Numbered from the stretch's first letter, positions 1 to 64,000 are shown. The stretch is 64,000 bases of DNA from Amoebophrya sp. A120 (GCA_905178155.1 CAJINV010000013.1:1264392-1328391); one strand, 5' to 3'. The notes: generated by a model not told the origin, from the letters alone. Numbers and translations: made by a program.

Positions 1-2020
1 GATTTTTTCTGCTTTCGTCCGAAATTGTAGCACTTATTTGCTGCTGTTGTTGTACCTCGCCCCGCGACAGGAACGCACGACAGACGTGGAAAATCGTGGT
101 GGACTTTCCGGTTCCTGGCGGGCCCTGGATCAGGTGGAGTTTGGAGTGCTTTTCCTCGTGCAGCTTGTCCACCGCCCGCTTTTGCGCCGCATTGATCGGC
201 ACAAGGACTTCTGGGTAGTTCGGGTTCGCTGGGCTACTAGATGTAGTAGTGCTGGCAGTCGACGTAGTTCCGGCCACCGCGGACGAAACAGAAGTGGAAG
301 GAATTTTCAGACCACTAATACTTGGGTCAAAATTTTCATCTGCTGGTACTGCGACTGCCGCTTCTACACTCCCTTGCAGCTTCTGGTGCAGCATTCCAGG
401 GTTCAGGACGAAATCTTCCAGAGTTGGGGGTTTATCTTGTCCAGTCTCTTGTAGCGCAGCATGCGCTGCCGCTCCGCAAAGAACATTCGCCTTCTCCGCC
501 ATCGCGAGGCGCTTCATAATCGCAGTGTACTGCGACACCAGAGTACCCACGAACGCCACGACGTGAAAAACCGTGCCCACCCCGCCTTTCAGCCCGGTAA
601 GAAACACCGTGTCCGGGCGGGACGGGAACTTTATTCTTCCGTTCTTCCGTGGTCCTATCGTCTCCCGCACGGTCTGGATGTGGAAATACTTTTTTTTCCC
701 GACGGAGCCTTCCTTGTCCGGGCCCGAACTTTTGGTAAACACCACCCAGTCCCGCAGCCCCAGTAGCTGCAGCCGCCGTCGCTCGTTTTCTACTTCGTCT
801 CTGGTTGCGTTTTCCACCATTACATTCCGCGTGCGTCTCGCGATCTTAGCTGCTTCTTTCCGCTCCGCCTTCGACATACTATTCTGGGCTCCCGCGCCGG
901 GATCGTCTGCTTTCCCTTTCCCCTGCATCAACGCACTTCTGGGTGGAATTTGGGCGGTGGGTCGCTTGGACTGCAGCTCCTCCTTGTTCGCGGTGCTGTC
1001 GTCCTCTTCGTTTTTACCCTTACCACCACCGACGGAAGCACTCGCGTCCGCGCTGCTCGCGCTTGCGTTGGACCCCTTGAGCAGCTCGAACTCGTGGTAC
1101 CCCGTGGATTGGTCCGTGTATCAAAGTGAAAAAAGCCCCCACCCCATATCGGAAACGGAAGATGCGCGAATTTGTGATGCTGTATTTGAGTACACAAATC
1201 AACTTGTATTGCTAGAAGGCCAAGAGACGAAGCTGCGGCCTAAATTGCAGGTAATCTGTCATGCTGTTTCCCACTTCCAGTTGCCTTCTGTCATCCTGGA
1301 GCTGCAAGGCTTTCCCACGCTAGACAGCACTACAGTCCGCATCTTTTGCCTTCTAGCATCACAAAGCTGATTTGTGACCACGTATCTGCATCACAGATTT
1401 CCGTTTTGATATGGGGAGGGGGCATTTTTCATTGTAATACCGTGTGCGTCTTGACCACGCGGATCTGCAGCAGAAACTCCTCGAATATGGGAGTGTCAAG
1501 ATTGAAATCGTCAGAGTTGAAATGATTTGTCATGCATAAAATGCAATACAAAAAGTGACTCTATTGCAGAGGACGCACGGGAGGCAGATTATAGTCCTGG
1601 TAAGGGTCAAACGTTGGACTGCTGACTAGCATGACAGAAGGCAGCTCTTTTGCCCTAAACCGCATGACAGACTCGCTTCCAGGACCGGGGAAATTTGTCA
1701 TGCACCGACTACAAACTGTAGGTCTAACTGGTATCCGTTTTATGCATGACAAACTATTTCAACTTTGACGATTTCAAACCTGACACATCCATATCGAACG
1801 CCGGGTGCGTAGTGGTCACGGCGGTCAGATACTGCTGCTTCACGTTGTGTCGCAGGGTGCTGTAGTAGTCCTTTTTGGAACTGTAATTGGTCTCCATCGG
1901 CTGAAACACGATATCCGTCTGCGGATTTACCAGCGCGTTCGCCTCCGCGAGCAGCTCCTCGTGCGGCTGCGTCCGAGCAGCGCGAAGGTTCTGCTTCCGG
2001 GTTTTCACCGTAGATGTCAT
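1..2020 (-). CDS. Upf1/SETX/IGHMBP2-like SF1 helicase, N-terminal part; runs off the window start; two introner-type introns
   Basis: Removing 1486-1793(+5) and 1119-1439(+5) joins MTSTVKTRKQ... to an open frame containing INAAQKRAV (Q motif) and LIQGPPGTGKSTT (Walker A typical of Upf1-like helicases) near 95-195. No stop before position 1. Confidence 0.85.
1119..1439. mobile_element. Introner/MITE family C (divergent copy), 321 bp, DR CCGTG
   Basis: TIR TATCAAAGTGAAAAAAGCCCCCACCCC / GGGGAGGGGGCATTTTTCATTGTAATA; DR at 1114-1118 and 1440-1444; removing 326 nt restores the helicase frame. Confidence 0.92.
1486..1793. mobile_element. Introner/MITE, unique family, 308 bp, DR TCGAA
   Basis: About 55-bp imperfect TIR (TATGGGAGTGTCAAGATTGAAATCGTC... 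/ ...GACGATTTCAAACCTGACACATCCATA); DR at 1481-1485 and 1794-1798; removing 313 nt restores the frame. Confidence 0.92.
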
Positions 2021-2823
2021 CTTTGGAGGAAATCGATGATCATAAAAACGAACGAAAAGAAGGAAAAACCTTGCTCAAAATTCCACTTCTTCATCCAATT
2101 TCAACATTGAACGAGAACGGGATGGAAGAAGGAAAGATAATGATAAAAGTCGTAAAAGTAGCGACGGCAGTACACTGTGTACTGCTAACTCTGCGTCAGG
2201 AACAGTACAAAGTTGCTAGTGTGTGTGAGGTATCAAGATCATATCGACGAAACGCGCTGTGCCAAAAATTCCACCGTTCTTCTTCATCTTCTTGCCATTG
2301 CTATAGCTTTGCCCTTTGCCGAAAATAAATGTTCCCACTGCCACTTTCCGTCCGGGAAAAGGCAGCGCTCTCGTATCACTCAGGCACTCGTTAAAAATCG
2401 TGAAGATGATCCTTAAATGAACCACTTCGTGTGTCAACGGTTTTCAGTGATTCCGATCGTGTAGGTTGGAAAGCCGGTTCTTTCTGAGGCGAGGTCTGCA
2501 CGGCCTGCACGTTTCTGAAAACTTCACCCCCTACCTCGAAACTCTTTCTTTTTACCAAATTTGTAAGCGCTCTTTGTACGACGGCGATCATCAACATCCG
2601 GCTGTAGAAGAACATGTTCCTTCGCGCGATCCACCTTTGGCGGCATCCTACAGCTTTGCGTAGAAGCATGATATTGCTGGGCAGCGTGCAATGATCGCTG
2701 TTCTTTCCCCCACGAAGTTTTGCAATGTAGTAGAGCCGCGCACGACGAAATTTGCACATAGAAGAAATCTTCCCACGTTAAAAACATCCAATCGCGTCGT
2801 CAATGTCGACACCAACCAAGTCT

Positions 2824-5609
2824 TCACTTCTTCACAAATTTTTCCAATCCTTTCCGCACTTCGTCGTTGGCCACTTTCCCCGGAAAAAACATGGGCGCTT
2901 CCTCGACCAGCCACTGGGGTCGCAGTGCCGTGCAGTTGCGCAGGTAGTTCTTGTCCGTCAGTACCAGTTCGTGGTACAGAATCCATTCCGGCTTGTGCTC
3001 GAGCTGCGACCCTGGGTGGATTTCCACGATCTGCTTGTCCTTTACGGTGACGTAGTGCTTCCCGCTGATATGTGCCGTCTGCAGGAAAAAGCCGGCGATC
3101 AGCGCCCGACGGAGGGCGATTTTTACGTTCCCTTCCGTGATTTCTTGGCTGTTCGAAACTTGCATTTTTTCGCAAAGCCGGAGCAGCTGTCGCTGCACGG
3201 ACTGGGCCGAAATCAGGGACCGGTCCTTCAGGTAGTTGTCATAGCACCAGTTTTTGTCCGTCTTCTGGTTTGCCTCGAACCTGCGTTTTTGTTGGGTTTG
3301 GATTTTGGAAAAATTTTCAATACGGTAAACAGCAGAGCAGAACAACTAAGTAAATCAGCGGCGGTGGGCGATAATTGTCTGATATGTATTGGATGTCTAT
3401 GTACTCACTCCCTAAACAGTTCTTGCTTTCGTCGCAAAAAGTAGAAAGTAGAGTTCCAGCCGACATTATCAAAAAAACCTAATCTGTACTCTTCGAATAT
3501 TTTCAGCAAGGTTCCGTGGTCGCCGCAAGTGCTCTGGAACGCCTTGTGTGCCCGGTCCGCCTGTTTTGCGTACATCCGCGGGCGCAGATGGCAGGGTGCG
3601 CCGGACAGCAGTGCGATCACCGCGGACATTTGCTTCAGCACGCCGTGCTTCGCGCTCGCGATCAGACACTTTCCCAACTGCGGGTCCAGCGGAAACTCGG
3701 CCAGAATCTTCCCCGTCGCGGTGAGTTCGCACTCGTCGTTGACCGCGTTTAGTTGCAGTAAAAGGTCCAGCGCCCGCATCATACACTCCGGGGACGGCGG
3801 GTCCATCCAGTCGAAGTGCACCACGTCCTCCACCCCGAGGTTCAACAGCGTCAGCAGCGCCGAGCTCAGATTCGTCCGCAAAATTTCCGGCACGGAAGAT
3901 TCCTCCAATGACTCCTTGAACGCGGTCTCCGTGTACAGGCGATAGCACTTCCCGGGCCGGGTCCGTCCCGCGCGCCCGGCGCGCTGCTTCGCCGCGGCCT
4001 GCGAGATGGGTTGCACCAGTAAGGACTCCACGTGGGTGCGGGGATTGTACACCTTCATCTTGACCAGTCCGCAGTCCACGACATAAACGACGCCGTCAAT
4101 GGTGATCGAGGTCTCGGCAACGTTGGTCGCCACCACGATCTTCCGCAGGCCCTGCTTCGCGAAATCCTGGAAAACTTTTCGCTGCTGGTTCGGGGGCAGG
4201 GAACTGTAGAGCGGTAAGACGACCACCTCGTCCTCCGGCAGCTGCTCCTCCAGCATCCTGCAACAGTTCTCAATTTCGTCCTCCCCGGTGAGGAAAACCA
4301 GCACGTCGCCCAAAGGTTCGTCTGTTCTTTCTCCACCGTTTTCTAGACTTTCCTTCCCCCGCTCGGCCTTCTCCTCCTCGATGCACTTGACCACCTTGTC
4401 CACGGACGCTTCCACGTAGTTCCGCGTGAAGCCCTGCGTGTAGTGGAGCTCCACCGGAAACATGCGCCCCGACACGGTCAGGAGCGGGACGTGGGGGGTG
4501 TTTTCGTCGGAAGCGGATTTATTTTCCGATGGTGCCTGATTTTCCTCTTCATCTGCCATGTTCGCCGAAAAGTACTTCTGAAACTTTTCCGCCTCCAACG
4601 TCGCGGACATTACCACCACCTTCAGGTCCCTCCGTTCCCGCAAGACCCGCTTCAGGAGCCCGAACAGAATGTCCGTGGACAGCGTGCGCTCGTGCGCCTC
4701 GTCGAGGCAGATCACCGAGTAGTTCGACAGCAGCGGGTCCGTCATGCATTCGCGCAGCAGCATCCCGTCCGTCATGTATTTCACGACGGTTTTGTCGCTG
4801 GTCTTGTCCTCGAACCGGATCAGGTAACCGCATTCCTCCCCCAGTTCCACGTCCATCTCCTCCGCCACCCGGGTCGCCACGGACATAGCCGCGACGCGAC
4901 GGGGTTGTGTCACCGCAATTTTTTTCGCACTGCTGCCGTAGACTTCCGCGAGGAACTGGGGCATTTGCGTGGTCTTCCCAGACCCGGTCTCGCCGACCAA
5001 GACGGTCACCTGGTTGTTCGCGACCAAGTCCAAAAAGTGGTCCTTCATGGGCCAGCAGGGAAGCTTCTTCCTCTTCGCCAGAATCTTCAGTGCGTTTTTC
5101 GAGAGGGGACGGTTTGTGATCGGGGAGATAGTGTCGTCGGAGGCCGCAGGTCCCGCGCTTATTTTGTTCGCGGATTTCTTACTTTTTGCTGGTTTTATTG
5201 ATGGAAGAACATCGTCCTCGGCCGCAACCGTACTCGCCGACGCCGCGGGAGAGGAGGATTGTGGCTGGGAAGATGTAGTTGCAGTTGCGTCTGCACCATC
5301 GGCTTTGTTTTTCTTCTTCTTTTTCTTCTTTTCTGTCTCTGCGTGTGGTTGTGCATCTGCGACTGAGGTGGTGATCGCATCTGCGACAGCAGCAGCGGTA
5401 CTATTCTCCGGCGCTGGTACATCTCTATCTTTTTTTCGCTTCTTCTCCTTCTTACTGACTACCCCCTCCTCCTTCGTAGTCACAGCGCAGCTTTCCTCAA
5501 CGGCAGGAGCAGCTTCCTCTTCCTGCTTTCGCTTCTTTTTCTTCTTTTCCTTGACGGCCTCGGTGGCGGCCGCCACGAGCGGTGGCGCTGAGGACTCCTG
5601 TTGTGCCAT
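2824..5609 (-). CDS. DHX15: DEAH-box RNA helicase DHX15/Prp43 with Lys-rich N-terminal extension; one GT-AG intron at ~3281-3489
   Basis: GETGSGKT, DEAHERT, MSAT and QRAGRAGR motifs. C-terminal exon WCYDNY..RSL, YVTVKDKQIVEIHP, HKPEWILYHELVLT is characteristic of Prp43/DHX15. Confidence 0.9.
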
Positions 5610-6487
5610 TTTGCTCGCACCAGGAAAAAAGGCAATACAGGGCGGCACGTGATTTATTTTTCAGTGTGTTTAAAACACCGATGTCACGTCCACCGTAACT
5701 AGTTGCGCAGATGAAAAAATCGTAGTGCACTAATTGCGACTTGGCAGTAATCTTATTAAAATTCTTATCGTCACGAGCCTGTGATAAAGGGACCACAAGA
5801 TGATCTTTCAGCAGATCTAAAATCGCGTGTATGAAGCCGCCGGTGCTAAGCTGAAGGCATTTCAATGATCTTGCGCCTCTACCTGATCACTTTTCTGAAC
5901 GTAAAACTTTCGGCAGATCCAGATTTTCTCCAAAAAGTAGAAGAATCTCAGCCAGATCTGGAGTTTTTAACGAATTGTATTTGGATCTTATATCCCTCAA
6001 CATCTTGGTCTTTGTGGTCAAAGAAAGCATCAAGTAATTTGTCGACCACTTCTCGTCAGTAAGATCAGGGTCGAGGATCACATGGAATTCAATATACACT
6101 TTTGACTCCTGCGAGTTGCAAATTCATAGATGTTGAAGAAACAAATTTGATCCTTGGAGGCAAAAGCGACTACAGGCAGTTATGCGTCGCTACTTAGCAA
6201 CTCGCAGAATGATGCGTCGCGATCTGCAATCGAACCTCGCCAATTTTTGACGGCGCAGCCTCTCATGATCTTTCTCTTCCGGGCAGCAATGTGCGTTTCC
6301 ATCGAAGTAGGTGGACAGAAATCCATGCATCAAGAAGTGCAGGGAGGTCAACACGACCTGCAGATGTTTCAATTTGCTCTTCTTGTGCTTAGTTGTAGTG
6401 CATATGTGGGAACAACCAGGATAAAAATTCCTCGATTGGTTTCAGCAAAAAGAATAGCCTAAAAATCTCGGACGAGTTCTGGTTCAG

Positions 6488-9400
6488 CTAATCACCCAGC
6501 TCATCCTCGTCCTCTACGTCTTTCTTCTTCGAAGGTTTTCCCTCTTTGTTTCCCTGCTCGGACGACACCTGGTCGGAGAGCATGGACGCTAATTGCTCCT
6601 GCATCATGCGCATCATCTTCGCTTCCTCTTCGTTGCCGCCCTGGTTTGCACCTGGGTTTATTTTTTTTTCCGCAATTTTAGTTTTTGTTTTTCATTCACG
6701 ACAAGGAAAGGCAAAAATGATTCTCAGACTAGGCACCAGTACTAAAACCAGGGATTCATTTTCATTGGGCAAGATATGAAAATTACAGCCGCTACGACTT
6801 CCACCAGGTGCGGAGCCAAATGAGGCGAAAAGAACACAGAAGCAGAGCAACCAACGAATTATCTATCAAGCCCTACACTCTTGTACCTGCGTTGTTGTTT
6901 CCCATTTCCAAGATGTCGATTCCCCCGTTTTGGTCGAATTTTACCGTGAACCGCTGCACTTCGACGGTCTTCTTCTTCCCACTGGCGCCTTCTGTTGAGT
7001 CGGTTTTTCCCGAAGTAGTAGAACCGTGTGCTGTCTCATGATCTTCGGATGCTGAAGTTTGTTCCGTCGCACCACTCCCTGATGCTTTCTTTTTCTTTTC
7101 CGGCTTGAGCTTGTGCAATGTGATTTCATTGTCCGCGTTGTCCTCCTCCTCCTCCTCGGTCGAGGAGGCGCGTCGGGACGCGGCCGAATCTTTGCCGGCA
7201 CCCCCGCTTAGCTGATCACTCCCCCCGCCGAACAACTTCGACAATTGCTCCGCCAATTGATTCGCAAAATCGTCATTCAAAACGTCACCGCCGCCGCCAG
7301 TGTGCAATTTGAACTGGACCGTAGGAGGGGATGAAGTCTTTCCTTTTGTCTTGGTGTTCGAGTTCGCCCCCGATCCGCCGGTAAAAAAAGTGTCGCCGTC
7401 CACGTTCACAGCCCCGAACACCAAACGCGGCTGCTCTGCTCCGCCAGAAGTTGCACTGTCCTTTTTCATCTTGTTCTCTGAAGTTGTCGTGCCGCTGTGT
7501 TCACTTGAGGCACCTTGGTTTGCTTTCGACGTTGCCTTGTTGTTTTCGATGTCACCTAGCGGAACCTCCGCTAGCTGCTCGAAAAGAGACTTCGGCGAAA
7601 GGATTTCAGCCTCCAGTCGGCGCAGTTCGCGTTCGAGTTCGATTCTGGTGTGAACAGGCACGACCTCCGCGGGCGTTGCGGTGGGGGGTTGTTCGGTTTC
7701 GGTCTCTAAAGCGACGGTGCTGCCGGCTTCGTCTTCGGACTGCAGTGAAACTGTTTCACCAGCAGCGCTGCCTGGGGGTGACGCTGTTTGCGGTGTCGGC
7801 TCGTCGTGGACGCCATGCTCATCACTTCTTCCCGACGATATCTCCACTTCGGTTGTTGCGGTTTCAGTCTGGTCTGGTGTTGTCCTTTCGTCTTCCTCAG
7901 CAGCCGCGACTTCAACAGTGCTGCCCGTGTCTGTGGTCGTGGTTTCCGCGTCCGAATCTAAACTTTTGCCAACATATCAAATGTAAAGTGTCTGGGTCTG
8001 GAAGATTCATGCTGTTTTTGCATGACGCAGAAGGTGTGGCATGGAAGCTCTAGCATCACAGGTTTCGAGAAGCTTCCGCAATGCCGAACCCGCATGAGAA
8101 ATCCCCCATTTTGGTGACAGAAAGGGGGTAGCTTTTGCTACCTATGCATGAGAGATTTTTCTGTGTTCGAAAATGCGCATCACAAGTTCGGATCCTTCCA
8201 GACCCAGACATTTTTGCATTTGATACAACATCTTCGCCGCTAATTCCTTCCACCAGCTTGGCCCACGCGCTTTCCATCTCTGCTTTCGACTTCTCCTCTG
8301 CGGCTTTGCGCTCCTGCTCTTCTGCTTCTAAACTTGCCTGCCACAGCCGCAGCCTCTCCGCCGCCAAGCGTCTGTCCTCTTCCAGCCTCTTTTGCTCCTC
8401 CGCAGCGCCCACGATCAGGTCTTCGCGCTCCTGCCAAAAATCGTTAATTCTCAACCACTTGTCGAGCAGCTCGCTCGTCGACTTTTCTTTCGCACCACCC
8501 TCGTTGGTTTCTGCGGCACTGGCTGGCGCTGCCCTATCATCGTTCTTGTCGGCCGACAGCAATAGGTCGGCAAATCTGTTCGGGGTCGTCAAAATGGAGG
8601 GGTGCCGTGTATAGTCCAGCTCAGGGTCGACTGGCGGAATCGTAGTTGTTGATACAACTGGAGCAGCAGCTATTTCATCTTCAGCATCCGCTGCTGTTTG
8701 AGGAGGTACGGACGCATTTGCTATTTCTACATCTCCGCTTGTTCCTGCAGGTCGTCCACCAGGACCGGTATCTTGTCCCGCCCTCTCGTCCTGTCTACGT
8801 CCCTCTCCTGCGGCCGCATCAGGCTGGTCTGGCTGCGGGGTTCTACTGTGGTCCCCTCCAAACAAATCCGGGAGCTGCTGCTCCTGTGCAGTGGGATCAT
8901 CGGCTCTTCCTTCAGCCCCCGTTGTTTGTGGTGGTCTACTCGCTTGTCCTGCTGGTGGCGCACCACCTCTATCCTCTTCTGCAGCTGTCCGCGTGGTCGT
9001 GGTTTCGTCGTGTTCAGCCAAGGCGGCCAGGGCGGCGCGCAGCTGTATCCTGAGTAAAAACGTACCCACACCAGAGTTGTAATGCAGATTTGCAAAGACA
9101 GGAAGACTCGTAATGCGCATCCCCATGAGAGCCATTTCCAATTGTGTTTTGGAATTTGTGATGCTGTGAACAGGATGAGCAGATGAGTCTGTGATGCTGC
9201 TGCACTTGCTAACCTGCACTACACTGCAGAGCGCAACTTGTCATGCATGACTCACGAAACTCCTAGGTTTGTGTTGCAAAATCCCCATCCTGACTCTGGT
9301 GTGGGTACGTTTTTACTCAGGATAAACTGCTCTGTGTCCTCCTCATCTTCGCGAGATGTGGGAGGAGAGGGTGTAGTGGCTGTACTTTCTTGCTGCTCGC

Positions 9401-12400
9401 TGTTGTTCGGGGTGCTATTTGCTGGGAGTTCTTCCGTTCTCGCTAGGTTCACGACCTCTGCAGATGTTTCTGTGCTCCCGGCATCTTGTTGAGCGGCTTC
9501 GGGTGTTGACATGTTACCCGTGTTGGGGTCTGGTGCGCCTGATGGACCCATCTGCGGCTGTTCTTGAGCATTCTGAGCATTTTCCGTTCCAACTGGAAGA
9601 TGAGCTTCCGGTGGTTCTTGGGGAGGCGATGAAGGTACATCAGCATTCGCCTCGCCCCCGACCTGAGGTGTTGGAAGATTTGGGGCAGAGGATTGCTCCT
9701 CTGGTGGCGCAACAGGAGGGAGCGATGTACTGTCTGGATCAGCAGAGCCTCTTGCTTCTGCGCCGTTCTGCGGTGCCTCGCCAAAGGTTTCACGACCAAG
9801 GGGAGCATCCGGATTACTATTTTCATCTCTTGGAAGTGCAGTTTGATCCGCGGCGCCGGCGCTCGTGTTCATGTCTGCTCCGTTACTTTCATCCGCTGTT
9901 CTACTTCCAGGCAGATCCTCTCCGGCACTACCTACGGTTGGTGCAGTTTCCCCCGAAGACCGATCTTCCTGTCGCTCCTGCGCTTGCGTCACAGGACTCT
10001 CATCTGCTCCTCCCGCTTCTCCTTTCCCAGCGACTCCCCTCGCACTACTCCCCTCGCTTGCCGTCGTTGCAGCTTCTCTGGCGGTCGCAACCAGGTCTTG
10101 GATGAAGTCGCGAAGCTTCACGTTGCCAGTGCTTCCGCTCGCCTGGTGGCCCACAGGACCGCGGTTGTCCGCTGCATCTCCGGTGCCAGTTTCGGGCAGG
10201 TCCTTGAAATCCGACGCAGTTGTTGAGCTTCCATGCTGCTTGAAAAATTCCTCGTCCTGTCTTCGCAATTCCTCTGCAGTCAGGTGCTGTTCTTGTTCCG
10301 CAGACCGATTTCTTTCCGGTATTGATGTTGCGTCGGGGTCCTCGCTCACCGCGTCGGAATTCGTAGACTGCTCCTGGTTGGCGGTGCCGGACGCGGTGAC
10401 AGGTGGTCTTTCTTGCCGCTTTTGAAGCACATCAGTCGCCTGATCATCCTCGGGTGCAGGCACAGTACCTGTTCGGCTGGCTTCTGCTGTCCCCTCTTGC
10501 GGGAGAGGAACCGACGGTGCGTTTCCGTTCTTTTCTGCGGAATTTCTAAGATCTACTTCGTCAACTTCATCTTCCAACAACCTTACCTCCTCTTCCATGA
10601 GCTTCTCCATGAGCGAAAAAACCTCCGGCACCGAAGCGGTGGGCTGCGACATTGCCGCAGTCGTGTTGTTTGTTAAAGCAGCATCTCCTCCGGCCGCGGA
10701 GGTCTCTGCATCTACTGCTTGTTCCTCGCGGGAGGTGGAAAACACATGATCCTTTTTCTTCGTTTGCCTATCCTCGCCCTCCTCCAGCAGCAAATATTTG
10801 TCTAGCACCTCTTCCAGCAGTTTGCGCTTTTCCGGCTGCTGATACAGCTTCTTGTTTGCGAGGAGCTTTTCCATCAGGTAAAAGTACTGCTGCGTGGAAA
10901 AGAGCTCGTACAGCTGCGGGCTCTGGCCGGTGTTGTCGCTGTAGCTACCCGCCGATGTTGTTCCATCCCCGCTGTTGGACGACAGAACCTGCATGGGAAC
11001 CTCTGAAAAAAATTTTACCCGTCCCCTTATCTTCGACGAAGCAGAGTTCTGTTTTTGCTCCGGATTTTTATCCCGGCGCCCGAGCTCGTCGAACTGGGCC
11101 TGCATCTTGTCGTGCAACTTGTTCTGTAACTTCTGCCACGCCTTGCTGTGCTCGAAGTAGTCGATATCCAAGAGAAAAAGATTGTAGGTGTAACTTTCAT
11201 TTTTTTGGAGGAACAGCATTACAAATCTGTCTGGCATGAGAGCAGAAACCTGTCACGCGCAGATAGCATGTCAAAACCCGCATGAATGGACCCTGCAATG
11301 CATGTCCAGCATGACAGACGCAATCATCTTTGTGTTGCGCATCACAAACTTACACTAACAATGTTTTTTTCCTGCATAGTCGATACTGGCCTCCTCGTTG
11401 AAAAACTGGTCCATGTGGAACGGCTTTCGCCGCCTCCTTATCAACCGCAAATATGTCTGGGTCTGGAAGATAGGAATATTTGTCATGCACGCCTGACATG
11501 ACCCATGACGGCTGTGATGTATGCCCTAGCATCACAGATTTTCTGAGTGCTTCTTCAAGCCTATCCTGAATGAGAAATGCCCTCACCACGTGGCAAAAAC
11601 TGGACTCCTATTGCTTGCCATGCAACACAGATTTTTTCAGAGTCCAAAAGGAGCGTCACAAGTTGCATCCTTCCAGACCCAGACACATTTGCAATGCATA
11701 CTCCTCTTCCGGTTCCTCGAAGACGCTGTACTGCTCCTACCTTTTGCTGCCCTTTCTCCCACTTGTTGCCCATCAGGACGAACTTGGAATTGACCACTCG
11801 TCGCAGAAATTCCTACCTCGCCCTGCGCGAACCGCAGCGCGCGCCTCCGAACCATGAGCTGGATCAGAATCTGGTCGTACTGCGGGTTTCCGACCACCTC
11901 CTTACGTACGTACTCCCGCAGGTTCAGGAAGCTGATGCCCTGCAGCAGCACGGTGCGCAGGTTGGGAATGCGGTCCAGCTCCTCGATCAGGAACTCGTAC
12001 ATGTCGAAAAAGGAATCTTGCTGCACGGCACCGTTGACTTTTTGCCCAGTAGAACTGCTTTTTGAATTACCTGCGCCGGCGGCCTCGTCTACGTAGTCAA
12101 CAACATTTGATGTTGTTGCACTACTGGTCGTACCTGCTCCGCGGCTTTGTTTATTCCTCTTACTCCTCTTGCTCCCTCTCCCTCTATTTTTTCCGCCGTC
12201 TCTAGCCGCGTCTGCCTGGCCCGCTCTGGTCGTGCTGCCGTGCTTCAGCCGCATGCCCTTAGTGTAGGCCTCTTTCAAAGAGATCACGTCGCTTTCCGGG
12301 TACACTTCCCGGAGGGCGAGGGACAAGCCGTTACTCAGTCCGTGTTCGGTAGCAGTCGTGCTGGCACTACCGTAAAAGCCATTCGAAGTGGCGATCAGCT

Positions 12401-14454
12401 GATTCTTCTTCACGACAGTAGAATCGGAAGAAATCGTCGGCTCGAGGCGGTAGCACGCCTTGATCGACTGCAATTCTAGATCGCCAAAGGTCACGAGCTG
12501 CGTGATGGGAAAGATCGTGTCTGTGGGCGTGAACTGCGCGTAGCCTTCGCGTTTTCGGTACTTCTTCAGCACTTGGAAAATCTGGCGCAGCTCGTACGCC
12601 TGGCTGCCAGGCGGTGGTGACTCAGAATCTTTCCCGTGTCGCCCGTGCAACTGATTTTCTATTTCGACCTTATGATCGATCGCGGCCCCTGGAGTGCTGG
12701 AAAAAACGGCATCATGAGCGGTAACTTCCCCACTACCGGCCTCGAAAACTTCCGCGAAACCCAACTCCTTATCCATATTGGCCCGGAAGTCCGCCGCGAG
12801 CGTAGGCGCCGCCCGGTCCAGAAACTCCCAAAGCAACAGGGCCGCGCGCTCCGTCTCTCGCAGCGGGGACTTGCTGTGCAGCCGGGGAGCGTACCGGGGA
12901 TCGGTATTTGGCGAAGTAGAACTTGCGGCACTCGTCCCCAATATTACTTCCTTCCACAGATTTTCCAAATCGAGGAACCTTTCCACAATAACATTGCCCC
13001 CACTCGTGACTGCCTCGTCCCCACCAGTTGCGGCCACGAGCGGCCTCTGCGAAGTAGTAGATCCACCCTGATTGTTGAGAAACTTCTGGCCGCCTTCCCC
13101 CGCGGCGGCGGAACGTAATCTGTGAGAAGATGAGTGCTCGATATTGCTCAAAATGTTAGATATCTTCACAAACCCGTCAGACAGAAGGGTGTGGAAAAAT
13201 TGCAGGTCGTTCGCTATTTCTTCCTCGGAGAACGGGATGGTGTCGATGTTCTGCTCCCACACTTTCACCACTTCCCTACCACCGGCACTCGCCTTGTTGC
13301 GCGCGATCAGATACCCGACGCCCCGCGCCTTCACTTCCGTGACGACCATGGGGAGCGCGGCCTTGTCCTTCCGGAGCCCGAAGGAGAAAAACCACCCATT
13401 CTGCACCTTGGAGTCACAGTACTGGTTGTTGCGAAAACAAAACTCCGACAGGTTGATTTCGCGGCACTCGACCAGTAGCGCAGGATCCTGGTAGGACTCG
13501 GCCGTAGAGCCCTCAAGATCGTGGTCTTCCCAATACAGGTCGTCGCTGTCGAAGGAATCGTCGGTTTGGAAACGCGACGAAGTCGTGAGGTCCGAAGACG
13601 TTGACTGTAAAGTTTTTGTTACGGTGTACTCTTTTCAAAAAATAGCTTTCGTTTTGTACTTTTCTTCAACAATCAACATCAACGACACACACAACAAAAT
13701 AACGACAACCAGAATTCTTGTTCGCACTACTTACCAACAAGTTTCCGGAGCCCGAACCGGTGGGCGATGTTGACAAAGGAGACAAGGACCTGTCTGCTCC
13801 TGCCCCGGACGAAGATTCGGCGGGCGTCTGCTGAAAAAGCAAGTTCGTCAGCCGCTGAAAATTTGAAAGCAGACTCGTCTCCGACAAATTGGCAAACAAA
13901 AGCCCGTCTAGGAGGTACTGTGCCTGTTCCTTCTGCTCCGGTGTCACCGCGGTAAGTGCGCAAAACGGCCCGTGCTCGGTACTGCTACACGTTGCGGCGG
14001 AGGGAGACACAGGCGGGTGCTCCTCGTCGTACGACGTGCTTTGCTTGACACCCCCGCGGAGGTTCGCAGCATCTTCTTCGTCCTTTCGCCGTCCTCGTCC
14101 CGGCGCTTTTACATTCGCCACTTCCTCGAGCTCCGACCTCGGCACGTATACCGCACTTCGCAACCGGTTGACGAACGCACCGACGCCCGCGCCGTCGATG
14201 GAGAGCGCGGCGTCTGCAAAGTGAAAGGTTCTGTTACTGTGGTCCAGGACTACTAACAAAGAGAGGAGGACGAAGCGCAGCAGGGAAGAGGCCAGACAAA
14301 CACGCGCCGTCGTTGAGGGCACCATTTTTTGCGCGCCGACCAGTGCCACTTTTGTCAGCCTCGTACGAAGCCACAGAGAGGAGTACCTACGGGAACTACA
14401 GGAATAGGACTTTGAAACAAGAGGAGGCACTTCATCTCGTCCTGTGTGTGACAT
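6488..14454 (-). CDS. Large (~2,100-2,200 aa) low-complexity hypothetical protein with a hydrophobic N-terminal segment; start at 14454 or 14325
   Basis: Five ORFs join in frame via GT-AG introns 13605-13734 and 6652-6886 plus four introners (11439, 11165, 9046, 7975). Ends ...EDEDELGD* at 6488. Confidence 0.75.
7975..8225. mobile_element. Introner/MITE family A, 251 bp, DR CAACA
   Basis: TIR TATCAAATGTAAAGTGTCTGGGTCTGGAAG / CTTCCAGACCCAGACATTTTTGCATTTGATA; removing 256 nt joins ...SGEDV to GKSLDSD...; homologous to 25220 and 45796. Confidence 0.95.
9046..9324. mobile_element. Introner/MITE family B, 279 bp, DR AGCTG/AACTG
   Basis: TIR TATCCTGAGTAAAAACGTACCCACACCAGAGT and its perfect reverse complement; removing 284 nt restores the frame (EDTEQLRAA). 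Confidence 0.95.
11165..11378. mobile_element. Introner/MITE, unique family, 214 bp, DR GTCGA
   Basis: Imperfect TIR TATCCAAGAGAAAAAGATTGTAGGTGTAA / TTACACTAACAATGTTTTTTTCCTGCATA; removing 219 nt keeps the frame (EEASIDYFEH). Confidence 0.88.
11439..11700. mobile_element. Introner/MITE family A-related, 262 bp, DR CTCCT
   Basis: TIR with TGTCTGGGTCTGGAAG core; DR at 11434-11438 and 11701-11705; removing 267 nt keeps the frame (RNRKRRRRKPF). Confidence 0.93.
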
Positions 14455-15486
14455 GTCACGTCAAAAAGCAGAGGAGAAACAATCATTCTTTGCGCGAAAG
14501 AAGAAACGTACGTGTGGAGATCTCCGGCTAAGGTACATAAAAGTACAAACCGAAACGTCGATGTCTGATCAGGTAGCAAAACGCATGCAGATTATGTACT
14601 ATGAACGGGTAGAAAAAGAATTGCGTATGCTGCGCTTCTTAAGGTAAGCGGGTAGAAAAAGAAAACTTGAAAGAGTGCGAAAAATTCCTACTGGTGCAGC
14701 TTAACAGACGGGGGAAGGCGAGGGTGGCGAAACGTACATTATGTATGTTTGGGCGAAACATGTGTTGTATGAAGTGGGCCTGTAGGATGTTCGTTTTTTT
14801 TGAAGGGCATTCGATATTCATATTTTTCTTTCACGGAACGGCCCCTGCTAGTGTTCGCGGAACCACAATGGAAGTGAGAGACTAAAGTTAAAACATGCAT
14901 AATCAAAATCGGACAAACCGAAGATTGCAGCGTAAGTAAGTACTTTCTTATCCGGCGCGGGCGCGCCTGATGCTCTTTCACTCATGGTACTGTGAAAAGT
15001 GTCTGCATACCACTGTGCCTGCCTACTGTATACGACGCAGACGAACATCTTCTGGTGCATTCGGTTCTTAGCATTATCGCATAGACACGACGCCATGAAT
15101 TACCTTTTAACCAATCGGGCGCAGCTCTTGCGAAGCTGGTACTCCTTTTCTCTAACTTCGTCATCTTGATCGTGACTGATCATCCACGTTTTACTTTTTT
15201 CAAAAAATAAATTTGTGCACGCGCCATCGCGATCTTTGGAGATGATTCCTGTCTAGTACTAGCACAACTTATATCTTCCCGTCTTATGTTGCAAGTTTCT
15301 TTGTTTCCCTTAATCTTGTTCAGATTTTGGTGTTCAATTTCTCTTCCATACAAATGCCATATTATACTCTTCTCTTCGTTCACAACTTGGACACTAAAGC
15401 TGTGTCCCATATTGACTGCTTGTCGTTTCAAAAACATTCCTAAAACTCCATGAAAAAAATACCTATTTGCCACAGCGCGAACAACA

Positions 15487-18400
15487 CTACAGCAGGCTAT
15501 TACCGGCCTGTACCTGACCAGAGACTGTCTCGTGCAAGTGCATGCTGCCGGCGGTGGCAGTGTCCAGATGGTCCTGAACACGGAATTGGTCGTCCCCCAA
15601 AAGGTCGTGCTGAATACCGGCCCCCGCGGTACTGTGGTAGTGATCGTACACTGCTTGTTGTTGGGCCGCTATTGCGGCGTCTTGCTGTTGCTGCCAACTG
15701 GACAAGGAAAACCCGGGAGCCGAACTGGTCGCCGCCGCGGTGGTGGGGCCTGCTTCTTGGAAGTAGTATTCGACAAAGCGGCTGCAGGACTGAAACAGCT
15801 CCTTCTTCCGCTTCTTCTCGAACTGGCGCAGCAAAAACTGACTGGATTGCGTCACTTCGTGGAAAAAGGTTGGCTTTTTGGCAGATATTGTACCAGAGAC
15901 TTGATGCTTTGTTGCGTTGTTACTGTCTGTGCTACTTCGATGATGAAGTTCTATCGGCTTCACCGAGTCGCCGAATTCGCTCATGTATTCGAGGTAGTCG
16001 GGGAAGAAGGGCAGCGGCATGACGAAGGGTTTGACCAGCTCCCAGACGGCTTCCATTTTCTCCTGCAACAGGGACATGGACGAGGAGGCAAGAACCGCCG
16101 CGTTTTTGCCGCCGTTTTCCTCGCGCGCGATCTGCTGTTTGACCACGTGTGCCGCCCCCATCTCCTGCAACACCAGGTCCACCGGGAAACCCTTGAAGCA
16201 CACCTCGGTCGGCCCAATCAGCGGGTTGCGCTGCTCCGCCGCCCACTGCGCGCCCCGCCCCTCCCAGCGACTGTGATGTTTATTATTTCCGTAGTGATGC
16301 TGCCCAGCATGGTATAAGTCATTGTCCCCGTCAACGTCGGGTTCCAGATCCTCGCACGGATCGTGCTTTTTGTTGTTGAACACCGACAGACTGGAGGTTT
16401 CGAACAGCTCGCCGACCACGTAGCGCACAAACATGGCGTCGTCCACACACTCGTCGTCCAGCCGCCGCTTCGCCTGAATGGCTTTCTTCTCCTCGCTGGA
16501 CGGCCCGCGCTCGTGCTGGTCCACGTCGTTGAAAAAGATGGGCAGGGACATCACGTACGAATGCACGATTTCCCGGATCGCCGCGAGCCGGTTGGCCAGC
16601 GCGAGCTGCTGATCCACCCGCTCCTGTCGCTTCCGGCTTTTCCGCGACCGCTTGCGCGCACTGGCGCCGCCACCGCTCGCCAGGGTGTCGGCCTCCTTTT
16701 CCAGCAGCTTCAAAACCGTCCACCCCCAGCTGTAGAGGTCGAAGGCAAAGTCCAATTCAAATACAAACCCATGGTCCACCGGGATCGGGAAGGGCTGGCC
16801 CTCCACCGTTACGCAGGGCCGCACGTAATATCGGTTCAGCCGGACCGGGTGCATGTACGACCAGGTACCCGCCCGGTGCAGCGGCCCGGTAAGAACCACG
16901 TCCTCCGGCTGCACGACGGTCAGGATCGAGTAATTTTTGATCTCCGGCTGCTGCCCTGAAGATCTCGCAGTGCTGCTCGTTCGACCACTATGAGATTGGT
17001 TGATGTCCTCGTCCGGAGGTCCCGCATCAACTTCTCCGATTTTCGTAGATGAAGATTCTCCTTTGTTGATGTCGAGGTACTCCGGCTTGGGCAGAAAGCG
17101 GAGCTCGCGGGCCAGTTCAAAGTGCAAATTGTCCTCCTCCAGCCAGCGGCTGCGGTAGTCCGTAGCCTTGTCCAGCGTGACGCCCATGCCCAGGTCGAGC
17201 AAGAGCACCTTCGACTTTTCGTTCGCTTTCGCGATCGTGTAGCCGATGTTTAAGGGTTTCAAATCGTGGTGATGCGTCCCGTATTCGTCGTGCAGCATCT
17301 CCAGGCACTGAAACAGCTCCCGTGCGGTTTCCACCACCGGGTTGCTCTGCGCGAAGGCGCCCTTGTCCTCGAAACTCACGTTCACCTTTTCCATGATCAG
17401 CGCGAAAGCGAACTTCACCGCCTTGGAGAATTTGTAGTCCTTTCCGGAGTTGCCGCGGATCATCACCTCCCGGGCGTACTCCCCCTGCTCCAGAAACAGC
17501 AACTTATACAGCTTCGGCACGCAGTGGCGGGCTTTTCCAAGCGACCGCTCCTCCTCCTCCTCCTTGCGGGTAAGGAACAATTGCAGCACCGCCTCGTCCA
17601 TCAGACGGCTGTCCTTGGGCGGCGAGATAAACTTGATCACCCGCTCCTCGCCCTGCGGAATATGCACTGCAAAGAAACTTTAGAACAACTCGTAAATGTG
17701 CAAATAAATCCACGGCAGATCATAATTCTATGCAGTTGTGCAGTTTGTTCTTTCGCTTTACCATTTCTGACATAGTAATTCTAATTTGCACACATACGAA
17801 ATCCAAGCCTTTTGCACACAGTCATAGCTGTGCGGTTCAATCAGTTCGTACACCGCACCGTAGCCCCCCTGTCCGAGACGTTTGCCCACCCGGTAGATTT
17901 GGTTCTCGCTGGCTGGTGCAGCGGCGGTAGTGCTTGCTGAAGGTTCCGGGGTGTTTTTTTCATCTCGATTTTTCTTCTTGCTTTCGACCACTTCGACACA
18001 CGTGTCCCCAGTCTTCGATGGCGTAGATGAAGCTGCTGTAGTTGTCCCCATCGTGTGGTGGAATCCCACGAAGTGTTCCGCGTTGTCAAAGCAATTGTAG
18101 TTCAAGCGAATCCGCGCCGGAAGGAAAAACTCCTGCTGCACGCTCTGCTCAGTGACGAGAAAAGCGGGCGACGGTTTTTTCTGATCCTCGAGTAGCGACT
18201 GGTCTTCTGCTATCTTTTGTTTCATTTTGGTATCTTCCTGATCGACCTGGACACCAGACGCGTAGTTCTCGCTTTTCAAAATCAATCTGCTCTCCCCGAA
18301 TTCCAGGATCCGCTGCAGTTTTTTGGCCAGGGTGCGGTAACTGGTCTCAAAAAACTCCGCGAATTCCTCCTCCTTTTCCTTGTGGTAGGAGCTGCGCAGC

Positions 18401-21400
18401 TTGTGCGCCAGAGTGTTGAACAAAATTGGGAAGGAGTTGAAATTGTAGGCTTCCGCTGCGACAACGGTGTTCCAATCCACGTACAGTACCGCTTCCTCCT
18501 CCGCCAAAAGTTTGTTCTCGTCCATTTTGTTGTCGATTTCGAAGCTCCAGGAATTCAGCGTGTAGTGGTCGGGGTTCGTGTTCAAATTGGTGTCTTCGCG
18601 AGACAGCACGTCGCTCTGCTTGTCGTCCAACGCCTGCAGTTTCTCGTGCTCCAACAGCTGCTCCACATGGTGCAGAAATTTGAACAATTTGTGGCGCCCG
18701 AGCGCGATCGCCTGCTGCTTTTCCTCCGCCTGCCCCCGCGCTTCGGCATCCAGCGCCGTCAAGTACTGGTGAAACACGTCCCGCACGAGGCTGAGTTCCC
18801 CGCGGGTCTGCAGCTTCGGCAGGATGGACTTCTCGATCGAGTGAAAGAACACCTGCAACACCAAGGAGTTTTTGAAGTGGTCTCCTGCAGCTGCGACGGG
18901 AGGAAGAACAGAACTGTCGTGCTGGTTCTTTATTTCGCCATAATTGATATCCTGTTCGTGTTCGTGGTCGTCCCAGAAGGCCGACATAAACTCGAAATCC
19001 AGGTCCATGCCGCTTTTCAGAAACATGTTGGTCTGAAAATCGTTCGCCATCTTGTGCGGAAACGTTGCCACGTCTACATCGGCTGCACCAGCAAAGCTGC
19101 CGGCTGGTGTGCTAGTGCTGCCATGGCCGCTACTGTGCAGCACATTTTCGCTGTTGTACAGCGGGTAGACACCGCCGGCAGCTTCTCTTGTAATTTGGTC
19201 CAAAATGACATCCTTGACCACCGACGAGTCGGCGTTCAAATCCAGGCGAAAGATAATTTTCTGCAAAAATCCCTGCAGCTTCACAAAATCCGTCCGCACC
19301 GCTTCTTGCTCTGCGACAGATGCTTTGTCAGTGGCGCTCTCCACTGGTGCAGCCTTTTCCACGGGTAGAAATGGGTTTTCTAAAGCAGAAATTTTCTTCT
19401 CCACGGGAAAGAAAACCTCGAGAAGGTCGGGGGGCGGCCGAAGACCACGTTGCTGATGGTCGTTGATGGTACTATCATGATTACTTCCCGCTGCACGTCG
19501 CTCTGGGTTGCTGTTTGTCCACCCCACCGCGGCCCTTATAGCGCGGTCGGCAATCCCGTGGTCCTTTTCGCTAGAAGACAACACGTGCTCGCGCAAAAAG
19601 TGGCGCAGCGACAGGCAGCTGACGCCGAATACTTTCATCTGTTGCGTCGGGGATATTCGGCGGTCGAAGTTGAAGTGCAGCTCTGGGAGGTTGGCAACTT
19701 GCTCGACGAGGAGGTCCAGCAGCTCCTCCTCGAGCATGGACTCAGTCGAGGAATGCTCCGGCAAGGGGCTGGGAGAACGCATCTGCGAGGCTTTCATCTC
19801 TACAGCACCGCCTGTAAAAATCGTATCACCCTTCGAATTTATGGCGGAAGAAGAGGAGGTTGGTGAACCCGCAGCTTTTATTGCGCTAGCACTCCCTCGC
19901 AGATTGCCTGTCGAAGGAGTTGCCTTTGGGTCCTTTACTGCGTTCTGGTTTACGTACCGAAAGATGTCCGCTTCTTCTTCCGGCGGCGCCAGCGTGGACG
20001 TCGTGCTGCTTCCGCGCAGGTTTTTCGTCGTCGTCGTCCTGGCTGCCGCGGGCGGGGCGGGGATGGTGCTAGCTTCTTGTCCTGCATCTTCTGCTGCGGT
20101 AGTTAACCTTCTCCCCTCAACTACAGCCGGCGGCGCCCCCGTTGTCAGTGTAGTGCGCACGTCCGACAATAACTGCCCCCTAATTGGCGCAGAAAAAAAA
20201 CCAGCTTCGTGAGAAGCCGCCGCGGAGTAGTGGTCTCGCAGCACTTGCTTCGCCGGAAAGAACACACTTTCAGGGTATAGTGTGCGTGGAGCAAACTCCG
20301 AAGGGTTCTTTTGCGGCTTGGAAGTGCTTGCTTTTGTTTCCTCTTGCATTTTTTGGAGACTCATCTCTTCTTGCTGCAGCGCCATGGCGCTGAGCATGAT
20401 TCTCATCGGACTGTGAGGTGCTGACGCTGACGGGGGAACTACAGTCGCGGGCAAGATGGAACTGTCTGCGCCGTCCTGTGCAAGGGCATTACTGTCTTCT
20501 AAATACGACACCTTCAGCGATTCCAGCCAGAACCGAATTTTCTGCACCTTGCTCTTCTCAGAAGTTGACCGAAAATTATCATCCGTGTAGTCTTTCGCCG
20601 CCCCGGTGCCGAAACTTCCAAAAAACTGCAGTTCGGTGACCGGAGTGATGGCGTCGCCGAAGATTTTTTCCCTGCTCGAACCTGCTTTTCCGGCGTTTTT
20701 CTCCCCGACCACCTTCCGCAGAAACACCTTCTCGTTGGCCCTCCGCCCACCTCCCACAGCCCCGCCCGCCACATGTTCCAGACCCGTGCTGCGCTTCCGC
20801 GATAAAATGTAGCCCATGGCCGCACGCGCACGAGGTGAGGGGAGTCGTGTCTGTTTGCTGGTATAGCTTTTCGAGTCGGGGAGATTGTGTCGTAGGTTAA
20901 TTTCCAAAACGACCACGGGGCGGTGAAAGAAGATTGACAGGCCCGCGTTGCTCGATTCCTGCTCCGCTTGGTGCTGCAAAACCGTGAAGTAGGGACTGTA
21001 GAGTATGGTCTGGGAATTCCATGTACCACTGCGACCACCACTCCGGCCACTGAAACCAACCGCAGTGTGCATGCCTGCGAAGGAAGAAGCAGGGTAAAAC
21101 ACGTTTGCCGAACCTCCGATGTCCTCCGCAAATCCGGAATTGAAATTCCACTCCGCCGATACAGGAAGCTCAAGCGCCGACGCGTCGTTTGCCGGGGGTG
21201 TCGCAGCTGCTTCGGGAAAAGCAGCCGCACTAGGGTCACCGGCGCCGGTTGTTGGGCCGAGGTAAGAAGCGAGGCCGGGAGAGGGTGTCGTGAGCTCTTC
21301 ATCAGGGATGATCGGATCTTCTGCTTCGACAACATGTCCGTGCCCACTTGCGGCTGTGCCGTAGCTTTCAAAATCAAGCGCGAGGGGGAAAATGCTCACC

Positions 21401-21900
21401 GAGCTTCTTGCCCTTCCTCGTTTTGCTCGAAAGTGATTCGACCGGTGCTCACTCCGCAAAAAGATGCCGATCGGGTTCTTGTGACCGCCTTCTTGCAGAA
21501 GTGTTGGCTTCTTGGAATGTGGAACTGCGTGTGCGGCTTGCGACAACGCGTAATAATCCCATGGCACCACGTAGGAATTCGGAAAGTTCACCAAGCCAAA
21601 GTTCCCCGCGCTGGCGCCCCCGGTGCGGCCTGGCGACTGTCCACCTTTCTCGTCTACTTTCTGCGGTATCACAGGTGCGGGAACGCCGCGCTCTGTTTCG
21701 TTGCCCCAGCCGGTCGGCGTTGCAGCTCCTTCAAGAGCCGCCCCGGCGTCTTGCTCGGCGTGGGTAGAGGCGGAGGCACTGCTTTCCTGGTTGTCGTAGC
21801 GTCGGACATCCTGCGCAGCAAGGCACGCAGGCGAGTACAGAAACAGCAGAAACGACGACAAGAAACCAGACCGGCACAAAACCGCTTGCAAAGTGGTCAT
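15487..21900 (-). CDS. ~2,080-aa protein with predicted signal peptide and C-terminal Ser/Thr protein kinase domain; one intron at ~17661-17830
   Basis: N-terminus MTTLQAVLCRSGFLSSFLLFLYSPACLAAQ. Kinase motifs LGQGGYGAVY, VIK, HHDLKPLNI, DLG, AGTWSYMHP and DLYSWG are split across two same-frame ORFs. Confidence 0.85.
17661..17826. mobile_element. Degenerate introner-like intron in the kinase domain, 166 bp
   Basis: TATG...CATA ends with a weak TIR (TGCAAAGAAACTT / AAGCCTTTTGCA); flanking 5-mers differ; element+5 = 171 nt is in frame. Confidence 0.6.
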
Positions 21901-22901
21901 CCTGGTTGAACGCAGCTTCGCGCCCGCGCAGCACCAAAGCTGCCCTACTATCTCACCATTAGGGCAGCGACGCGACCTGCGTGCATTTGTGACGCGGATT
22001 TCGACTCGTGCCGGCGAAAACACCACCGCAACAACCTGGAACTAGATGTTATGGTGCGTCGAAACAAAACAAATCGTACGCAGTTCGCTGTCGCTTTTCC
22101 CTTACCGTATTTCTCTAAGAACAGCACACCTCTCAGACGCAAATTTTTCTCCCAGACGCGGGGAGAACAGAGTAGACCTCCGGAAGGTAAAGAGCTGAAA
22201 AATGCACAAAATGTCCTACCCCGGACCCCTGATCGACGTCCCGCGCCCACTGCCAAGATTCTCCTCTGGTCTACTTGTAGCTCCCTCAGTAAAGGAGTGG
22301 AAACATCAAGGTGCAGTATGATCGACGCTGTGATCTTCTTGTAGATTGCATCAAGGGTGGACCAACCTAGCCTATCTCTCTCTCTCTCGCTCTAACAACA
22401 TCTTAAACCTGGCAACATGTCAGCGCAGTTCATCTGAACAAACGATGGCGCAGCTGCGACAACTTTACGACAATCACCGCATCGTCGGCGGTTTCGGGGC
22501 AATTTTCCTGTTCGCTGGGGAAGAACCTTGAAAAAGTACTATTCCTGCATAAAAAGTTCGAGAGTCCGTGTCAAACAGTGGAAATGAATTCCAATGCTGC
22601 GCGGGTGTTCCGAATGGCGTCATTTATTGCTACATAAAAACACTTCTCCGGAGGATCGCGTTTGCCCTCTCTCGAGGTCTGGCTTCTCCAGTACAGATAC
22701 TTTTTCAAGAGCCTACCAGAGCTCGGTTGCGCAAAGGATTTGGATTGTTTTATGTCGAATTGACTATGATTCAAATACTTTCGAGAGGACGCGTCGATTT
22801 GACTTTGCAACTCTCGACGACGGTCCTGCGAAACAGACCAAACGATGAACACTAAAAGCGGGACAAGTGCGAATTTGAATTCCAAGCGTCCCGTGCTTCT
22901 T

Positions 22902-25900
22902 CTAGCTGCTCTTGGTCGGAGGTGGTGGCGGTTTTGCGGCGTCACCCTGGCCTTTGCCCGACGAGGCAGCGCCCTTGCCGCCGCCCTTGCCGGTTGACGC
23001 GGAGGACACGTTGATGCCTTTCCCGGTGAGCAGTTTTTGGTATTCTTGCTTCTCCTTCACAATGTCTGTCCCCTTTTGGATTCCGGTCTTCATCAAACCT
23101 TCCTTGGTGTGAAACCACTCGACCTTGGAGTCCTGTTAGTTTGTTCAAGGACAAGACGGGTTTCATGGTAGGTTCTTTCATCGCATAAAACTGTTCCGTC
23201 CATGACAAAATTGTTCATCATGCGCTTCAGTTCTTGCAGTGAGGAGTGAGTGAGTACTCAAAAAAACCGAAAGCACAATAAAATTATCGCGTATCATGAA
23301 AAAATCTCCTAAAAGAAGTACAAAATGAATACCGCTATGACTTTCTCCTCGCCGCCTGCTCTCTCGATGGTTTTCACGTCTTTGGAAGTGAGCACGTCGC
23401 GGATGGGTTTCCTAGCCACCTTGGTGGCGTGGTTAATGAGTACCACCAACCGCTCCGACGCTAGTATCCGTTCCCACTCCTTGTCCAGCCACCCCGGCTC
23501 TTGGTACTTGCTCATCATACCGAAGTACGCGCCGTCCAGGAGAATCTTCTCCCACCGGCTCTTGGCGCTCTTCTCCCAGACCGGCTTCAACTTCACCTCC
23601 AGGTCTTCGCGGGCGTTCAGCTTCATCAACCGTGCCTCGAACGCCTGGTCCGCGCGCCGGCCGCTGCGGTCCCCAGCCGCGTCGACATCCACATCCGCTG
23701 ATTTTTTCCTGCTCGCGCCGTCGCGGGCTTCGCGCTCGAGCTTTTTCAGCAGATCGAAGTCGTTCTCGCCATCGTTGGCCTGGTCCAGGTTGATCACGCG
23801 CTCAGTGTTTTCGCCGTCAATCTGTTTGCTGAGAACGTCGTCCGCGACCTATCCTGAGTAAAAACGTCCCCACCCCATAGTCAAGTTGGTAAATCTGCAA
23901 CACAAATCTGCCAGGTTTGGGAGTTATGCATGACAGGTTTCCATCTGCAGTGTAGTGCTGGTTAGCAAGGGAAGCTGCATGAGAAAGCCACTTTGTCATC
24001 CTGTTTACAGCATTACAGATTCCAAAACACGATTGGAAATGCCTCTCGTAGAGCTGCGCATTACAAACATTCCTGTAATCGCAAATCTGCATGACAACTC
24101 TGGGGTGGGGATGTTTTTACTCAGGATACGACCCCGTCCCACAGGTTGCGTCGACTGGCCTTCACCAATCCCGCCACGCTACTCGTCCCAAAGTTGGCTG
24201 CCGGAACAATGCTGATGGATCATGTTTTTTTAAAATTTACCAGTTCATTGGTAGCATTCCTTGCGCCGTCGGGTAAGAACTTAGAATCTTCACGGCCTGA
24301 CAATATGGACGTCGACCTCGACACGGGCGGGTACCGACCTCCCAATAATAAATTTGAACATAAGTACTTTCTATCTCTACGCATCTCGTCCACCAAATTG
24401 TCACCACTAAAGTCGGGTGCTGGTACTCCCAAAATAAAACTTATCAATCTCTAACCGACGAGTAGTACCTGGTGCTCTCCCCCGCCTCGAGCTCCCCCGC
24501 TGGCGTTGCGCCGCCCTCGTCGCCGAAAAGCTCCCCGGCCGGCGTGTTGCTGCCCATTGTTCCGGGGAGTTGGGGCGTCAACCCACCGCTTGCGCCGTAG
24601 CCCGCGCCGTACAGCGCCGGCGTTTCCCCGCCGCCTCCGCCTGCCCCCAGCATGAAGTTCCCGGGGGTCTGCCCCCCGGGGGTCATGCCGCCCGGGGTCT
24701 GCGATCCGCCGATCAGGCCCGCCGGGGTCTGTCGCATCGACGCCATCATGGCGCCGGGCGTCGCTCGGCCGCCCGCGCCGGGCGTGAAGCCCGGGGTGCC
24801 GCCGCCGCCTGGCGTGACGTAGTCCGGCATCGACCGCCCCGTCAGGGCGCCAGCAGCCTGGGACACCGCACCCGCGTGGTCAAATGGTGTCTTACTCATG
24901 TCCTCCAGGTCCTCGATGGCCATACCAGCCTGCTTCCGCTTCCCGATCATCTCGTAGTACCTATGTTTTATTTGTACATCAGTCTATTTTGATCCAGAGT
25001 ATACTTATAGTACCTGTCTACAACTCCTTGACTGAAGTACGCATCTTCAGTTTAGTAGTTGTCGTGTTTATTTCAAGCACACGACGTTGTTCGAAGTGAT
25101 AAAGATGCATATAATCGGCCCAATTTATTAATCTAGTCATGTCAACAGCCACCCTGCTACTTTCGTCGCTCTGCTGCTCGCTCGGCGTCGGGTATTCCTT
25201 TTCGGATCTTTGCCTCCCGTATCAAATGTAAAAGTGTCTGGGTCTGGAAGAATCACGCTGCTTCTGCATGACACAGAAGGTCTGGCACTGAAGCTCTAGC
25301 ATCACAAGTTTCGAGAAGCTTCCGCAAGGCCGAATCCGCATGACAAATCCACCATTTTGGTGACAGAAAGTGAGCAGCTTTTGCTGCATATGCATAAGAG
25401 ATTTTTGTGTGTTCTGAAATGCGCATCACAAGTTACATTCATCCAGACCCAGACATTTTTACACTTGATATCCCGGCCGACCACCCCGGCTCGCCCCTCT
25501 TCGTCCTCCATGAAATCTATGTCTTCCTTATTACAATGAAAAATGCCCCCACCCCCGAACTTGGGAGCATTTGTATTGCAAACCTTTCCAAATGAAACAC
25601 TCGCCGTCTTGCATCTATCAGCATCACAGGTCTCCAATCGTGAATAGCAAAAGTTTGCATTGCAAAAGACCCCAGCAAGAGCGGCGCTTGTCATGCAAGC
25701 GATGCGATACACGCCTAGACTCTGCATCAGAAAGGTTCATACTCCTTTCATGCATGACAAAAAGTTTTCATTTGGACACTTCGCATCACAAATTTTTGCA
25801 ATTTCAGGGGTGGGGGGCAATTTTCACTGTAATATTCCTCCATAGTGTAGTCCTGGTAGGTTCGTCTTTTTCGCACATTCACAATGTGGTCGAGCTCGGC

Positions 25901-27950
25901 CTCGCCGGTTTGCGCCCGCTTGGCGTGGTAGTCGTCGGGAAGGGCCGCTTTTTTCATGATGTGCTCCTCCACGTACGTTTTCGTGTTGTTGCGCAACACG
26001 TTCACGTAGTGCCTGTCATGTGTTTATAATTTTGCATGGTAGGCATAAGTATGTTGCGGCAGGCGCATTTGGCAAACGGAAAAAGTATTCTGCTACTGCT
26101 GCATCATTTTCTGTATCAGAAGGCTGCAGTCGCTTTCGGCGAATGAAGAAGCCGAGCGACTGTTAAGGCGAAGCCGAACGCCTTAAGAATCCGACGAAGA
26201 CGAACGACTTAAGAAGCCGAATGACTTAAGCCGAACGACTTAAGAAGCCGAACGACTTAAGAGGCGAAAGACTTAAGAAGCCGAAAGACTTAAGGTGGCG
26301 CCGAACGACTTAAGAGGCCGAACGACTTAAGGTGGGGCCGAACGACTTAAGAAGCCGAACGACTTAAGAAGCCGAACGACTTAAGAAGCCGAACGACTTA
26401 AGGCCAAGCCGAACGACTTTCTTAAGAAGCCGAAAGACTTAAGAAGCCGCAAGACTTAAGAAGCCGAACGACTTAAAGCCAAGCTACACAACTTAAAAGC
26501 CGAATGACTTAAGAAGGCGGACGACTTAAGGCGAAGGCGAACGACTTAGGGGGCGGCACGGCTTATGAAGGCGAAAGACTTAAGGTTAGGCCGCACGACT
26601 TAAGGCGAAGGCGAACGACTTAGGGGGCGGCACGGCTTATGAAGCCGAAAGACTTAAGGTTAGGCCGCACGACTTAAGGCGAAGGCGAACGACTTAGGGG
26701 GCGGCACGGCTTCTGAAGCCGAAAGACTTAAGGTTAGGCCGCACGACTTAAGGAACCGAATTGAGAGGCCGAACGACTTAACGAGCCGTCCGACTTACCA
26801 AGACGGAACCTCCGCACGAGCCGCACTACTTAAGACCAAGCCGAACGACTTAAGACGGCCACCAGCAAGCTGGTTATTCAACAAGAGGAGCACATAAACA
26901 AAGAAAACTGGTAGGTCCAAATATTAAATGCGTTTCTTCAATACCACAAAATTTCGTATGGTATGCGGCTCAAACTGGGTATGAGGTTTTTCGCTTCCCG
27001 CACGCTTTGTGGGCACAAGTTGCAGAGCTGAATGACCTCGACCGCGAAGAGCCGGTGCGAGACTTCATACGTGTCCTTCTCCGCGTCCTCGGGTTTGTCT
27101 ATGTACTCATCCACACTCGCCTTCAGTTGTCGCACCGTGCTTGGGTACCCCTTCCGGTCGATGAAAGAGAGCGGAGCTTTACCCGTAAGAGCTGGCGCTT
27201 TCGGCACCTCCACGTAGTCGAAGGGCGGGTAATCTTGGGGGTGACCTGTTCGTCGTGTTTCCAAATTTCCCGTTTTTTTTGGGAACGCAGCAAAAAATTA
27301 CTTTCCATTGCATCGAATGAGAATTTGCAGTGTATAGGCAAGAACATTTAGGTAGCGACTTGCGAAAGAGAAAGTATACGTTTTATCTCCGCGTCGTCTG
27401 GTGAGTGGAGATGTCTTGTCCAATGCTCCAGCAGCATGCGCGGCAGTGCCATGTTGTCGTCTGTGCCGGGCTTCGGCAAGAGAAAACTCGTACTTCTGCA
27501 AGCTTGAGTGGTCAGGGCGAAGATGTCTGGCACGTTCCCTTTTCGGTGGTTCGAGATGAAGTCTAATCGCCTGTTGTAATAATGATGTTTTTGGGATTTT
27601 TTCTCGTTCGCGGAATCAAAAAGTCGCGGAGTAAAAAATCAATCGGATCACGAAACAGAACGAGAAAAACCGTCGAAAACAAAACTGTACTCAGCCAGTT
27701 CGTAGCCGGTTAAAGGATTCATGAAGCGGCAGTGCAAGGGGTGGCCTTCGTTGAATTTTTTTCCCTTTTCCGAGGTCTCAGGCTGGTCGTCGTCGTATTC
27801 GGACACGCCGCCCCAGAGGTCGCCGATGTTCAGTTTCTGGGGCACCTGAAAATCGTCCTCGATGATGGTGCCCATGTTGTGCTGGACGTAATCGTCCACA
27901 TAGTCCTCATCGGGGACTTCCTCGGTCGTCTTCCCAAACATGTTCGGCAT
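22902..27950 (-). CDS. Multi-exon protein with an RPB4-like (HRDC-fold) domain, a TPG-repeat region and a Gly/Lys-rich tail
   Basis: EVIQLCNLCPQSVREAKNLIPSL resembles the RPB4 signature (LANLCPETAEESKALIPSL). Exons from 27264 to 23340 join in frame through introns 26013-26944, 24961-25160, 24212-24468 and three introners. Terminal exon joins are less certain. Confidence 0.65.
23850..24128. mobile_element. Introner/MITE family B, 279 bp, DR CGACC; inverted relative to the 9046 copy
   Basis: TIR TATCCTGAGTAAAAACGTCCCCACCCC / GGGGTGGGGATGTTTTTACTCAGGATA; removing 284 nt restores the frame (LWDGVADDV). Confidence 0.95.
25220..25470. mobile_element. Introner/MITE family A, 251 bp, DR TCCCG
   Basis: Collinear with 7975-8225; removing 256 nt restores the frame (VVGREAKIR). 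Confidence 0.95.
25529..25834. mobile_element. Introner/MITE family C, 306 bp, DR TTCCT
   Basis: TIR TATTACAATGAAAAATGCCCCCACCCC / GGGGTGGGGGGCAATTTTCACTGTAATA; near-identical reverse complement of 55076-55383; removing 311 nt restores the frame. Confidence 0.95.
26146..26855. repeat. Intronic minisatellite, ~17-21-bp unit AAGAAGCCGAACGACTT, with a 74-bp higher-order repeat x3
   Basis: Tandem units directly visible; 74-bp period starting at 26521, 26595 and 26669; lies within GT-AG intron 26013-26944. Confidence 0.95.
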
Positions 27951-29234
27951 TTTGTTGAGGGGATGTAGGCGGTCGTGTGGTTGTGTCGCTAGTACTTCGA
28001 TTCACCGATTATTACGGCTGGAGGTCCTTTGCTTTGTTTTCTAGCTGTTCGCTCAGTATCGCGGCCCGTCGAGGCACAACATTTTCTCACCGGTAGTTGC
28101 TGTTGCGCTTTTTCCGGCGTGGTGGGAAAGGTTCAAGTTGCTTGTCGCCACGGAAAAAATACTTAACTGCTCTACAACTTGGACGACAGTAGGTTGTAGA
28201 ACAAGGACTACAAACTTTTTGAAAAAGTTCACTACACAAATTGAGTCTCGCTTAGTTGTTGTGTCGCTGCTAGGGGTGTTTGCCGTGTTGCGTGTTTGAT
28301 GGTGGTTTTCTCAGGGAACCTTATTTCCGAATCATTGCAATCTTCTAACCTGTCAGCGATTTCCAAGAAGATCTAGCGGAAGTAGATGCCGTCGTTTGTC
28401 AACAGACAGCTGTCCTCGTCTGATCACCTGGATGACCCACAACAGAAGGAGCTTGTTGCCAAGTTCTTCCTCGCAGAATTTCTACGCGGGCACGGTCTGT
28501 GGTCCCTGCAGGTACAAGAAGCGCGAGCCTCCGCTTTCTTCTTGACAATCAGATCTGTGACAGGAGCTTCGTCTCGTGAAGCAACATCTTTAATGTCAGC
28601 GATAGAGCGACAGGTTCGCTGTATTTACTGCGACTGGTGTTGCGACAGAATCATTCAAAAATTTTATTTTTCTCATCTTAGATTAGTATAGCGGTCTATA
28701 CAGCACTCGCTAGTACTTATCCACAATTTCGTCAGTGAGTGCGCAAGATTCTTCGAAGTGATCTAGAGATGTCGAGATCATCACTGCACTGCCGTACTTT
28801 AGTGAGCAATCGCAGCGGACTTATTATATTGGTGAGCGACGGACTAAGATTTCGGGCTTTCGTACTACACTGCTTCTATCTTCACAGCTCGCTCGGAACG
28901 CTCTTGAAGAACATCATTTGCAGCAGGACGCTGTACTTATTCAAGAGCAGGCATAATTTTCCAGTGAATCATGGGAGAACAAGACGCGAACGCCACAGAA
29001 CCTTTACTGCGACGTGAAGTGCGCGGTTGTGCTGCAAACCGCCTGTCCGGCCGGCGATTCACAGACACGAAAGCTCTTTCTCGCGCGCGCGGCACGTCAT
29101 GCGTTCGCTTTTGCAAGACGGCCCGCGATTCTTCCGCGCCGGACATCTTCATGATCTGGCTACCTTCACAACTACTCCTAGATTCACATCAACCATTTCT
29201 GCTGCAGCGCTGCAAAGATAAACCTCCGCCTTGC

Positions 29235-29753
29235 TCAGTCGTCAAAGCAGTCTTTTATGTGCATCGCATACAGCAGGATCCCGGTCGAGAGCGGGATAAT
29301 GATGAGACTGCCGATTACGATCCCCGCAAGGCCACCGGACATGACTCCAGCCTCGTACTCAATGTCAATGTTCCGTATCTGCTGGTTGCAATTGTTGCCC
29401 TCCCAAAAGGGATTGCAAATGCACAGGTCGCCACCGCCAACCGGGCCGCATTTTCCTTTACCTAGGTGTGGAGATTCTTTTTCTTTTTTACAAGTTGCAA
29501 TTTTGCTGTATTGTGTTACGCACTGTAGTATCGCTATCCCACGAGGTGGACCGCTAGGAATTCTGCATGCAAAGATCAGATAAACTCTCCCTTGAGTACC
29601 GGAACACTGCACGTCTGCGTTGCAGGCTGCCCGTGGCGCGATACTGGTCAATGTTTGCGCGTCACTGGAAGGTATACTTGTTGCGAGCAGAAGAAACAAA
29701 CACGAAACCGCGTGCAAGAGACGCGAGAAACGAGGAACGAGTGATGTTGGCAT
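29235..29753 (-). CDS. Small type I membrane protein: signal peptide, one EGF-like domain, TM helix
   Basis: Removing GT-AG intron 29462-29599 gives C..QCSGKGKC...CICNPFWEGNNC followed by GLAGIVIGSLIIIPLSTGILLYAM. Confidence 0.75.
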   Translation of the reverse strand: MPTSLVPRFSRLLHAVSCLFLLLATSIPSSDAQTLTSIAPRAACNADVQCSGTQGRVYLIFACRIPSGPPRGIAILQCVTQYSKIATCKKEKESPHLGKGKCGPVGGGDLCICNPFWEGNNCNQQIRNIDIEYEAGVMSGGLAGIVIGSLIIIPLSTGILLYAMHIKDCFDD

Positions 29754-30140
29754 CTTGTGTCTCACCGCCTGCCACGACGCGGCTCTGAAAGAAACACCTT
29801 CTTTTGTCTGAAACGGTATGTGGTCGAAAGGAACTTCATAAAATGCAAAAGGCACTTTCTCACATCCCTCAATCACTTTGTTCCCTCTGAGTCGTCTGCA
29901 CGAACTTGGATCTGTCACAGGGTTCCGTCAGCTGGGGATCTGCAAAGAGGATTCTTCGTCCTGGCCTGTAAGATAAACACAGTCTCGCATTTGGAGAGAA
30001 ACGCAGAATTCGACCAGCCAGAGTGGCTGCAGAGACGAGGTTTGATATTCCAGCCTTACCTAGCCCGGTAACCGCATTTGCAGCATTTTTGTACTGGAAT
30101 AGTTGGAAGTGAAAGTGATGCGACATCAAACTTCTGTTAT

Positions 30141-31987
30141 TTACATCTTCGCCAACAGATCTGAAAAGTCAAACTCGTCTTCCAAACCCCGGAAGTCCTC
30201 TTGAAAATCTCGGCTGGCTCGCCACTTTGCCAGAAAATCCGCACGCTGGAGCACGTGACCGCCAAGGCGGTGTGAAAGGGGAGAAGTGAGGACGCGACCG
30301 GCTTGTACTGCTCTTTGTCAAAAATGCACACTTTAACTCTCGTGCCCTCGTACTCGTAGTTATGCAAGAACTCAAAATGCATTCTCCGCAAATAAACCAA
30401 CCAACACGCAAGAACAGTGTCGCGCCCTCACGGTCTCCACCTTCATACATCCGACTTGTATTTCATGGTCATGTCTCCCGCCTCCTCCTGCGTGTCTGCA
30501 GCTTCTCCCGCTTTCTTCGCCGTGGGCTTTTTCTTCTTCCGGGGCGGGTGGCCCAGATTCCAAAAATCGTACTGATTCCTTTCGAGCCACTTGCCCAGCA
30601 GCCACATCTGCAGTAGCCCGCAGTTCGGCTTCGATTTGTCACAGAAGCCCGTTAACGAGGTGTACACTTTTCCGAAACTGTAACCGCACTCCCCTGCGAT
30701 TAGCTTCAGCTTCTCCTGTTTTTTACTTGAGGCGGAACTGTTTGTCGTGTCGGTAGTAGAAGCGTGCGCTGGACCGCCTGCTCCGGAAGTAGAAGAACTA
30801 CTTGCGCCGGGCTGTGTTTCAGTGGAAATACCCCCTGTTATCTTACCGGGCGTTGCAACCGGATCATTCTCTTCTACCACCTCGTAGAGCTCGATAGAAT
30901 GTGGGACCAGCTTCATGTTTTTCTTACCGTTTGATCCTTCGCCACTCGGCGACGACTTCCCGCGCTGACGTCCTTTTTGTTCTCGCACATTTGTGCTAGA
31001 GCTGGCTTGGCCTGCTTTCGACGCATGGTTTGGCTCCTGCTGGGCTTGAAAGAAGGCGTTCATCTTCCCCCTGCCTTTGCTTGCCTCTGGTGGCAACAGA
31101 CCCGCCTGCCGCACCAAACTTGCATAGTCTTTGTTGTACCAGCAGGACTCGTGATCTTCTTTCTGTGCCTCTTCGTCTTTCCCCGTCGCATCATCCGCAG
31201 ATTTTTCTTTCTCGGCATTACCATTTTTCTTTTTCCCCGCCGACCAATACTCGCCGATTTTCCGGACGCACTCGTCCCAATTTCTCGTGTTGAACAAGCG
31301 GAATTTCCCGCGCTTCAAAAACCGCCGCGTTTTGCGGCCGATATGTAGGTTCTGAAAGTCCAACACGCAGTAGCTCTTCTGGATCTCGGGCAGCAAATAT
31401 TTCGAGTGGCGCACCGCGATGAACCCCTCGAAGGCCAGGCGGCGGTAGTACTGCGGGGTCCAGGTGGTGGTGATGTAGTAGTGGTGGTAGGTGTCTTCCA
31501 TCAGAATTTCGAAAATTTTCTCGTTCTCCAAATCGTCGGGCTCTAGACGCCGAATCGGCGCGGGCTCCTCGTCGCTGTCGTCTTCGTCGGGATCATTTTC
31601 TTCGTCTACGTCCATGTTCGCGGTGTTTTGTTGTACCTCCGCTGCTGGTTGTTCGTCATTCTGCGCTTTTGCAGGTGCGGCGGCGGGGGTTTGTTCTTTA
31701 TTTCCAGGTGAAGAAGTACTATGCGTCTGTTGTTCACTTTCTTTTCCGGCCTGGCTGCTGCTCTTCATATTGTCGTCGTGTTTCCCAACAGCAGGCGAAG
31801 TCGCCCCTGTTTGATGATTCTGCGGCGCTTGTGGTTCACCTTCGTTCCTTTGCTTCCGGGGCCCCGAAGAAGGACTGCTGCTGGTCGCTTGTCCCTCCGC
31901 TCGCGCCGCGGGGCGGTAGGACGAAGAGCTGCTGCTTGCGCCGGGAGTGTTTTGCACATTATCTTCTCGTGCCACTGGTGCAGACAT
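30141..31987 (-). CDS. Leu/Phe-tRNA-protein transferase-like (Aat/ATEL1-type) aminoacyl transferase
   Basis: Motifs LHIGRKTRR, HSIELY, LIAGECGYSFGKVYTSLTGF and FWNLGHP. The last exon LGGHVLQRADFLAKW joins to MKYKSD after a 182-nt removal. Confidence 0.8.
30271..30447. mobile_element. Introner, unique family, 177 bp, DR decayed
   Basis: About 28-bp TIR (sense TATGAAGGTGGAGACCGTGAGGGCGCGAC / GTCGCGTCCTCACTTCTCCCCTTTCACA); element+5 restores the frame. Confidence 0.85.
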
Positions 31988-32645
31988 CTTGTTGATCGAA
32001 GGGAGTTTTACGTACAAACCAGGGTCGGCATCAAACTTACTCTCAGAAAGGTAAAGCTACAGACCCCGCTTTACATTTTACAATTCTTTCGGTGCGTACT
32101 AGGTAGGTAGAAAACTAACCAAGTGAGGTAGAAAACTAAACGAGCACTTTCCACCGAGGATCACTGATGAAGGTGCAAGTTGCACAAAGATCGAGCGGTT
32201 CCCGAAACTCTAAATGGGGGCAACAGTTCCAGCCTTACTTGGATATTAGCATCCTGTCCTTCTTCCAGTACCGGGGCGCACAAGGCAACCGAAACACCTA
32301 ACTAGATCCGCCTAGAAGAAGATCGCAAAGGAAGACAAGCTGCCACTAAAAATCTTCCGAACAACAGTGAAACAAAAGGAGCGGATCTCTTCAACTCGCG
32401 ACTTGGCAACCGTGCGGGGTTTCATTAGCACGGGCGTTGCTCTTCACGTAATTGAAATTGATATCGGTCGTAAAAACGTGCGAAACAACAATTTACTGGC
32501 AATACTACATGATCATCCACATCCAATCTTTTCTTGTGTTTTTGTACAGGAGTTTGATGGCATGTTCTTGTGTGCTACTTCAGAAGTTCATCTTCATTCG
32601 ATAGCAGCACTATTGCTATTCCAACCGCACGGAAATAATCTTATC

Positions 32646-33999
32646 CTACATTTGCGGACAACTCCCGGCTAAGGGGTGCTGACCGCCGTGCCGACCGGCG
32701 CCCTTGAGAAAGGGAATTTCCACGCCGCCCTTCCCGCCGAAGATGATGCACTCTTTCTCCAAGTCGAGAATGCACTTAAACCTTCGCATCTGGTCGATCC
32801 CCAGCATGAACAGCGGCTCCTTCATGTCTAGCACGACAAAGTCCAGGAAAAACTCCACCAGGTTGAAGGTCACCGCGACGTTTTCCAGCGTGCCCAAAAT
32901 CTTCGCGGTGCCCACGCCGGACGCCACGCCCTGGCGCATGGTGTTCAATTTTGAGTTCAGCTTGAGGCGGTCCACGAGGGGTTTGGAGATCACGGAGTTC
33001 TGCGCGCCGGTGTCGATCATCATCTCCACCATCACCTGATTGATCTCGCACGCCACGTACACCATCTCGTCGTTGGTTTCCTCCCGCTGAACTTGCTGCG
33101 CCTGCTGCATTAGCCCGGGTAGCGCGCTCGCGGGAATCAGGACGGGCTGGCCGCCCCCGGCCGGCTGGACCAAAACCATGTTGTCTCCGTGAGCGTTATT
33201 TCTTGCGCCTTTATTCCCCGGCGCGTGGTGTGGAAGGAAAAAGTTTGCTCTGCCGATCTTGTCATGCTCGGATATAAGCTCGTTTTTACCTTGCATCAAT
33301 AAGTTGCGGTCGTCCGCTGCTACTGGCACTGGAGATGAACTGCATACTGACGCATGACAAAATCACAGAACCATCTACTTTTCTTGCTATCATACATTCC
33401 CGCCCGTTTTGCCCATAGTCGGCTGGAAGTTCGCATGCCCGGGTGTAGCACCCTTCTGTTGCCCCTTACCTGCGGGTGCAAACGGGCTGAAACCCGGCCC
33501 GTGGTTGCTACCGCTTCCCGAACCCCCACCGAGAGGACCCATTGCGGGACTTGGGTTTATTATTGGTGGTCCGGACGCGCCCATTTCCCCGCTCAACGCC
33601 CACGCCAACTGCTCATCCTCGCCCTCCTGCGCGAGACGGGCGGCCAGCGCGGCATCCCGCTGCTCCTGCTCGCCCTGTATGGATGGCAAAAGTGCAAAGA
33701 ACGCGCCATCTGCGTGCTGTGCAGTGAAGAACGACCACGGGTGTGCGAAATTCATCATTGCGGGATTCGCATGTATGATATACCAGAACAGATAAACCGC
33801 CTATTAGCAAATGAGTTGTCCGGATCAAATTCACAAGACAACGCACACGTTGACGACGCGGTCGAAATATTTCGCAATGCATAGTACGAAGCTGCTGTTG
33901 CTGGGCGGTGGAGCTGCCCGCCGTAGCCGCACCACTACTTTCCGCCCGATTGGTGTTCGTCGAAGCCGGTCCGCCGACCCGGTTCCCGCGCCAGAACAT
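32646..33999 (-). CDS. DDI1-like retropepsin aspartyl protease with a UIM-like segment; two degenerate introner-like introns
   Basis: MVYVACEIN...MIDTGAQNSVIS...GVASGVGTAKILG...MLGIDQMRRFKCILDL matches the DDI1 RVP domain; DAALAARLAQE / DEQLAWALS is UIM-like. Confidence 0.85.
33223..33394. mobile_element. Degenerate introner-like intron; left boundary approximate
   Basis: Sense start G-TATGATAGCAAGAAAAGT; decayed IR with TTGTCATGC/GCATGACAA at both ends; flanking ORFs share a frame. Confidence 0.6.
33678..33883. mobile_element. Degenerate introner-like intron, 206 bp
   Basis: TATG...CATA ends, weak TIR, DR decayed; removing 211 nt joins MFWRGN...QQLR to EQEQRD in frame. Confidence 0.7.
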
Positions 34000-34859
34000 A
34001 GCCGGCTAGTATTGCAGGCAGAGTTTGAGTACCATTTTCGGGACTTTCGAAGAAAATAGCGAGCTATACGTGCTATATACTTCCACAGTATAAATACGGA
34101 GCAACTTGCTGGGCTAGTTTTCTAGTCGAAAGGGAATGCGTTTGCAAGTGTACGAGCTCTGGGGCCGCACCGTGCGGCTGAAACAAGCCTATCTCATGGA
34201 TGCGGAAATGTTGATCTTTCTTTAAAGTAAAATAGAGGGGGCTCGTTGCAGGAAGTATTTGAATACGCGATATTTTGTATGACCGACGCAGAGCAGAAGC
34301 TGCGCAAACAACGTCTACATCATCGATCAAAGTGCCGTTAGAGCTGCAGGTCGTGTTCTGTTTGTATCATATACGTTACATACGGTTGGGGTCCTGTGTC
34401 GATATCGATTGGGGAAACCCGCACGCGATGCGTTCTTCACAAAGCAAGTACATGATCTTCGTGCGCGCGATAGAAGAAAAAACTACTAGCATGCGCTTTC
34501 TCGGAGATGAACCGATGCCTTTCAAATGCGATGAAACAACTATACCGATAATGTGGCGTCAACAGGAAGGAGCCGATTCATGTTGGCCTGAAACCGCACA
34601 AAAACGAAGCCCGTTAGCGTATCCGACAATAGCGTACTGGTTTGTCTTAGTAGAAGCGGTGCCTCGCCCCCGTAAGGATAGAGGGAGCGTAGCACCGACG
34701 GGGGCACACTGTACCCGGAACCGAGTCTAGTTGCTCGCCGCAATAGGGCGTCTTCAAAAATCACTGGGAAATGGTGCAACTTAGCTTCCTCGTGGTCAAA
34801 GAAGACACAGAAGAAGCAGCCGCACGAAAGGAACACAGCTCGCAGAGAACCACGGTGAT

Positions 34860-36990
34860 GATCCGGCTTCGCGGATCGGGCCGGGCTTGGCCGCAAGGCC
34901 GAGGGGCGCTCTGGCGCGGGAGCGATCATGCTGCTGCCGGCCAACTCGTCGTCCCAGAAGCTTTATCTTTCAATCGGCGCAAAAAGCGCAAAACCCGGGC
35001 CGAAGCAGCCGGCGAGCCCATATTTGCGGTAGCGGTGGGCCGGAAAAGGGCACGGGTAGGCGACAACAATTCCCGGCCGGGTGCCCCAGCGGAGCGGCGT
35101 GCGTAAGAAGCTGCGGCTGAAGCGTGGCGCGGGGGAGGGGCACGCGCCGAGGGCCCGCGGCGCCGGGGCCCGGGAAATCTATGAAAGACGGAGGGCTCGA
35201 CGCACGCTTCCGCGGCTGTTCATCGCGGCCCATCCGGAAGCGCAACCGCGGGCGGCCTTGCACAAACGCGGGCGCGTGCGCCCACCATACCGGACGCGCC
35301 TGAGATGTGGATCGCGGCCCGGCAATCGGTGGCCCGCCGCGCTGGGACCCCGTGCGCAGATGGTGATCAAGCAGGGGCGCCCGCGTTGCCAGGCATCGTA
35401 AACCGCATGGCATCCCCTGCGCGGGCGCCGTCGGCGCGACCCACGATGCAGGGCTGACCCTTCCGGGGCTCTTAGGGGCTCATTTGGGCCATCGTTTCTT
35501 ATGCTTCCTCCATGTAGATCCTCTGAAGCCCAGGCCTCTTGATTTTCTGCCATTTTCGGAAATTGAAGGTATTTACATACTTCTAGAAGCCCCTGAGTCT
35601 TGTCGATTTGTATAATGTGGAATAACAAGGGCAAACTGTCTTTATTTTTTCTGTATTTGCTCCAGTTTTTCTCATATGTAATTAAACAACTTTGTCCAAA
35701 ATTTCTGAAAAATAAATTTTTTGAATTTTTTTTAGGAGTTTCAAAAAGATTGCTAAGCGTTGCACTTAGCAGACCAAAGGAATGGCAGTAAAGCTTCCGA
35801 TTTATATTATTTCGCAATAAAAAACCTTACATCGTCCAATATTTTCCATTCTGCCAATTTTTTCAAAATTATCCGATTTTCAAAATTCAGAGAGATTTAT
35901 ATGAAAAACTAGTAAAATGCAAGGTGGAATACAATACAAAAGACAACCGAGAGTATATAATATCAATAAATCTCAAAGCTACTGACTACAGATTGGACGT
36001 TCTGAATAATCGCAAAAATTCAAAAATTTTTAATTCCAAGCAATTCTCTAAGTTTTGCAATATTTACAGAGTTTCTATAGAAAGATGAAATGCATATGCA
36101 TAATTGTCAAGAGTGTGTGTCATTTTATGCATATTTGGCAAGAAATATCCATAGGAATTCGCACTGTGATTTTTTTCCATTTTTTGGGAATTTTAAAAAT
36201 TTTACAAATCATGGAATATTGCATGTATTTTATTGGTAATGTTGAAAGCAATCTATGTAATTATGCACACAGTTAGTTTCCTTTTGTATGGTGTCTTCTT
36301 AACTCCACAAAATTCCGAAAATTCTTTGAATCCAGACCCCCTAAGGCCATTGCTTACTCTTTTGGCTCTTGGGGGGAAGATGGGGGGGAGGGGGGGTAAG
36401 AAGGCCCACCCCTGACTTCTCTCAGGGTAAAAAGGCCCTTGGAAAGTGCTGATAGGGCGCGTTCTAGACCGTCGAAGACCCATGCTCACCACTGCCCAGG
36501 GCCGGCATCGCACCCCGATCCAGCAAGAGAGGTGAACGATGGGCAGAAGGCTTATCGGAGCTGCGCCCGATGGACTAAGCCTGTTCCAGCTTCCGCTAGG
36601 CTGCATGCGGGGCCCCGCCGTCCGGAACAACGAAACCGAGGTCCGTCTCCGACCGCGGTCGCGGCTTGTCTTTGGTTGCGGGCTAGCGTGCCCGCACCCG
36701 GTTCGCTGAAGCGCCGCGTCGCACCCTGTCCACGCACCGGCTTTACCGGCCAGAAACTTTGGAAGCTTCGCGAAGCGCACCGCTCGTCCTCACGTTCGTT
36801 GTTTACCATAGCGCTCGCTCGCTCGCCCTTGTGGGGCCCGTTTTAGTCCGGCTGCGGGGGCCGCGAGAGGCCGCGGTGCGGGAAATTTACCTCGAGCAGC
36901 TTCGCTCTGGCACCGCGCTCCCACCGGGGGGCCTATTTGCTTCCTCGCCGCCGTGGCGCCTCGACGCTGCCAAGCCCCGCGGCAGAGCGC
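34860..36990. promoter_or_regulatory. Divergent strand-switch region: AT-rich core (~35560-36330) between two GC-rich arms; putative bidirectional initiation region
   Basis: All upstream genes are minus-strand and all downstream genes plus-strand; sharp compositional steps are visible. Function is inferred. Confidence 0.5.
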
Positions 36991-37641
36991 ATTCTAAAAA
37001 ACTGCCGATCGGCAGCGCAATGCGTTTTAGTGCAACTTGAACAAGAGCAGCAAGTGTTCGCTGCCTCGATTATGAAATCACTTGTCCGACCCGAGAATCG
37101 TTTTCGTCTTTCTTGTCCGCAAAAGAGCGGATCCGTCGTGTTTTCATTTCTACTTTTCTCGTACATCGCCCCGTGCGGAAATTGTTTTGGATCCAGCGGC
37201 GTCCCGCTTGCCCAGGCGGCGTAGCTGGATGGGGCCCGAGTCGTCCACTCTTTCCTTTGTGCAATCGTTTCTCGCAAAAATTCAAAAAGAGCAGTTCGTC
37301 CCTGATCGTCCCCGTTTTCGTGTCGTTTGTCGCTTGTCGTTCTTTTAACGCCGCAAGATGGACGCCATTCCATTGTGGATCGGTGGCCACAAAGATAGTA
37401 CGTAGACAACGCCGCGCGAACTTTTCATCGCTCCCGAGGGGCGGTGGTGCTCCCGTTTTAGCAATCCATTTGTCGCGAGCTGCCGAAATAATTTTTACAC
37501 AGCTGCCATTCCCCCCAGAGACATTTGGTATTAGTTCACAGCATGGCTTTTCGCACGAGGCCTTCTATACTTTATTGATTTTATTAGCTTCTCCGCCTTC
37601 TTCATCTTCTCGTCCTCTTGCGCTTACCGCCAAAAGCCACG

Positions 37642-39126
37642 ATGTCCGGCGACGAAGCCGGGGCGGGCGAGAGCAAGACGATGCTCCTGCCGCAAACTTC
37701 TACGAGCGAGCCGAACGAGAAAGACAAAGCCGCGGCGTCCGCCCGGGCCCGGGAGCGGTGGTTCTACCTTCGCAAGAAGCACTGTCCGCGGCTGCACGAG
37801 CGGAAAACGCGGGGGAAGACGCTGGTGAAGGACCTGAAACTTCTAGTGCACTACGTGCTGGATGTCTACGAGTGCCCCGAGGCGGATTTGAAGCGGCTCG
37901 AGGCGGTCGCCAGCGCGGAGATCCAGAAGAACCTGGAAAAGCAAAACCTGGAGGACGAGCCGCTCGTGGTGGACGCCAACCTCCTCGCAAAGGACTTCTC
38001 CGACGCGCTGGCGAGCTTCGACCTGGAGCGGGCGAAGCGGTCGCTGCGCCGCAAGGGGGTGCAGGCGGTCGAGAAGAAGCCGTCGGAACTTCTGGCCGAA
38101 GCGAAGAAAAAGCTGGCGGAAGAGGGGATGGCCAGAGACGGACGCCAACAACTTAAGGAAGCCGCTACCAAGTCCACGTCGGAAATGACCTCGATTGAGG
38201 TCGTGATCCCCGCGGCCCAGACTGGTAATAGTAGTGGTCAACACCCGATCAACGGTTATAGCACAGAAACTCCCGGACTGGCCGCGGGAGATATCCGCAC
38301 GGCCGCCGCATCCGCATCCGGCGATCTGCAAAACCAGATGCAAATAACCTCGGCGAAGGCCCAACTCGCGCGGCAGTTGGAGTTGAAGAGGGACAGCAAG
38401 ATCTACGAAAAGTCCCAGCAGGCACACCAACTCGCGAGGAAGGCGCTCGACGAGGGCGAACATTTGTTGCCGCTGGTAAAAGAGCACTTGCAGAAGTGCT
38501 CGAAGTACACGCGGGAGTGCGGGCCCGAGGTCACGGACTTCTTGCTGAAAAAGGCCTGCAAACAGCTGGACAAGCACGGGCGGCCGGAGTTGCTGCCCAA
38601 CTTGCTGCAGAAGAAGGGATCGGAAATCCTGCCGGAGGAACTTACCAACGTGAAGCGCCAGGTGTAGGCCGCTGCGCTGCAGTTGCGCAACGTGGTGTTG
38701 CAAACGAAGAAGAGGCTGGAAAAATTTCGGATCAAGCTGGTGAAAATCAGCTCCATCATGTTCGTGCTGGGGAGTTTATTTACACAGTTGTACGACCGGT
38801 TTTTGAAAAAGGATCGCGCAACCGTTGACGATGACGGGGACTATATTGTGATCGAGTACGCGATTTTGTTCAATTTGCTGACGCAGATACCTATCGTGTT
38901 TCTCGGCCTCTATATCGCCGTGTTTGAGTTCGGAAAGGACATTGTCGCCGGCGTGCGGAAACTCGGCGCGGACTTGCGAGGGCTGTGTGTTACAGGGAAA
39001 GGAGTTGTAAACGCAGGGGAAGGTATTTCATCCGCAGCGGGAGGGGGGACGGGGAGTGGAGCAGTGGGTGGGCACGATCATGGTTCGAGCAGCAGCACGG
39101 CCATTGCGCCGTCGCCGAAGCACTGA
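37642..39126 (+). CDS. Hypothetical helical protein with two C-terminal TM-like segments; in-frame TAG at 38665
   Basis: ORFs 37618-38667 and 38683-39126 are in the same frame, separated by a single TAG, with similar GC3-rich codon usage. Confidence 0.65.
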
Positions 39127-39790
39127 GGCCGGTGGTCTGAAAGAAGTATTGGCGCGTCTTTTTTTTGGGCTGAATGTGAATCTGGGCGGCAGCACTAGCT
39201 TGCGTTGCGGCTGCTCGGTTTCATGTGATACCTATTGCAGCATTATCGTGCTTTTTTTTGGTTCGCCTAAGGACGTAATTTTGCTGGATAGTTCTTGTTT
39301 CGACGAACCAACCCACACCGTTTCAACAGTCAATCAGTCCCTGATCAGGCCCGGCTCGCCAAAATAGTGCAATATTCTCCAACAGGCCAAAGAAATCCTT
39401 TGGGAAAAATACGCTCGTCCGAAAATTTTTTGGAAGCCAAATTGCTGTTCCACTTGACTATCGATCTGGGTTGCTCCGAGAAGCCGGCGAATAGCTCTTT
39501 TTCCTTTTTTTTTTTTTTTGCAGAATGAAATACAAGAGGAAAAGAATCTAAGCGCTTGAGATGAAGTTAGCACAACACACTTTCACAATCGATGAACTCG
39601 GAGAGGCTATACTGTCGAAGAGCGAAAACTCGATTTTGAGAAACTAAAATCATGGGCGTAAGATAGCGGCGATCTTTTCCGGTGACTCGACGTGATTGCA
39701 GTTTGGAAAACCGCGCTGCGGGTAGACGAAGTACAGACCCGTTGAACAAGGTGAAATCCTGGCACGCAACTGACAATCAGCACCTACATC

Positions 39791-41367
39791 ATGTTCCCCA
39801 AAACGAAACCCTCCACCTCCAGCGCCCCCTCCAGCCAACAGCCCGAGCCGCGCGTTCTCCTGACCGGCGCCTATGGCTTTCTGGGGACGCACTGCGTGAA
39901 GAAGGCGATAGAAAGCGGGTTTCGCGTCCGGGGAACGGTGCGGAATTTCAGCTACGAGAAGCAGCTGCGGAAAGCACTGGGGATAGAACAAAACGACAAG
40001 AACGCGGACAAGTTAGAATTGATCAAACTCGACCTGGAGCAAAGCTCCCAGGAGGAATGGAGCGAGGCCATGAAAGGTTGCGACTACTGCCTTCACCTAG
40101 CGACGCCGGTGGTGACCACGTACGTTTCAAATCCAGACACGGTGTTGAAACCCGCGGTGCAGGGGACGGAGAAAGTCCTGCGGGCCTGCGCGAAAGCAAG
40201 GGTAGAAGAGATGAGATTTTGATACAGAAGCTATAACGCAACTAGAACTAGTTTTGCTCTACTTACTTAAACGGTAATTGCAGCATGACTTCATCTTTAT
40301 CAAAAATTGATCCAAGAGGCAACGTTTTTGTTGAAACGCATTTGCAATTCATCTTCAGGTCCGCCGCGTGATTTTCTGCAGCTCTACGTCGGCCATCAAC
40401 GCGGGCCACAGTTGGAACAAAACGCACTTCACAACGACTATCCAAAATGAAAATCTTTTGTCAATTATGATGGCAGCGCCCGTGTTTTGTAGAAGCAGCA
40501 TATCTTAGTGATTATGCAGAAACGACTAAGAGTATGACGTAGGTGCCGATCGCGGCTATTTTTCTGATACATGTCTGTTGCTCCACCCGGTTCTTGACAA
40601 CAAATTTTCATTCCATACCAAAAGACTGGAACGCCGAGAGCCCCAACGGGAACGAGGACAAGGTTTTTCTGTACGAAAAATCGAAGTCCCTGGCGGAGAA
40701 ACAGGCCTTCAAAGTCGCCGCCGAGCTCGACTTGGATCTCATTTCCATCCTTCCGGGCTCCATCTGGGGCCCGAACATCCTGCCCCGCCTCAGCCCCTGC
40801 GGGGAGGCCATCCAAAGGATTTGCAACCGGGAGGTGCCCATGATGCCGGTGCTGAGCTTCAACTGCGTGGACGTCCGCGACGTGGCAGATTTGATGATCC
40901 AGGGCTTGACCGTGAAGCTCAGTGACACGAGCAGTCCGAAAACCAAAAAGCAGCAACTCAACCGCCGGTTTCTCGCCGTGGCACCGGAGTCCATGGACAT
41001 GAAGGTGATTGCGAACATTTGCAAGGACGAACTCGGCCCCTATGGGTGGCGCCCGCTGACCACGTTTGGGCCGTACGCGATTTTCTGGCTGTCATCGTTC
41101 TTCCTCGAGCAGGCGGCGTTTATCCTGCCCAACATCGAAAGGGCGTACACGTATGACGTGGAAAACACGCTGGAAACGTTTTCGGGCTCGGGTTTCAAAA
41201 AGTTCCGGAGCGTTCGGCAAGCGGTCGCGGACATGGTGCACTCGATGCACGACATGAAGATGCTGGACCCGAGTCGGAAATCCATGCTCGTGGCCGCGGT
41301 GAAAATGGTTTGTGGGGACAACGAGTGCACAAGGTTTGTGTGTCCGAGTAGAGCGAATGGAGGATAG
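39791..41367 (+). CDS. Extended SDR / NAD-dependent epimerase-dehydratase (aldehyde reductase / DFR-like)
   Basis: VLLTGAYGFLG, VRGTVR, HLATP, CSSTSAI, YEKSK (YxxxK) and VDVRDVA motifs; GT-AG intron 40202-40358 plus introner 40439-40617. Confidence 0.9.
40439..40617. mobile_element. Introner, 179 bp, DR decayed (ACGAC/CCAAA)
   Basis: TIR TATCCAAAATGAAAATCTTTTGTCAA / TTGACAACAAATTTTCATTCCATA; removing 184 nt restores the SDR frame. Confidence 0.85.
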
Positions 41368-42098
41368 GTAAAAAAAGAACGTGGTCGTGTAGTGTGTTTG
41401 TTTTCGACCTTCAGACGGATTTCATGGCAATAGTACGGTGTAAGTATCTCACTGCGTAATTTGATCGCGCCGTAACAACTTCCGAGCTTGTTGTTCGGAG
41501 CAGTAGTTCTGCTGCTTCCCTTGTGTTCCCTCGGAGTGCGGACGGTTGTCACTTTTTCGTATGTAAGTGTTCGGAGCGGGCACTACAACTGCAACAGACA
41601 AAGGCACCGTGCTGCACGACCAGGGCCGCTCACATTTTTCTTTCTTTGGTTTCCGGCGGTTTAACCTCGTTCGCATCGCTCGACGGAACTTTGCGCAGTG
41701 AAAATCATTCTGAGACTACGTACAATTTTTGACTGTTTATGAGCGCGAGGCCGAGAGGAGCGACAGAGTGGGTTGCTTTCACCACAGGAAAAAATCAGCG
41801 CAAAGCTGGAAGTACATAAAAGAGGGAGTCTTCTGTGGAAAAATGCCAGCCTTCACAGATAGCTGACAGCGTCCAATGCAGCGAGGTAGCTGAAATATTC
41901 ACTGCTGGTAGTCGTGGGGTCAGTCGTTCTTTTCATTCTACTTTTTCACGTTTCCACAAGTTTAGAATGATGCGACGCTTGTAACGATTGAAGTGTCTAC
42001 TAGGTCTTCTGTTGCAGTCCACTGGTAACTGCTATACAAAAAAGTGCAAGCGGGGAAGCCTTCGGCCGGAGCAGACCACGCATCGCCAGGACATCAAA

Positions 42099-45000
42099 AT
42101 GAGCGATAATCAAAGTCGAGCGATCTCGCCACCGCTAGTGCCGCGTTTCTACGCCCGGTGCCCCGAGCAGTCGGATCGAAAAGAGGTACCTACGACGAAC
42201 TGTTGAAGCTTATGCGTTTTTCGTCATGCAGAATTCAGACAACTTCAACTCACAATGCATGTACGCATCACAAGTACTTCTTTACTTCAGGCCGCGCACT
42301 TCGATATCGGCAGCCCAGACGGGACACCCATGAACGACGACCTGCTGATGCAAAGTATGGCTTACCAGAATGGAACTTCACATATGCTGCGTTTGACATG
42401 CTGTTTTGCTATCGCCACAAGAAAATGAGAAGGCACGACAACAGATCACTCTTTGACTCAAAGGCGGAAGTTCAGACTGTCGAGCGTTTCAGTTTCTAAG
42501 AAAGGAAAAGCTCCCGGGGGCATGATGAATTTCGCCAGGCCCTGAGAGATAGCAAAGCGGCTTGGAAAAATTGCGGGGGCAGTTTTCATTCCCATAAAGG
42601 ACCGTACGGCGACATGTTGTTGGAGCAAAAGGAACCAGAAGGCACTAAGTATTGAGCGTTATCTGTGATTCAAAATACGTAGTAGCACGTAGCTACGTAA
42701 GAGCAAGCAGAATACGAATATCATTTTTCACACGGAATGCAGATGGCTCAATGTACTTTCGCTGCCTTCGTGCGTAGAATCAAACCAAACATGAAATATT
42801 CACAGGGCCACTGCGCAGCATGCCGCTTCGCTGCCACCAGCAACTGCCGGCACTTCCTCTTCAAGTTCGACCTTTCTCAACCGGATTCCAAGCCCGCTGA
42901 AAAAACGACGGTCGGTCGTGGCAGAGGAATCCACGACGCATACCTCATCGCCAGTGAAGGCAGCAAGCGGAACGACGAGCAGGAGCGCAAATCACGTGCA
43001 GAGCGGGAACGTATCTGCACAAGGAGCCACCGCCGTTTTCACCGTCTACCCCCCGAGATTTCCAACCGCCGAAGAAGAAGAGAACTACCTGCGGGACGAG
43101 TTACTGGACGGGTTTTCGGCGAAAGACGAGGAAGACGGTTCTCATGCGGTAAGAGAAGAAGGCGACTACGACGGTCAGGACTCGGAGGGCATCTTTGTCG
43201 ACGAGGAACTGTTGGTGTTGCCGGTGCACCACGGGCATGTGGACGAGAATTCGCGTGGGTCAACATCAAAGCCACGAGTGCAGCCCAGTCTCCTGCCCGC
43301 TGCCGCGGTTGAGGACCGCGAAATTTCCGAGGATCCAGCGATTATCTACTTCGACGGAGAACTCGGAAATAATAGCGCGGAATTCCAAACGCAAACTGCC
43401 ATGGTCGACCTCATCGGACAGTCTTCTGTTGGCGTATGGAATAGAACGTAGGGTGAGTCAGCTGAACATCGTTTTGTTATGCGGAGGCTGCGTAGTTTCC
43501 TGCCCCTCCGGTCATTGATCTGTTTCAGAATTAGCAGGCTTTCCTATTAGCAGGCTTTCTTTCATCACCCTCGGAATTATCGTTAGGAATTTTTGAATTT
43601 AGCATGTCCCTCTCAACACCGCATGAAAAATGTCAGCTTGACTCAGATTTTCCAAAGGATATCCTGCGGGTTTGGAGCTGTCACGGATCACTGAGGAGCA
43701 GGCTACGAATCGGAGTAGTGATGATTTGTTTTTGATGTTGTTTGAACTCAGTCTCACCCATTAGCAGTATTTTTGTCATGCGCCAATATTAGAATACGAT
43801 CTCCTTTCCTCTACCACAACAGGCGACCTGCTTCCGGAAGACGGATCACAAACCGGCGAAGAATCCGTGTCCATCCCGGAAGTCGGCGCTGAGGTGCTGC
43901 CGCAGATGTTTCGGGAACTGGTAGAGCAGGATCGACAGGAGGACTTGAGCAAAATCGTGTCGCATGTTATGTCACTCTGCGGAGAGGGAGAGGAGGAAAA
44001 GTTAAAGTATTTTAGCATTATCTGTTTCATTCACGGACGTTGCTTCTGATAGAATAGTATGACGCGTCTTTATTTGCATGTCAGAAGGGGTGAAGAAAAA
44101 CATTCAAGTCAGACAAAAATTTAAATTATCATCGCAGCTCTGCTGCCGCAAGTACCAGCGACGAGCCAGAAAGCATGTGCCTCACCCCGACGCTACCAAT
44201 AGCTGCACCTCCAGAAAAAGAAGCGCCTCCGTTCGACAGTTCTGCGGCAACTAAGAGCATTCCCGACGACATCGGTTCGTCCTCTTACGCCGTCGAGGGC
44301 CAGCATCAGCAGTTGCTCGAAACGAGCGAAAACAACACGTCCTTCAACAGCGCAACTACTCCCGCAGCTCTTGTTCCAACTTCCCTTCCGAACCTGAAGC
44401 CTTGCGAGTCGCTGGAGGATCTCACCACGGGCCCGAGCTCGGTGCGGCGGCAGTGCTCCCGCGTGGATTCGTTGACGCAGATTTTGGAGAAACACATGTA
44501 CAAGGACGAAATCGTGCAGCAAAACTGTTTCCGGGAGGATCTCCACCGCTTCAAATTCGACCTGAGCGTGGACCTGACAAATGTGGAGCGGGAGGCGGAG
44601 AGTGTGTTGCTTAACAAGTCGGTGGAGGAACAAAACGGGGACGACAAACTGGGCGAAGCGTTGGAACGGCTGGCGAAGAGGAGACAGGAGATGCAGTAGA
44701 ATTTCATCTGTTCGATAGGTTTTCAGTATGTGTGCATGTTGCTTGTTCGACACGTTTCAAATCAATGTGACTGCATGCTGTTGCTGACTTCGGCTACAAG
44801 GAAATGCAAATATGCAAAAATTATGAAATTTCAATGATCCCCCAGGTCCCGTCGCGAGCCTGCAGCCGCCCGTTTCGCCGATCTGAAGCAGTCCACTGTG
44901 GTGCACACCACCACTGCCTCCCAGCCGCCCTACCGGCAAGGGCACGACCCAACGGTCTATCAAGCAGAGCAATCTGTGGTCTCGATGCCGCGGCGGCCGG

Positions 45001-48000
45001 CTTTTGCCTCCCAGCCGAGGAACTTGTTCGGCGCGAAGCGGAGCACGAGTAGCGGTGGACAACAAGGGATGAATTATTCGCAGAACACGAGCCGCCGCTG
45101 CGCCTCCACGAACACGATCCGGGGCTTTGCGCGCGCGGGGGGACAGGTGCTGCTGGATGAATCGACTGAGCTAGAAAAGAAGATCGCTAGCCTAACGGCA
45201 ACGCAGCGTCGCACCCACTCCGCGCGGTGCCGCAGTCGGCTGGAACAGCGCGGGCCGGGCGGAAACGGGATTGGTACTTTTGGAACTGCAGGGGGCTCCT
45301 TTAAAGCCCCTGACAGAAGTAGTGCTCCACCATCCTCTACCACGAGTTTCGGTGGTGTTGCGAGCAGAAGCGGCACCACTCGCGCTAGCAGTGCTTTTAC
45401 GCAGAAGGAGGCAGGCTATGGGAGGAAATTTCCCACATCCATTGGAACAGCAAGCCGTCAGCTCCGGGGGCTCTCGCTGGAAGCGAAGCAGAACGCGGAA
45501 AATATGAAGGTACTACTGGGTGTATAACGGTGTGTACCATGCGCATGCATGAATGCAATGGTTTCTTCAGCACATATCCCAAAAAGCCGAGGTCGGTAAA
45601 CATAATTGTCGTGGTGATTTTTCAGCCCTTCACAAAAAACAAAACCAGTTCTCCTCCGGCGGCGCGTTGTTCAACCCGCAGCCGCGGATTAACCAAAAAC
45701 CCGCGACGGCGTACTCCAACCCGAAAAAGTCGCACGAGTCTTTCATCACGTCCCTGCGACAGCCGCAGAAGTTTAAGAAAAAGTCCAGTTACATGTATCA
45801 AATGTAAAAGTGTCTGGGTCTGGAAGGATGCGAACTTGTGATGCGCATTTCACAACACAGACAAATCTCTCATGCATAGGCAAGAAGCTAAAGTCACGGG
45901 AGGAAATGAGAAGTCGGCGACTCAACGAAAATCAAAACAAGCGGAAGCGAAAAGCACAAAGCAAAAGACAGAAGCAAGGGAGTTGGCCGAGCCAGTGCGA
46001 GCGGAAGTAGACCCCCTAACTTCAAAAGCGCCGCACTCATTAGAATTTTCAAAGGGAGGGCATAAAAGATACTCAAAGGAAGCCGGGGCATCGCAAGACC
46101 AAAGAGCAAGTAGCGCTGCAGGACAAAGAGGGAGAGCGAGCAACAGTGAAAACGTGAGGAGAAGAAAAAGCGCCGAAGGAGAAAGAACAGAGTCCAAAAA
46201 GAGAGAAGCAGAAGGAGAAGATACAACGCAAAGGAAAAGGCAGAAAAGCAAACAGCACGGAGATAATAAACAAGAAGCAGCCGAAGAGGTGGAGACGCTG
46301 GCGCAAACGATGCAGCGGATTATCAGCGAACCCTTGCAGATGGGCGCAGGAGGGAGAGCGGGAGGACGACTACAGGCGACGCAGGATCTCTACGGTTAAA
46401 CAGCTGAAAAGTCTCTAAGTCAGCCCGGGAGTCGCGTCTGAATGTTCTACAAGTTTGAGAAATGCACTTCGTTGACCGTTTGAAAACACATCACTGCAAG
46501 ACTTTGCCGGCTGCTGAAAAGTACAGCAGTCCAGTGCAGTAGAGTTCTAAGTCTGAAATAGAAACAGGAGAGCGCTAAAAAAAAAAAGAAAAAGAAGCCT
46601 GCGAGAAGATTCGCGCGACTTGGTGCGTTCGTCCCAAAGCCTCGCCATTGCTCTAAGAGCCTTCAAATTCTTCCCAGCTAGTGGATCCATTAAGCGGCCG
46701 ACGAAATTGATACAACCAAGATCAGCACGGGAGCACTCAGGCAGATCACGAGGCAGGGCGAGGAACTTACAGGATCCCAAAAATATACTAAGCAGGTAAA
46801 GAAGATCGAGCCCATCCAGATAGATAAGCCCGGAGACGATCCAGACCAAAAAAAAAAAAAAACAAAATAACTACGCAGGTAACGAGGCCAGGCGTAGCGC
46901 AGAGGGTTCGACTTGAATGCGCGAAGATTCTGAACCGCGAGCCGGGAGCAGCTAGCTAGACGGGAAAGGGGAGAGTCAAAGTGGGGAAGAGGCAGGAGAG
47001 GAGGCGACTAATGTTGAGGAAGGAATGAGGCGAGTTGAATGGCGGCGAGTTAAATTGAAATGGAGGCGAGTTAAAGGTGAAGAGGGGGGCGAATTTAATT
47101 GAAGAGGAAGAAAAGAGGAAGGAGGGAGATGAAGCATAAAACAGGAGGCCATCAGCTCGTAGATATAAGCTCCGCCATTTGTATAAGTAAGACATTTTCT
47201 TTTATAGTAAATCAAGAACGGCGCGAGCACCTTATAAACCCCCCCAGCCGTCCCATATTTGCATGTGCGGGGAGTCTAAGTAACATGGCTCGCCCGAGTC
47301 ATTGACGAACCGGGAAGATGGGAGGTGGGGCTTACAGTCTTCAGACAGGCCAGCCGCCGTGAGGGACTACCGCCTCTGTTATTGAGGATAGCGTGTGTCC
47401 TCCTCGACTGAGTTGCGTGCGCGGCCCATCCGTGTTCCGCGTAAACCTCTACAGGAGAGTGTGCGCCGCGTCGAAAGGCTCCCTTCCGTACGGAGCGCCC
47501 CGAACCCTTTTTAGCGCACCTTTATGATGGCCTTACTGTTGAAAGGATGGAGGGAGTTACATCAGTTTTTAGAACCCAGTCTGTTTATGCTAGCAAAGGG
47601 CTAGTGCGCTGTGGACCCCCAGGATCAGGTAGACGAGGTCCCAGACCGAAGTGGTAGGCGCTTAGGGTGAACTATGTATGTAGCGCTTAGGGCCCTTCCG
47701 TACGGCCAATTTGTATGCCCGTAACGGGGTTCGCCTAAGTCGGTAATTTATATGCAAGGCGTTGGGTTACCCGGTCGGCAGAGCCGATCCACAACGAACG
47801 AACGATAGGCAGCAAAAGGTGCCCACTTCCTGTCCCTAAAATGGGGGATTTGTCATGCGGATTAAGCAATGCGGAAGCTTCTCGAAATCTGTCATGCTAG
47901 GGCTTCCATGACGGACATTTTGTGTCATGCAAAAACAGCATGACAAGAATCTGCATTCTTCCAGACCCAGACATTTTTACATTTGATAACATGTCCACTT

Positions 48001-51000
48001 CTCTCATTCTCGACGAGCAGAGCACCATCAATGACTTGTCCTCGATCCACGACAATAATTCCCCCGGGCGCGGCGGCGGTGGGGGGGACGCCGTGGGGTC
48101 CTTCGCTGCTGGGACGAGCTGCAACCCGTGCAACTTATCCAGCATCTCTGAGGGCCGCGCGTACTCGCTGTGTAGTAGGCGAAGGAGCAGCAGCACTTCG
48201 GGGAAAGGCAATGCTGGATCTTTGCTGACGACCGGGATTGTTCGCAGGGGCTCCTATTACGGGCACTACGGGACAATGGTTGGAGGCACCAGGCGGAGTT
48301 CCTGGTGTAGACTGAAAGAGCAACAAATCGAAGACAAGATGCACTCTACCGCTTCTGCTAGTAACGACTACGAGCGCTCTGCTGTCGCAGCTATCCGCCC
48401 GCGAAGCAAGAGCGACGGGTTCGTCAGCGGGACCAGGTCGGTGCCGGTGGGGACCGGGTTTCGGGATAGAGGGGAGATGAATGCGGGAATAAATAAGCCT
48501 TCGCTGGAGGAGAAAGCGAAACATTCCCCTCGACCTCGAACATTTTCCTCAGGCAGCTGCGGCACAACAAACTGGAGCGAGGGGTCCTCGAACTTCCAAG
48601 CGTTGCAGGATCTCGAGTCGATCCTAATTGTCGACGGGAGTAGGAAAGAACCGATGATGATGAATCAGGCGAAGACCACCAGCTCTCCGGCGCTGGAAAA
48701 TGTAGTAGAGCAGGAGCTACAGGAAAAAGCCAGCGCAGGGCAGGAAATCTTAGAAAATGAAAACACGCCTTTCCAAAGAAAGAACTGCAAGCTGACAAAT
48801 GTAAAGGGCCCAATCGACAGTCCCGATGATGACAACGAGTTTGCTCCTGGAATAAACAAAGGCAACAATCACCTCGACGACGCGGAGAAATCTTCCCCGG
48901 AGCCCTGCCCCGGCGCCATCGACTCCCCGGACGAAAAGCGGTCGAATGAGGCCGTCGCGAACGAGTCAGACTCGTCCAGGAGCTCGCTGAACACGCCCGT
49001 GTCAGCTTCCCACGCGATGAAACACGTAGAACAAACCGTAGTTATCAGTCCAGCCAGTGACGCGAGCGAGAGTCTGCGGATTTTGCCCGAAAACGGGCAC
49101 CTGCGGTCGGAAAGCTCCGCCGCGAGGCTTTTGAGCAACATCCAGGAAATCTGCCGCCGAGCGGCAGGGACGACGAGTAGTGCCAATAGCTCTGTCAGCA
49201 GTTGCGAAGATGCCTCAAGTACTAGCTCGCCCTTGGAACTACTGCATGGCACGAAAAGTAACGTGTTGTCCAACTACGAAAAGCAGAGGCGGAGAAGACT
49301 GCTGCTGCTGAAGAACGGCAATCCGCCCGCCGTGCCGCACAGTTCGCCTTCTACGGCTTTCGCGAACGGTGCTGACAACGTGGGCTTTCTCTCCAATCGG
49401 ATTTCGGTGGAAGAACGACTGCAAATGAACGTGTTGCGGGACTTCGGGTGCAGTACCAATAGTAACTCGACGAGATCCGCGGAGGAAGTAGAGCGGCAGG
49501 TGGTAGCCGACGCTGCAGTTCCTCACAGTCACAACAAACCACCGACCGGGCATTCATCTGGGCAGGAGGGCGGCAGGAGTTTTAACAATAAACCTCCAGT
49601 CATGAGAACGACGACAACCTCCTCGTCTCTGACCCGTACTAAGCACGGGAATTGCCCGGGAGCTAACTCTACCCGGGCTTCGTCCCAAGTACAGCAAATC
49701 GCTAGACACGGCGCGGCTAGTGGTTCTTACCGCGTTGTCTCCACAAACGCGCGAATCGGCGTCGGATCTAGCGGCGAGCGGAGCAGTTTCGACGTTGAGC
49801 TGAGGACCAGCACCAGACCACCCGCGCCAACAAGCCGATCGCAGCAAATTGTACCTGCCAGTACCTCTTCGCTCACACGGTCAACTAAGAGTCACCAGGC
49901 CAGAATCAATTCGCACGCGGCGTCGCAATACCGTCTCCCGCCACGAAAGATCGTCCCGCAACGAGTTCCGCCACCCCGGGCGGCAAGCAGCCGAGCGGTG
50001 GCTAGTGGCTCCAGGACGGGTGCAGCTCCTACGCGCAGGACGACAACAAGCGTCGCCGGGCAGCAACATCTTCCGCAGGCGGCGGAGCAAGTACAACATC
50101 GCGGAGGTGGGTCCTTTTCTCGTGCCGCAACGCCGAGTGTGAAGACGCTCCTGCAGAAGAATTACGTCAGTCGGAACAAGGGGGCAACGACCTCAACGAA
50201 TGCGGCTGTTCGGTCCTCGTTGGACCCGCCAAAACGAACCATCAACGCAGTGGGGGCAGTACCAGCAGGTGCCGCAGGAGGAGAGTATGAAGACAACGTC
50301 GTGCATCACAGTAACGACGCGAAAATTTCTCTACCCAAGCCCGACTCGCCGTCTCCGGAACAGGCTAGAGGGACGTCGCATGTAATATCGGCTTCTACTG
50401 GCTGCAACGCAGCTTCGACGACGAGAGGACATCAGCAGTTCGGTACTATGAACAAGCCACCAACCATTCCATCGAAGCAGGAGAAGGAAGACACCGCGGC
50501 CATGCAGTCGATGCTGGTTTTGGCACAGGAGATCACGGAAAAGATTCGGAACTTCCAAATGCTGTCCGGCCAATTGACCGGAGACGACAGCCCGCTATTG
50601 CCGGCGCAGCATCTGCACGGAGCAAGTGGTGCGAACGCGGTTAGTGGTGTACAGCATGGCAATAACATGACGTCCAGCAACAGCACTGCGTCTGCAGTGA
50701 AGCCGAGCGCTGGAGCTGGTGTGTATTTGGGCAATGCAGGCTTAGCGTCTTGCGTCAACCACAGCACGTTGTCCTCCATATCTACCGCGTCGAACTCGAG
50801 TGGCGCAACGGCGCAGCAACTCGTCTTGGCGGGAAGCAGAGCGAAGGAATTAGCCGCAGCTTCTACAACCGCGGTTTGTCGAGCAGCATCTGCAGCCTCC
50901 TCACCGCCACAAGCTGGTCAGCAGGGTAATAATGCTACGGGGAACAGTAACATGAACTTCTACAACAGTGTAAAACCAGCGAAGTTGTTGATGCAGCAGC

Positions 51001-52800
51001 CACAGCTGAATAGTACCAATAGTTTTGCGCACCAGCAGACGCAGCAAGCGTTTGCGCCGCAGCCGCGCGTGGGTGGATTTCTAGCTGGCTCGGTACAGTT
51101 TGGCACAGCAGGAAACTACGTTGCCTCGTCTAACGTTGCGTTGCAGCCCCCGACGACCAACACCCGTCTCCACACCACCCGCAGTCCGCAGCAGCAGCGC
51201 GCGTTTTGCGAACGGTTACACGATGGAGGAGACCGCCGCAGCCCTCCGCGCATGGTCAGTCAGAACGTGACGCAGCCGATTTACAGCCAAGTTGTGGTTG
51301 GAAACAATTCAAGCGGGGGACCACAAGTGCCAGTAGCGCAAACGAGAGGGGGAAAGGTGTTGAGCCCGCCGCCTTTGCAACGAGGGAGCTCCTGCAAAGT
51401 CAGCAATCTTCATCAGCAGCCGGCAGCAATTATCCCGTCAACGACGGTGAAAACTTCGAATCCGCAGAAGATGCTAGCCTGCCTGCAGAAAGAGATCAGC
51501 AGCGGTGACGTAGCTGTTGTGTCTTCAGCCACGACTTCTAGTACTGGGCAGGCGACCTATCCGACATCGAAGCTAAATGCTCCGCCGCCACCACCGCAAC
51601 ACAGCGCGACGCTGATGTCGCACACGTTGATTATCCTGAGTGAAAATGTCCCCACCCCAGGCCCAGGGTTGTCATGCAAATCTGCATACCAAAAAAGTTT
51701 CTCATGCGGAGCCCCATGAGAGCCATCTTCTAATCCTGTTTTGGATTTTATGATGCTAGAATCAGCATGATATGCTACATCTGTGATGTTAGGAACTAGC
51801 TAAACAGGATTACACTACGAGGATAAACTTGTCATGCGAAACAACCAGAGGTGGCCGATTTGTGTAGCGGATTTCCCATCTTGACTCTGGTGTGGGGACA
51901 TTTTTACTCAGGATATTGATCCCCGGCGCGAGCCCGGGGACAATTAGCACCTGTTCCACTTCCGCGGGCACCACCCCCCTGACGCTGCACGCCCCGGCCC
52001 TGCTGGTCCCGAGTAGCAGTGCTGGTTGCCAACAACAGTCCGGGTCCTCTAGTAGGACAAGTGGAGGAGCCTCACAACAACACGCCGGTGTGCCGGCTTT
52101 GATCGTGACGAATAAACCCCCGGCGCACAACAACTCCACACCGCCCCCGTCTGCGCCGGTGTACTACAGGAGTAGTGTGATGGGGAACAACCACAATTGT
52201 TCTAGCTTCTCCTCTTCAGCAAGCTTAATCGGTGGAGCAAATCATGCCATCATCCGAGGTGGAGCTGCCAATGTGATCAGCAAGAGCGAGATGGGAAAAA
52301 TTGTTGGCAGTGGAACTACACCAGGTCCTACAAATACGTCTGTGGACGACCACGGAGCAAATGCAAATGCAAATCCGGCGGGGAAAATCAATAACAAGAA
52401 TTTACTGGAGCAGCAACAGGAGCAGTTGCAGTCGATTCTGAATTCCAGTGTGGTGTCCACGCCCGAACAGGAGATCGTCGGCGCGGAGGAGTACTACAAG
52501 CTGCAAAACAAAGGCAACTATCGCAGCCACAAGCAGTGGACGCCGGACCACTGGGCGAGTAACTCGTGCACGACGACTTCGCACAGCACGGAGTTTGGCA
52601 GCAGCAACTCGTGCCACCTGGCGGAGGAATTGAGTCGCGAGGCCGACGTGCAGGATTTGCTGGCGGAGGAGGAGGAATTGCTCACCACGATGGGCGTCAA
52701 GTACAGTCCCAGCACGAGTTTCGAAAATTTGCTACTCCGCAAAAAATTAGGCATCCACTACGCGGATCAGCACGGAATTCTCAGCACGGCGGAGTGCTGA
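42099..52800 (+). CDS. Very large Ser/Thr/Gln-rich low-complexity hypothetical protein, multi-exon; 5' exons uncertain
   Basis: ORFs at 42918, 43867, 44175, 44898, 45553, 47922 and 51892 can be linked by GT-AG introns and by introners 45796-47988 and 51632-51915 (both frame-checked). Confidence 0.6.
43435..43820. mobile_element. Probable degenerate introner-like intron; right end uncertain
   Basis: Starts G-TATGG; internal IR GGGTGAG..AACATC / GATGTT..CTCACCC; possible DR TGGCG/AGGCG giving an in-frame 391-nt removal. Confidence 0.45.
45796..47988. mobile_element. Introner family A, DR ACATG, split by a nested 1.9-kb insertion
   Basis: Both TIRs intact; the halves align to the reverse complement of 7975-8225; removing 2198 nt joins KKSSYM to STSLIL in frame. 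Confidence 0.92.
45883..47804 (+). mobile_element. 1,922-bp nested insertion with 7-bp TSD ATAGGCA and (AACG)3 tail; probable non-autonomous retroposon
   Basis: ATAGGCA at 45876-45882 and 47805-47811, where uninterrupted family A copies have one corresponding site; no TIR or LTR; no RT or transposase ORF. Confidence 0.75.
51632..51915. mobile_element. Introner/MITE family B, 284 bp, DR TTGAT
   Basis: TIR TATCCTGAGTGAAAATGTCCCCAC / GTGGGGACATTTTTACTCAGGATA; removing 289 nt restores the frame (SHTLIPGAS). Confidence 0.95.
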
Positions 52801-54005
52801 GGCTGTTCTGTCTGTTGTTGTATGTGGCGAAATTGTTTTTCTGCATACTACAAGTCTTCGATCCACAACTACCACCGATTTCGATAATTCTGTATGTTCT
52901 TGAAAATCTTCGCATTTACCGTGCATAGAGCTTGAAAATTTATTCACACTTCTGCAGAACTAACTACCCGTGCGAAACTATCTACGGATCGGGAAGATCT
53001 TGTTTTAATAACCTTGATGATTCATCTTACACGATCGAAAGAAATTCTTGTGAACTTACTTTGAAGTCTCGGTATTTTGTACTAACCAAATTGTGCTTAT
53101 TAGCTTCATTTTTACTTCCCCGGTGTTGATACCCGAACTTGAGAAAATTACCTTTGAAAGGTTCATCTTATTGCTTCTGCTGTCTTGTATCAAAATTTAT
53201 ATTGATCTTCTCTCCTTGTGGTCATTTAGATTTACATTATTGCTCGTTTCGAGCCTCTTGAACTTGAAGAAATTGGTGATACGCTGTACTAAAAATAGAT
53301 TTGCGTGATCGTGTGAGTACCCAGAAAAGTGAAATTTTTGTTGTACCAACTCGGCTCGTCTGAGCAAACCGTCCCGTTTTAGCGCAAGATATCCTCGTCT
53401 TCCAAACTTTGTCGTGGTTTAGATTTGAGTGTGATTCATGGATTCAAGTTTATGACGGCGGGAACTGTCGTAGTCTACCTCTACCTTGTGTCATTGTCAC
53501 AACTTTTTCGTGTCAGTATATCCGAAACCCGAAATGTACTTGTATCAAACCTAAAAGCAGATGAAATCATCGAAACTATCCCGCGTAGCACGACCACACA
53601 CTGCAGAGCTATTGAAAAGAGGACTCTGAGCAACCCTAAACCACGAAAGACGAATTTCATCTTTTTACAAAAGCTATTCATAGCAATAATGGAAGACGTT
53701 TCATCCTGTATTCAATACAGGGGCCGTCTTGTTATGGTAAAGATTCTTTTCTGAAACCAGAGAACTTTGCAATTTGGATGGTCGGACGGAAACCGGAATT
53801 CGACGTTGCCAGCTATACCTTCTGTCGGCCAGACCGATTCTCGTCCCTCTTTCGGGAATACAGTTTTTACTACACTAGCTTGTTGAGAATAAAGATTTTC
53901 TGAAGGGATTTTGACGGATGTTTCCTACATCGATAAACATCGATAAACCGAGTTTCGACAAACACTTTTACTTCGCATCGAACTGCATGGCAGAACAGAA
54001 TCTTC

Positions 54006-54057
54006 CTTGTCGTTTTGGCGCACGGTGGCATCTTGTCGTTTTGGCGCACGGTGGCAT
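54006..54057. repeat. Perfect 26-bp tandem duplication CTTGTCGTTTTGGCGCACGGTGGCAT
   Basis: Two adjacent identical copies. Confidence 0.9.
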
Positions 54058-54436
54058 TTGCCGTCGCCGATGCAACAGTATTAGTACCCTTGATGTCGTT
54101 CGTCATCGCAACAAAATCGTCGTGAAAGGAGCTGTCACTTCCGAGAGCGTAATCGACGAGTAGGCGAAAAAGCCCTTGCGGTGTTGGCTCGGTACGAGGA
54201 AATTTTCGACGTGAAGAGAGGAGGGCAACACTGGATTTTTCTATGAATAACGTGATCGGACGAGTTTGTACATGTAGTGCGCGTACTAGGGGTAGCAGAT
54301 AAAGTGCACAGCTTCACTGGAGGCTTGAGCATTCAAAGCTTTCGATTTGCTCCTTTCCAGACTTTTTTTTACCACCATAACAATCTAATTTTTGGACCCA
54401 ATTTGAAAGTTTGTTTCACTCGACCGCAAAAAAAAA

Positions 54437-55970
54437 ATGCGGTTTCCCGGCAGCGCAACAAGCAACTCATCCTCCTCGTTCACCTCCTTCTACGTGGACT
54501 GCGTGCAGTCGATGCAATGCGGCGACACGAAGTCCCCGAACCCACTCACCACACTGAAGAACTCACTCCTCACACCCACCTCCTCCTGCCCCTGCAAGAA
54601 GGCGGTCGAGGAGTTTGGCGACCGGAAACTGGTGAGCTCCAACAGCCCGGTCTTTTCCACGGGGGAGCAGAAGTGCGACCCTTTGTCCTACTACTACGAC
54701 GTGCAACGGGACACCTGGTACAAGTGTTGCGGCCGGCCGCTGGATATGCCTTGCAAATATGTCTGGGTTTGGAAGTGTGCAAACGTATCATGCTAAATCT
54801 GAATCTTGCAAATATCTGTGTTGCGTGACCCGCAGAAGACACCCACTTCTTGCCACCTTCAAGGCGAATTTCTCATGCGGAATAGACATTAAGAAGGAGA
54901 AGCTGCAGCTGCAAAATTTGTGATGCGTCCGGATGCATTCTGCACCATCTCAGTGCTGGTCCACGAGATGCATGACAAACTTTGCTTTCTTCCAGGCCCA
55001 GACATATTTGCACTTGATACTGGACCCAGGGAAGGAAAAACTCCCGCTGATCGGCGACGCCTTCACCGAGATGATTATTACAGTGAAAAGTGCCCCCCCC
55101 ACCCCTGAAATTGCAAAAATTTGTGATGCGAAGTTTCCAAATGAGAACTTTGTGTCATGCATGAAAGGAGTATGAATCTTTCTGATGCAGAGTCTAGGCG
55201 TGTATCGCGTCGCTTGCATGACAAGCGCCGCTCTTGCTGGGGTCTTTTGCAATACAAATTTTCGCTGTTCGCGATTGGTAGCCTGTGATGCTGATAGATG
55301 CAAGAGGGCGAGTGTTTCATTTGGAAAGGTTTGCAATACAAATGCTCCCAAGTTCAGGGGTGGGGGCATCTTTCATCATAATAATGATCGACAAACCCTC
55401 ACTGCTTTTCCCCACCGGCGTGAAATCTTTTTTGAAAAAAGTAAAGTCCGCGGTGGTGGACAACGCCACGGCGCTGTTCGGCGCGGGCGGCTTTATGGGA
55501 ACGCAGGGAAAAAAGCAGCAGTACTGTGTGGAAATGAAGCGGTCAAAAGGACCGGACGTGTTGGAGTCGAACAGTAATATTGAGAAAAAAAGCTAGCAGG
55601 ACATATTTGTCTATGTAAAAAGATATGCTGACGCATGAGCAAGAAAAAACGATGCTTTGGACCCGCCGGTGACATAATTTTTTGCCTACTTCTTCTTTTT
55701 GCATTTAGGAATATGCCCTACTAATAGGTTTTTTCCCATGGGATAGCCACTCCGTTGATGGACGCCAACGACGTGCGCAATGGCAACGCGTTCGAAGTGC
55801 CGCGGTACAACAACCAGCTGATCTGCATGACGCCGAAGTTTAGCAAGCTGCTGCACCAGGAGCGGGGCGACTGCATGTGTTGGAACAGTCGGGAGGAGTG
55901 CATACGAATAGGAAAATACGGCAAGCGAACGCCGGGGATGGGGCATAGATACAATGTCTTTTTTGTATGA
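54437..55970 (+). CDS. Cys-rich hypothetical protein with two introners; last junction (~55560-55727) unresolved
   Basis: ...KCCGRPLD|PGKEKLPLIGDAFTEMI|DKPSLL... joins in frame after removing both elements +5. Confidence 0.6.
54745..55019. mobile_element. Introner/MITE family A-related, 275 bp, DR CTGGA
   Basis: TIR TATGCCTTGCAAATATGTCTGGGTTTGGAAG / CTTCCAGGCCCAGACATATTTGCACTTGATA; removing 280 nt restores the frame. Confidence 0.93.
55076..55383. mobile_element. Introner/MITE family C, 308 bp, DR ATGAT
   Basis: Reverse complement of 25529-25834; removing 313 nt restores the frame. Confidence 0.95.
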
Positions 55971-57005
55971 TACGGAGACGGAGGAGAGTCGTGGCAGAGT
56001 AGTTCGTAGTTCGTTGTAGTTTGTTACTTAGCATTGGCTCTGTCGTGTCTGTTTTCCCTGCCGGTCTTCTCAGCTCCGACTCCTTTGTTTCTGGTTTATC
56101 AAGATGGCACTTCGCTTTGGTTTTGGGATCTCTGTCTTGATATACAACTTTAGCTGAACTATTTTTGCGTAGTGAACGAGAGTGTATGAAGATTTTTAAC
56201 TACTGGGCTATGCTTGCCTAAAAAGAACAGAAAGAGATTTTGCACCAGTATCTGTTGCATATCTGGCTAAAGGGCGCGTTTGTACAGCTCGAGCGGGCTT
56301 CCTGTCTGGCGGCATGACATATGTTTTTCGTCGCTGCTCTTTCGGTCCACCTAAGCAGATGCGTCGGCTTTTCACAAAAGAAAAGTACTGTAAAATGTTG
56401 TCCGCGATGAAAGTGAAAAGAGATATTGGATCTGTTAATCACCTGCTGCATTGCTTTTGCCTCTGACCTCCTCCAATTGCATAGCGCACAAGCTCAGCTT
56501 GGATGCGCGGCGACCTCGGTTTGATGCGATTTTTTGTCTTCGGTAATGTCGGAATCTTGTCCCGCGAAGGTCACACAGGTCTAGTCGGTAACAAACTATA
56601 CGAAAATAGGATGGTGCGTGCCACTTTCTCGGTTATGTTGAATCGACTTCGGTATTTCCACGAGCTAGATGACTGTGGAAGATCTATTTGATGACGCAAA
56701 AGTCTTCACGTCAACTCATGCCCGCAGGCGCAGAAGCGGCGTACAGTTTTCTGTACACCTACACAGTAAAAATTGCACCGAACAAATAAAAGAAGTGCAA
56801 GGTTTTATAGTGTTACGCATCGTGGTTTTGCTCAAATTTGTCTTTGCTCTAGCCTCACACGAATCGTGTATAGAACAACATCAAAGGTCATGAGCTTGCA
56901 CCTTCAGATTTAGCGGACTTTCCCGTGAGAACAAAATCAGTTTACAAAATTAATCCTCTAAGATTCATTTTCGATATATTACTTGAAAGAAAAAGGAAAA
57001 TCAAA

Positions 57006-58215
57006 ATGGGTAACCAACCAGCATCCGAAGTTGGGTCCGCAGCTTCCTCCGCCCGCTCCAGCAAGCGGTTTCCCGTGATCACGCTTGGTTCGACCCTGGA
57101 GTTCCGCGCAAACCAGGGCAAGGAGGACGACATGCTGCAGTTTTTGGTGATGGCCCGGGACGCCGTCGCGCAGACCGAGAAGGAGGGCACGCAGAACTGG
57201 TACGGCGTGCGGTACTTCCCCATAGCCGATCTGGGGCAGAAGCCGCAGCCGGACCGGTTCGGCATCGTCGATTTCTTCGTGGACGAGGCCGCCCAGGGCG
57301 CGCACTTCTCGGGCGAGGTCCCGAACGCGGTGGCGGCCAACGACCAGACGGAGGACCCCATCGTGCAGGGGGGACTGGACGCCATCGTGGCCAGCCACCG
57401 GTCCTGGCGGCTGCTGACCAACCCGCCGAAGCTGACGGAGGAAAAACGCATGAAGCACGCCAAGTTCCTGTCCTTCATCCCCATCCGGGCGGGCAGCGAG
57501 GAGCAGGTGGAAGCCCTCAAGGAGCTGCTGTTCGGTGGGTTCCTGCTGGTCTCGGAAAACGAGAAGAAGACCTCCTTCTGGGCGGCTTGCCAGAACGAAA
57601 ACGACCCCTTGGAGTTGTATCCAAGCCGAAAATAAATCCGTCCTTGAGCTGTTGAATTATACTGAGACATCAGTCAATGACATAGGACCTCCGGCGCAGA
57701 TTTGTTCTGCAAACGATATCGCGAGATATTCTCGCAAAGTTACTCTTTAAGCATGCTGATGCACACAACTGAACTGCTGCTCCAAAAGCGCGCCTCCTAC
57801 TGAATAAAAGGGTGGACCACACAACTGAGCAAGTGCTCTCGTCGTGACACCATTAAGTATAACAACAGCTCAAGGCTGCATTTTTTTGGGTCACAAGTTT
57901 GCTATCATCGACACTTTCGACTCAATCGGGGGTGTGTATGCGCACTTTGTGGAGCCCGCTTTGGTTCCTTCGGCGGTCCAAGCGGCACTGGTTGACAACC
58001 CGGATTTGATTGAGGGCGGCTGGGAAATCGGGGTGGTCGCCAACATCCGCGTCTTTCAGATCGTCGCATCGTACGCAAATGTTGCTTTGTCTCGCACCTC
58101 GATGGCTTTTGATCGTTCTGATAGATCCATACCAGTACCAAAGGAAGTGGATTCTTTGATAGGTCTTTGCCACGCCCCCCACTGGAACTGCCTTTGTATG
58201 ACACAGCGAAAATAA
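57006..58215 (+). CDS. Tandem ABM-like (dimeric alpha+beta barrel) protein with possible N-myristoylation (MGNQPAS)
   Basis: Two repeats: GTQNWYG...FGIVDFFVDEAAQGAHFSG and KTSFWAA...FAIIDTFDSIGGVYAHF, matching the ABM pattern; the second repeat is split by an introner. Confidence 0.7.
57618..57895. mobile_element. Introner, unique family, 278 bp, DR AGTTG/AGTTT
   Basis: IR core CCTTGAGCTGTTG / CAACAGCTCAAGG; TATC...CACA ends; removing 283 nt gives DPLEFAIID. Confidence 0.88.
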
Positions 58216-59788
58216 ATTCATTGCATATCAATGCATTCAGATTCACTTGCGTTCTGCTCTATTACGCGATCGCTGTATCAACATGTTTCGACGGTGGGCC
58301 TCACAGAAATCGCAAGAAAGAGAAACCGATCAAGAGACAAACTACCGAGAGAGCATTTACCGATCCATACTTTGAAAACGGACTACAATGCGGGGCCAAG
58401 TGCGACGAAAACGGCAAAAAGAGACTGCGTGATGTGCGGGTGAAGGCATGGCGATGAACGAATCAATTATAGTGCTCTATTCTTTCCGATTCTTTTCTTG
58501 TGAAGATATTTAGGACTGTCGCCAGACTCACAGTCGCAGTTGCTTGCGCTGTTCTTTTTTTATTAAAAAACATGCGTTTAGGTTTTCTAGGGTACTATCG
58601 CCTTTCATTACTTACTTGTTTTCCGCGGTTTGGGTAGAAGGACCCGGAGGTGGAAAAAAGCGCGCGGAATTGGCTGGACTTTTTTGCAGCTCCGTTTCTT
58701 GAATAGTCAAGTCCTCACATGCCGAATTTTGTTCAGAAACGGAAGAGTGTAGGGAGCCGTGCACGCCAACACTTCATGCGATAAGTGATTATATTTTGCT
58801 CCCCATTCGTCCGCACCAGAGGTCTTTGCGTAGCAAGTGCCGGCCATTATTTTGTACTGCTTTGTGCTTCAGACTCGAGGCGGAAGCAAAAAGAAAAAAC
58901 CGATACAGCCTGCGTTGCTCGGGTTGTTATTGTGTACCTTGCAATAATACTGTCGACGAGATTTCAGAGGATAAGTAACTCCGATGCAGTAAAAGTGTCC
59001 GGTCTTTCTGCGGGAACGCAGAGACAGATCCCTGTGGAAAAGGTGTTACAATTTTTGTGTGCTATATGCTCCTTCCTTGGTAAGGACTACAACTCCGTTT
59101 TTTGATGACAGAAGAATTCTGAAGAACGACGAGGTCAAAAAGAATGGAAGTGACTCGATCTGTCGATCTTCTTGCTGGTTCTCTTCACTGGAGAGAGCTA
59201 CAGCAGGTCTGATCATTCTTCTGTCGGAAAAGCGCGAACAAAACTCGATGATGAAAATGATTCTTGACTCCTGGAAATGCAGCTCTTTTATCACTCCGAT
59301 AGTCATCAAGGAGTAGTCGAACAAAGATCCTCCTTTGGGACTTGTGAGGAGATCAAGTCCGATTGCCCACTTCGCTTTGCGCTGTGTCTGTGCTGGAGGC
59401 AATTCATCGGTACCGGAGTCCCGTGCACCCGGCGAGCATTCGTAGTTTTCACTGGAAAAACAACTGTCTCTGGCACTGCTGCTAGCTATCAACAGAGTGC
59501 GCTATTAATTTGCGACCTCCCGAAGGCTGTTGCCACCGAAGGAAGTAAGTAAAAGTATAGAATTGATTGTCGTAGTACAAAGCGCCGCAAACGTGAAACA
59601 ACACCTGCATCTTTCACGTCATTCTACAACAAAACTAAATGATAACTGTAAGCTTTTACTATGGTTGTTATTCCCGACGGAAGTAGAAATACAAGGTGAA
59701 GGACTTACTCTTCTTCTGGCTTTAAAAGTAAACATAAGGTTATTTCAAGAGAGTTTTCATCATTTTAAAAAGAACGACCAATCCAACC

Positions 59789-61323
59789 ATGCCGCGCTCT
59801 GAGGCGGTTCTTCCGCTGGTCATGTTGACCTCCTTGTGCCGGCTTTCACTGGTACTCGCCACGCCACGTAGGGGAGGAAGCAGAAGTCGGGCAGCGTCAG
59901 CACAGGCCACCGCCACGACTGGAAAGCGAAGAAGGCTCCCCCCACCTGAGGAAGGCTCCGCGAGCACGCCGAGGAGCAGCCGGTGGGAGGTGGACGGCGG
60001 CGACGTAACCTCGGAGAAGGTGGCGGCGTTTCTTCCCCCGGAAGCTCCTGCACGTCGACCGCAGGAATTTGTTGAGGCGGCCCGGGTGTTGGCCCCATTC
60101 CGGCAAGTGAACCGAGAAGCGGCGCGCTTGGTACCGAAGGAAAGAGTGGCGCGGGAGGGGTACGAACTGATTTTGCAAGGTCTTTCGGAAGAAGACCTGC
60201 GCGTGGAGTACAGAAAGTTTTTGCAAAATCTCTCGGAAAAGGGCCTGTACGCGGAGTTCGTAAACGCTTTTTTTTCGCTGTCCGACGAGGATCTGGAAGG
60301 CGATCGCGCCAAAACGGACGGCCGCTGTCGCACTACAACTTTTCTGGACAGTCGCTCCGTCGACGATTTATTGGGGCCGACACTGGCGTTGAGCCGTCAA
60401 CAGGCCGAAGACCACCGGTACCCCGAGCAATACTGTTCAACATCTGCACGTATTATACATCCGGTTCCCCGAACAATACAGTATCACCCTTCGCGTTTTC
60501 ATCTGCACGCGGCACTCCAAGATGACTCGCCGCTTCTGCAGAGGATTTTTCGCGCGTTTTTTAGAGTGAGGACCCCCAGGACCCTGGAGCTTCCACAGCT
60601 GCAGGCACTAGTGCGCGACGCGACGACGTACTGCGTGTCAAACGGGCGGCTCTCTTTGGCGAAATGAAAGCAAGGGGGAAGACAAGAATGGATCCTGGGC
60701 ACGAGACATCGTACGAAACATGGCAAAGTTTCATTGATACGCAGCTCGGGCGATGGCTGGCTGCAGACGCACGCTTGACGGACGCGAGGGACAGAAGGAA
60801 TGGATGGATCAACTTTGCGGACCCGCAGACGGACCGTAACAGAATTATGAAGGGGCTTATTTGATGGTCATCCGGGGCTGCTCAAGTTGGTAGTTATGTT
60901 GGGTGCCAGCTATTGTAAATATGGGAATGTGGTGTTCCAGGGCGTGATAAAATGCAAATCGCGAGCCGCAGTAGAAGGTTTGATTTGTCAACATCCTGAA
61001 ATTTTTATTGTCGCGCTCGCGCCCCCCGCACGAGCTTTGTTCTTTATGTACGCATGTGATAAAAGTACTTAAATACTTTCTTTGGCAAGCTCAGGATGAC
61101 CTTTGTTTTCCGTACCACACAGTGCGGGGAGAGAATAACTCCACCAGACGACGGGGCGCGAGAGACTAGTGTGACATACCCGACCTCCCCCGACTTCGAG
61201 GACTTCTGGTTCACGTGGCACTTTGGGTATAACGCGTTTGCGCTGGCTCCTGGGATGCAGCTGAAGTCGGTTGTGATCACACTACGTTGGGAAGGCTACT
61301 CTCTCGAGTTACTTCTTTCTTAG
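59789..61323 (+). CDS. Hypothetical protein with signal-peptide-like N-terminus, probably three exons
   Basis: MPRSEAVLPLVMLTSLCRLSLVLA; coding-like segments at 59789-~60417, ~60565-60860 and ~61096-61323; junctions not resolved. Confidence 0.45.
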
Positions 61324-61743
61324 CGCTATCATGGCACTTGAACAGAGTGAAGTTAGTACTCCAGGATCTTTTGAGGACTCTTATTGTAGAAGAAGAATAG
61401 GCAAGAAGCTTGATGAATTTACAATTACGTCAGATTGATTGTTTGTGTTACGAGGATATTTACGTCAGATTGTGAATTAGGTTAGATTGCCATGAGAAAG
61501 AGGCTTTTAGGTGCATATCGTTTTGAGGCGACAGATCACAACAGGTCTACAAACTGGCTCAGCAAACAGCATCAATAGCACTCGCTCCTTTTGCTGCTAC
61601 TGCGTCTTTCCAAAAGCAAACTACTCCTAATATTCAGCAAAAACGAACAAGGCTGCAGGAAAGAAACAAAAAGAACAGGAGGAGGTCATGGGATAATCTC
61701 AGACTGGAACGGATTAGAATAGTCATTGTTTTGAGGCTTCCTG

Positions 61744-63639
61744 CTTATATGAATTAAGAATCGAACCCTTCATTTCCTAATACTCCCAGCTCTGCTGAAA
61801 AAGAAAACAAACAGTGTAAGCCCCCATACTCACACTTAGTTTTCTAAATTATTCCACCTCGACATTGTTTTTCTAATAAAGTACTACCGTCGTTGTTCTT
61901 CGTCGTTGTTCTTCGTCGTTGATGAGAACGGATACTACTTGAAACTCAACCAAAAACCATGGGGGCGAGGGGCCTCGAGAGGGTCCCTGGATGCTGCAGG
62001 GGGCCCCAGTGCGCCTCGTCCCTTTAGGAACAAACAACGTCGGTCCAGAGTAGAAGCAAAGTAATGACGTCGTCCCTCTCACTGACAGCGCCACCGCAGC
62101 ACGGGTCACCGCGTAGCCCCGCCAAGGAGTTAGATAAACGGCCTCGGATAGCAATAGCTTAGTAAGAGTAAAAAAGAAAGTCTAGAAACCGGGCCAATAA
62201 GTATAGACATAGCGCATAGATTAGTTATACACTCCACCCGCGCCCGCCGTGGTCGTGACCTTCGTGCCGTGATCGAGCGACGCGACAAGGGCCTGCGTTT
62301 TTCTTAGGGACGAGGGCGCAGGACATGTCAGTGAGGGGAACCCGTGGGCTTGTCCTTATCGATCTTTTGTCGTTCCCCTGGTTATTCCTTTGATTTCACC
62401 CATGCTATCTTTCTTTGTGCATCAGCACAGCCAGCGTGCACGAGAACAACGCCCCTCTTAACGACGTCGGATGTGGACGCGCCTACACGCTCGACAGAAG
62501 GACTTCCGCCAACGACGGGGGAGGGTCAGCCGAGGATCGACGACGGGGGAGCTTTCTGTACTACGTCGGAGCGGGCGCCGTTTTTATAATATCATCGTGT
62601 TGCACTACTTCATGTCGACGGTGGAGGGATAGGGAGTCCTCCACTGCGGGCTTCAGCCGACAGGTAACTCTGTTGCTTCGCCCTCACAACCATTTCCATT
62701 CGACACAGTAGTGGCTCACTTCTTCTCGTCGAACAGGCGTGGCGTCTGGGCACTCCGGGCACGGGCCCTAGCGGACACCAATCGCCTAGTGGTCACCAAC
62801 CGGCTGTGGTCAGCGCCACAAATCCAAACTTTGCGCCCCGAGCTCTCTCGCTGTGGTTTGACACGCATCACGGTGTAGCAGCTAGTATGTTGTGTCGTCT
62901 CTCCACCGGGAAACTACGACACCAAGTGAAGACGTACAGCTGGCAGATACAACTACCGCGGAACCAGCGAGCCACTACAATCAAGCGGCCAGCGACACCA
63001 TGGGGGCGTTTGCAGTACAGACTCGGGGACGGGCCTTGAGCGGAGAAAAGGAGATCTTCATGGGTCGTGGCACTGAAGTCCTAGGTTTTGTACACCTGGC
63101 AGGGCTATTTGTCCACGATATAAAAAGACCGTCGGTACGCACGCGCGTAGAAAAAAAAAAGGGTTTAGGGTCATACCTACAAGCAGCGCCACGCTTCCAA
63201 AAGAGGAAGAAGTTTTCGTACAAAAAGCTAGTGCGTAATATGAGGATGATACAATAGACAGGGTTTAGGAAAAAAAGTCTGTGCTCAGACTTGGCGCGCT
63301 AGTTCGACTGTTACTTCACTACAAGACCACTTTTGGTGGCCCGCCCTGCATACACGCATCGGGAAGCAATAGTCTTATTAGTGTAGTGCTATGGTGGAGG
63401 GTTTAACTGCTATGCGGTGCCCGAGTCTGTCGAGCGCAAGTAGTTGTACTTGGCACAAGTTTTAGGTGCTACACTACTCGCCACACCGCACCCGTACCCG
63501 TACCCGTAAAAACCTATCCCCAGCTCGGCTAGTCGTCCTCAGAAACATGTCCTATGGTTAGCTTAAGAAAGAGAGTAGCTTAGTAGTTAGAAGCTGACTA
63601 TAGCGGTGTCCTTCTCCTCCTCTTATATGAATTAAGAAT
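61744..63639. mobile_element. ~1.86-kb segment bounded by a perfect 18-bp direct repeat CTTATATGAATTAAGAAT; possible insertion with long TSD
   Basis: Repeat copies at 61744-61761 and 63622-63639; no recognisable coding capacity inside. Confidence 0.45.
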
Positions 63640-64000
63640 GTCGCGTACTGCTGTCGCGAGTCACAAATAAAAGTGTTTAGTTTTTCGCTACTCTCGCGCA
63701 GCTAGAAGCACAATTACCCACGTAGCTATTTCGCGATGGGATTTTTTTTGAACTTTACCCCGGCCCTCATAGTTCGTACTGCTGATGGTGAGACACAACA
63801 AAGGCCAGCCAGTTTCGCACTTTTGATGGTGCGGGCAAGGTTGGCTGCCAGTGCAGCCAGGCTCATCGTGGGCTCCGTCTTATTCTGTTTGCTGTTTCGC
63901 AGACAAAACGGAAACGAAATGAGGTGGCAAGTTCTACAGCAATATATCGAAGCACTGATGTATGATGACATTGAAAGGCCACTTGCGATAACATATCAAT

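What the first reader, a model, noticed from the sequence alone, without database searches (positions are those of the whole stretch)
1119..57900. A system of 19-20 TAT...ATA inverted-repeat elements acting as non-GT-AG introns
Seen: 19 inserts plus one doubtful, from three multi-copy families and several singletons. All found lie inside coding exons; I saw none in intergenic DNA. They have terminal IRs starting TAT and ending ATA (two end ACA), and 12 have perfect 5-bp direct repeats. Removing element+5 nt restores the frame in the 18 cases with clear ends, including inside conserved kinase, SDR, L/F-transferase and ABM domains. They coexist with ordinary GT-AG introns in the same genes. Established: transposon-derived introners with IR/DR and non-canonical ends have been reported in Amoebophrya, so the class itself may not be new, but to my knowledge its excision mechanism is unresolved. 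Inference: a second, structure-guided excision pathway works alongside normal splicing.
Basis: partly seen in the sequence, partly recalled or inferred. Interest (0 to 1): 0.92.

Follow-up and report, generated by a model that had tools for sequence, protein, structure and literature searches.

The report
Transposon introns cut by fixed ruler
These are the already published transposon-derived introns of the marine parasite Amoebophrya A120, which lack GT-AG ends yet are missing from transcript assemblies; the cut appears to fall at a fixed spot (one base before TAT, four after ATA) in either orientation, likely made by a rewired spliceosome.

Summary
All 17 listed gap sizes match elements in the window. 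Three were seen removed in an RNA-type assembly (256, 284, 284 nt), on a contig that also lacks a GT-AG intron. The window is Amoebophrya sp. A120, and the class (TAT-start introners with inverted and direct repeats) was published for this strain (Farhat 2021), so the system is known.

What this check adds, not found in five literature searches: (1) A fixed cut. The intron is N-TAT...ATA-NNNN. All 6 informative junctions fit it, two uniquely, and nearby AGs are ignored. Five of the six rest on gene models, not reads. (2) Removal works in either orientation: both orientations occur in 14 of 17 families, and two opposite copies are both spliced. (3) The 5-bp target duplication carries no GT/AG signal. 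(4) All 17 families share an internal octamer TGT[CG]ATGC spaced 31-33 bp apart, which old, still-spliced copies have mostly lost, so it is likely a transposase site.

Selection on RNA stem pairing was not detected. The machinery is untested: U1-less spliceosome (0.5) versus a separate Euglena-like pathway (0.35).

The parts
1119..1439 (-). young element, 321 nt, perfect 5-bp target duplication; predicted intron 1115-1440
   Evidence: 96% relative in L044
1486..1793 (-). young element, 308 nt, perfect duplication
7975..8225 (-). family A element, 251 nt; 256 nt absent from RNA-type contig
   Evidence: X4 record 1
9046..9324 (-). family B element, 279 nt; duplication differs at position 4 and the RNA contig keeps the upstream copy, so the AG in the downstream copy is not used; opposite orientation to 23850
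11165..11378 (-). young element, 214 nt
11439..11700 (-). family A element, 262 nt
17661..17826 (-). old element, 166 nt, inside the kinase domain; gene model allows only the cut 1 nt before TAT and 4 nt after ATA (ends CT..CC)
23850..24128 (-). family B element, 279 nt; 284 nt absent from RNA-type contig (from record coordinates)
   Evidence: X4 record 4
25220..25470 (-). family A element, 251 nt
25529..25834 (-). family C element, 306 nt
30271..30447 (-). old element, 177 nt, ends ACA, in L/F-transferase-like gene; protein reads KYKSDLGG, allowing cuts (1,4) or (2,3)
33229..33394 (-). old element, 166 nt, ends ACA, in DDI1-like aspartyl protease gene; gene model removes element+5
33678..33883 (-). 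old element, 206 nt; gene model allows only cut (1,4), ends CT..GG, passing over an in-frame AG one base earlier
40439..40617 (+). old element, 179 nt, in extended SDR gene; A120 model FTTKDW, A25 ortholog FSTKDW
42356..42596 (+). candidate old element, 241 nt; frame restored by +5, not verified
43435..43661 (+). candidate old element, 227 nt; frame restored by +5, not verified
45796..47988 (+). family A element carrying a 1.9-kb insert (about 45881-47803) between short ATAGG repeats; no Pfam hit in 5 insert ORFs
51632..51915 (+). family B element, 284 nt
54745..55019 (+). family A-like element, 275 nt
55076..55383 (+). family C element, 308 nt
55578..55745 (+). candidate old element, 168 nt; not verified
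57618..57895 (+). old element, 278 nt, ends ACA, duplication 4 of 5; not verified
23132..23332 (-). ordinary GT-AG intron removed on the same RNA-type contig as element 23850
25266..25430 (.). example of the internal octamer array GCAT[CG]ACA (25266, 25299, 25338, 25423)

Best explanation
The elements are non-autonomous inverted-repeat DNA transposons of Amoebophrya A120 that sit in exons between 5-bp target duplications and are missing from RNA-type assemblies; the cut appears to fall 1 nt before the opening TAT and 4 nt after the closing ATA in either orientation, and is likely made by a U1-less spliceosome that reads these end motifs instead of GT-AG. SHOWN: anatomy, 5-bp duplication without target preference, removal of element+5 nt at three sites, both orientations removed. 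STRONGLY INFERRED: the fixed (1,4) cut, which leaves one intact copy of the target (4 nt of the upstream copy, 1 nt of the downstream copy), so any insertion is scarless. INFERRED: the signal is the short symmetric code N|UAU-N7-AAAA ... UUUU-N7-AUA-NNNN|, which is what old copies keep. The internal octamers on a 31-33-bp spacing are DNA-level sites for the mobilising transposase, not splice signals. SPECULATIVE: U+2/A+3 stand in for the canonical GUA donor, and the A at -7 (UUGAUA, yUnAy-like; consensus recalled) is the branch point from which the AG-free 3' cut is measured.
For: RNA-level removal: (X4 contigs skip 256, 284, 284 nt and GT-AG introns; X6 contigs at flat depth 45-54 run from flanks into elements). 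5-bp duplication: 258 of 362 TIR-defined pairs perfect at 5 bp, 0 at 6, 7, 9, 1 at 8. Fixed cut: 6 of 6 informative junctions allow (1,4) and no other register fits all: 9046 from RNA contig allows (0,5) or (1,4); kinase and DDI1-a allow only (1,4); SDR and DDI1-b allow four registers each; L/F-transferase allows (1,4) or (2,3), and 13 of 14 homologs have L, one I, none V at the deciding residue. The register was written down, before the three tightest tests. All 9 top A120 non-canonical classes in Farhat Table S4 begin N-T. No signal in the duplication: AG at positions 3-4 in 21 of 212, G at position 5 in 68 of 212 (exon background 31-33%), 5' and 3' end logos equal; predicted GT-AG in 8 of 259. 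Both orientations in 14 of 17 families; 9046 and 23850 are opposite and both removed. Octamer: 41 in 3.5 kb of elements vs 6 in 60 kb outside; in 17 of 17 families, no strand bias 370:327; same-orientation pairs at 30-34 bp 15.9 vs 3.1 expected, maximum 10 in 500 simulations; as conserved as the TIR, 2.9% vs 6.7% internal change; exact copies in 1 of 9 old elements. For a spliceosome: 14 of 14 hand-delimited GT-AG introns start GTA; U1 not found in A120 or A25 while U2, U4, U6 were; U1 is present in a canonical-splicing Amoebophrya; tunicate precedent.
Against: No result here touches the enzyme: no lariat, circle or branch point was observed. Five of the six register junctions come from predicted proteins, not reads, and only 3 of 22 candidates were seen removed in RNA-type data. 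X4 is labelled RNA only as a guess by the tool. Raw-read runs X10 and X11 laid 9 and 1 reads and were uninformative. The first and last intron bases are free (59 end classes among 259), which is hard for a spliceosome that normally pairs them. Old elements show no clear drift to GT or AG: both uniquely resolved ones start with C, and position-5 mismatches give G in the 5' copy in 2 of 8. Ordinary introns of the window lack the A-tract/ATA code, and Euglena's analogous introns are argued to use separate machinery. Table S4's N-T pattern may be shaped by the aligner. Farhat's figures (logos) could not be seen and may anticipate the register. No transposase was found, so the role of the octamer is inference, and the families may share ancestry.
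Confidence: 0.5

Rival explanations
1. A second, non-spliceosomal machine (endonuclease plus ligase, as proposed for Euglena nonconventional introns) recognises the paired TAT/ATA ends and makes staggered cuts 1 and 4 nt outside the stem.
For: Full symmetry and orientation independence; free first and last bases; TAT pairs fully with ATA in 133 of 158 folds of young elements on either strand; strong hairpin in a young copy, z -9.5; the same staggered geometry as Euglena N3CDG...CHGN5-6|R; GT-AG introns lack the code.
Against: No G.U-over-A.C bias in TIR changes (96:75 vs 333:316 inside, p=0.26; fixed mismatches 262:289). Hairpins of young copies follow from the TIRs alone. In old copies TAT/ATA is fully paired in the best fold in 1 of 9 (run with the kinase element's earlier, wrong boundary) and one precisely cut copy folds like shuffles. 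Shared U+2/A+3 with canonical donors and loss of U1 would be coincidences.
Confidence: 0.35
2. The elements are spliced, but the cut slides within the direct repeat and the apparent fixed register reflects gene-model or aligner conventions (the published view is that splice sites vary relative to the hairpin).
For: Farhat Fig. 3 legend and Fig. S23 legend state variable positions, 1-5 nt from the inverted repeats. Only six junctions were informative, five of them from gene models. A codon-score test on 47 mismatched duplications could not separate registers.
Against: Two unique and four compatible junctions all give (1,4). The RNA contig and the homolog motif are independent of annotation and together leave only (1,4) if one register holds. 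With perfect 5-bp repeats any aligner would report positions spread over 1-5 nt.
Confidence: 0.1
3. The elements are excised from DNA, like ciliate IESs, and transcripts come from empty alleles.
For: Transposon anatomy and phased internal sites that look like DNA-binding sites.
Against: X6 contigs cross from flanks into elements at normal depth, and no empty-site join appears among the 15 joints shown (482 were not shown). A second assembly also keeps such elements in genes. The same X4 contig lacks GT-AG introns.
Confidence: 0.03
4. The genes are pseudogenes that retain the inserts, or nearby GT-AG sites are used.
For: Some elements have a G before TAT or an AG close to the 3' end.
Against: Exact element+5 gaps in RNA-type contigs. 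Gene models end in CT..CC and CT..GG. Intact orthologs in A25. Removal of +5 scores best in 146 of 209 elements.
Confidence: 0.02

Closest known systems
Amoebophrya A120 introner elements / non-canonical introns (Farhat et al. 2021, PMC7789003)
   Same: Same strain (P0001, P0020, P0031 are A120 proteins matching the window); inverted repeats starting TAT + 7 nt + AAA; 3-5-nt direct repeats; about 240 nt; mixed with GT-AG introns; RNA-supported.
   Different: The paper reports variable splice sites and no clear terminal signature. Here: strictly 5-bp duplication, one fixed cut, invariant T at +2, both orientations, shared internal octamer arrays. Its main text has no passage on element orientation, branch point or lariat; its figures were not seen.
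Euglena nonconventional introns (Nomura et al. 2025, PMC12501133)
   Same: MITE-like inverted ends; cut sites at set distances outside a short paired motif, longer on the 3' side; no GT-AG; coexist with canonical introns.
   Different: Motif CDG/CHG at 3 and 5-6 nt with a purine required after the cut, versus TAT/ATA at 1 and 4 nt with no such preference seen here. Euglenid introns leave as circles (review); unknown here. Unrelated lineage.
Fritillaria borealis non-canonical introns (review PMC11282704; Soo et al. 2026, PMC13326754)
   Same: TIR/TSD transposon origin, non-GT-AG ends, removed by a modified major spliceosome.
   Different: There U1 is kept and U2AF has duplicated, and ends are biased to AG-AC/AG-AT. 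Here U1 was not found and the first and last bases are free.
Introners of Micromonas, Aureococcus, Symbiodinium, Polarella (Gozashti 2022 PMC9860276; 2025 PMC12130899)
   Same: Non-autonomous DNA transposons that create introns without changing the protein.
   Different: Those carry canonical or near-canonical sites or co-opt them from the target duplication. These take no signal from the target and work in both orientations.

Membership tests
A120 introner elements (Farhat 2021) | located in the Amoebophrya A120 genome | tested here: met
   A120-named proteins 99-100% identical to window exons
A120 introner elements (Farhat 2021) | terminal inverted repeat starting TAT, 7 variable nt, then at least 3 A | tested here: met
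   logo; paper text
A120 introner elements (Farhat 2021) | 3-5-nt direct repeat at the borders | tested here: met
   5 bp in 258 of 362; 12 of 13 young window copies
A120 introner elements (Farhat 2021) | removed from RNA with non-GT-AG ends | tested here: met
   3 sites, contigs; 5 gene-model junctions
A120 introner elements (Farhat 2021) | multi-copy families | tested here: met
   17 families of 2-107 members plus 18 unclustered among 301 elements
MITE / non-autonomous TIR DNA transposon | TIRs, fixed-length target duplication, no coding capacity | tested here: met
   no Pfam hit in ORFs of the long copy
MITE / non-autonomous TIR DNA transposon | cognate autonomous element with transposase | tested here: inconclusive
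   none among 7 longer TIR pairs in 487 kb of loci (only L019 was inspected, by eye); whole genome not held
MITE / non-autonomous TIR DNA transposon | empty versus filled sites between strains | not testable with these tools
   fetched loci share only elements, not genes, with the window
U2-type spliceosomal intron | GT (or GC) ... AG ends | tested here: not met
   8 of 259 predicted ends; CT..CC and CT..GG in gene models
U2-type spliceosomal intron | lariat with 2'-5' branch, snRNP dependence | not testable with these tools
   needs lariat sequencing or inhibition
Euglena-type nonconventional intron | N3CDG...CHGN5-6|R signature | tested here: not met
   signature here is N-TAT...ATA-N4; works like it, is not a member
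Euglena-type nonconventional intron | end pairing required; circular excision product | tested here: inconclusive
   pairing predicted in young copies but no wobble bias; product not testable
Ciliate IES (DNA excision) | absent from somatic DNA | tested here: not met
   present in X6 contigs at normal flank depth; joint list truncated
Group I/II intron or other Rfam RNA | match to a curated RNA model | tested here: not met
   0 Rfam matches at gathering score in the window

The most novel reading that the evidence does not exclude
A120 has a two-fold symmetric splicing code, N|UAU-N7-AAAA...UUUU-N7-AUA-NNNN|, read without GT, AG, U1 or any target sequence and in either orientation, by a dedicated non-spliceosomal or deeply rebuilt machine. 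It makes every insertion of this 5-bp-duplication transposon scarless at the RNA level, while a separate helically phased octamer array drives the element's spread.
Probability: 0.35. Interest if true: 0.85.

Novelty: already known. Interest (0 to 1): 0.6.

Why it matters
About two thirds of A120 introns are non-canonical and how they are removed is stated as open in the source paper and a 2024 review. A fixed cut, a minimal symmetric code and a named candidate branch A turn that into direct tests: re-mapping existing RNA-seq, lariat versus circle assays, and reporter mutants. If right, it explains how a transposon can colonise exons by the tens of thousands without sequence preference, fixes gene-model boundaries in this genome, and offers an orientation-blind, scarless intron design.

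Tried and rejected
No whole genome was held and the second assembly's contigs could not be searched as genomes, so no search for the transposase, snRNAs or empty sites was possible. RNA evidence covers only 7000-26999; 39600-58400 has none. Rejected: drift of old copies to GT-AG (6 of 9 old window candidates appeared to have G at +1, but one was a mis-set kinase boundary that is C, leaving 5 of 9; no trend). Rejected: an AT-AG hybrid intron in the DEAH helicase gene, which has an in-frame GT-AG reading. Rejected: apparent in-frame TAG codons at 43449 and 44697, which fall inside predicted introns. Length steps of about 52 nt: weak at family level (Rayleigh z 4.6 over 23 periods tried), not claimed. 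G.U versus A.C test: null. Stop-codon and codon-score test of the register on 47 mismatched duplications: uninformative. Viral contigs: 38 single 16-mer matches, best alignment to an element 35 nt, treated as chance. Rfam: nothing. Earlier scan notes: none. ABM domain: no Pfam support.
Full report
IDENTITY. Window exons match proteins named Amoebophrya sp. A120 at 99-100%. Farhat et al. 2021 (PMC7789003; I read the abstract, sections 10-12, 16 and 32, search passages, supplement passages and Table S4 rows; figures not seen) describe this class in this strain: 65% non-canonical introns, inverted repeats starting TAT, seven variable bases and at least three A, short direct repeats, no U1 snRNA found, mechanism open. 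The system is therefore known.

OBSERVATION. Thirteen young elements were found, 12 with a perfect 5-bp direct repeat. Forty shuffles gave no pair with a perfect repeat. A profile of the ends and reading of the sequence added nine older candidates with decayed repeats. All 17 gap sizes in the finding match element+5. The kinase element was first mis-bounded by me (17796) and corrected to 17661-17826 from the public protein.

RNA VERSUS DNA. On 7000-26999, contigs of run X4 join 7969 to 8226 and 9040 to 9325 with no other letters, and by record coordinates 23844 to 24129; the last contig also lacks two GT-AG introns. The tool marks X4 as RNA only by guess; the missing GT-AG introns are my ground for treating it so. 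Run X6 has flat depth of 45-54 outside elements and its contigs cross from flanks into elements; no empty-site join is among the 15 joints shown, but 482 were hidden. Raw-read runs X10 and X11 laid 9 and 1 reads. No RNA data were obtained for the rest of the window.

ANATOMY IN A LARGER SAMPLE. One metagenome-collection scan returned 151 loci (487 kb) with the same families; the 80 listed rows are all from assembly JACKZZ01. The sample is biased to family A by the pattern used. Among 362 pairs defined by inverted repeats alone (window included), 258 have a perfect 5-bp duplication, and 0, 0, 1, 0 at 6-9 bp; the target has no consensus. Removing element+5 scores best in 146 of 209. 154 of 180 have confidently coding flanks against 54-60% of random positions. 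Host strand was called for 259 of 313 (12 of 12 right in the window, whose exons trained the model). In sense orientation the duplication has no AG or G excess and the two end logos are the same. Both orientations occur in 14 of 17 families (48:39, 15:19, 12:11, 11:7 in the largest). Elements 9046 and 23850 are reverse complements in genes on the same strand and both are removed.

THE CUT. Where the two repeat copies differ, the product shows which was kept. At 9046 the RNA contig keeps position 4 of the upstream copy (cut 0 or 1 nt before TAT). The SDR model FTTKDW, backed by A25 FSTKDW, needs 1-4 nt. I noted the intersection, 1 nt before TAT and 4 nt after ATA. Then the DDI1-like model read LRSEQ and the kinase model PHRQG, each reproducible by that cut alone among 270 tried. 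The L/F-transferase-like protein reads SDLGG, allowing (1,4) or (2,3), with L in 13 of 14 homologs inspected. The second DDI1 element allows four registers including (1,4). So 6 of 6 fit, five from predicted proteins. Ends such as CT..CC are unlikely from ab initio prediction, so transcript alignments probably lie behind them (inference). All nine leading A120 non-canonical classes in Table S4 start N-T, as the rule predicts, though aligner effects are possible. The paper itself calls the sites variable.

WHAT IS KEPT, WHAT IS LOST. Old copies keep TAT, ATA/ACA and A-rich tracts near positions 11-15 from both ends, and lose the rest of the repeat. An internal octamer TGT[CG]ATGC occurs 41 times in 3.5 kb of elements and 6 times in 60 kb outside, in 17 of 17 families and on both strands. 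Same-orientation copies lie 31-33 bp apart (15.9 pairs vs 3.1 under uniform placement, maximum 10 in 500), opposite ones often at 15-17, 35 and about 47 bp. Three helical turns and strand symmetry point to a DNA-binding protein, and loss from still-spliced old copies (exact in 1 of 9) argues against a splicing role. A transposase site is the likely reading; none was found. Gozashti 2025 (passages) report A120 TIR elements with integrase-like ORFs, a lead for a 5-bp-duplication enzyme.

MECHANISM. Structure guidance is plausible but unproven. TAT pairs with ATA in 133 of 158 folds of young copies, which inverted repeats guarantee. Changes in the stems show no preference for G.U over A.C (p=0.26), and a precisely cut old copy folds like shuffles. 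For the spliceosome: all 14 GT-AG introns I delimited by hand (three backed by RNA or a gene model) start GTA, so N-UAU shares +2 and +3; U1 is missing in both non-canonical strains but present in a canonical one; and tunicates show a major spliceosome can adapt (abstract and one section; review passages). The 3' end reads UUGAUA-NNNN in the commonest form, putting a branch-like A at -7; that is speculation resting on a recalled consensus. Against it: free terminal bases (59 classes) and the close geometric likeness to Euglena introns, thought to use other machinery (abstract and discussion). I put 0.5 on a rewired spliceosome, 0.35 on a separate pathway, 0.1 on the register being an artefact, and 0.05 on DNA excision or no true removal.

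NOVELTY. Class known. The fixed register, orientation independence and octamer arrays were not found in the listings or passages from searches, nor in the term search of the source paper. Roy et al. 2023 and Henriet et al. 2019 were seen only as references. Farhat's Fig. 3 and Figs S19-S25 could not be viewed and may show part of this. Interest 0.6: a known system, but its stated open question now has sharp, cheap tests.

Noticed in passing
JACKZZ01 loci L001-L151 and window 1440-1485, 11379-11438, 25471-25528, 55020-55075: Neighbouring elements cluster: 51 of 114 gaps under 700 nt are 21-70 nt and only one is under 21, as if new copies land just beside old ones (linker-like spacing).
   Followed up: partly
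259 strand-called elements: Intron phase under the (1,4) cut is 126:62:71, a significant excess of phase 0 despite no target consensus.
   Followed up: partly
window 38665-38667 (+): In-frame TAG between two coding-like ORFs (37588-38667, 38668-39126); could be a 21-nt GT-AG mini-intron, a true stop or read-through.
   Followed up: no
window 42187-42291 and 43715-43822 (approximate): Two GT-AG introns carry the element octamer; exact octamers 0.9 per kb in 14 canonical introns vs 0.05 in exons (2 hits only), hinting that some canonical introns are old elements.
   Followed up: partly
window 45881-47803: 1.9-kb insert nested in a family A element between ATAGG repeats, purine-rich with poly-A runs; no match elsewhere in the window or loci, no Pfam hit.
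   Followed up: partly
window 26140-26860: Degenerate tandem repeat (unit like GCCGAACGACTTAAG) inside a long predicted intron of an Rpb4-like gene.
   Followed up: no
window 34700-37300: AT-rich core (about 35560-36330, 27% GC) between GC-rich blocks at the point where gene orientation switches from minus to plus; possibly a divergent promoter, origin or centromere-like region. No terminal repeats found.
   Followed up: partly
window element positions, run X10: A 2026 RNA run under the same species label does not map on exons but holds reads 90-99% alike to families A and B, suggesting a related strain shares the elements (9 reads).
   Followed up: no
L019:505-1608 and L071:3991-5021: Longer (1.0-1.1 kb) TAT...ATA elements with perfect 5-bp duplication; L019 shows no obvious transposase ORF by eye.
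   Followed up: partly
14 hand-delimited GT-AG introns in the window: All start GTA, and many have A/C-rich rather than pyrimidine-rich 3' ends.
   Followed up: no

Follow-up and report, generated by a model that had tools for sequence, protein, structure and literature searches.

The stretch analysed here, referred to as the window, comprises 64,000 nt of DNA of the marine parasite Amoebophrya sp. A120, and all coordinates are counted from its first base. Three of its exons are 100% identical to proteins P0001, P0023 and P0025, all of which are named Amoebophrya sp. A120. The gene for P0001 is located on the minus strand. Its coding exon 1 (30449..31987) is 100% identical to P0001, coding exon 2 (30141..30266) supplies the last 41 codons and the stop, and with it P0001 is reconstructed exactly. 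The product resembles eukaryotic Leu/Phe-tRNA-protein transferases and has long low-complexity insertions; homologues carry PF03588, and a Pfam search with P0001 itself gave no match. The two exons are separated by a non-canonical intron (30267..30448, minus strand), which consists of a G, an element extending from TAT to ACA (30447-30271) and four further bases. It starts with GTAT and ends with ACA-CCGC, the terminal dinucleotides being GT..GC.

Many elements bounded by TAT and ATA occur in the window. They are 130-320 nt long and have complementary arms and a 5-nt direct repeat, which is perfect at 12 elements and has decayed at older ones, including that at 30271. A first-pass annotation of this DNA had considered the repeats at 17661, 30271, 33678 and 40439 to be mismatched; this is correct for the latter three, but at 17661 four of the five bases still match. 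The inverted repeats (TAT, seven variable bases, a run of As) are degenerate in older copies. Repeated families are seen as pairs within the window, where the element at 30271 has no listed relative. The elements show the hallmarks of MITEs (TIRs, target-site duplication, no coding capacity, either orientation), and their removal from RNA is seen in contigs of runs X1 and X2. The inverted repeats match the pattern published for the introners of A120 (Farhat et al. 2021, PMC7789003), which start with TAT followed by seven variable bases and then As, have direct repeats of 3-5 nt, form repeated families and are spliced at non-canonical ends. The TAT…ATA elements of the window are these published introners: the organism is the same and so are the elements. 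That paper reports about 29,850 repeated introns for A120 and more than 60% non-canonical introns without a clear signature, and leaves the splicing mechanism open; introner borders are called variable, and the legend to Fig. S23 puts the repeats 1-5 nt from the splice sites.

A terminal-repeat profile was built from 38 arms of 19 elements (one arm being 1 nt off). Scans for single arms performed no better than chance (23 matches versus 13-29 in shuffled sequences), and the profile yielded 109 raw pairs, compared with 18-37 in shuffled sequences. As several introns proven by RNA were missed or mis-ended in the profile scan, older elements were taken from RNA and protein junctions instead. The set used here has 24 elements and is not identical to the 19 of the first-pass annotation.

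Splice junctions in RNA and protein

Contigs of runs X1 and X2 were placed on positions 27001-47000, and 15 of the 16 joints are listed. The contigs show the major splice form only. Both runs represent one sample, and their RNA nature is guessed, as no run is on record as RNA. Ten of the 15 listed joints can be read as GT-AG. The remaining five cannot, and all five skip exactly the element plus 5 nt, even though the flanking 5-mers match at only 1-3 of the five bases, so that removal does not depend on an intact direct repeat. In the following, registers are written as the number of bases cut before plus the number cut after the element.

Two of the five joints are unambiguous, with zero microhomology, and each is derived from one contig. 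One is the intron C-TAT...ATA-CAGG at 33674..33884 on the minus strand (one X1 contig), which interrupts a gene for a Ddi1-like aspartyl protease (PF09668); the other is T-TAC...ATA-AAGG at 42362..42600 on the plus strand (one X2 contig). Their elements at 33678 and 42363 are compatible with register 1+4 exclusively. The other three joints occur in both X1 and X2. For intron G-TAT...ACA-CCAC at 33225..33395 (minus strand; element at 33229), a 1-nt ambiguity leaves 1+4 or 0+5, as for G-TAT...ATA-TCCT at 43434..43665 (plus strand; element at 43435), while C-TAT...ATA-CCAA at 40438..40621 in an epimerase gene (plus strand; PF01370; element at 40439) is compatible with 1+4 or 2+3. Register 1+4 is the sole one common to all five joints and had been predicted beforehand; the product of the compatible fractions over six registers gives a chance of 0.001 for sharing it. 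Three of the five sites had been absent from the first-pass annotation. For two others it had named the junction: at 33678 the RNA skips 33674-33884 without ambiguity, and at 40439 it skips 40437-40620, with a 1-nt ambiguity that includes 1+4. Its claims of a fixed cut and of independence from the direct repeat are thus borne out by these joints.

At the element at 30271, the RNA contig pieces of both X1 and X2 end at 30449, the predicted last base of the exon, and bin depths fit zero coverage over 30336-30448 (6.55 and 8.64, expected and seen). Of the registers, only 1+4 and 2+3 give the annotated protein P0001 (YKSDLGG), in agreement with the constraint that had been drawn earlier from YKSD-LG, and 2+3 would end the RNA piece at 30450. 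RNA boundary and protein together define the intron as 30267-30448 in register 1+4. Here the 3′ side is fixed by the protein and the 5′ side by the ends of the RNA pieces, the joint itself being outside the listed ones. Four homologues read YKADLGG across this junction. The register tracks the sense strand of the gene, on the minus strand at 33674 and 30267 and on the plus strand at 42362, which fits RNA processing and not DNA excision.

Of the six junctions in the three annotated proteins, all are compatible with 1+4 and none allows a GT-AG placement. As the RNA of X1 and X2 may also underlie the annotation, we do not treat these junctions as independent evidence. Two of them, at the young elements 54744..55023 and 55075..55387 (both plus strand, P0025), are uninformative, since their repeats are perfect and 1+4 is one of 8 placements. 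The intron G-TAA...ATA-GCCA (55574..55749, plus strand) reproduces P0025 only with a cut 4 nt after ATA and is compatible with 1+4 only after re-reading of its left end as the TAA at 55575, which we count as an after-the-fact fit. The TAT at 55578, which was picked by the profile, was rejected as left end, as in register 1+4 it does not give P0025. For G-TAT...ACA-AGTT (57617..57899, plus strand), P0023 and its paralogue P0024 both read E-F-AIID; this reading had been noted before at 57618, and it allows 5 placements, excluding only 0+5. The intron G-TAC...ATA-CTTT (58071..58373, plus strand), supported by P0023 in register 1+4 or 0+5, was absent from the first-pass annotation.

One element-derived intron has 2198 nt (45795..47992, plus strand) and contains a 2193-nt element with a perfect 5-nt repeat, which hides the register, so that 1+4 is assumed. 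In X1 and X2, the loose RNA end at 45796 continues with sequence past 47993, and among the offsets tried (0, 3, 4, 5 and 6) only removal of the element plus 5 nt opens the frame. The element (45796-47988) is a member of the 7975/25220 family with a 1.92-kb insertion (45883-47804), which has a 7-nt flanking repeat and three terminal AACG units, like a retroposed insert. Its longest ORF (45842-46396), the only one scanned, has no Pfam match. Two further raw RNA runs do not cover the stretch: X10 has 0 reads, and X8 has 77 reads, which match only the terminal repeat 45796-45826 and then run into another locus. This repeat family is present in the RNA of run X8.

Register 1+4 is also assumed for the young element at 51631..51919 (plus strand), recognized by its perfect repeat and arms; after removal of the elements, 2350 of 2351 codons are open over 42000-52800. 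On the minus strand, introns are predicted at 9042..9325 (element at 9046) from the arms and a repeat in which one base differs, and at 17657..17797 (element at 17661), where the repeat has 4/5 bases; both frames are open after removal of the element plus 5 nt. At 9046 all registers yield the same peptide, and a 2+3 cut would end in CAG. The candidate older element at 23292-23519 (minus strand) has a strongly mismatched repeat, and there the registers give different peptides.

Introner-derived introns are thus cut 1 nt upstream and 4 nt downstream of the element, even beside a normal AG. From a small sample of nine informative sites, all in one window, we consider it very probable that 1+4 holds throughout the genome as the major rule.

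AG use and conserved terminal letters

At 33674 and at 42362, an AG is separated by 1 nt from the cut downstream of it, and both are unused in the RNA contigs; the same applies to an in-frame AG 3 nt after the cut at 40438. At 55574, an in-frame AG 3 nt before the cut would complete a perfect GT-AG intron, which is not what the annotated P0025 shows. These four sites confirm the proposed independence from AG. At 57617, where an AG lies 2 nt before the assumed cut, the protein allows either. At the tested sites AG is ignored, not avoided. The statement that none of the introns finishes in AG holds numerically (0 of 24), but with a chance expectation of about 1.5 (P(0)=0.22) it does not demonstrate avoidance; avoidance was rejected also because the published A120 classes include N-T...AG. 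Indeed, CT-AG, AT-AG and TT-AG are among the commonest non-canonical classes in Table S4 of PMC7789003.

The nine older introns that are supported by RNA or protein differ from canonical U2-type introns at both ends. A 5′ GT is found in 6/9, the other three starting with CT or TT (two of these unambiguously), and a terminal AG is found in 0/9. Among the 24 elements, the +1 base is G in 13, A in 4, T in 4 and C in 3. An earlier tally of 8 GT, 4 AT, 4 CT and 3 TT among 19 could not be reproduced, the two sets not being identical. A drift of older sites to GT was considered and is not shown by the data (6/9 older versus 7/15 others).

In all nine older introns, +2 is T, +3 is A, -7 is A, -6 is a pyrimidine (C in 3/9) and -5 is A, while there is free variation at +1 and in the last four bases. 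In six of these introns, the register had to be selected from 2-5 allowed placements; the other three show the motif without such a choice. As judged from this conservation, the invariant signal is N-T-A…A-Y-A-N4 and not TAT…ATA. Of the N-U-A-U start given by the first-pass annotation, N-T-A is retained in 9/9, but the fourth letter is T in only 6 (C in 2, A in 1). Likewise, the TAT...ATA definition of the element fails in 3/9 older introns, including that at 30271, which end in ACA. The notion of a donor-like 5′ end stands, as all 10 GT-AG introns start with GTA and share +2 and +3 with the elements.

Three GT-AG introns resemble old elements. That at 42649-42805 starts with GTAT and has ATA at -10 to -8; it could be an old element which uses an AG 3 nt past the rule, though it is without the A-run and T-run of the family. 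The GT-AG introns 27571-27690 and 43715-43822 contain ACA at -7 to -5, which makes them compatible with both rules. A T-run near the 3′ end is kept in 8/9 older introns, and the mirror A-run at the 5′ end in 5/9; with so few cases (n=9), the T-run might serve as a pyrimidine tract.

Copies of one family are found in either orientation with respect to the transcript, at 9046 versus 23850 and 51632 (gene strands were taken from ORFs, and splicing of the three copies is deduced from frames). As copies in both orientations appear to be removed, and the element with the 1.9-kb insertion is removed as well, the signals are expected to lie in the terminal repeats.

Removal mechanism and rival explanations

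On balance it seems probable, if moderately so, that A120 introners are excised in the fixed 1+4 register by the ordinary U2-type spliceosome, which would recognize N-U-A as a relaxed donor and place the 3′ cut by its distance from A(-7). Spliceosomal removal is suggested by the shared donor letters, the hybrid GT/non-AG ends, the nearly complete spliceosome of A120 and a precedent in Fritillaria. For A120, 83 of 89 spliceosomal proteins and U2, U4, U5 and U6 are reported, U1 not having been found, and all nine predominant non-canonical classes start with N-T (PMC7789003, Table S4). Rfam gave no snRNA or other match in 26001-64000. A TIR element TAT...ATA would insert and duplicate 5 bp, a known step that is evident from the sequences. 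The transcript would then lose the element plus 5 nt, as observed here, which would leave a scarless exon at a perfect repeat and, at older sites, a chimera of four upstream and one downstream repeat bases. The signals would be terminal letters of the TIR, namely U+2, A+3, A-7, Y-6 and A-5, their function being deduced from conservation, and the free positions +1 and -4 to -1 would come from the random target site. As both TIRs would carry these letters, an element would be spliceable in either orientation and with any interior, and nearly any exonic insertion would become an intron. Branching would occur at the predicted A-7, followed by a ruler-like second step without docking of an AG. A hairpin probably helps young elements and would not set the cut.

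The hairpin could have a larger role, however. In an alternative that we rate as rather unlikely, the register is equally fixed but the TIR hairpin joins the ends, and spliceosomal cleavage follows 4 nt beyond the base of the stem; the first-pass annotation had also measured the 3′ cut from there. For young elements, a long stem in register is predicted (summed pairing 13-19), older introns keep excess in-register complementarity (a mean of 9.2 of 16 positions, against 6.7 for the GT-AG introns), and the pair +2T/-5A is never broken in 9/9, which fits a pairing role. The excess could, however, be explained by descent alone. The TAT/ATA triple is intact in only 3/9 older introns and a pair is broken in 6/9. 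For these nine introns, the predicted stem-base pairing probability does not exceed 0.37, and the best predicted end-to-end helix is in register in only 2/9, versus 5/5 young elements folded, so that by prediction the terminal stem is strong in young and weak in older elements. In addition, A-7 is invariant though its partner +4 varies, A+3 is invariant though -6 varies, and A-5 is invariant as well. With the stem base broken in most older introns and folding probabilities low, a hairpin ruler is not supported, although energy models ignore proteins and the folding argument is not final.

We consider it improbable that a separate machinery, either an endonuclease with a ligase or a Euglena-like system, reads the letters at the TIR ends and excises a linear or circular RNA. 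The spliceosome normally needs G+1 and a terminal AG, both of which are dispensable in these introns. It would also fit a second machinery that U1 was not found in A120 (PMC7789003) and that the MITE-like introns of Euglena are suggested to use other factors and to leave as circles (PMC12501133, PMC11282704). Against it, U+2 and A+3 are common to all 10 GT-AG introns of the same genes, 6/9 older introns combine a 5′ GT with a non-AG 3′ end, and the GT-AG introns 27571 and 43715 fit A-C-A-N4; hybrids are thus common, unlike in Euglena. Comparable introns of Fritillaria are removed by the U2 spliceosome (bioRxiv 2025.08.15.670264). Highly improbable, in our view, is that the joints do not represent splicing at all and are due to slippage of reverse transcriptase across hairpins, to element-free alleles or to excision at the DNA level. 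A hairpin with a direct repeat is the usual substrate for template switching, and the RNA nature of X1 and X2 is guessed. But two joints lack microhomology and the 2350-codon frame depends on the removals, which makes an artefact unlikely. Moreover, the same contigs skip 10 GT-AG introns, YKADLGG is retained across the 30271 junction in the four homologues, the asymmetric cut goes with the sense strand, and two other runs contain all sampled words of 28000-36000, introns included.

For the U2-type spliceosome with a ruler starting at A(-7), this adenosine is possibly the branch point. An A with a pyrimidine next to it on the 3′ side is in keeping with a branch site. In PMC2483917, the distance from branch motif to AG is given as 2 nt for Yarrowia and 4 nt for Trichomonas and Giardia, which by our own count places the branch A at -6 and -8, respectively; a branch at -7 would lie within the range of these branch-anchored introns. 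Counting against it, T-R-A-Y at -9 to -6 is found in 0/9 older introns versus 9/15 younger or other elements. The idea that A-Y at -7 is also a rule in GT-AG introns was rejected, since the enrichment is not significant (4/10, P=0.11); for -7 or -8 it is 8/10, with P=0.008 for fixed positions and 0.19 when any position is allowed.

More tentatively, the A120 spliceosome might need neither terminal dinucleotide: it would read U-A at +2/+3, branch at the TIR adenosine and cut exactly 7 nt on. The TIR would then be a complete, orientation-independent splice cassette, with one rule for tens of thousands of introns, and the TTA-type elements of strain A25 may have converged on N-T-A plus a branch-like YTAA. 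These A25 elements are unrelated, start with TTA and two purines, and the commonest A25 introns start with TT (PMC7789003). From this published description, they would also read N-T-A, and the mirrored right end YYTAA is near the branch consensus, which we note as a lead.

Relation to known introns

While PMC7789003 describes variable borders, we find one register, a five-letter signal and blindness to AG, all derived from sites at which the junction cannot slide. A fixed register or five-letter signal for A120 is not stated in the text of that paper, but its logo figures may show part of it, and the register may in part be anticipated by its mention of four repeat bases located upstream of the 5′ end. 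The accessible text of PMC12130899, PMC12005148, PMC12787238, PMC11282704, PMC12501133 and PMC12621601 holds no such statement for A120 either. While the elements are known, a fixed, AG-blind splice rule thus appears not to be in print in the non-subscription literature searched.

The nonconventional introns of Euglena (PMC12501133; PMC11282704) had been proposed as an analogy, which holds in part. They share the MITE-like origin and inverted repeats at fixed offsets, slidable junctions that were resolved via non-slidable introns, and the status of a majority class in the genome. But the Euglena signature N3CDG...CH'GN5-6|R is absent here, C-D-G at +4 to +6 being found in 0/9; GT or AG hybrids are rare in Euglena (PMC12501133) and common here; and inverted repeats are reported to be needed in Euglena, whereas here stem-base pairs are broken in 6/9. 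In Fritillaria borealis (bioRxiv 2025.08.15.670264; PMC11282704), TIR transposons have likewise generated non-GT/AG introns at genome scale, and these introners are removed by the U2-type spliceosome (bioRxiv 2025.08.15.670264). They mostly have specific dinucleotides (AG-AC, AG-AT) and U1 is conserved, while here the first and the last four bases are free. Trichomonas, Giardia and Yarrowia (PMC2483917) resemble A120 in that the 3′ cut lies at a fixed short distance from an adenosine-containing motif, but they keep a strong WCTRAY and a terminal AG; A120 introners have neither, and their A-7 branch is only predicted. The introners of Micromonas and Aureococcus (PMC11282704, PMC7789003) are also non-autonomous DNA transposons whose target duplication allows a scarless intron, but they recruit from the target site a canonical GT or AG, neither of which is needed by A120 elements.

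With the fixed register, the splice code has likely been found for a class of introns whose published borders are variable and unknown. Given one register and a five-letter signal, the seemingly chaotic non-canonical introns of A120 follow a rule, which would allow re-annotation of the A120 genome and one-base predictions for lariat mapping. This rule would also represent a natural example in which the 3′ splice site is chosen exactly without AG or a fixed last base, which bears on how the second step of the spliceosome picks its target, and it explains why a transposon pays little for insertion at almost any place in coding DNA.

Two other features of the window should be mentioned. On the minus strand, 3408-5660 codes for a DEAH-box helicase (Helicase_C, DEAD, HA2), a family that includes the spliceosomal proofreading helicases; a search of representative proteins gave no identical protein, the best relative being 64% identical, and no junction was gained. 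Finally, 26196-26797 consists of a degenerate 17-nt tandem array with about 34 copies and a 74-nt higher-order repeat.
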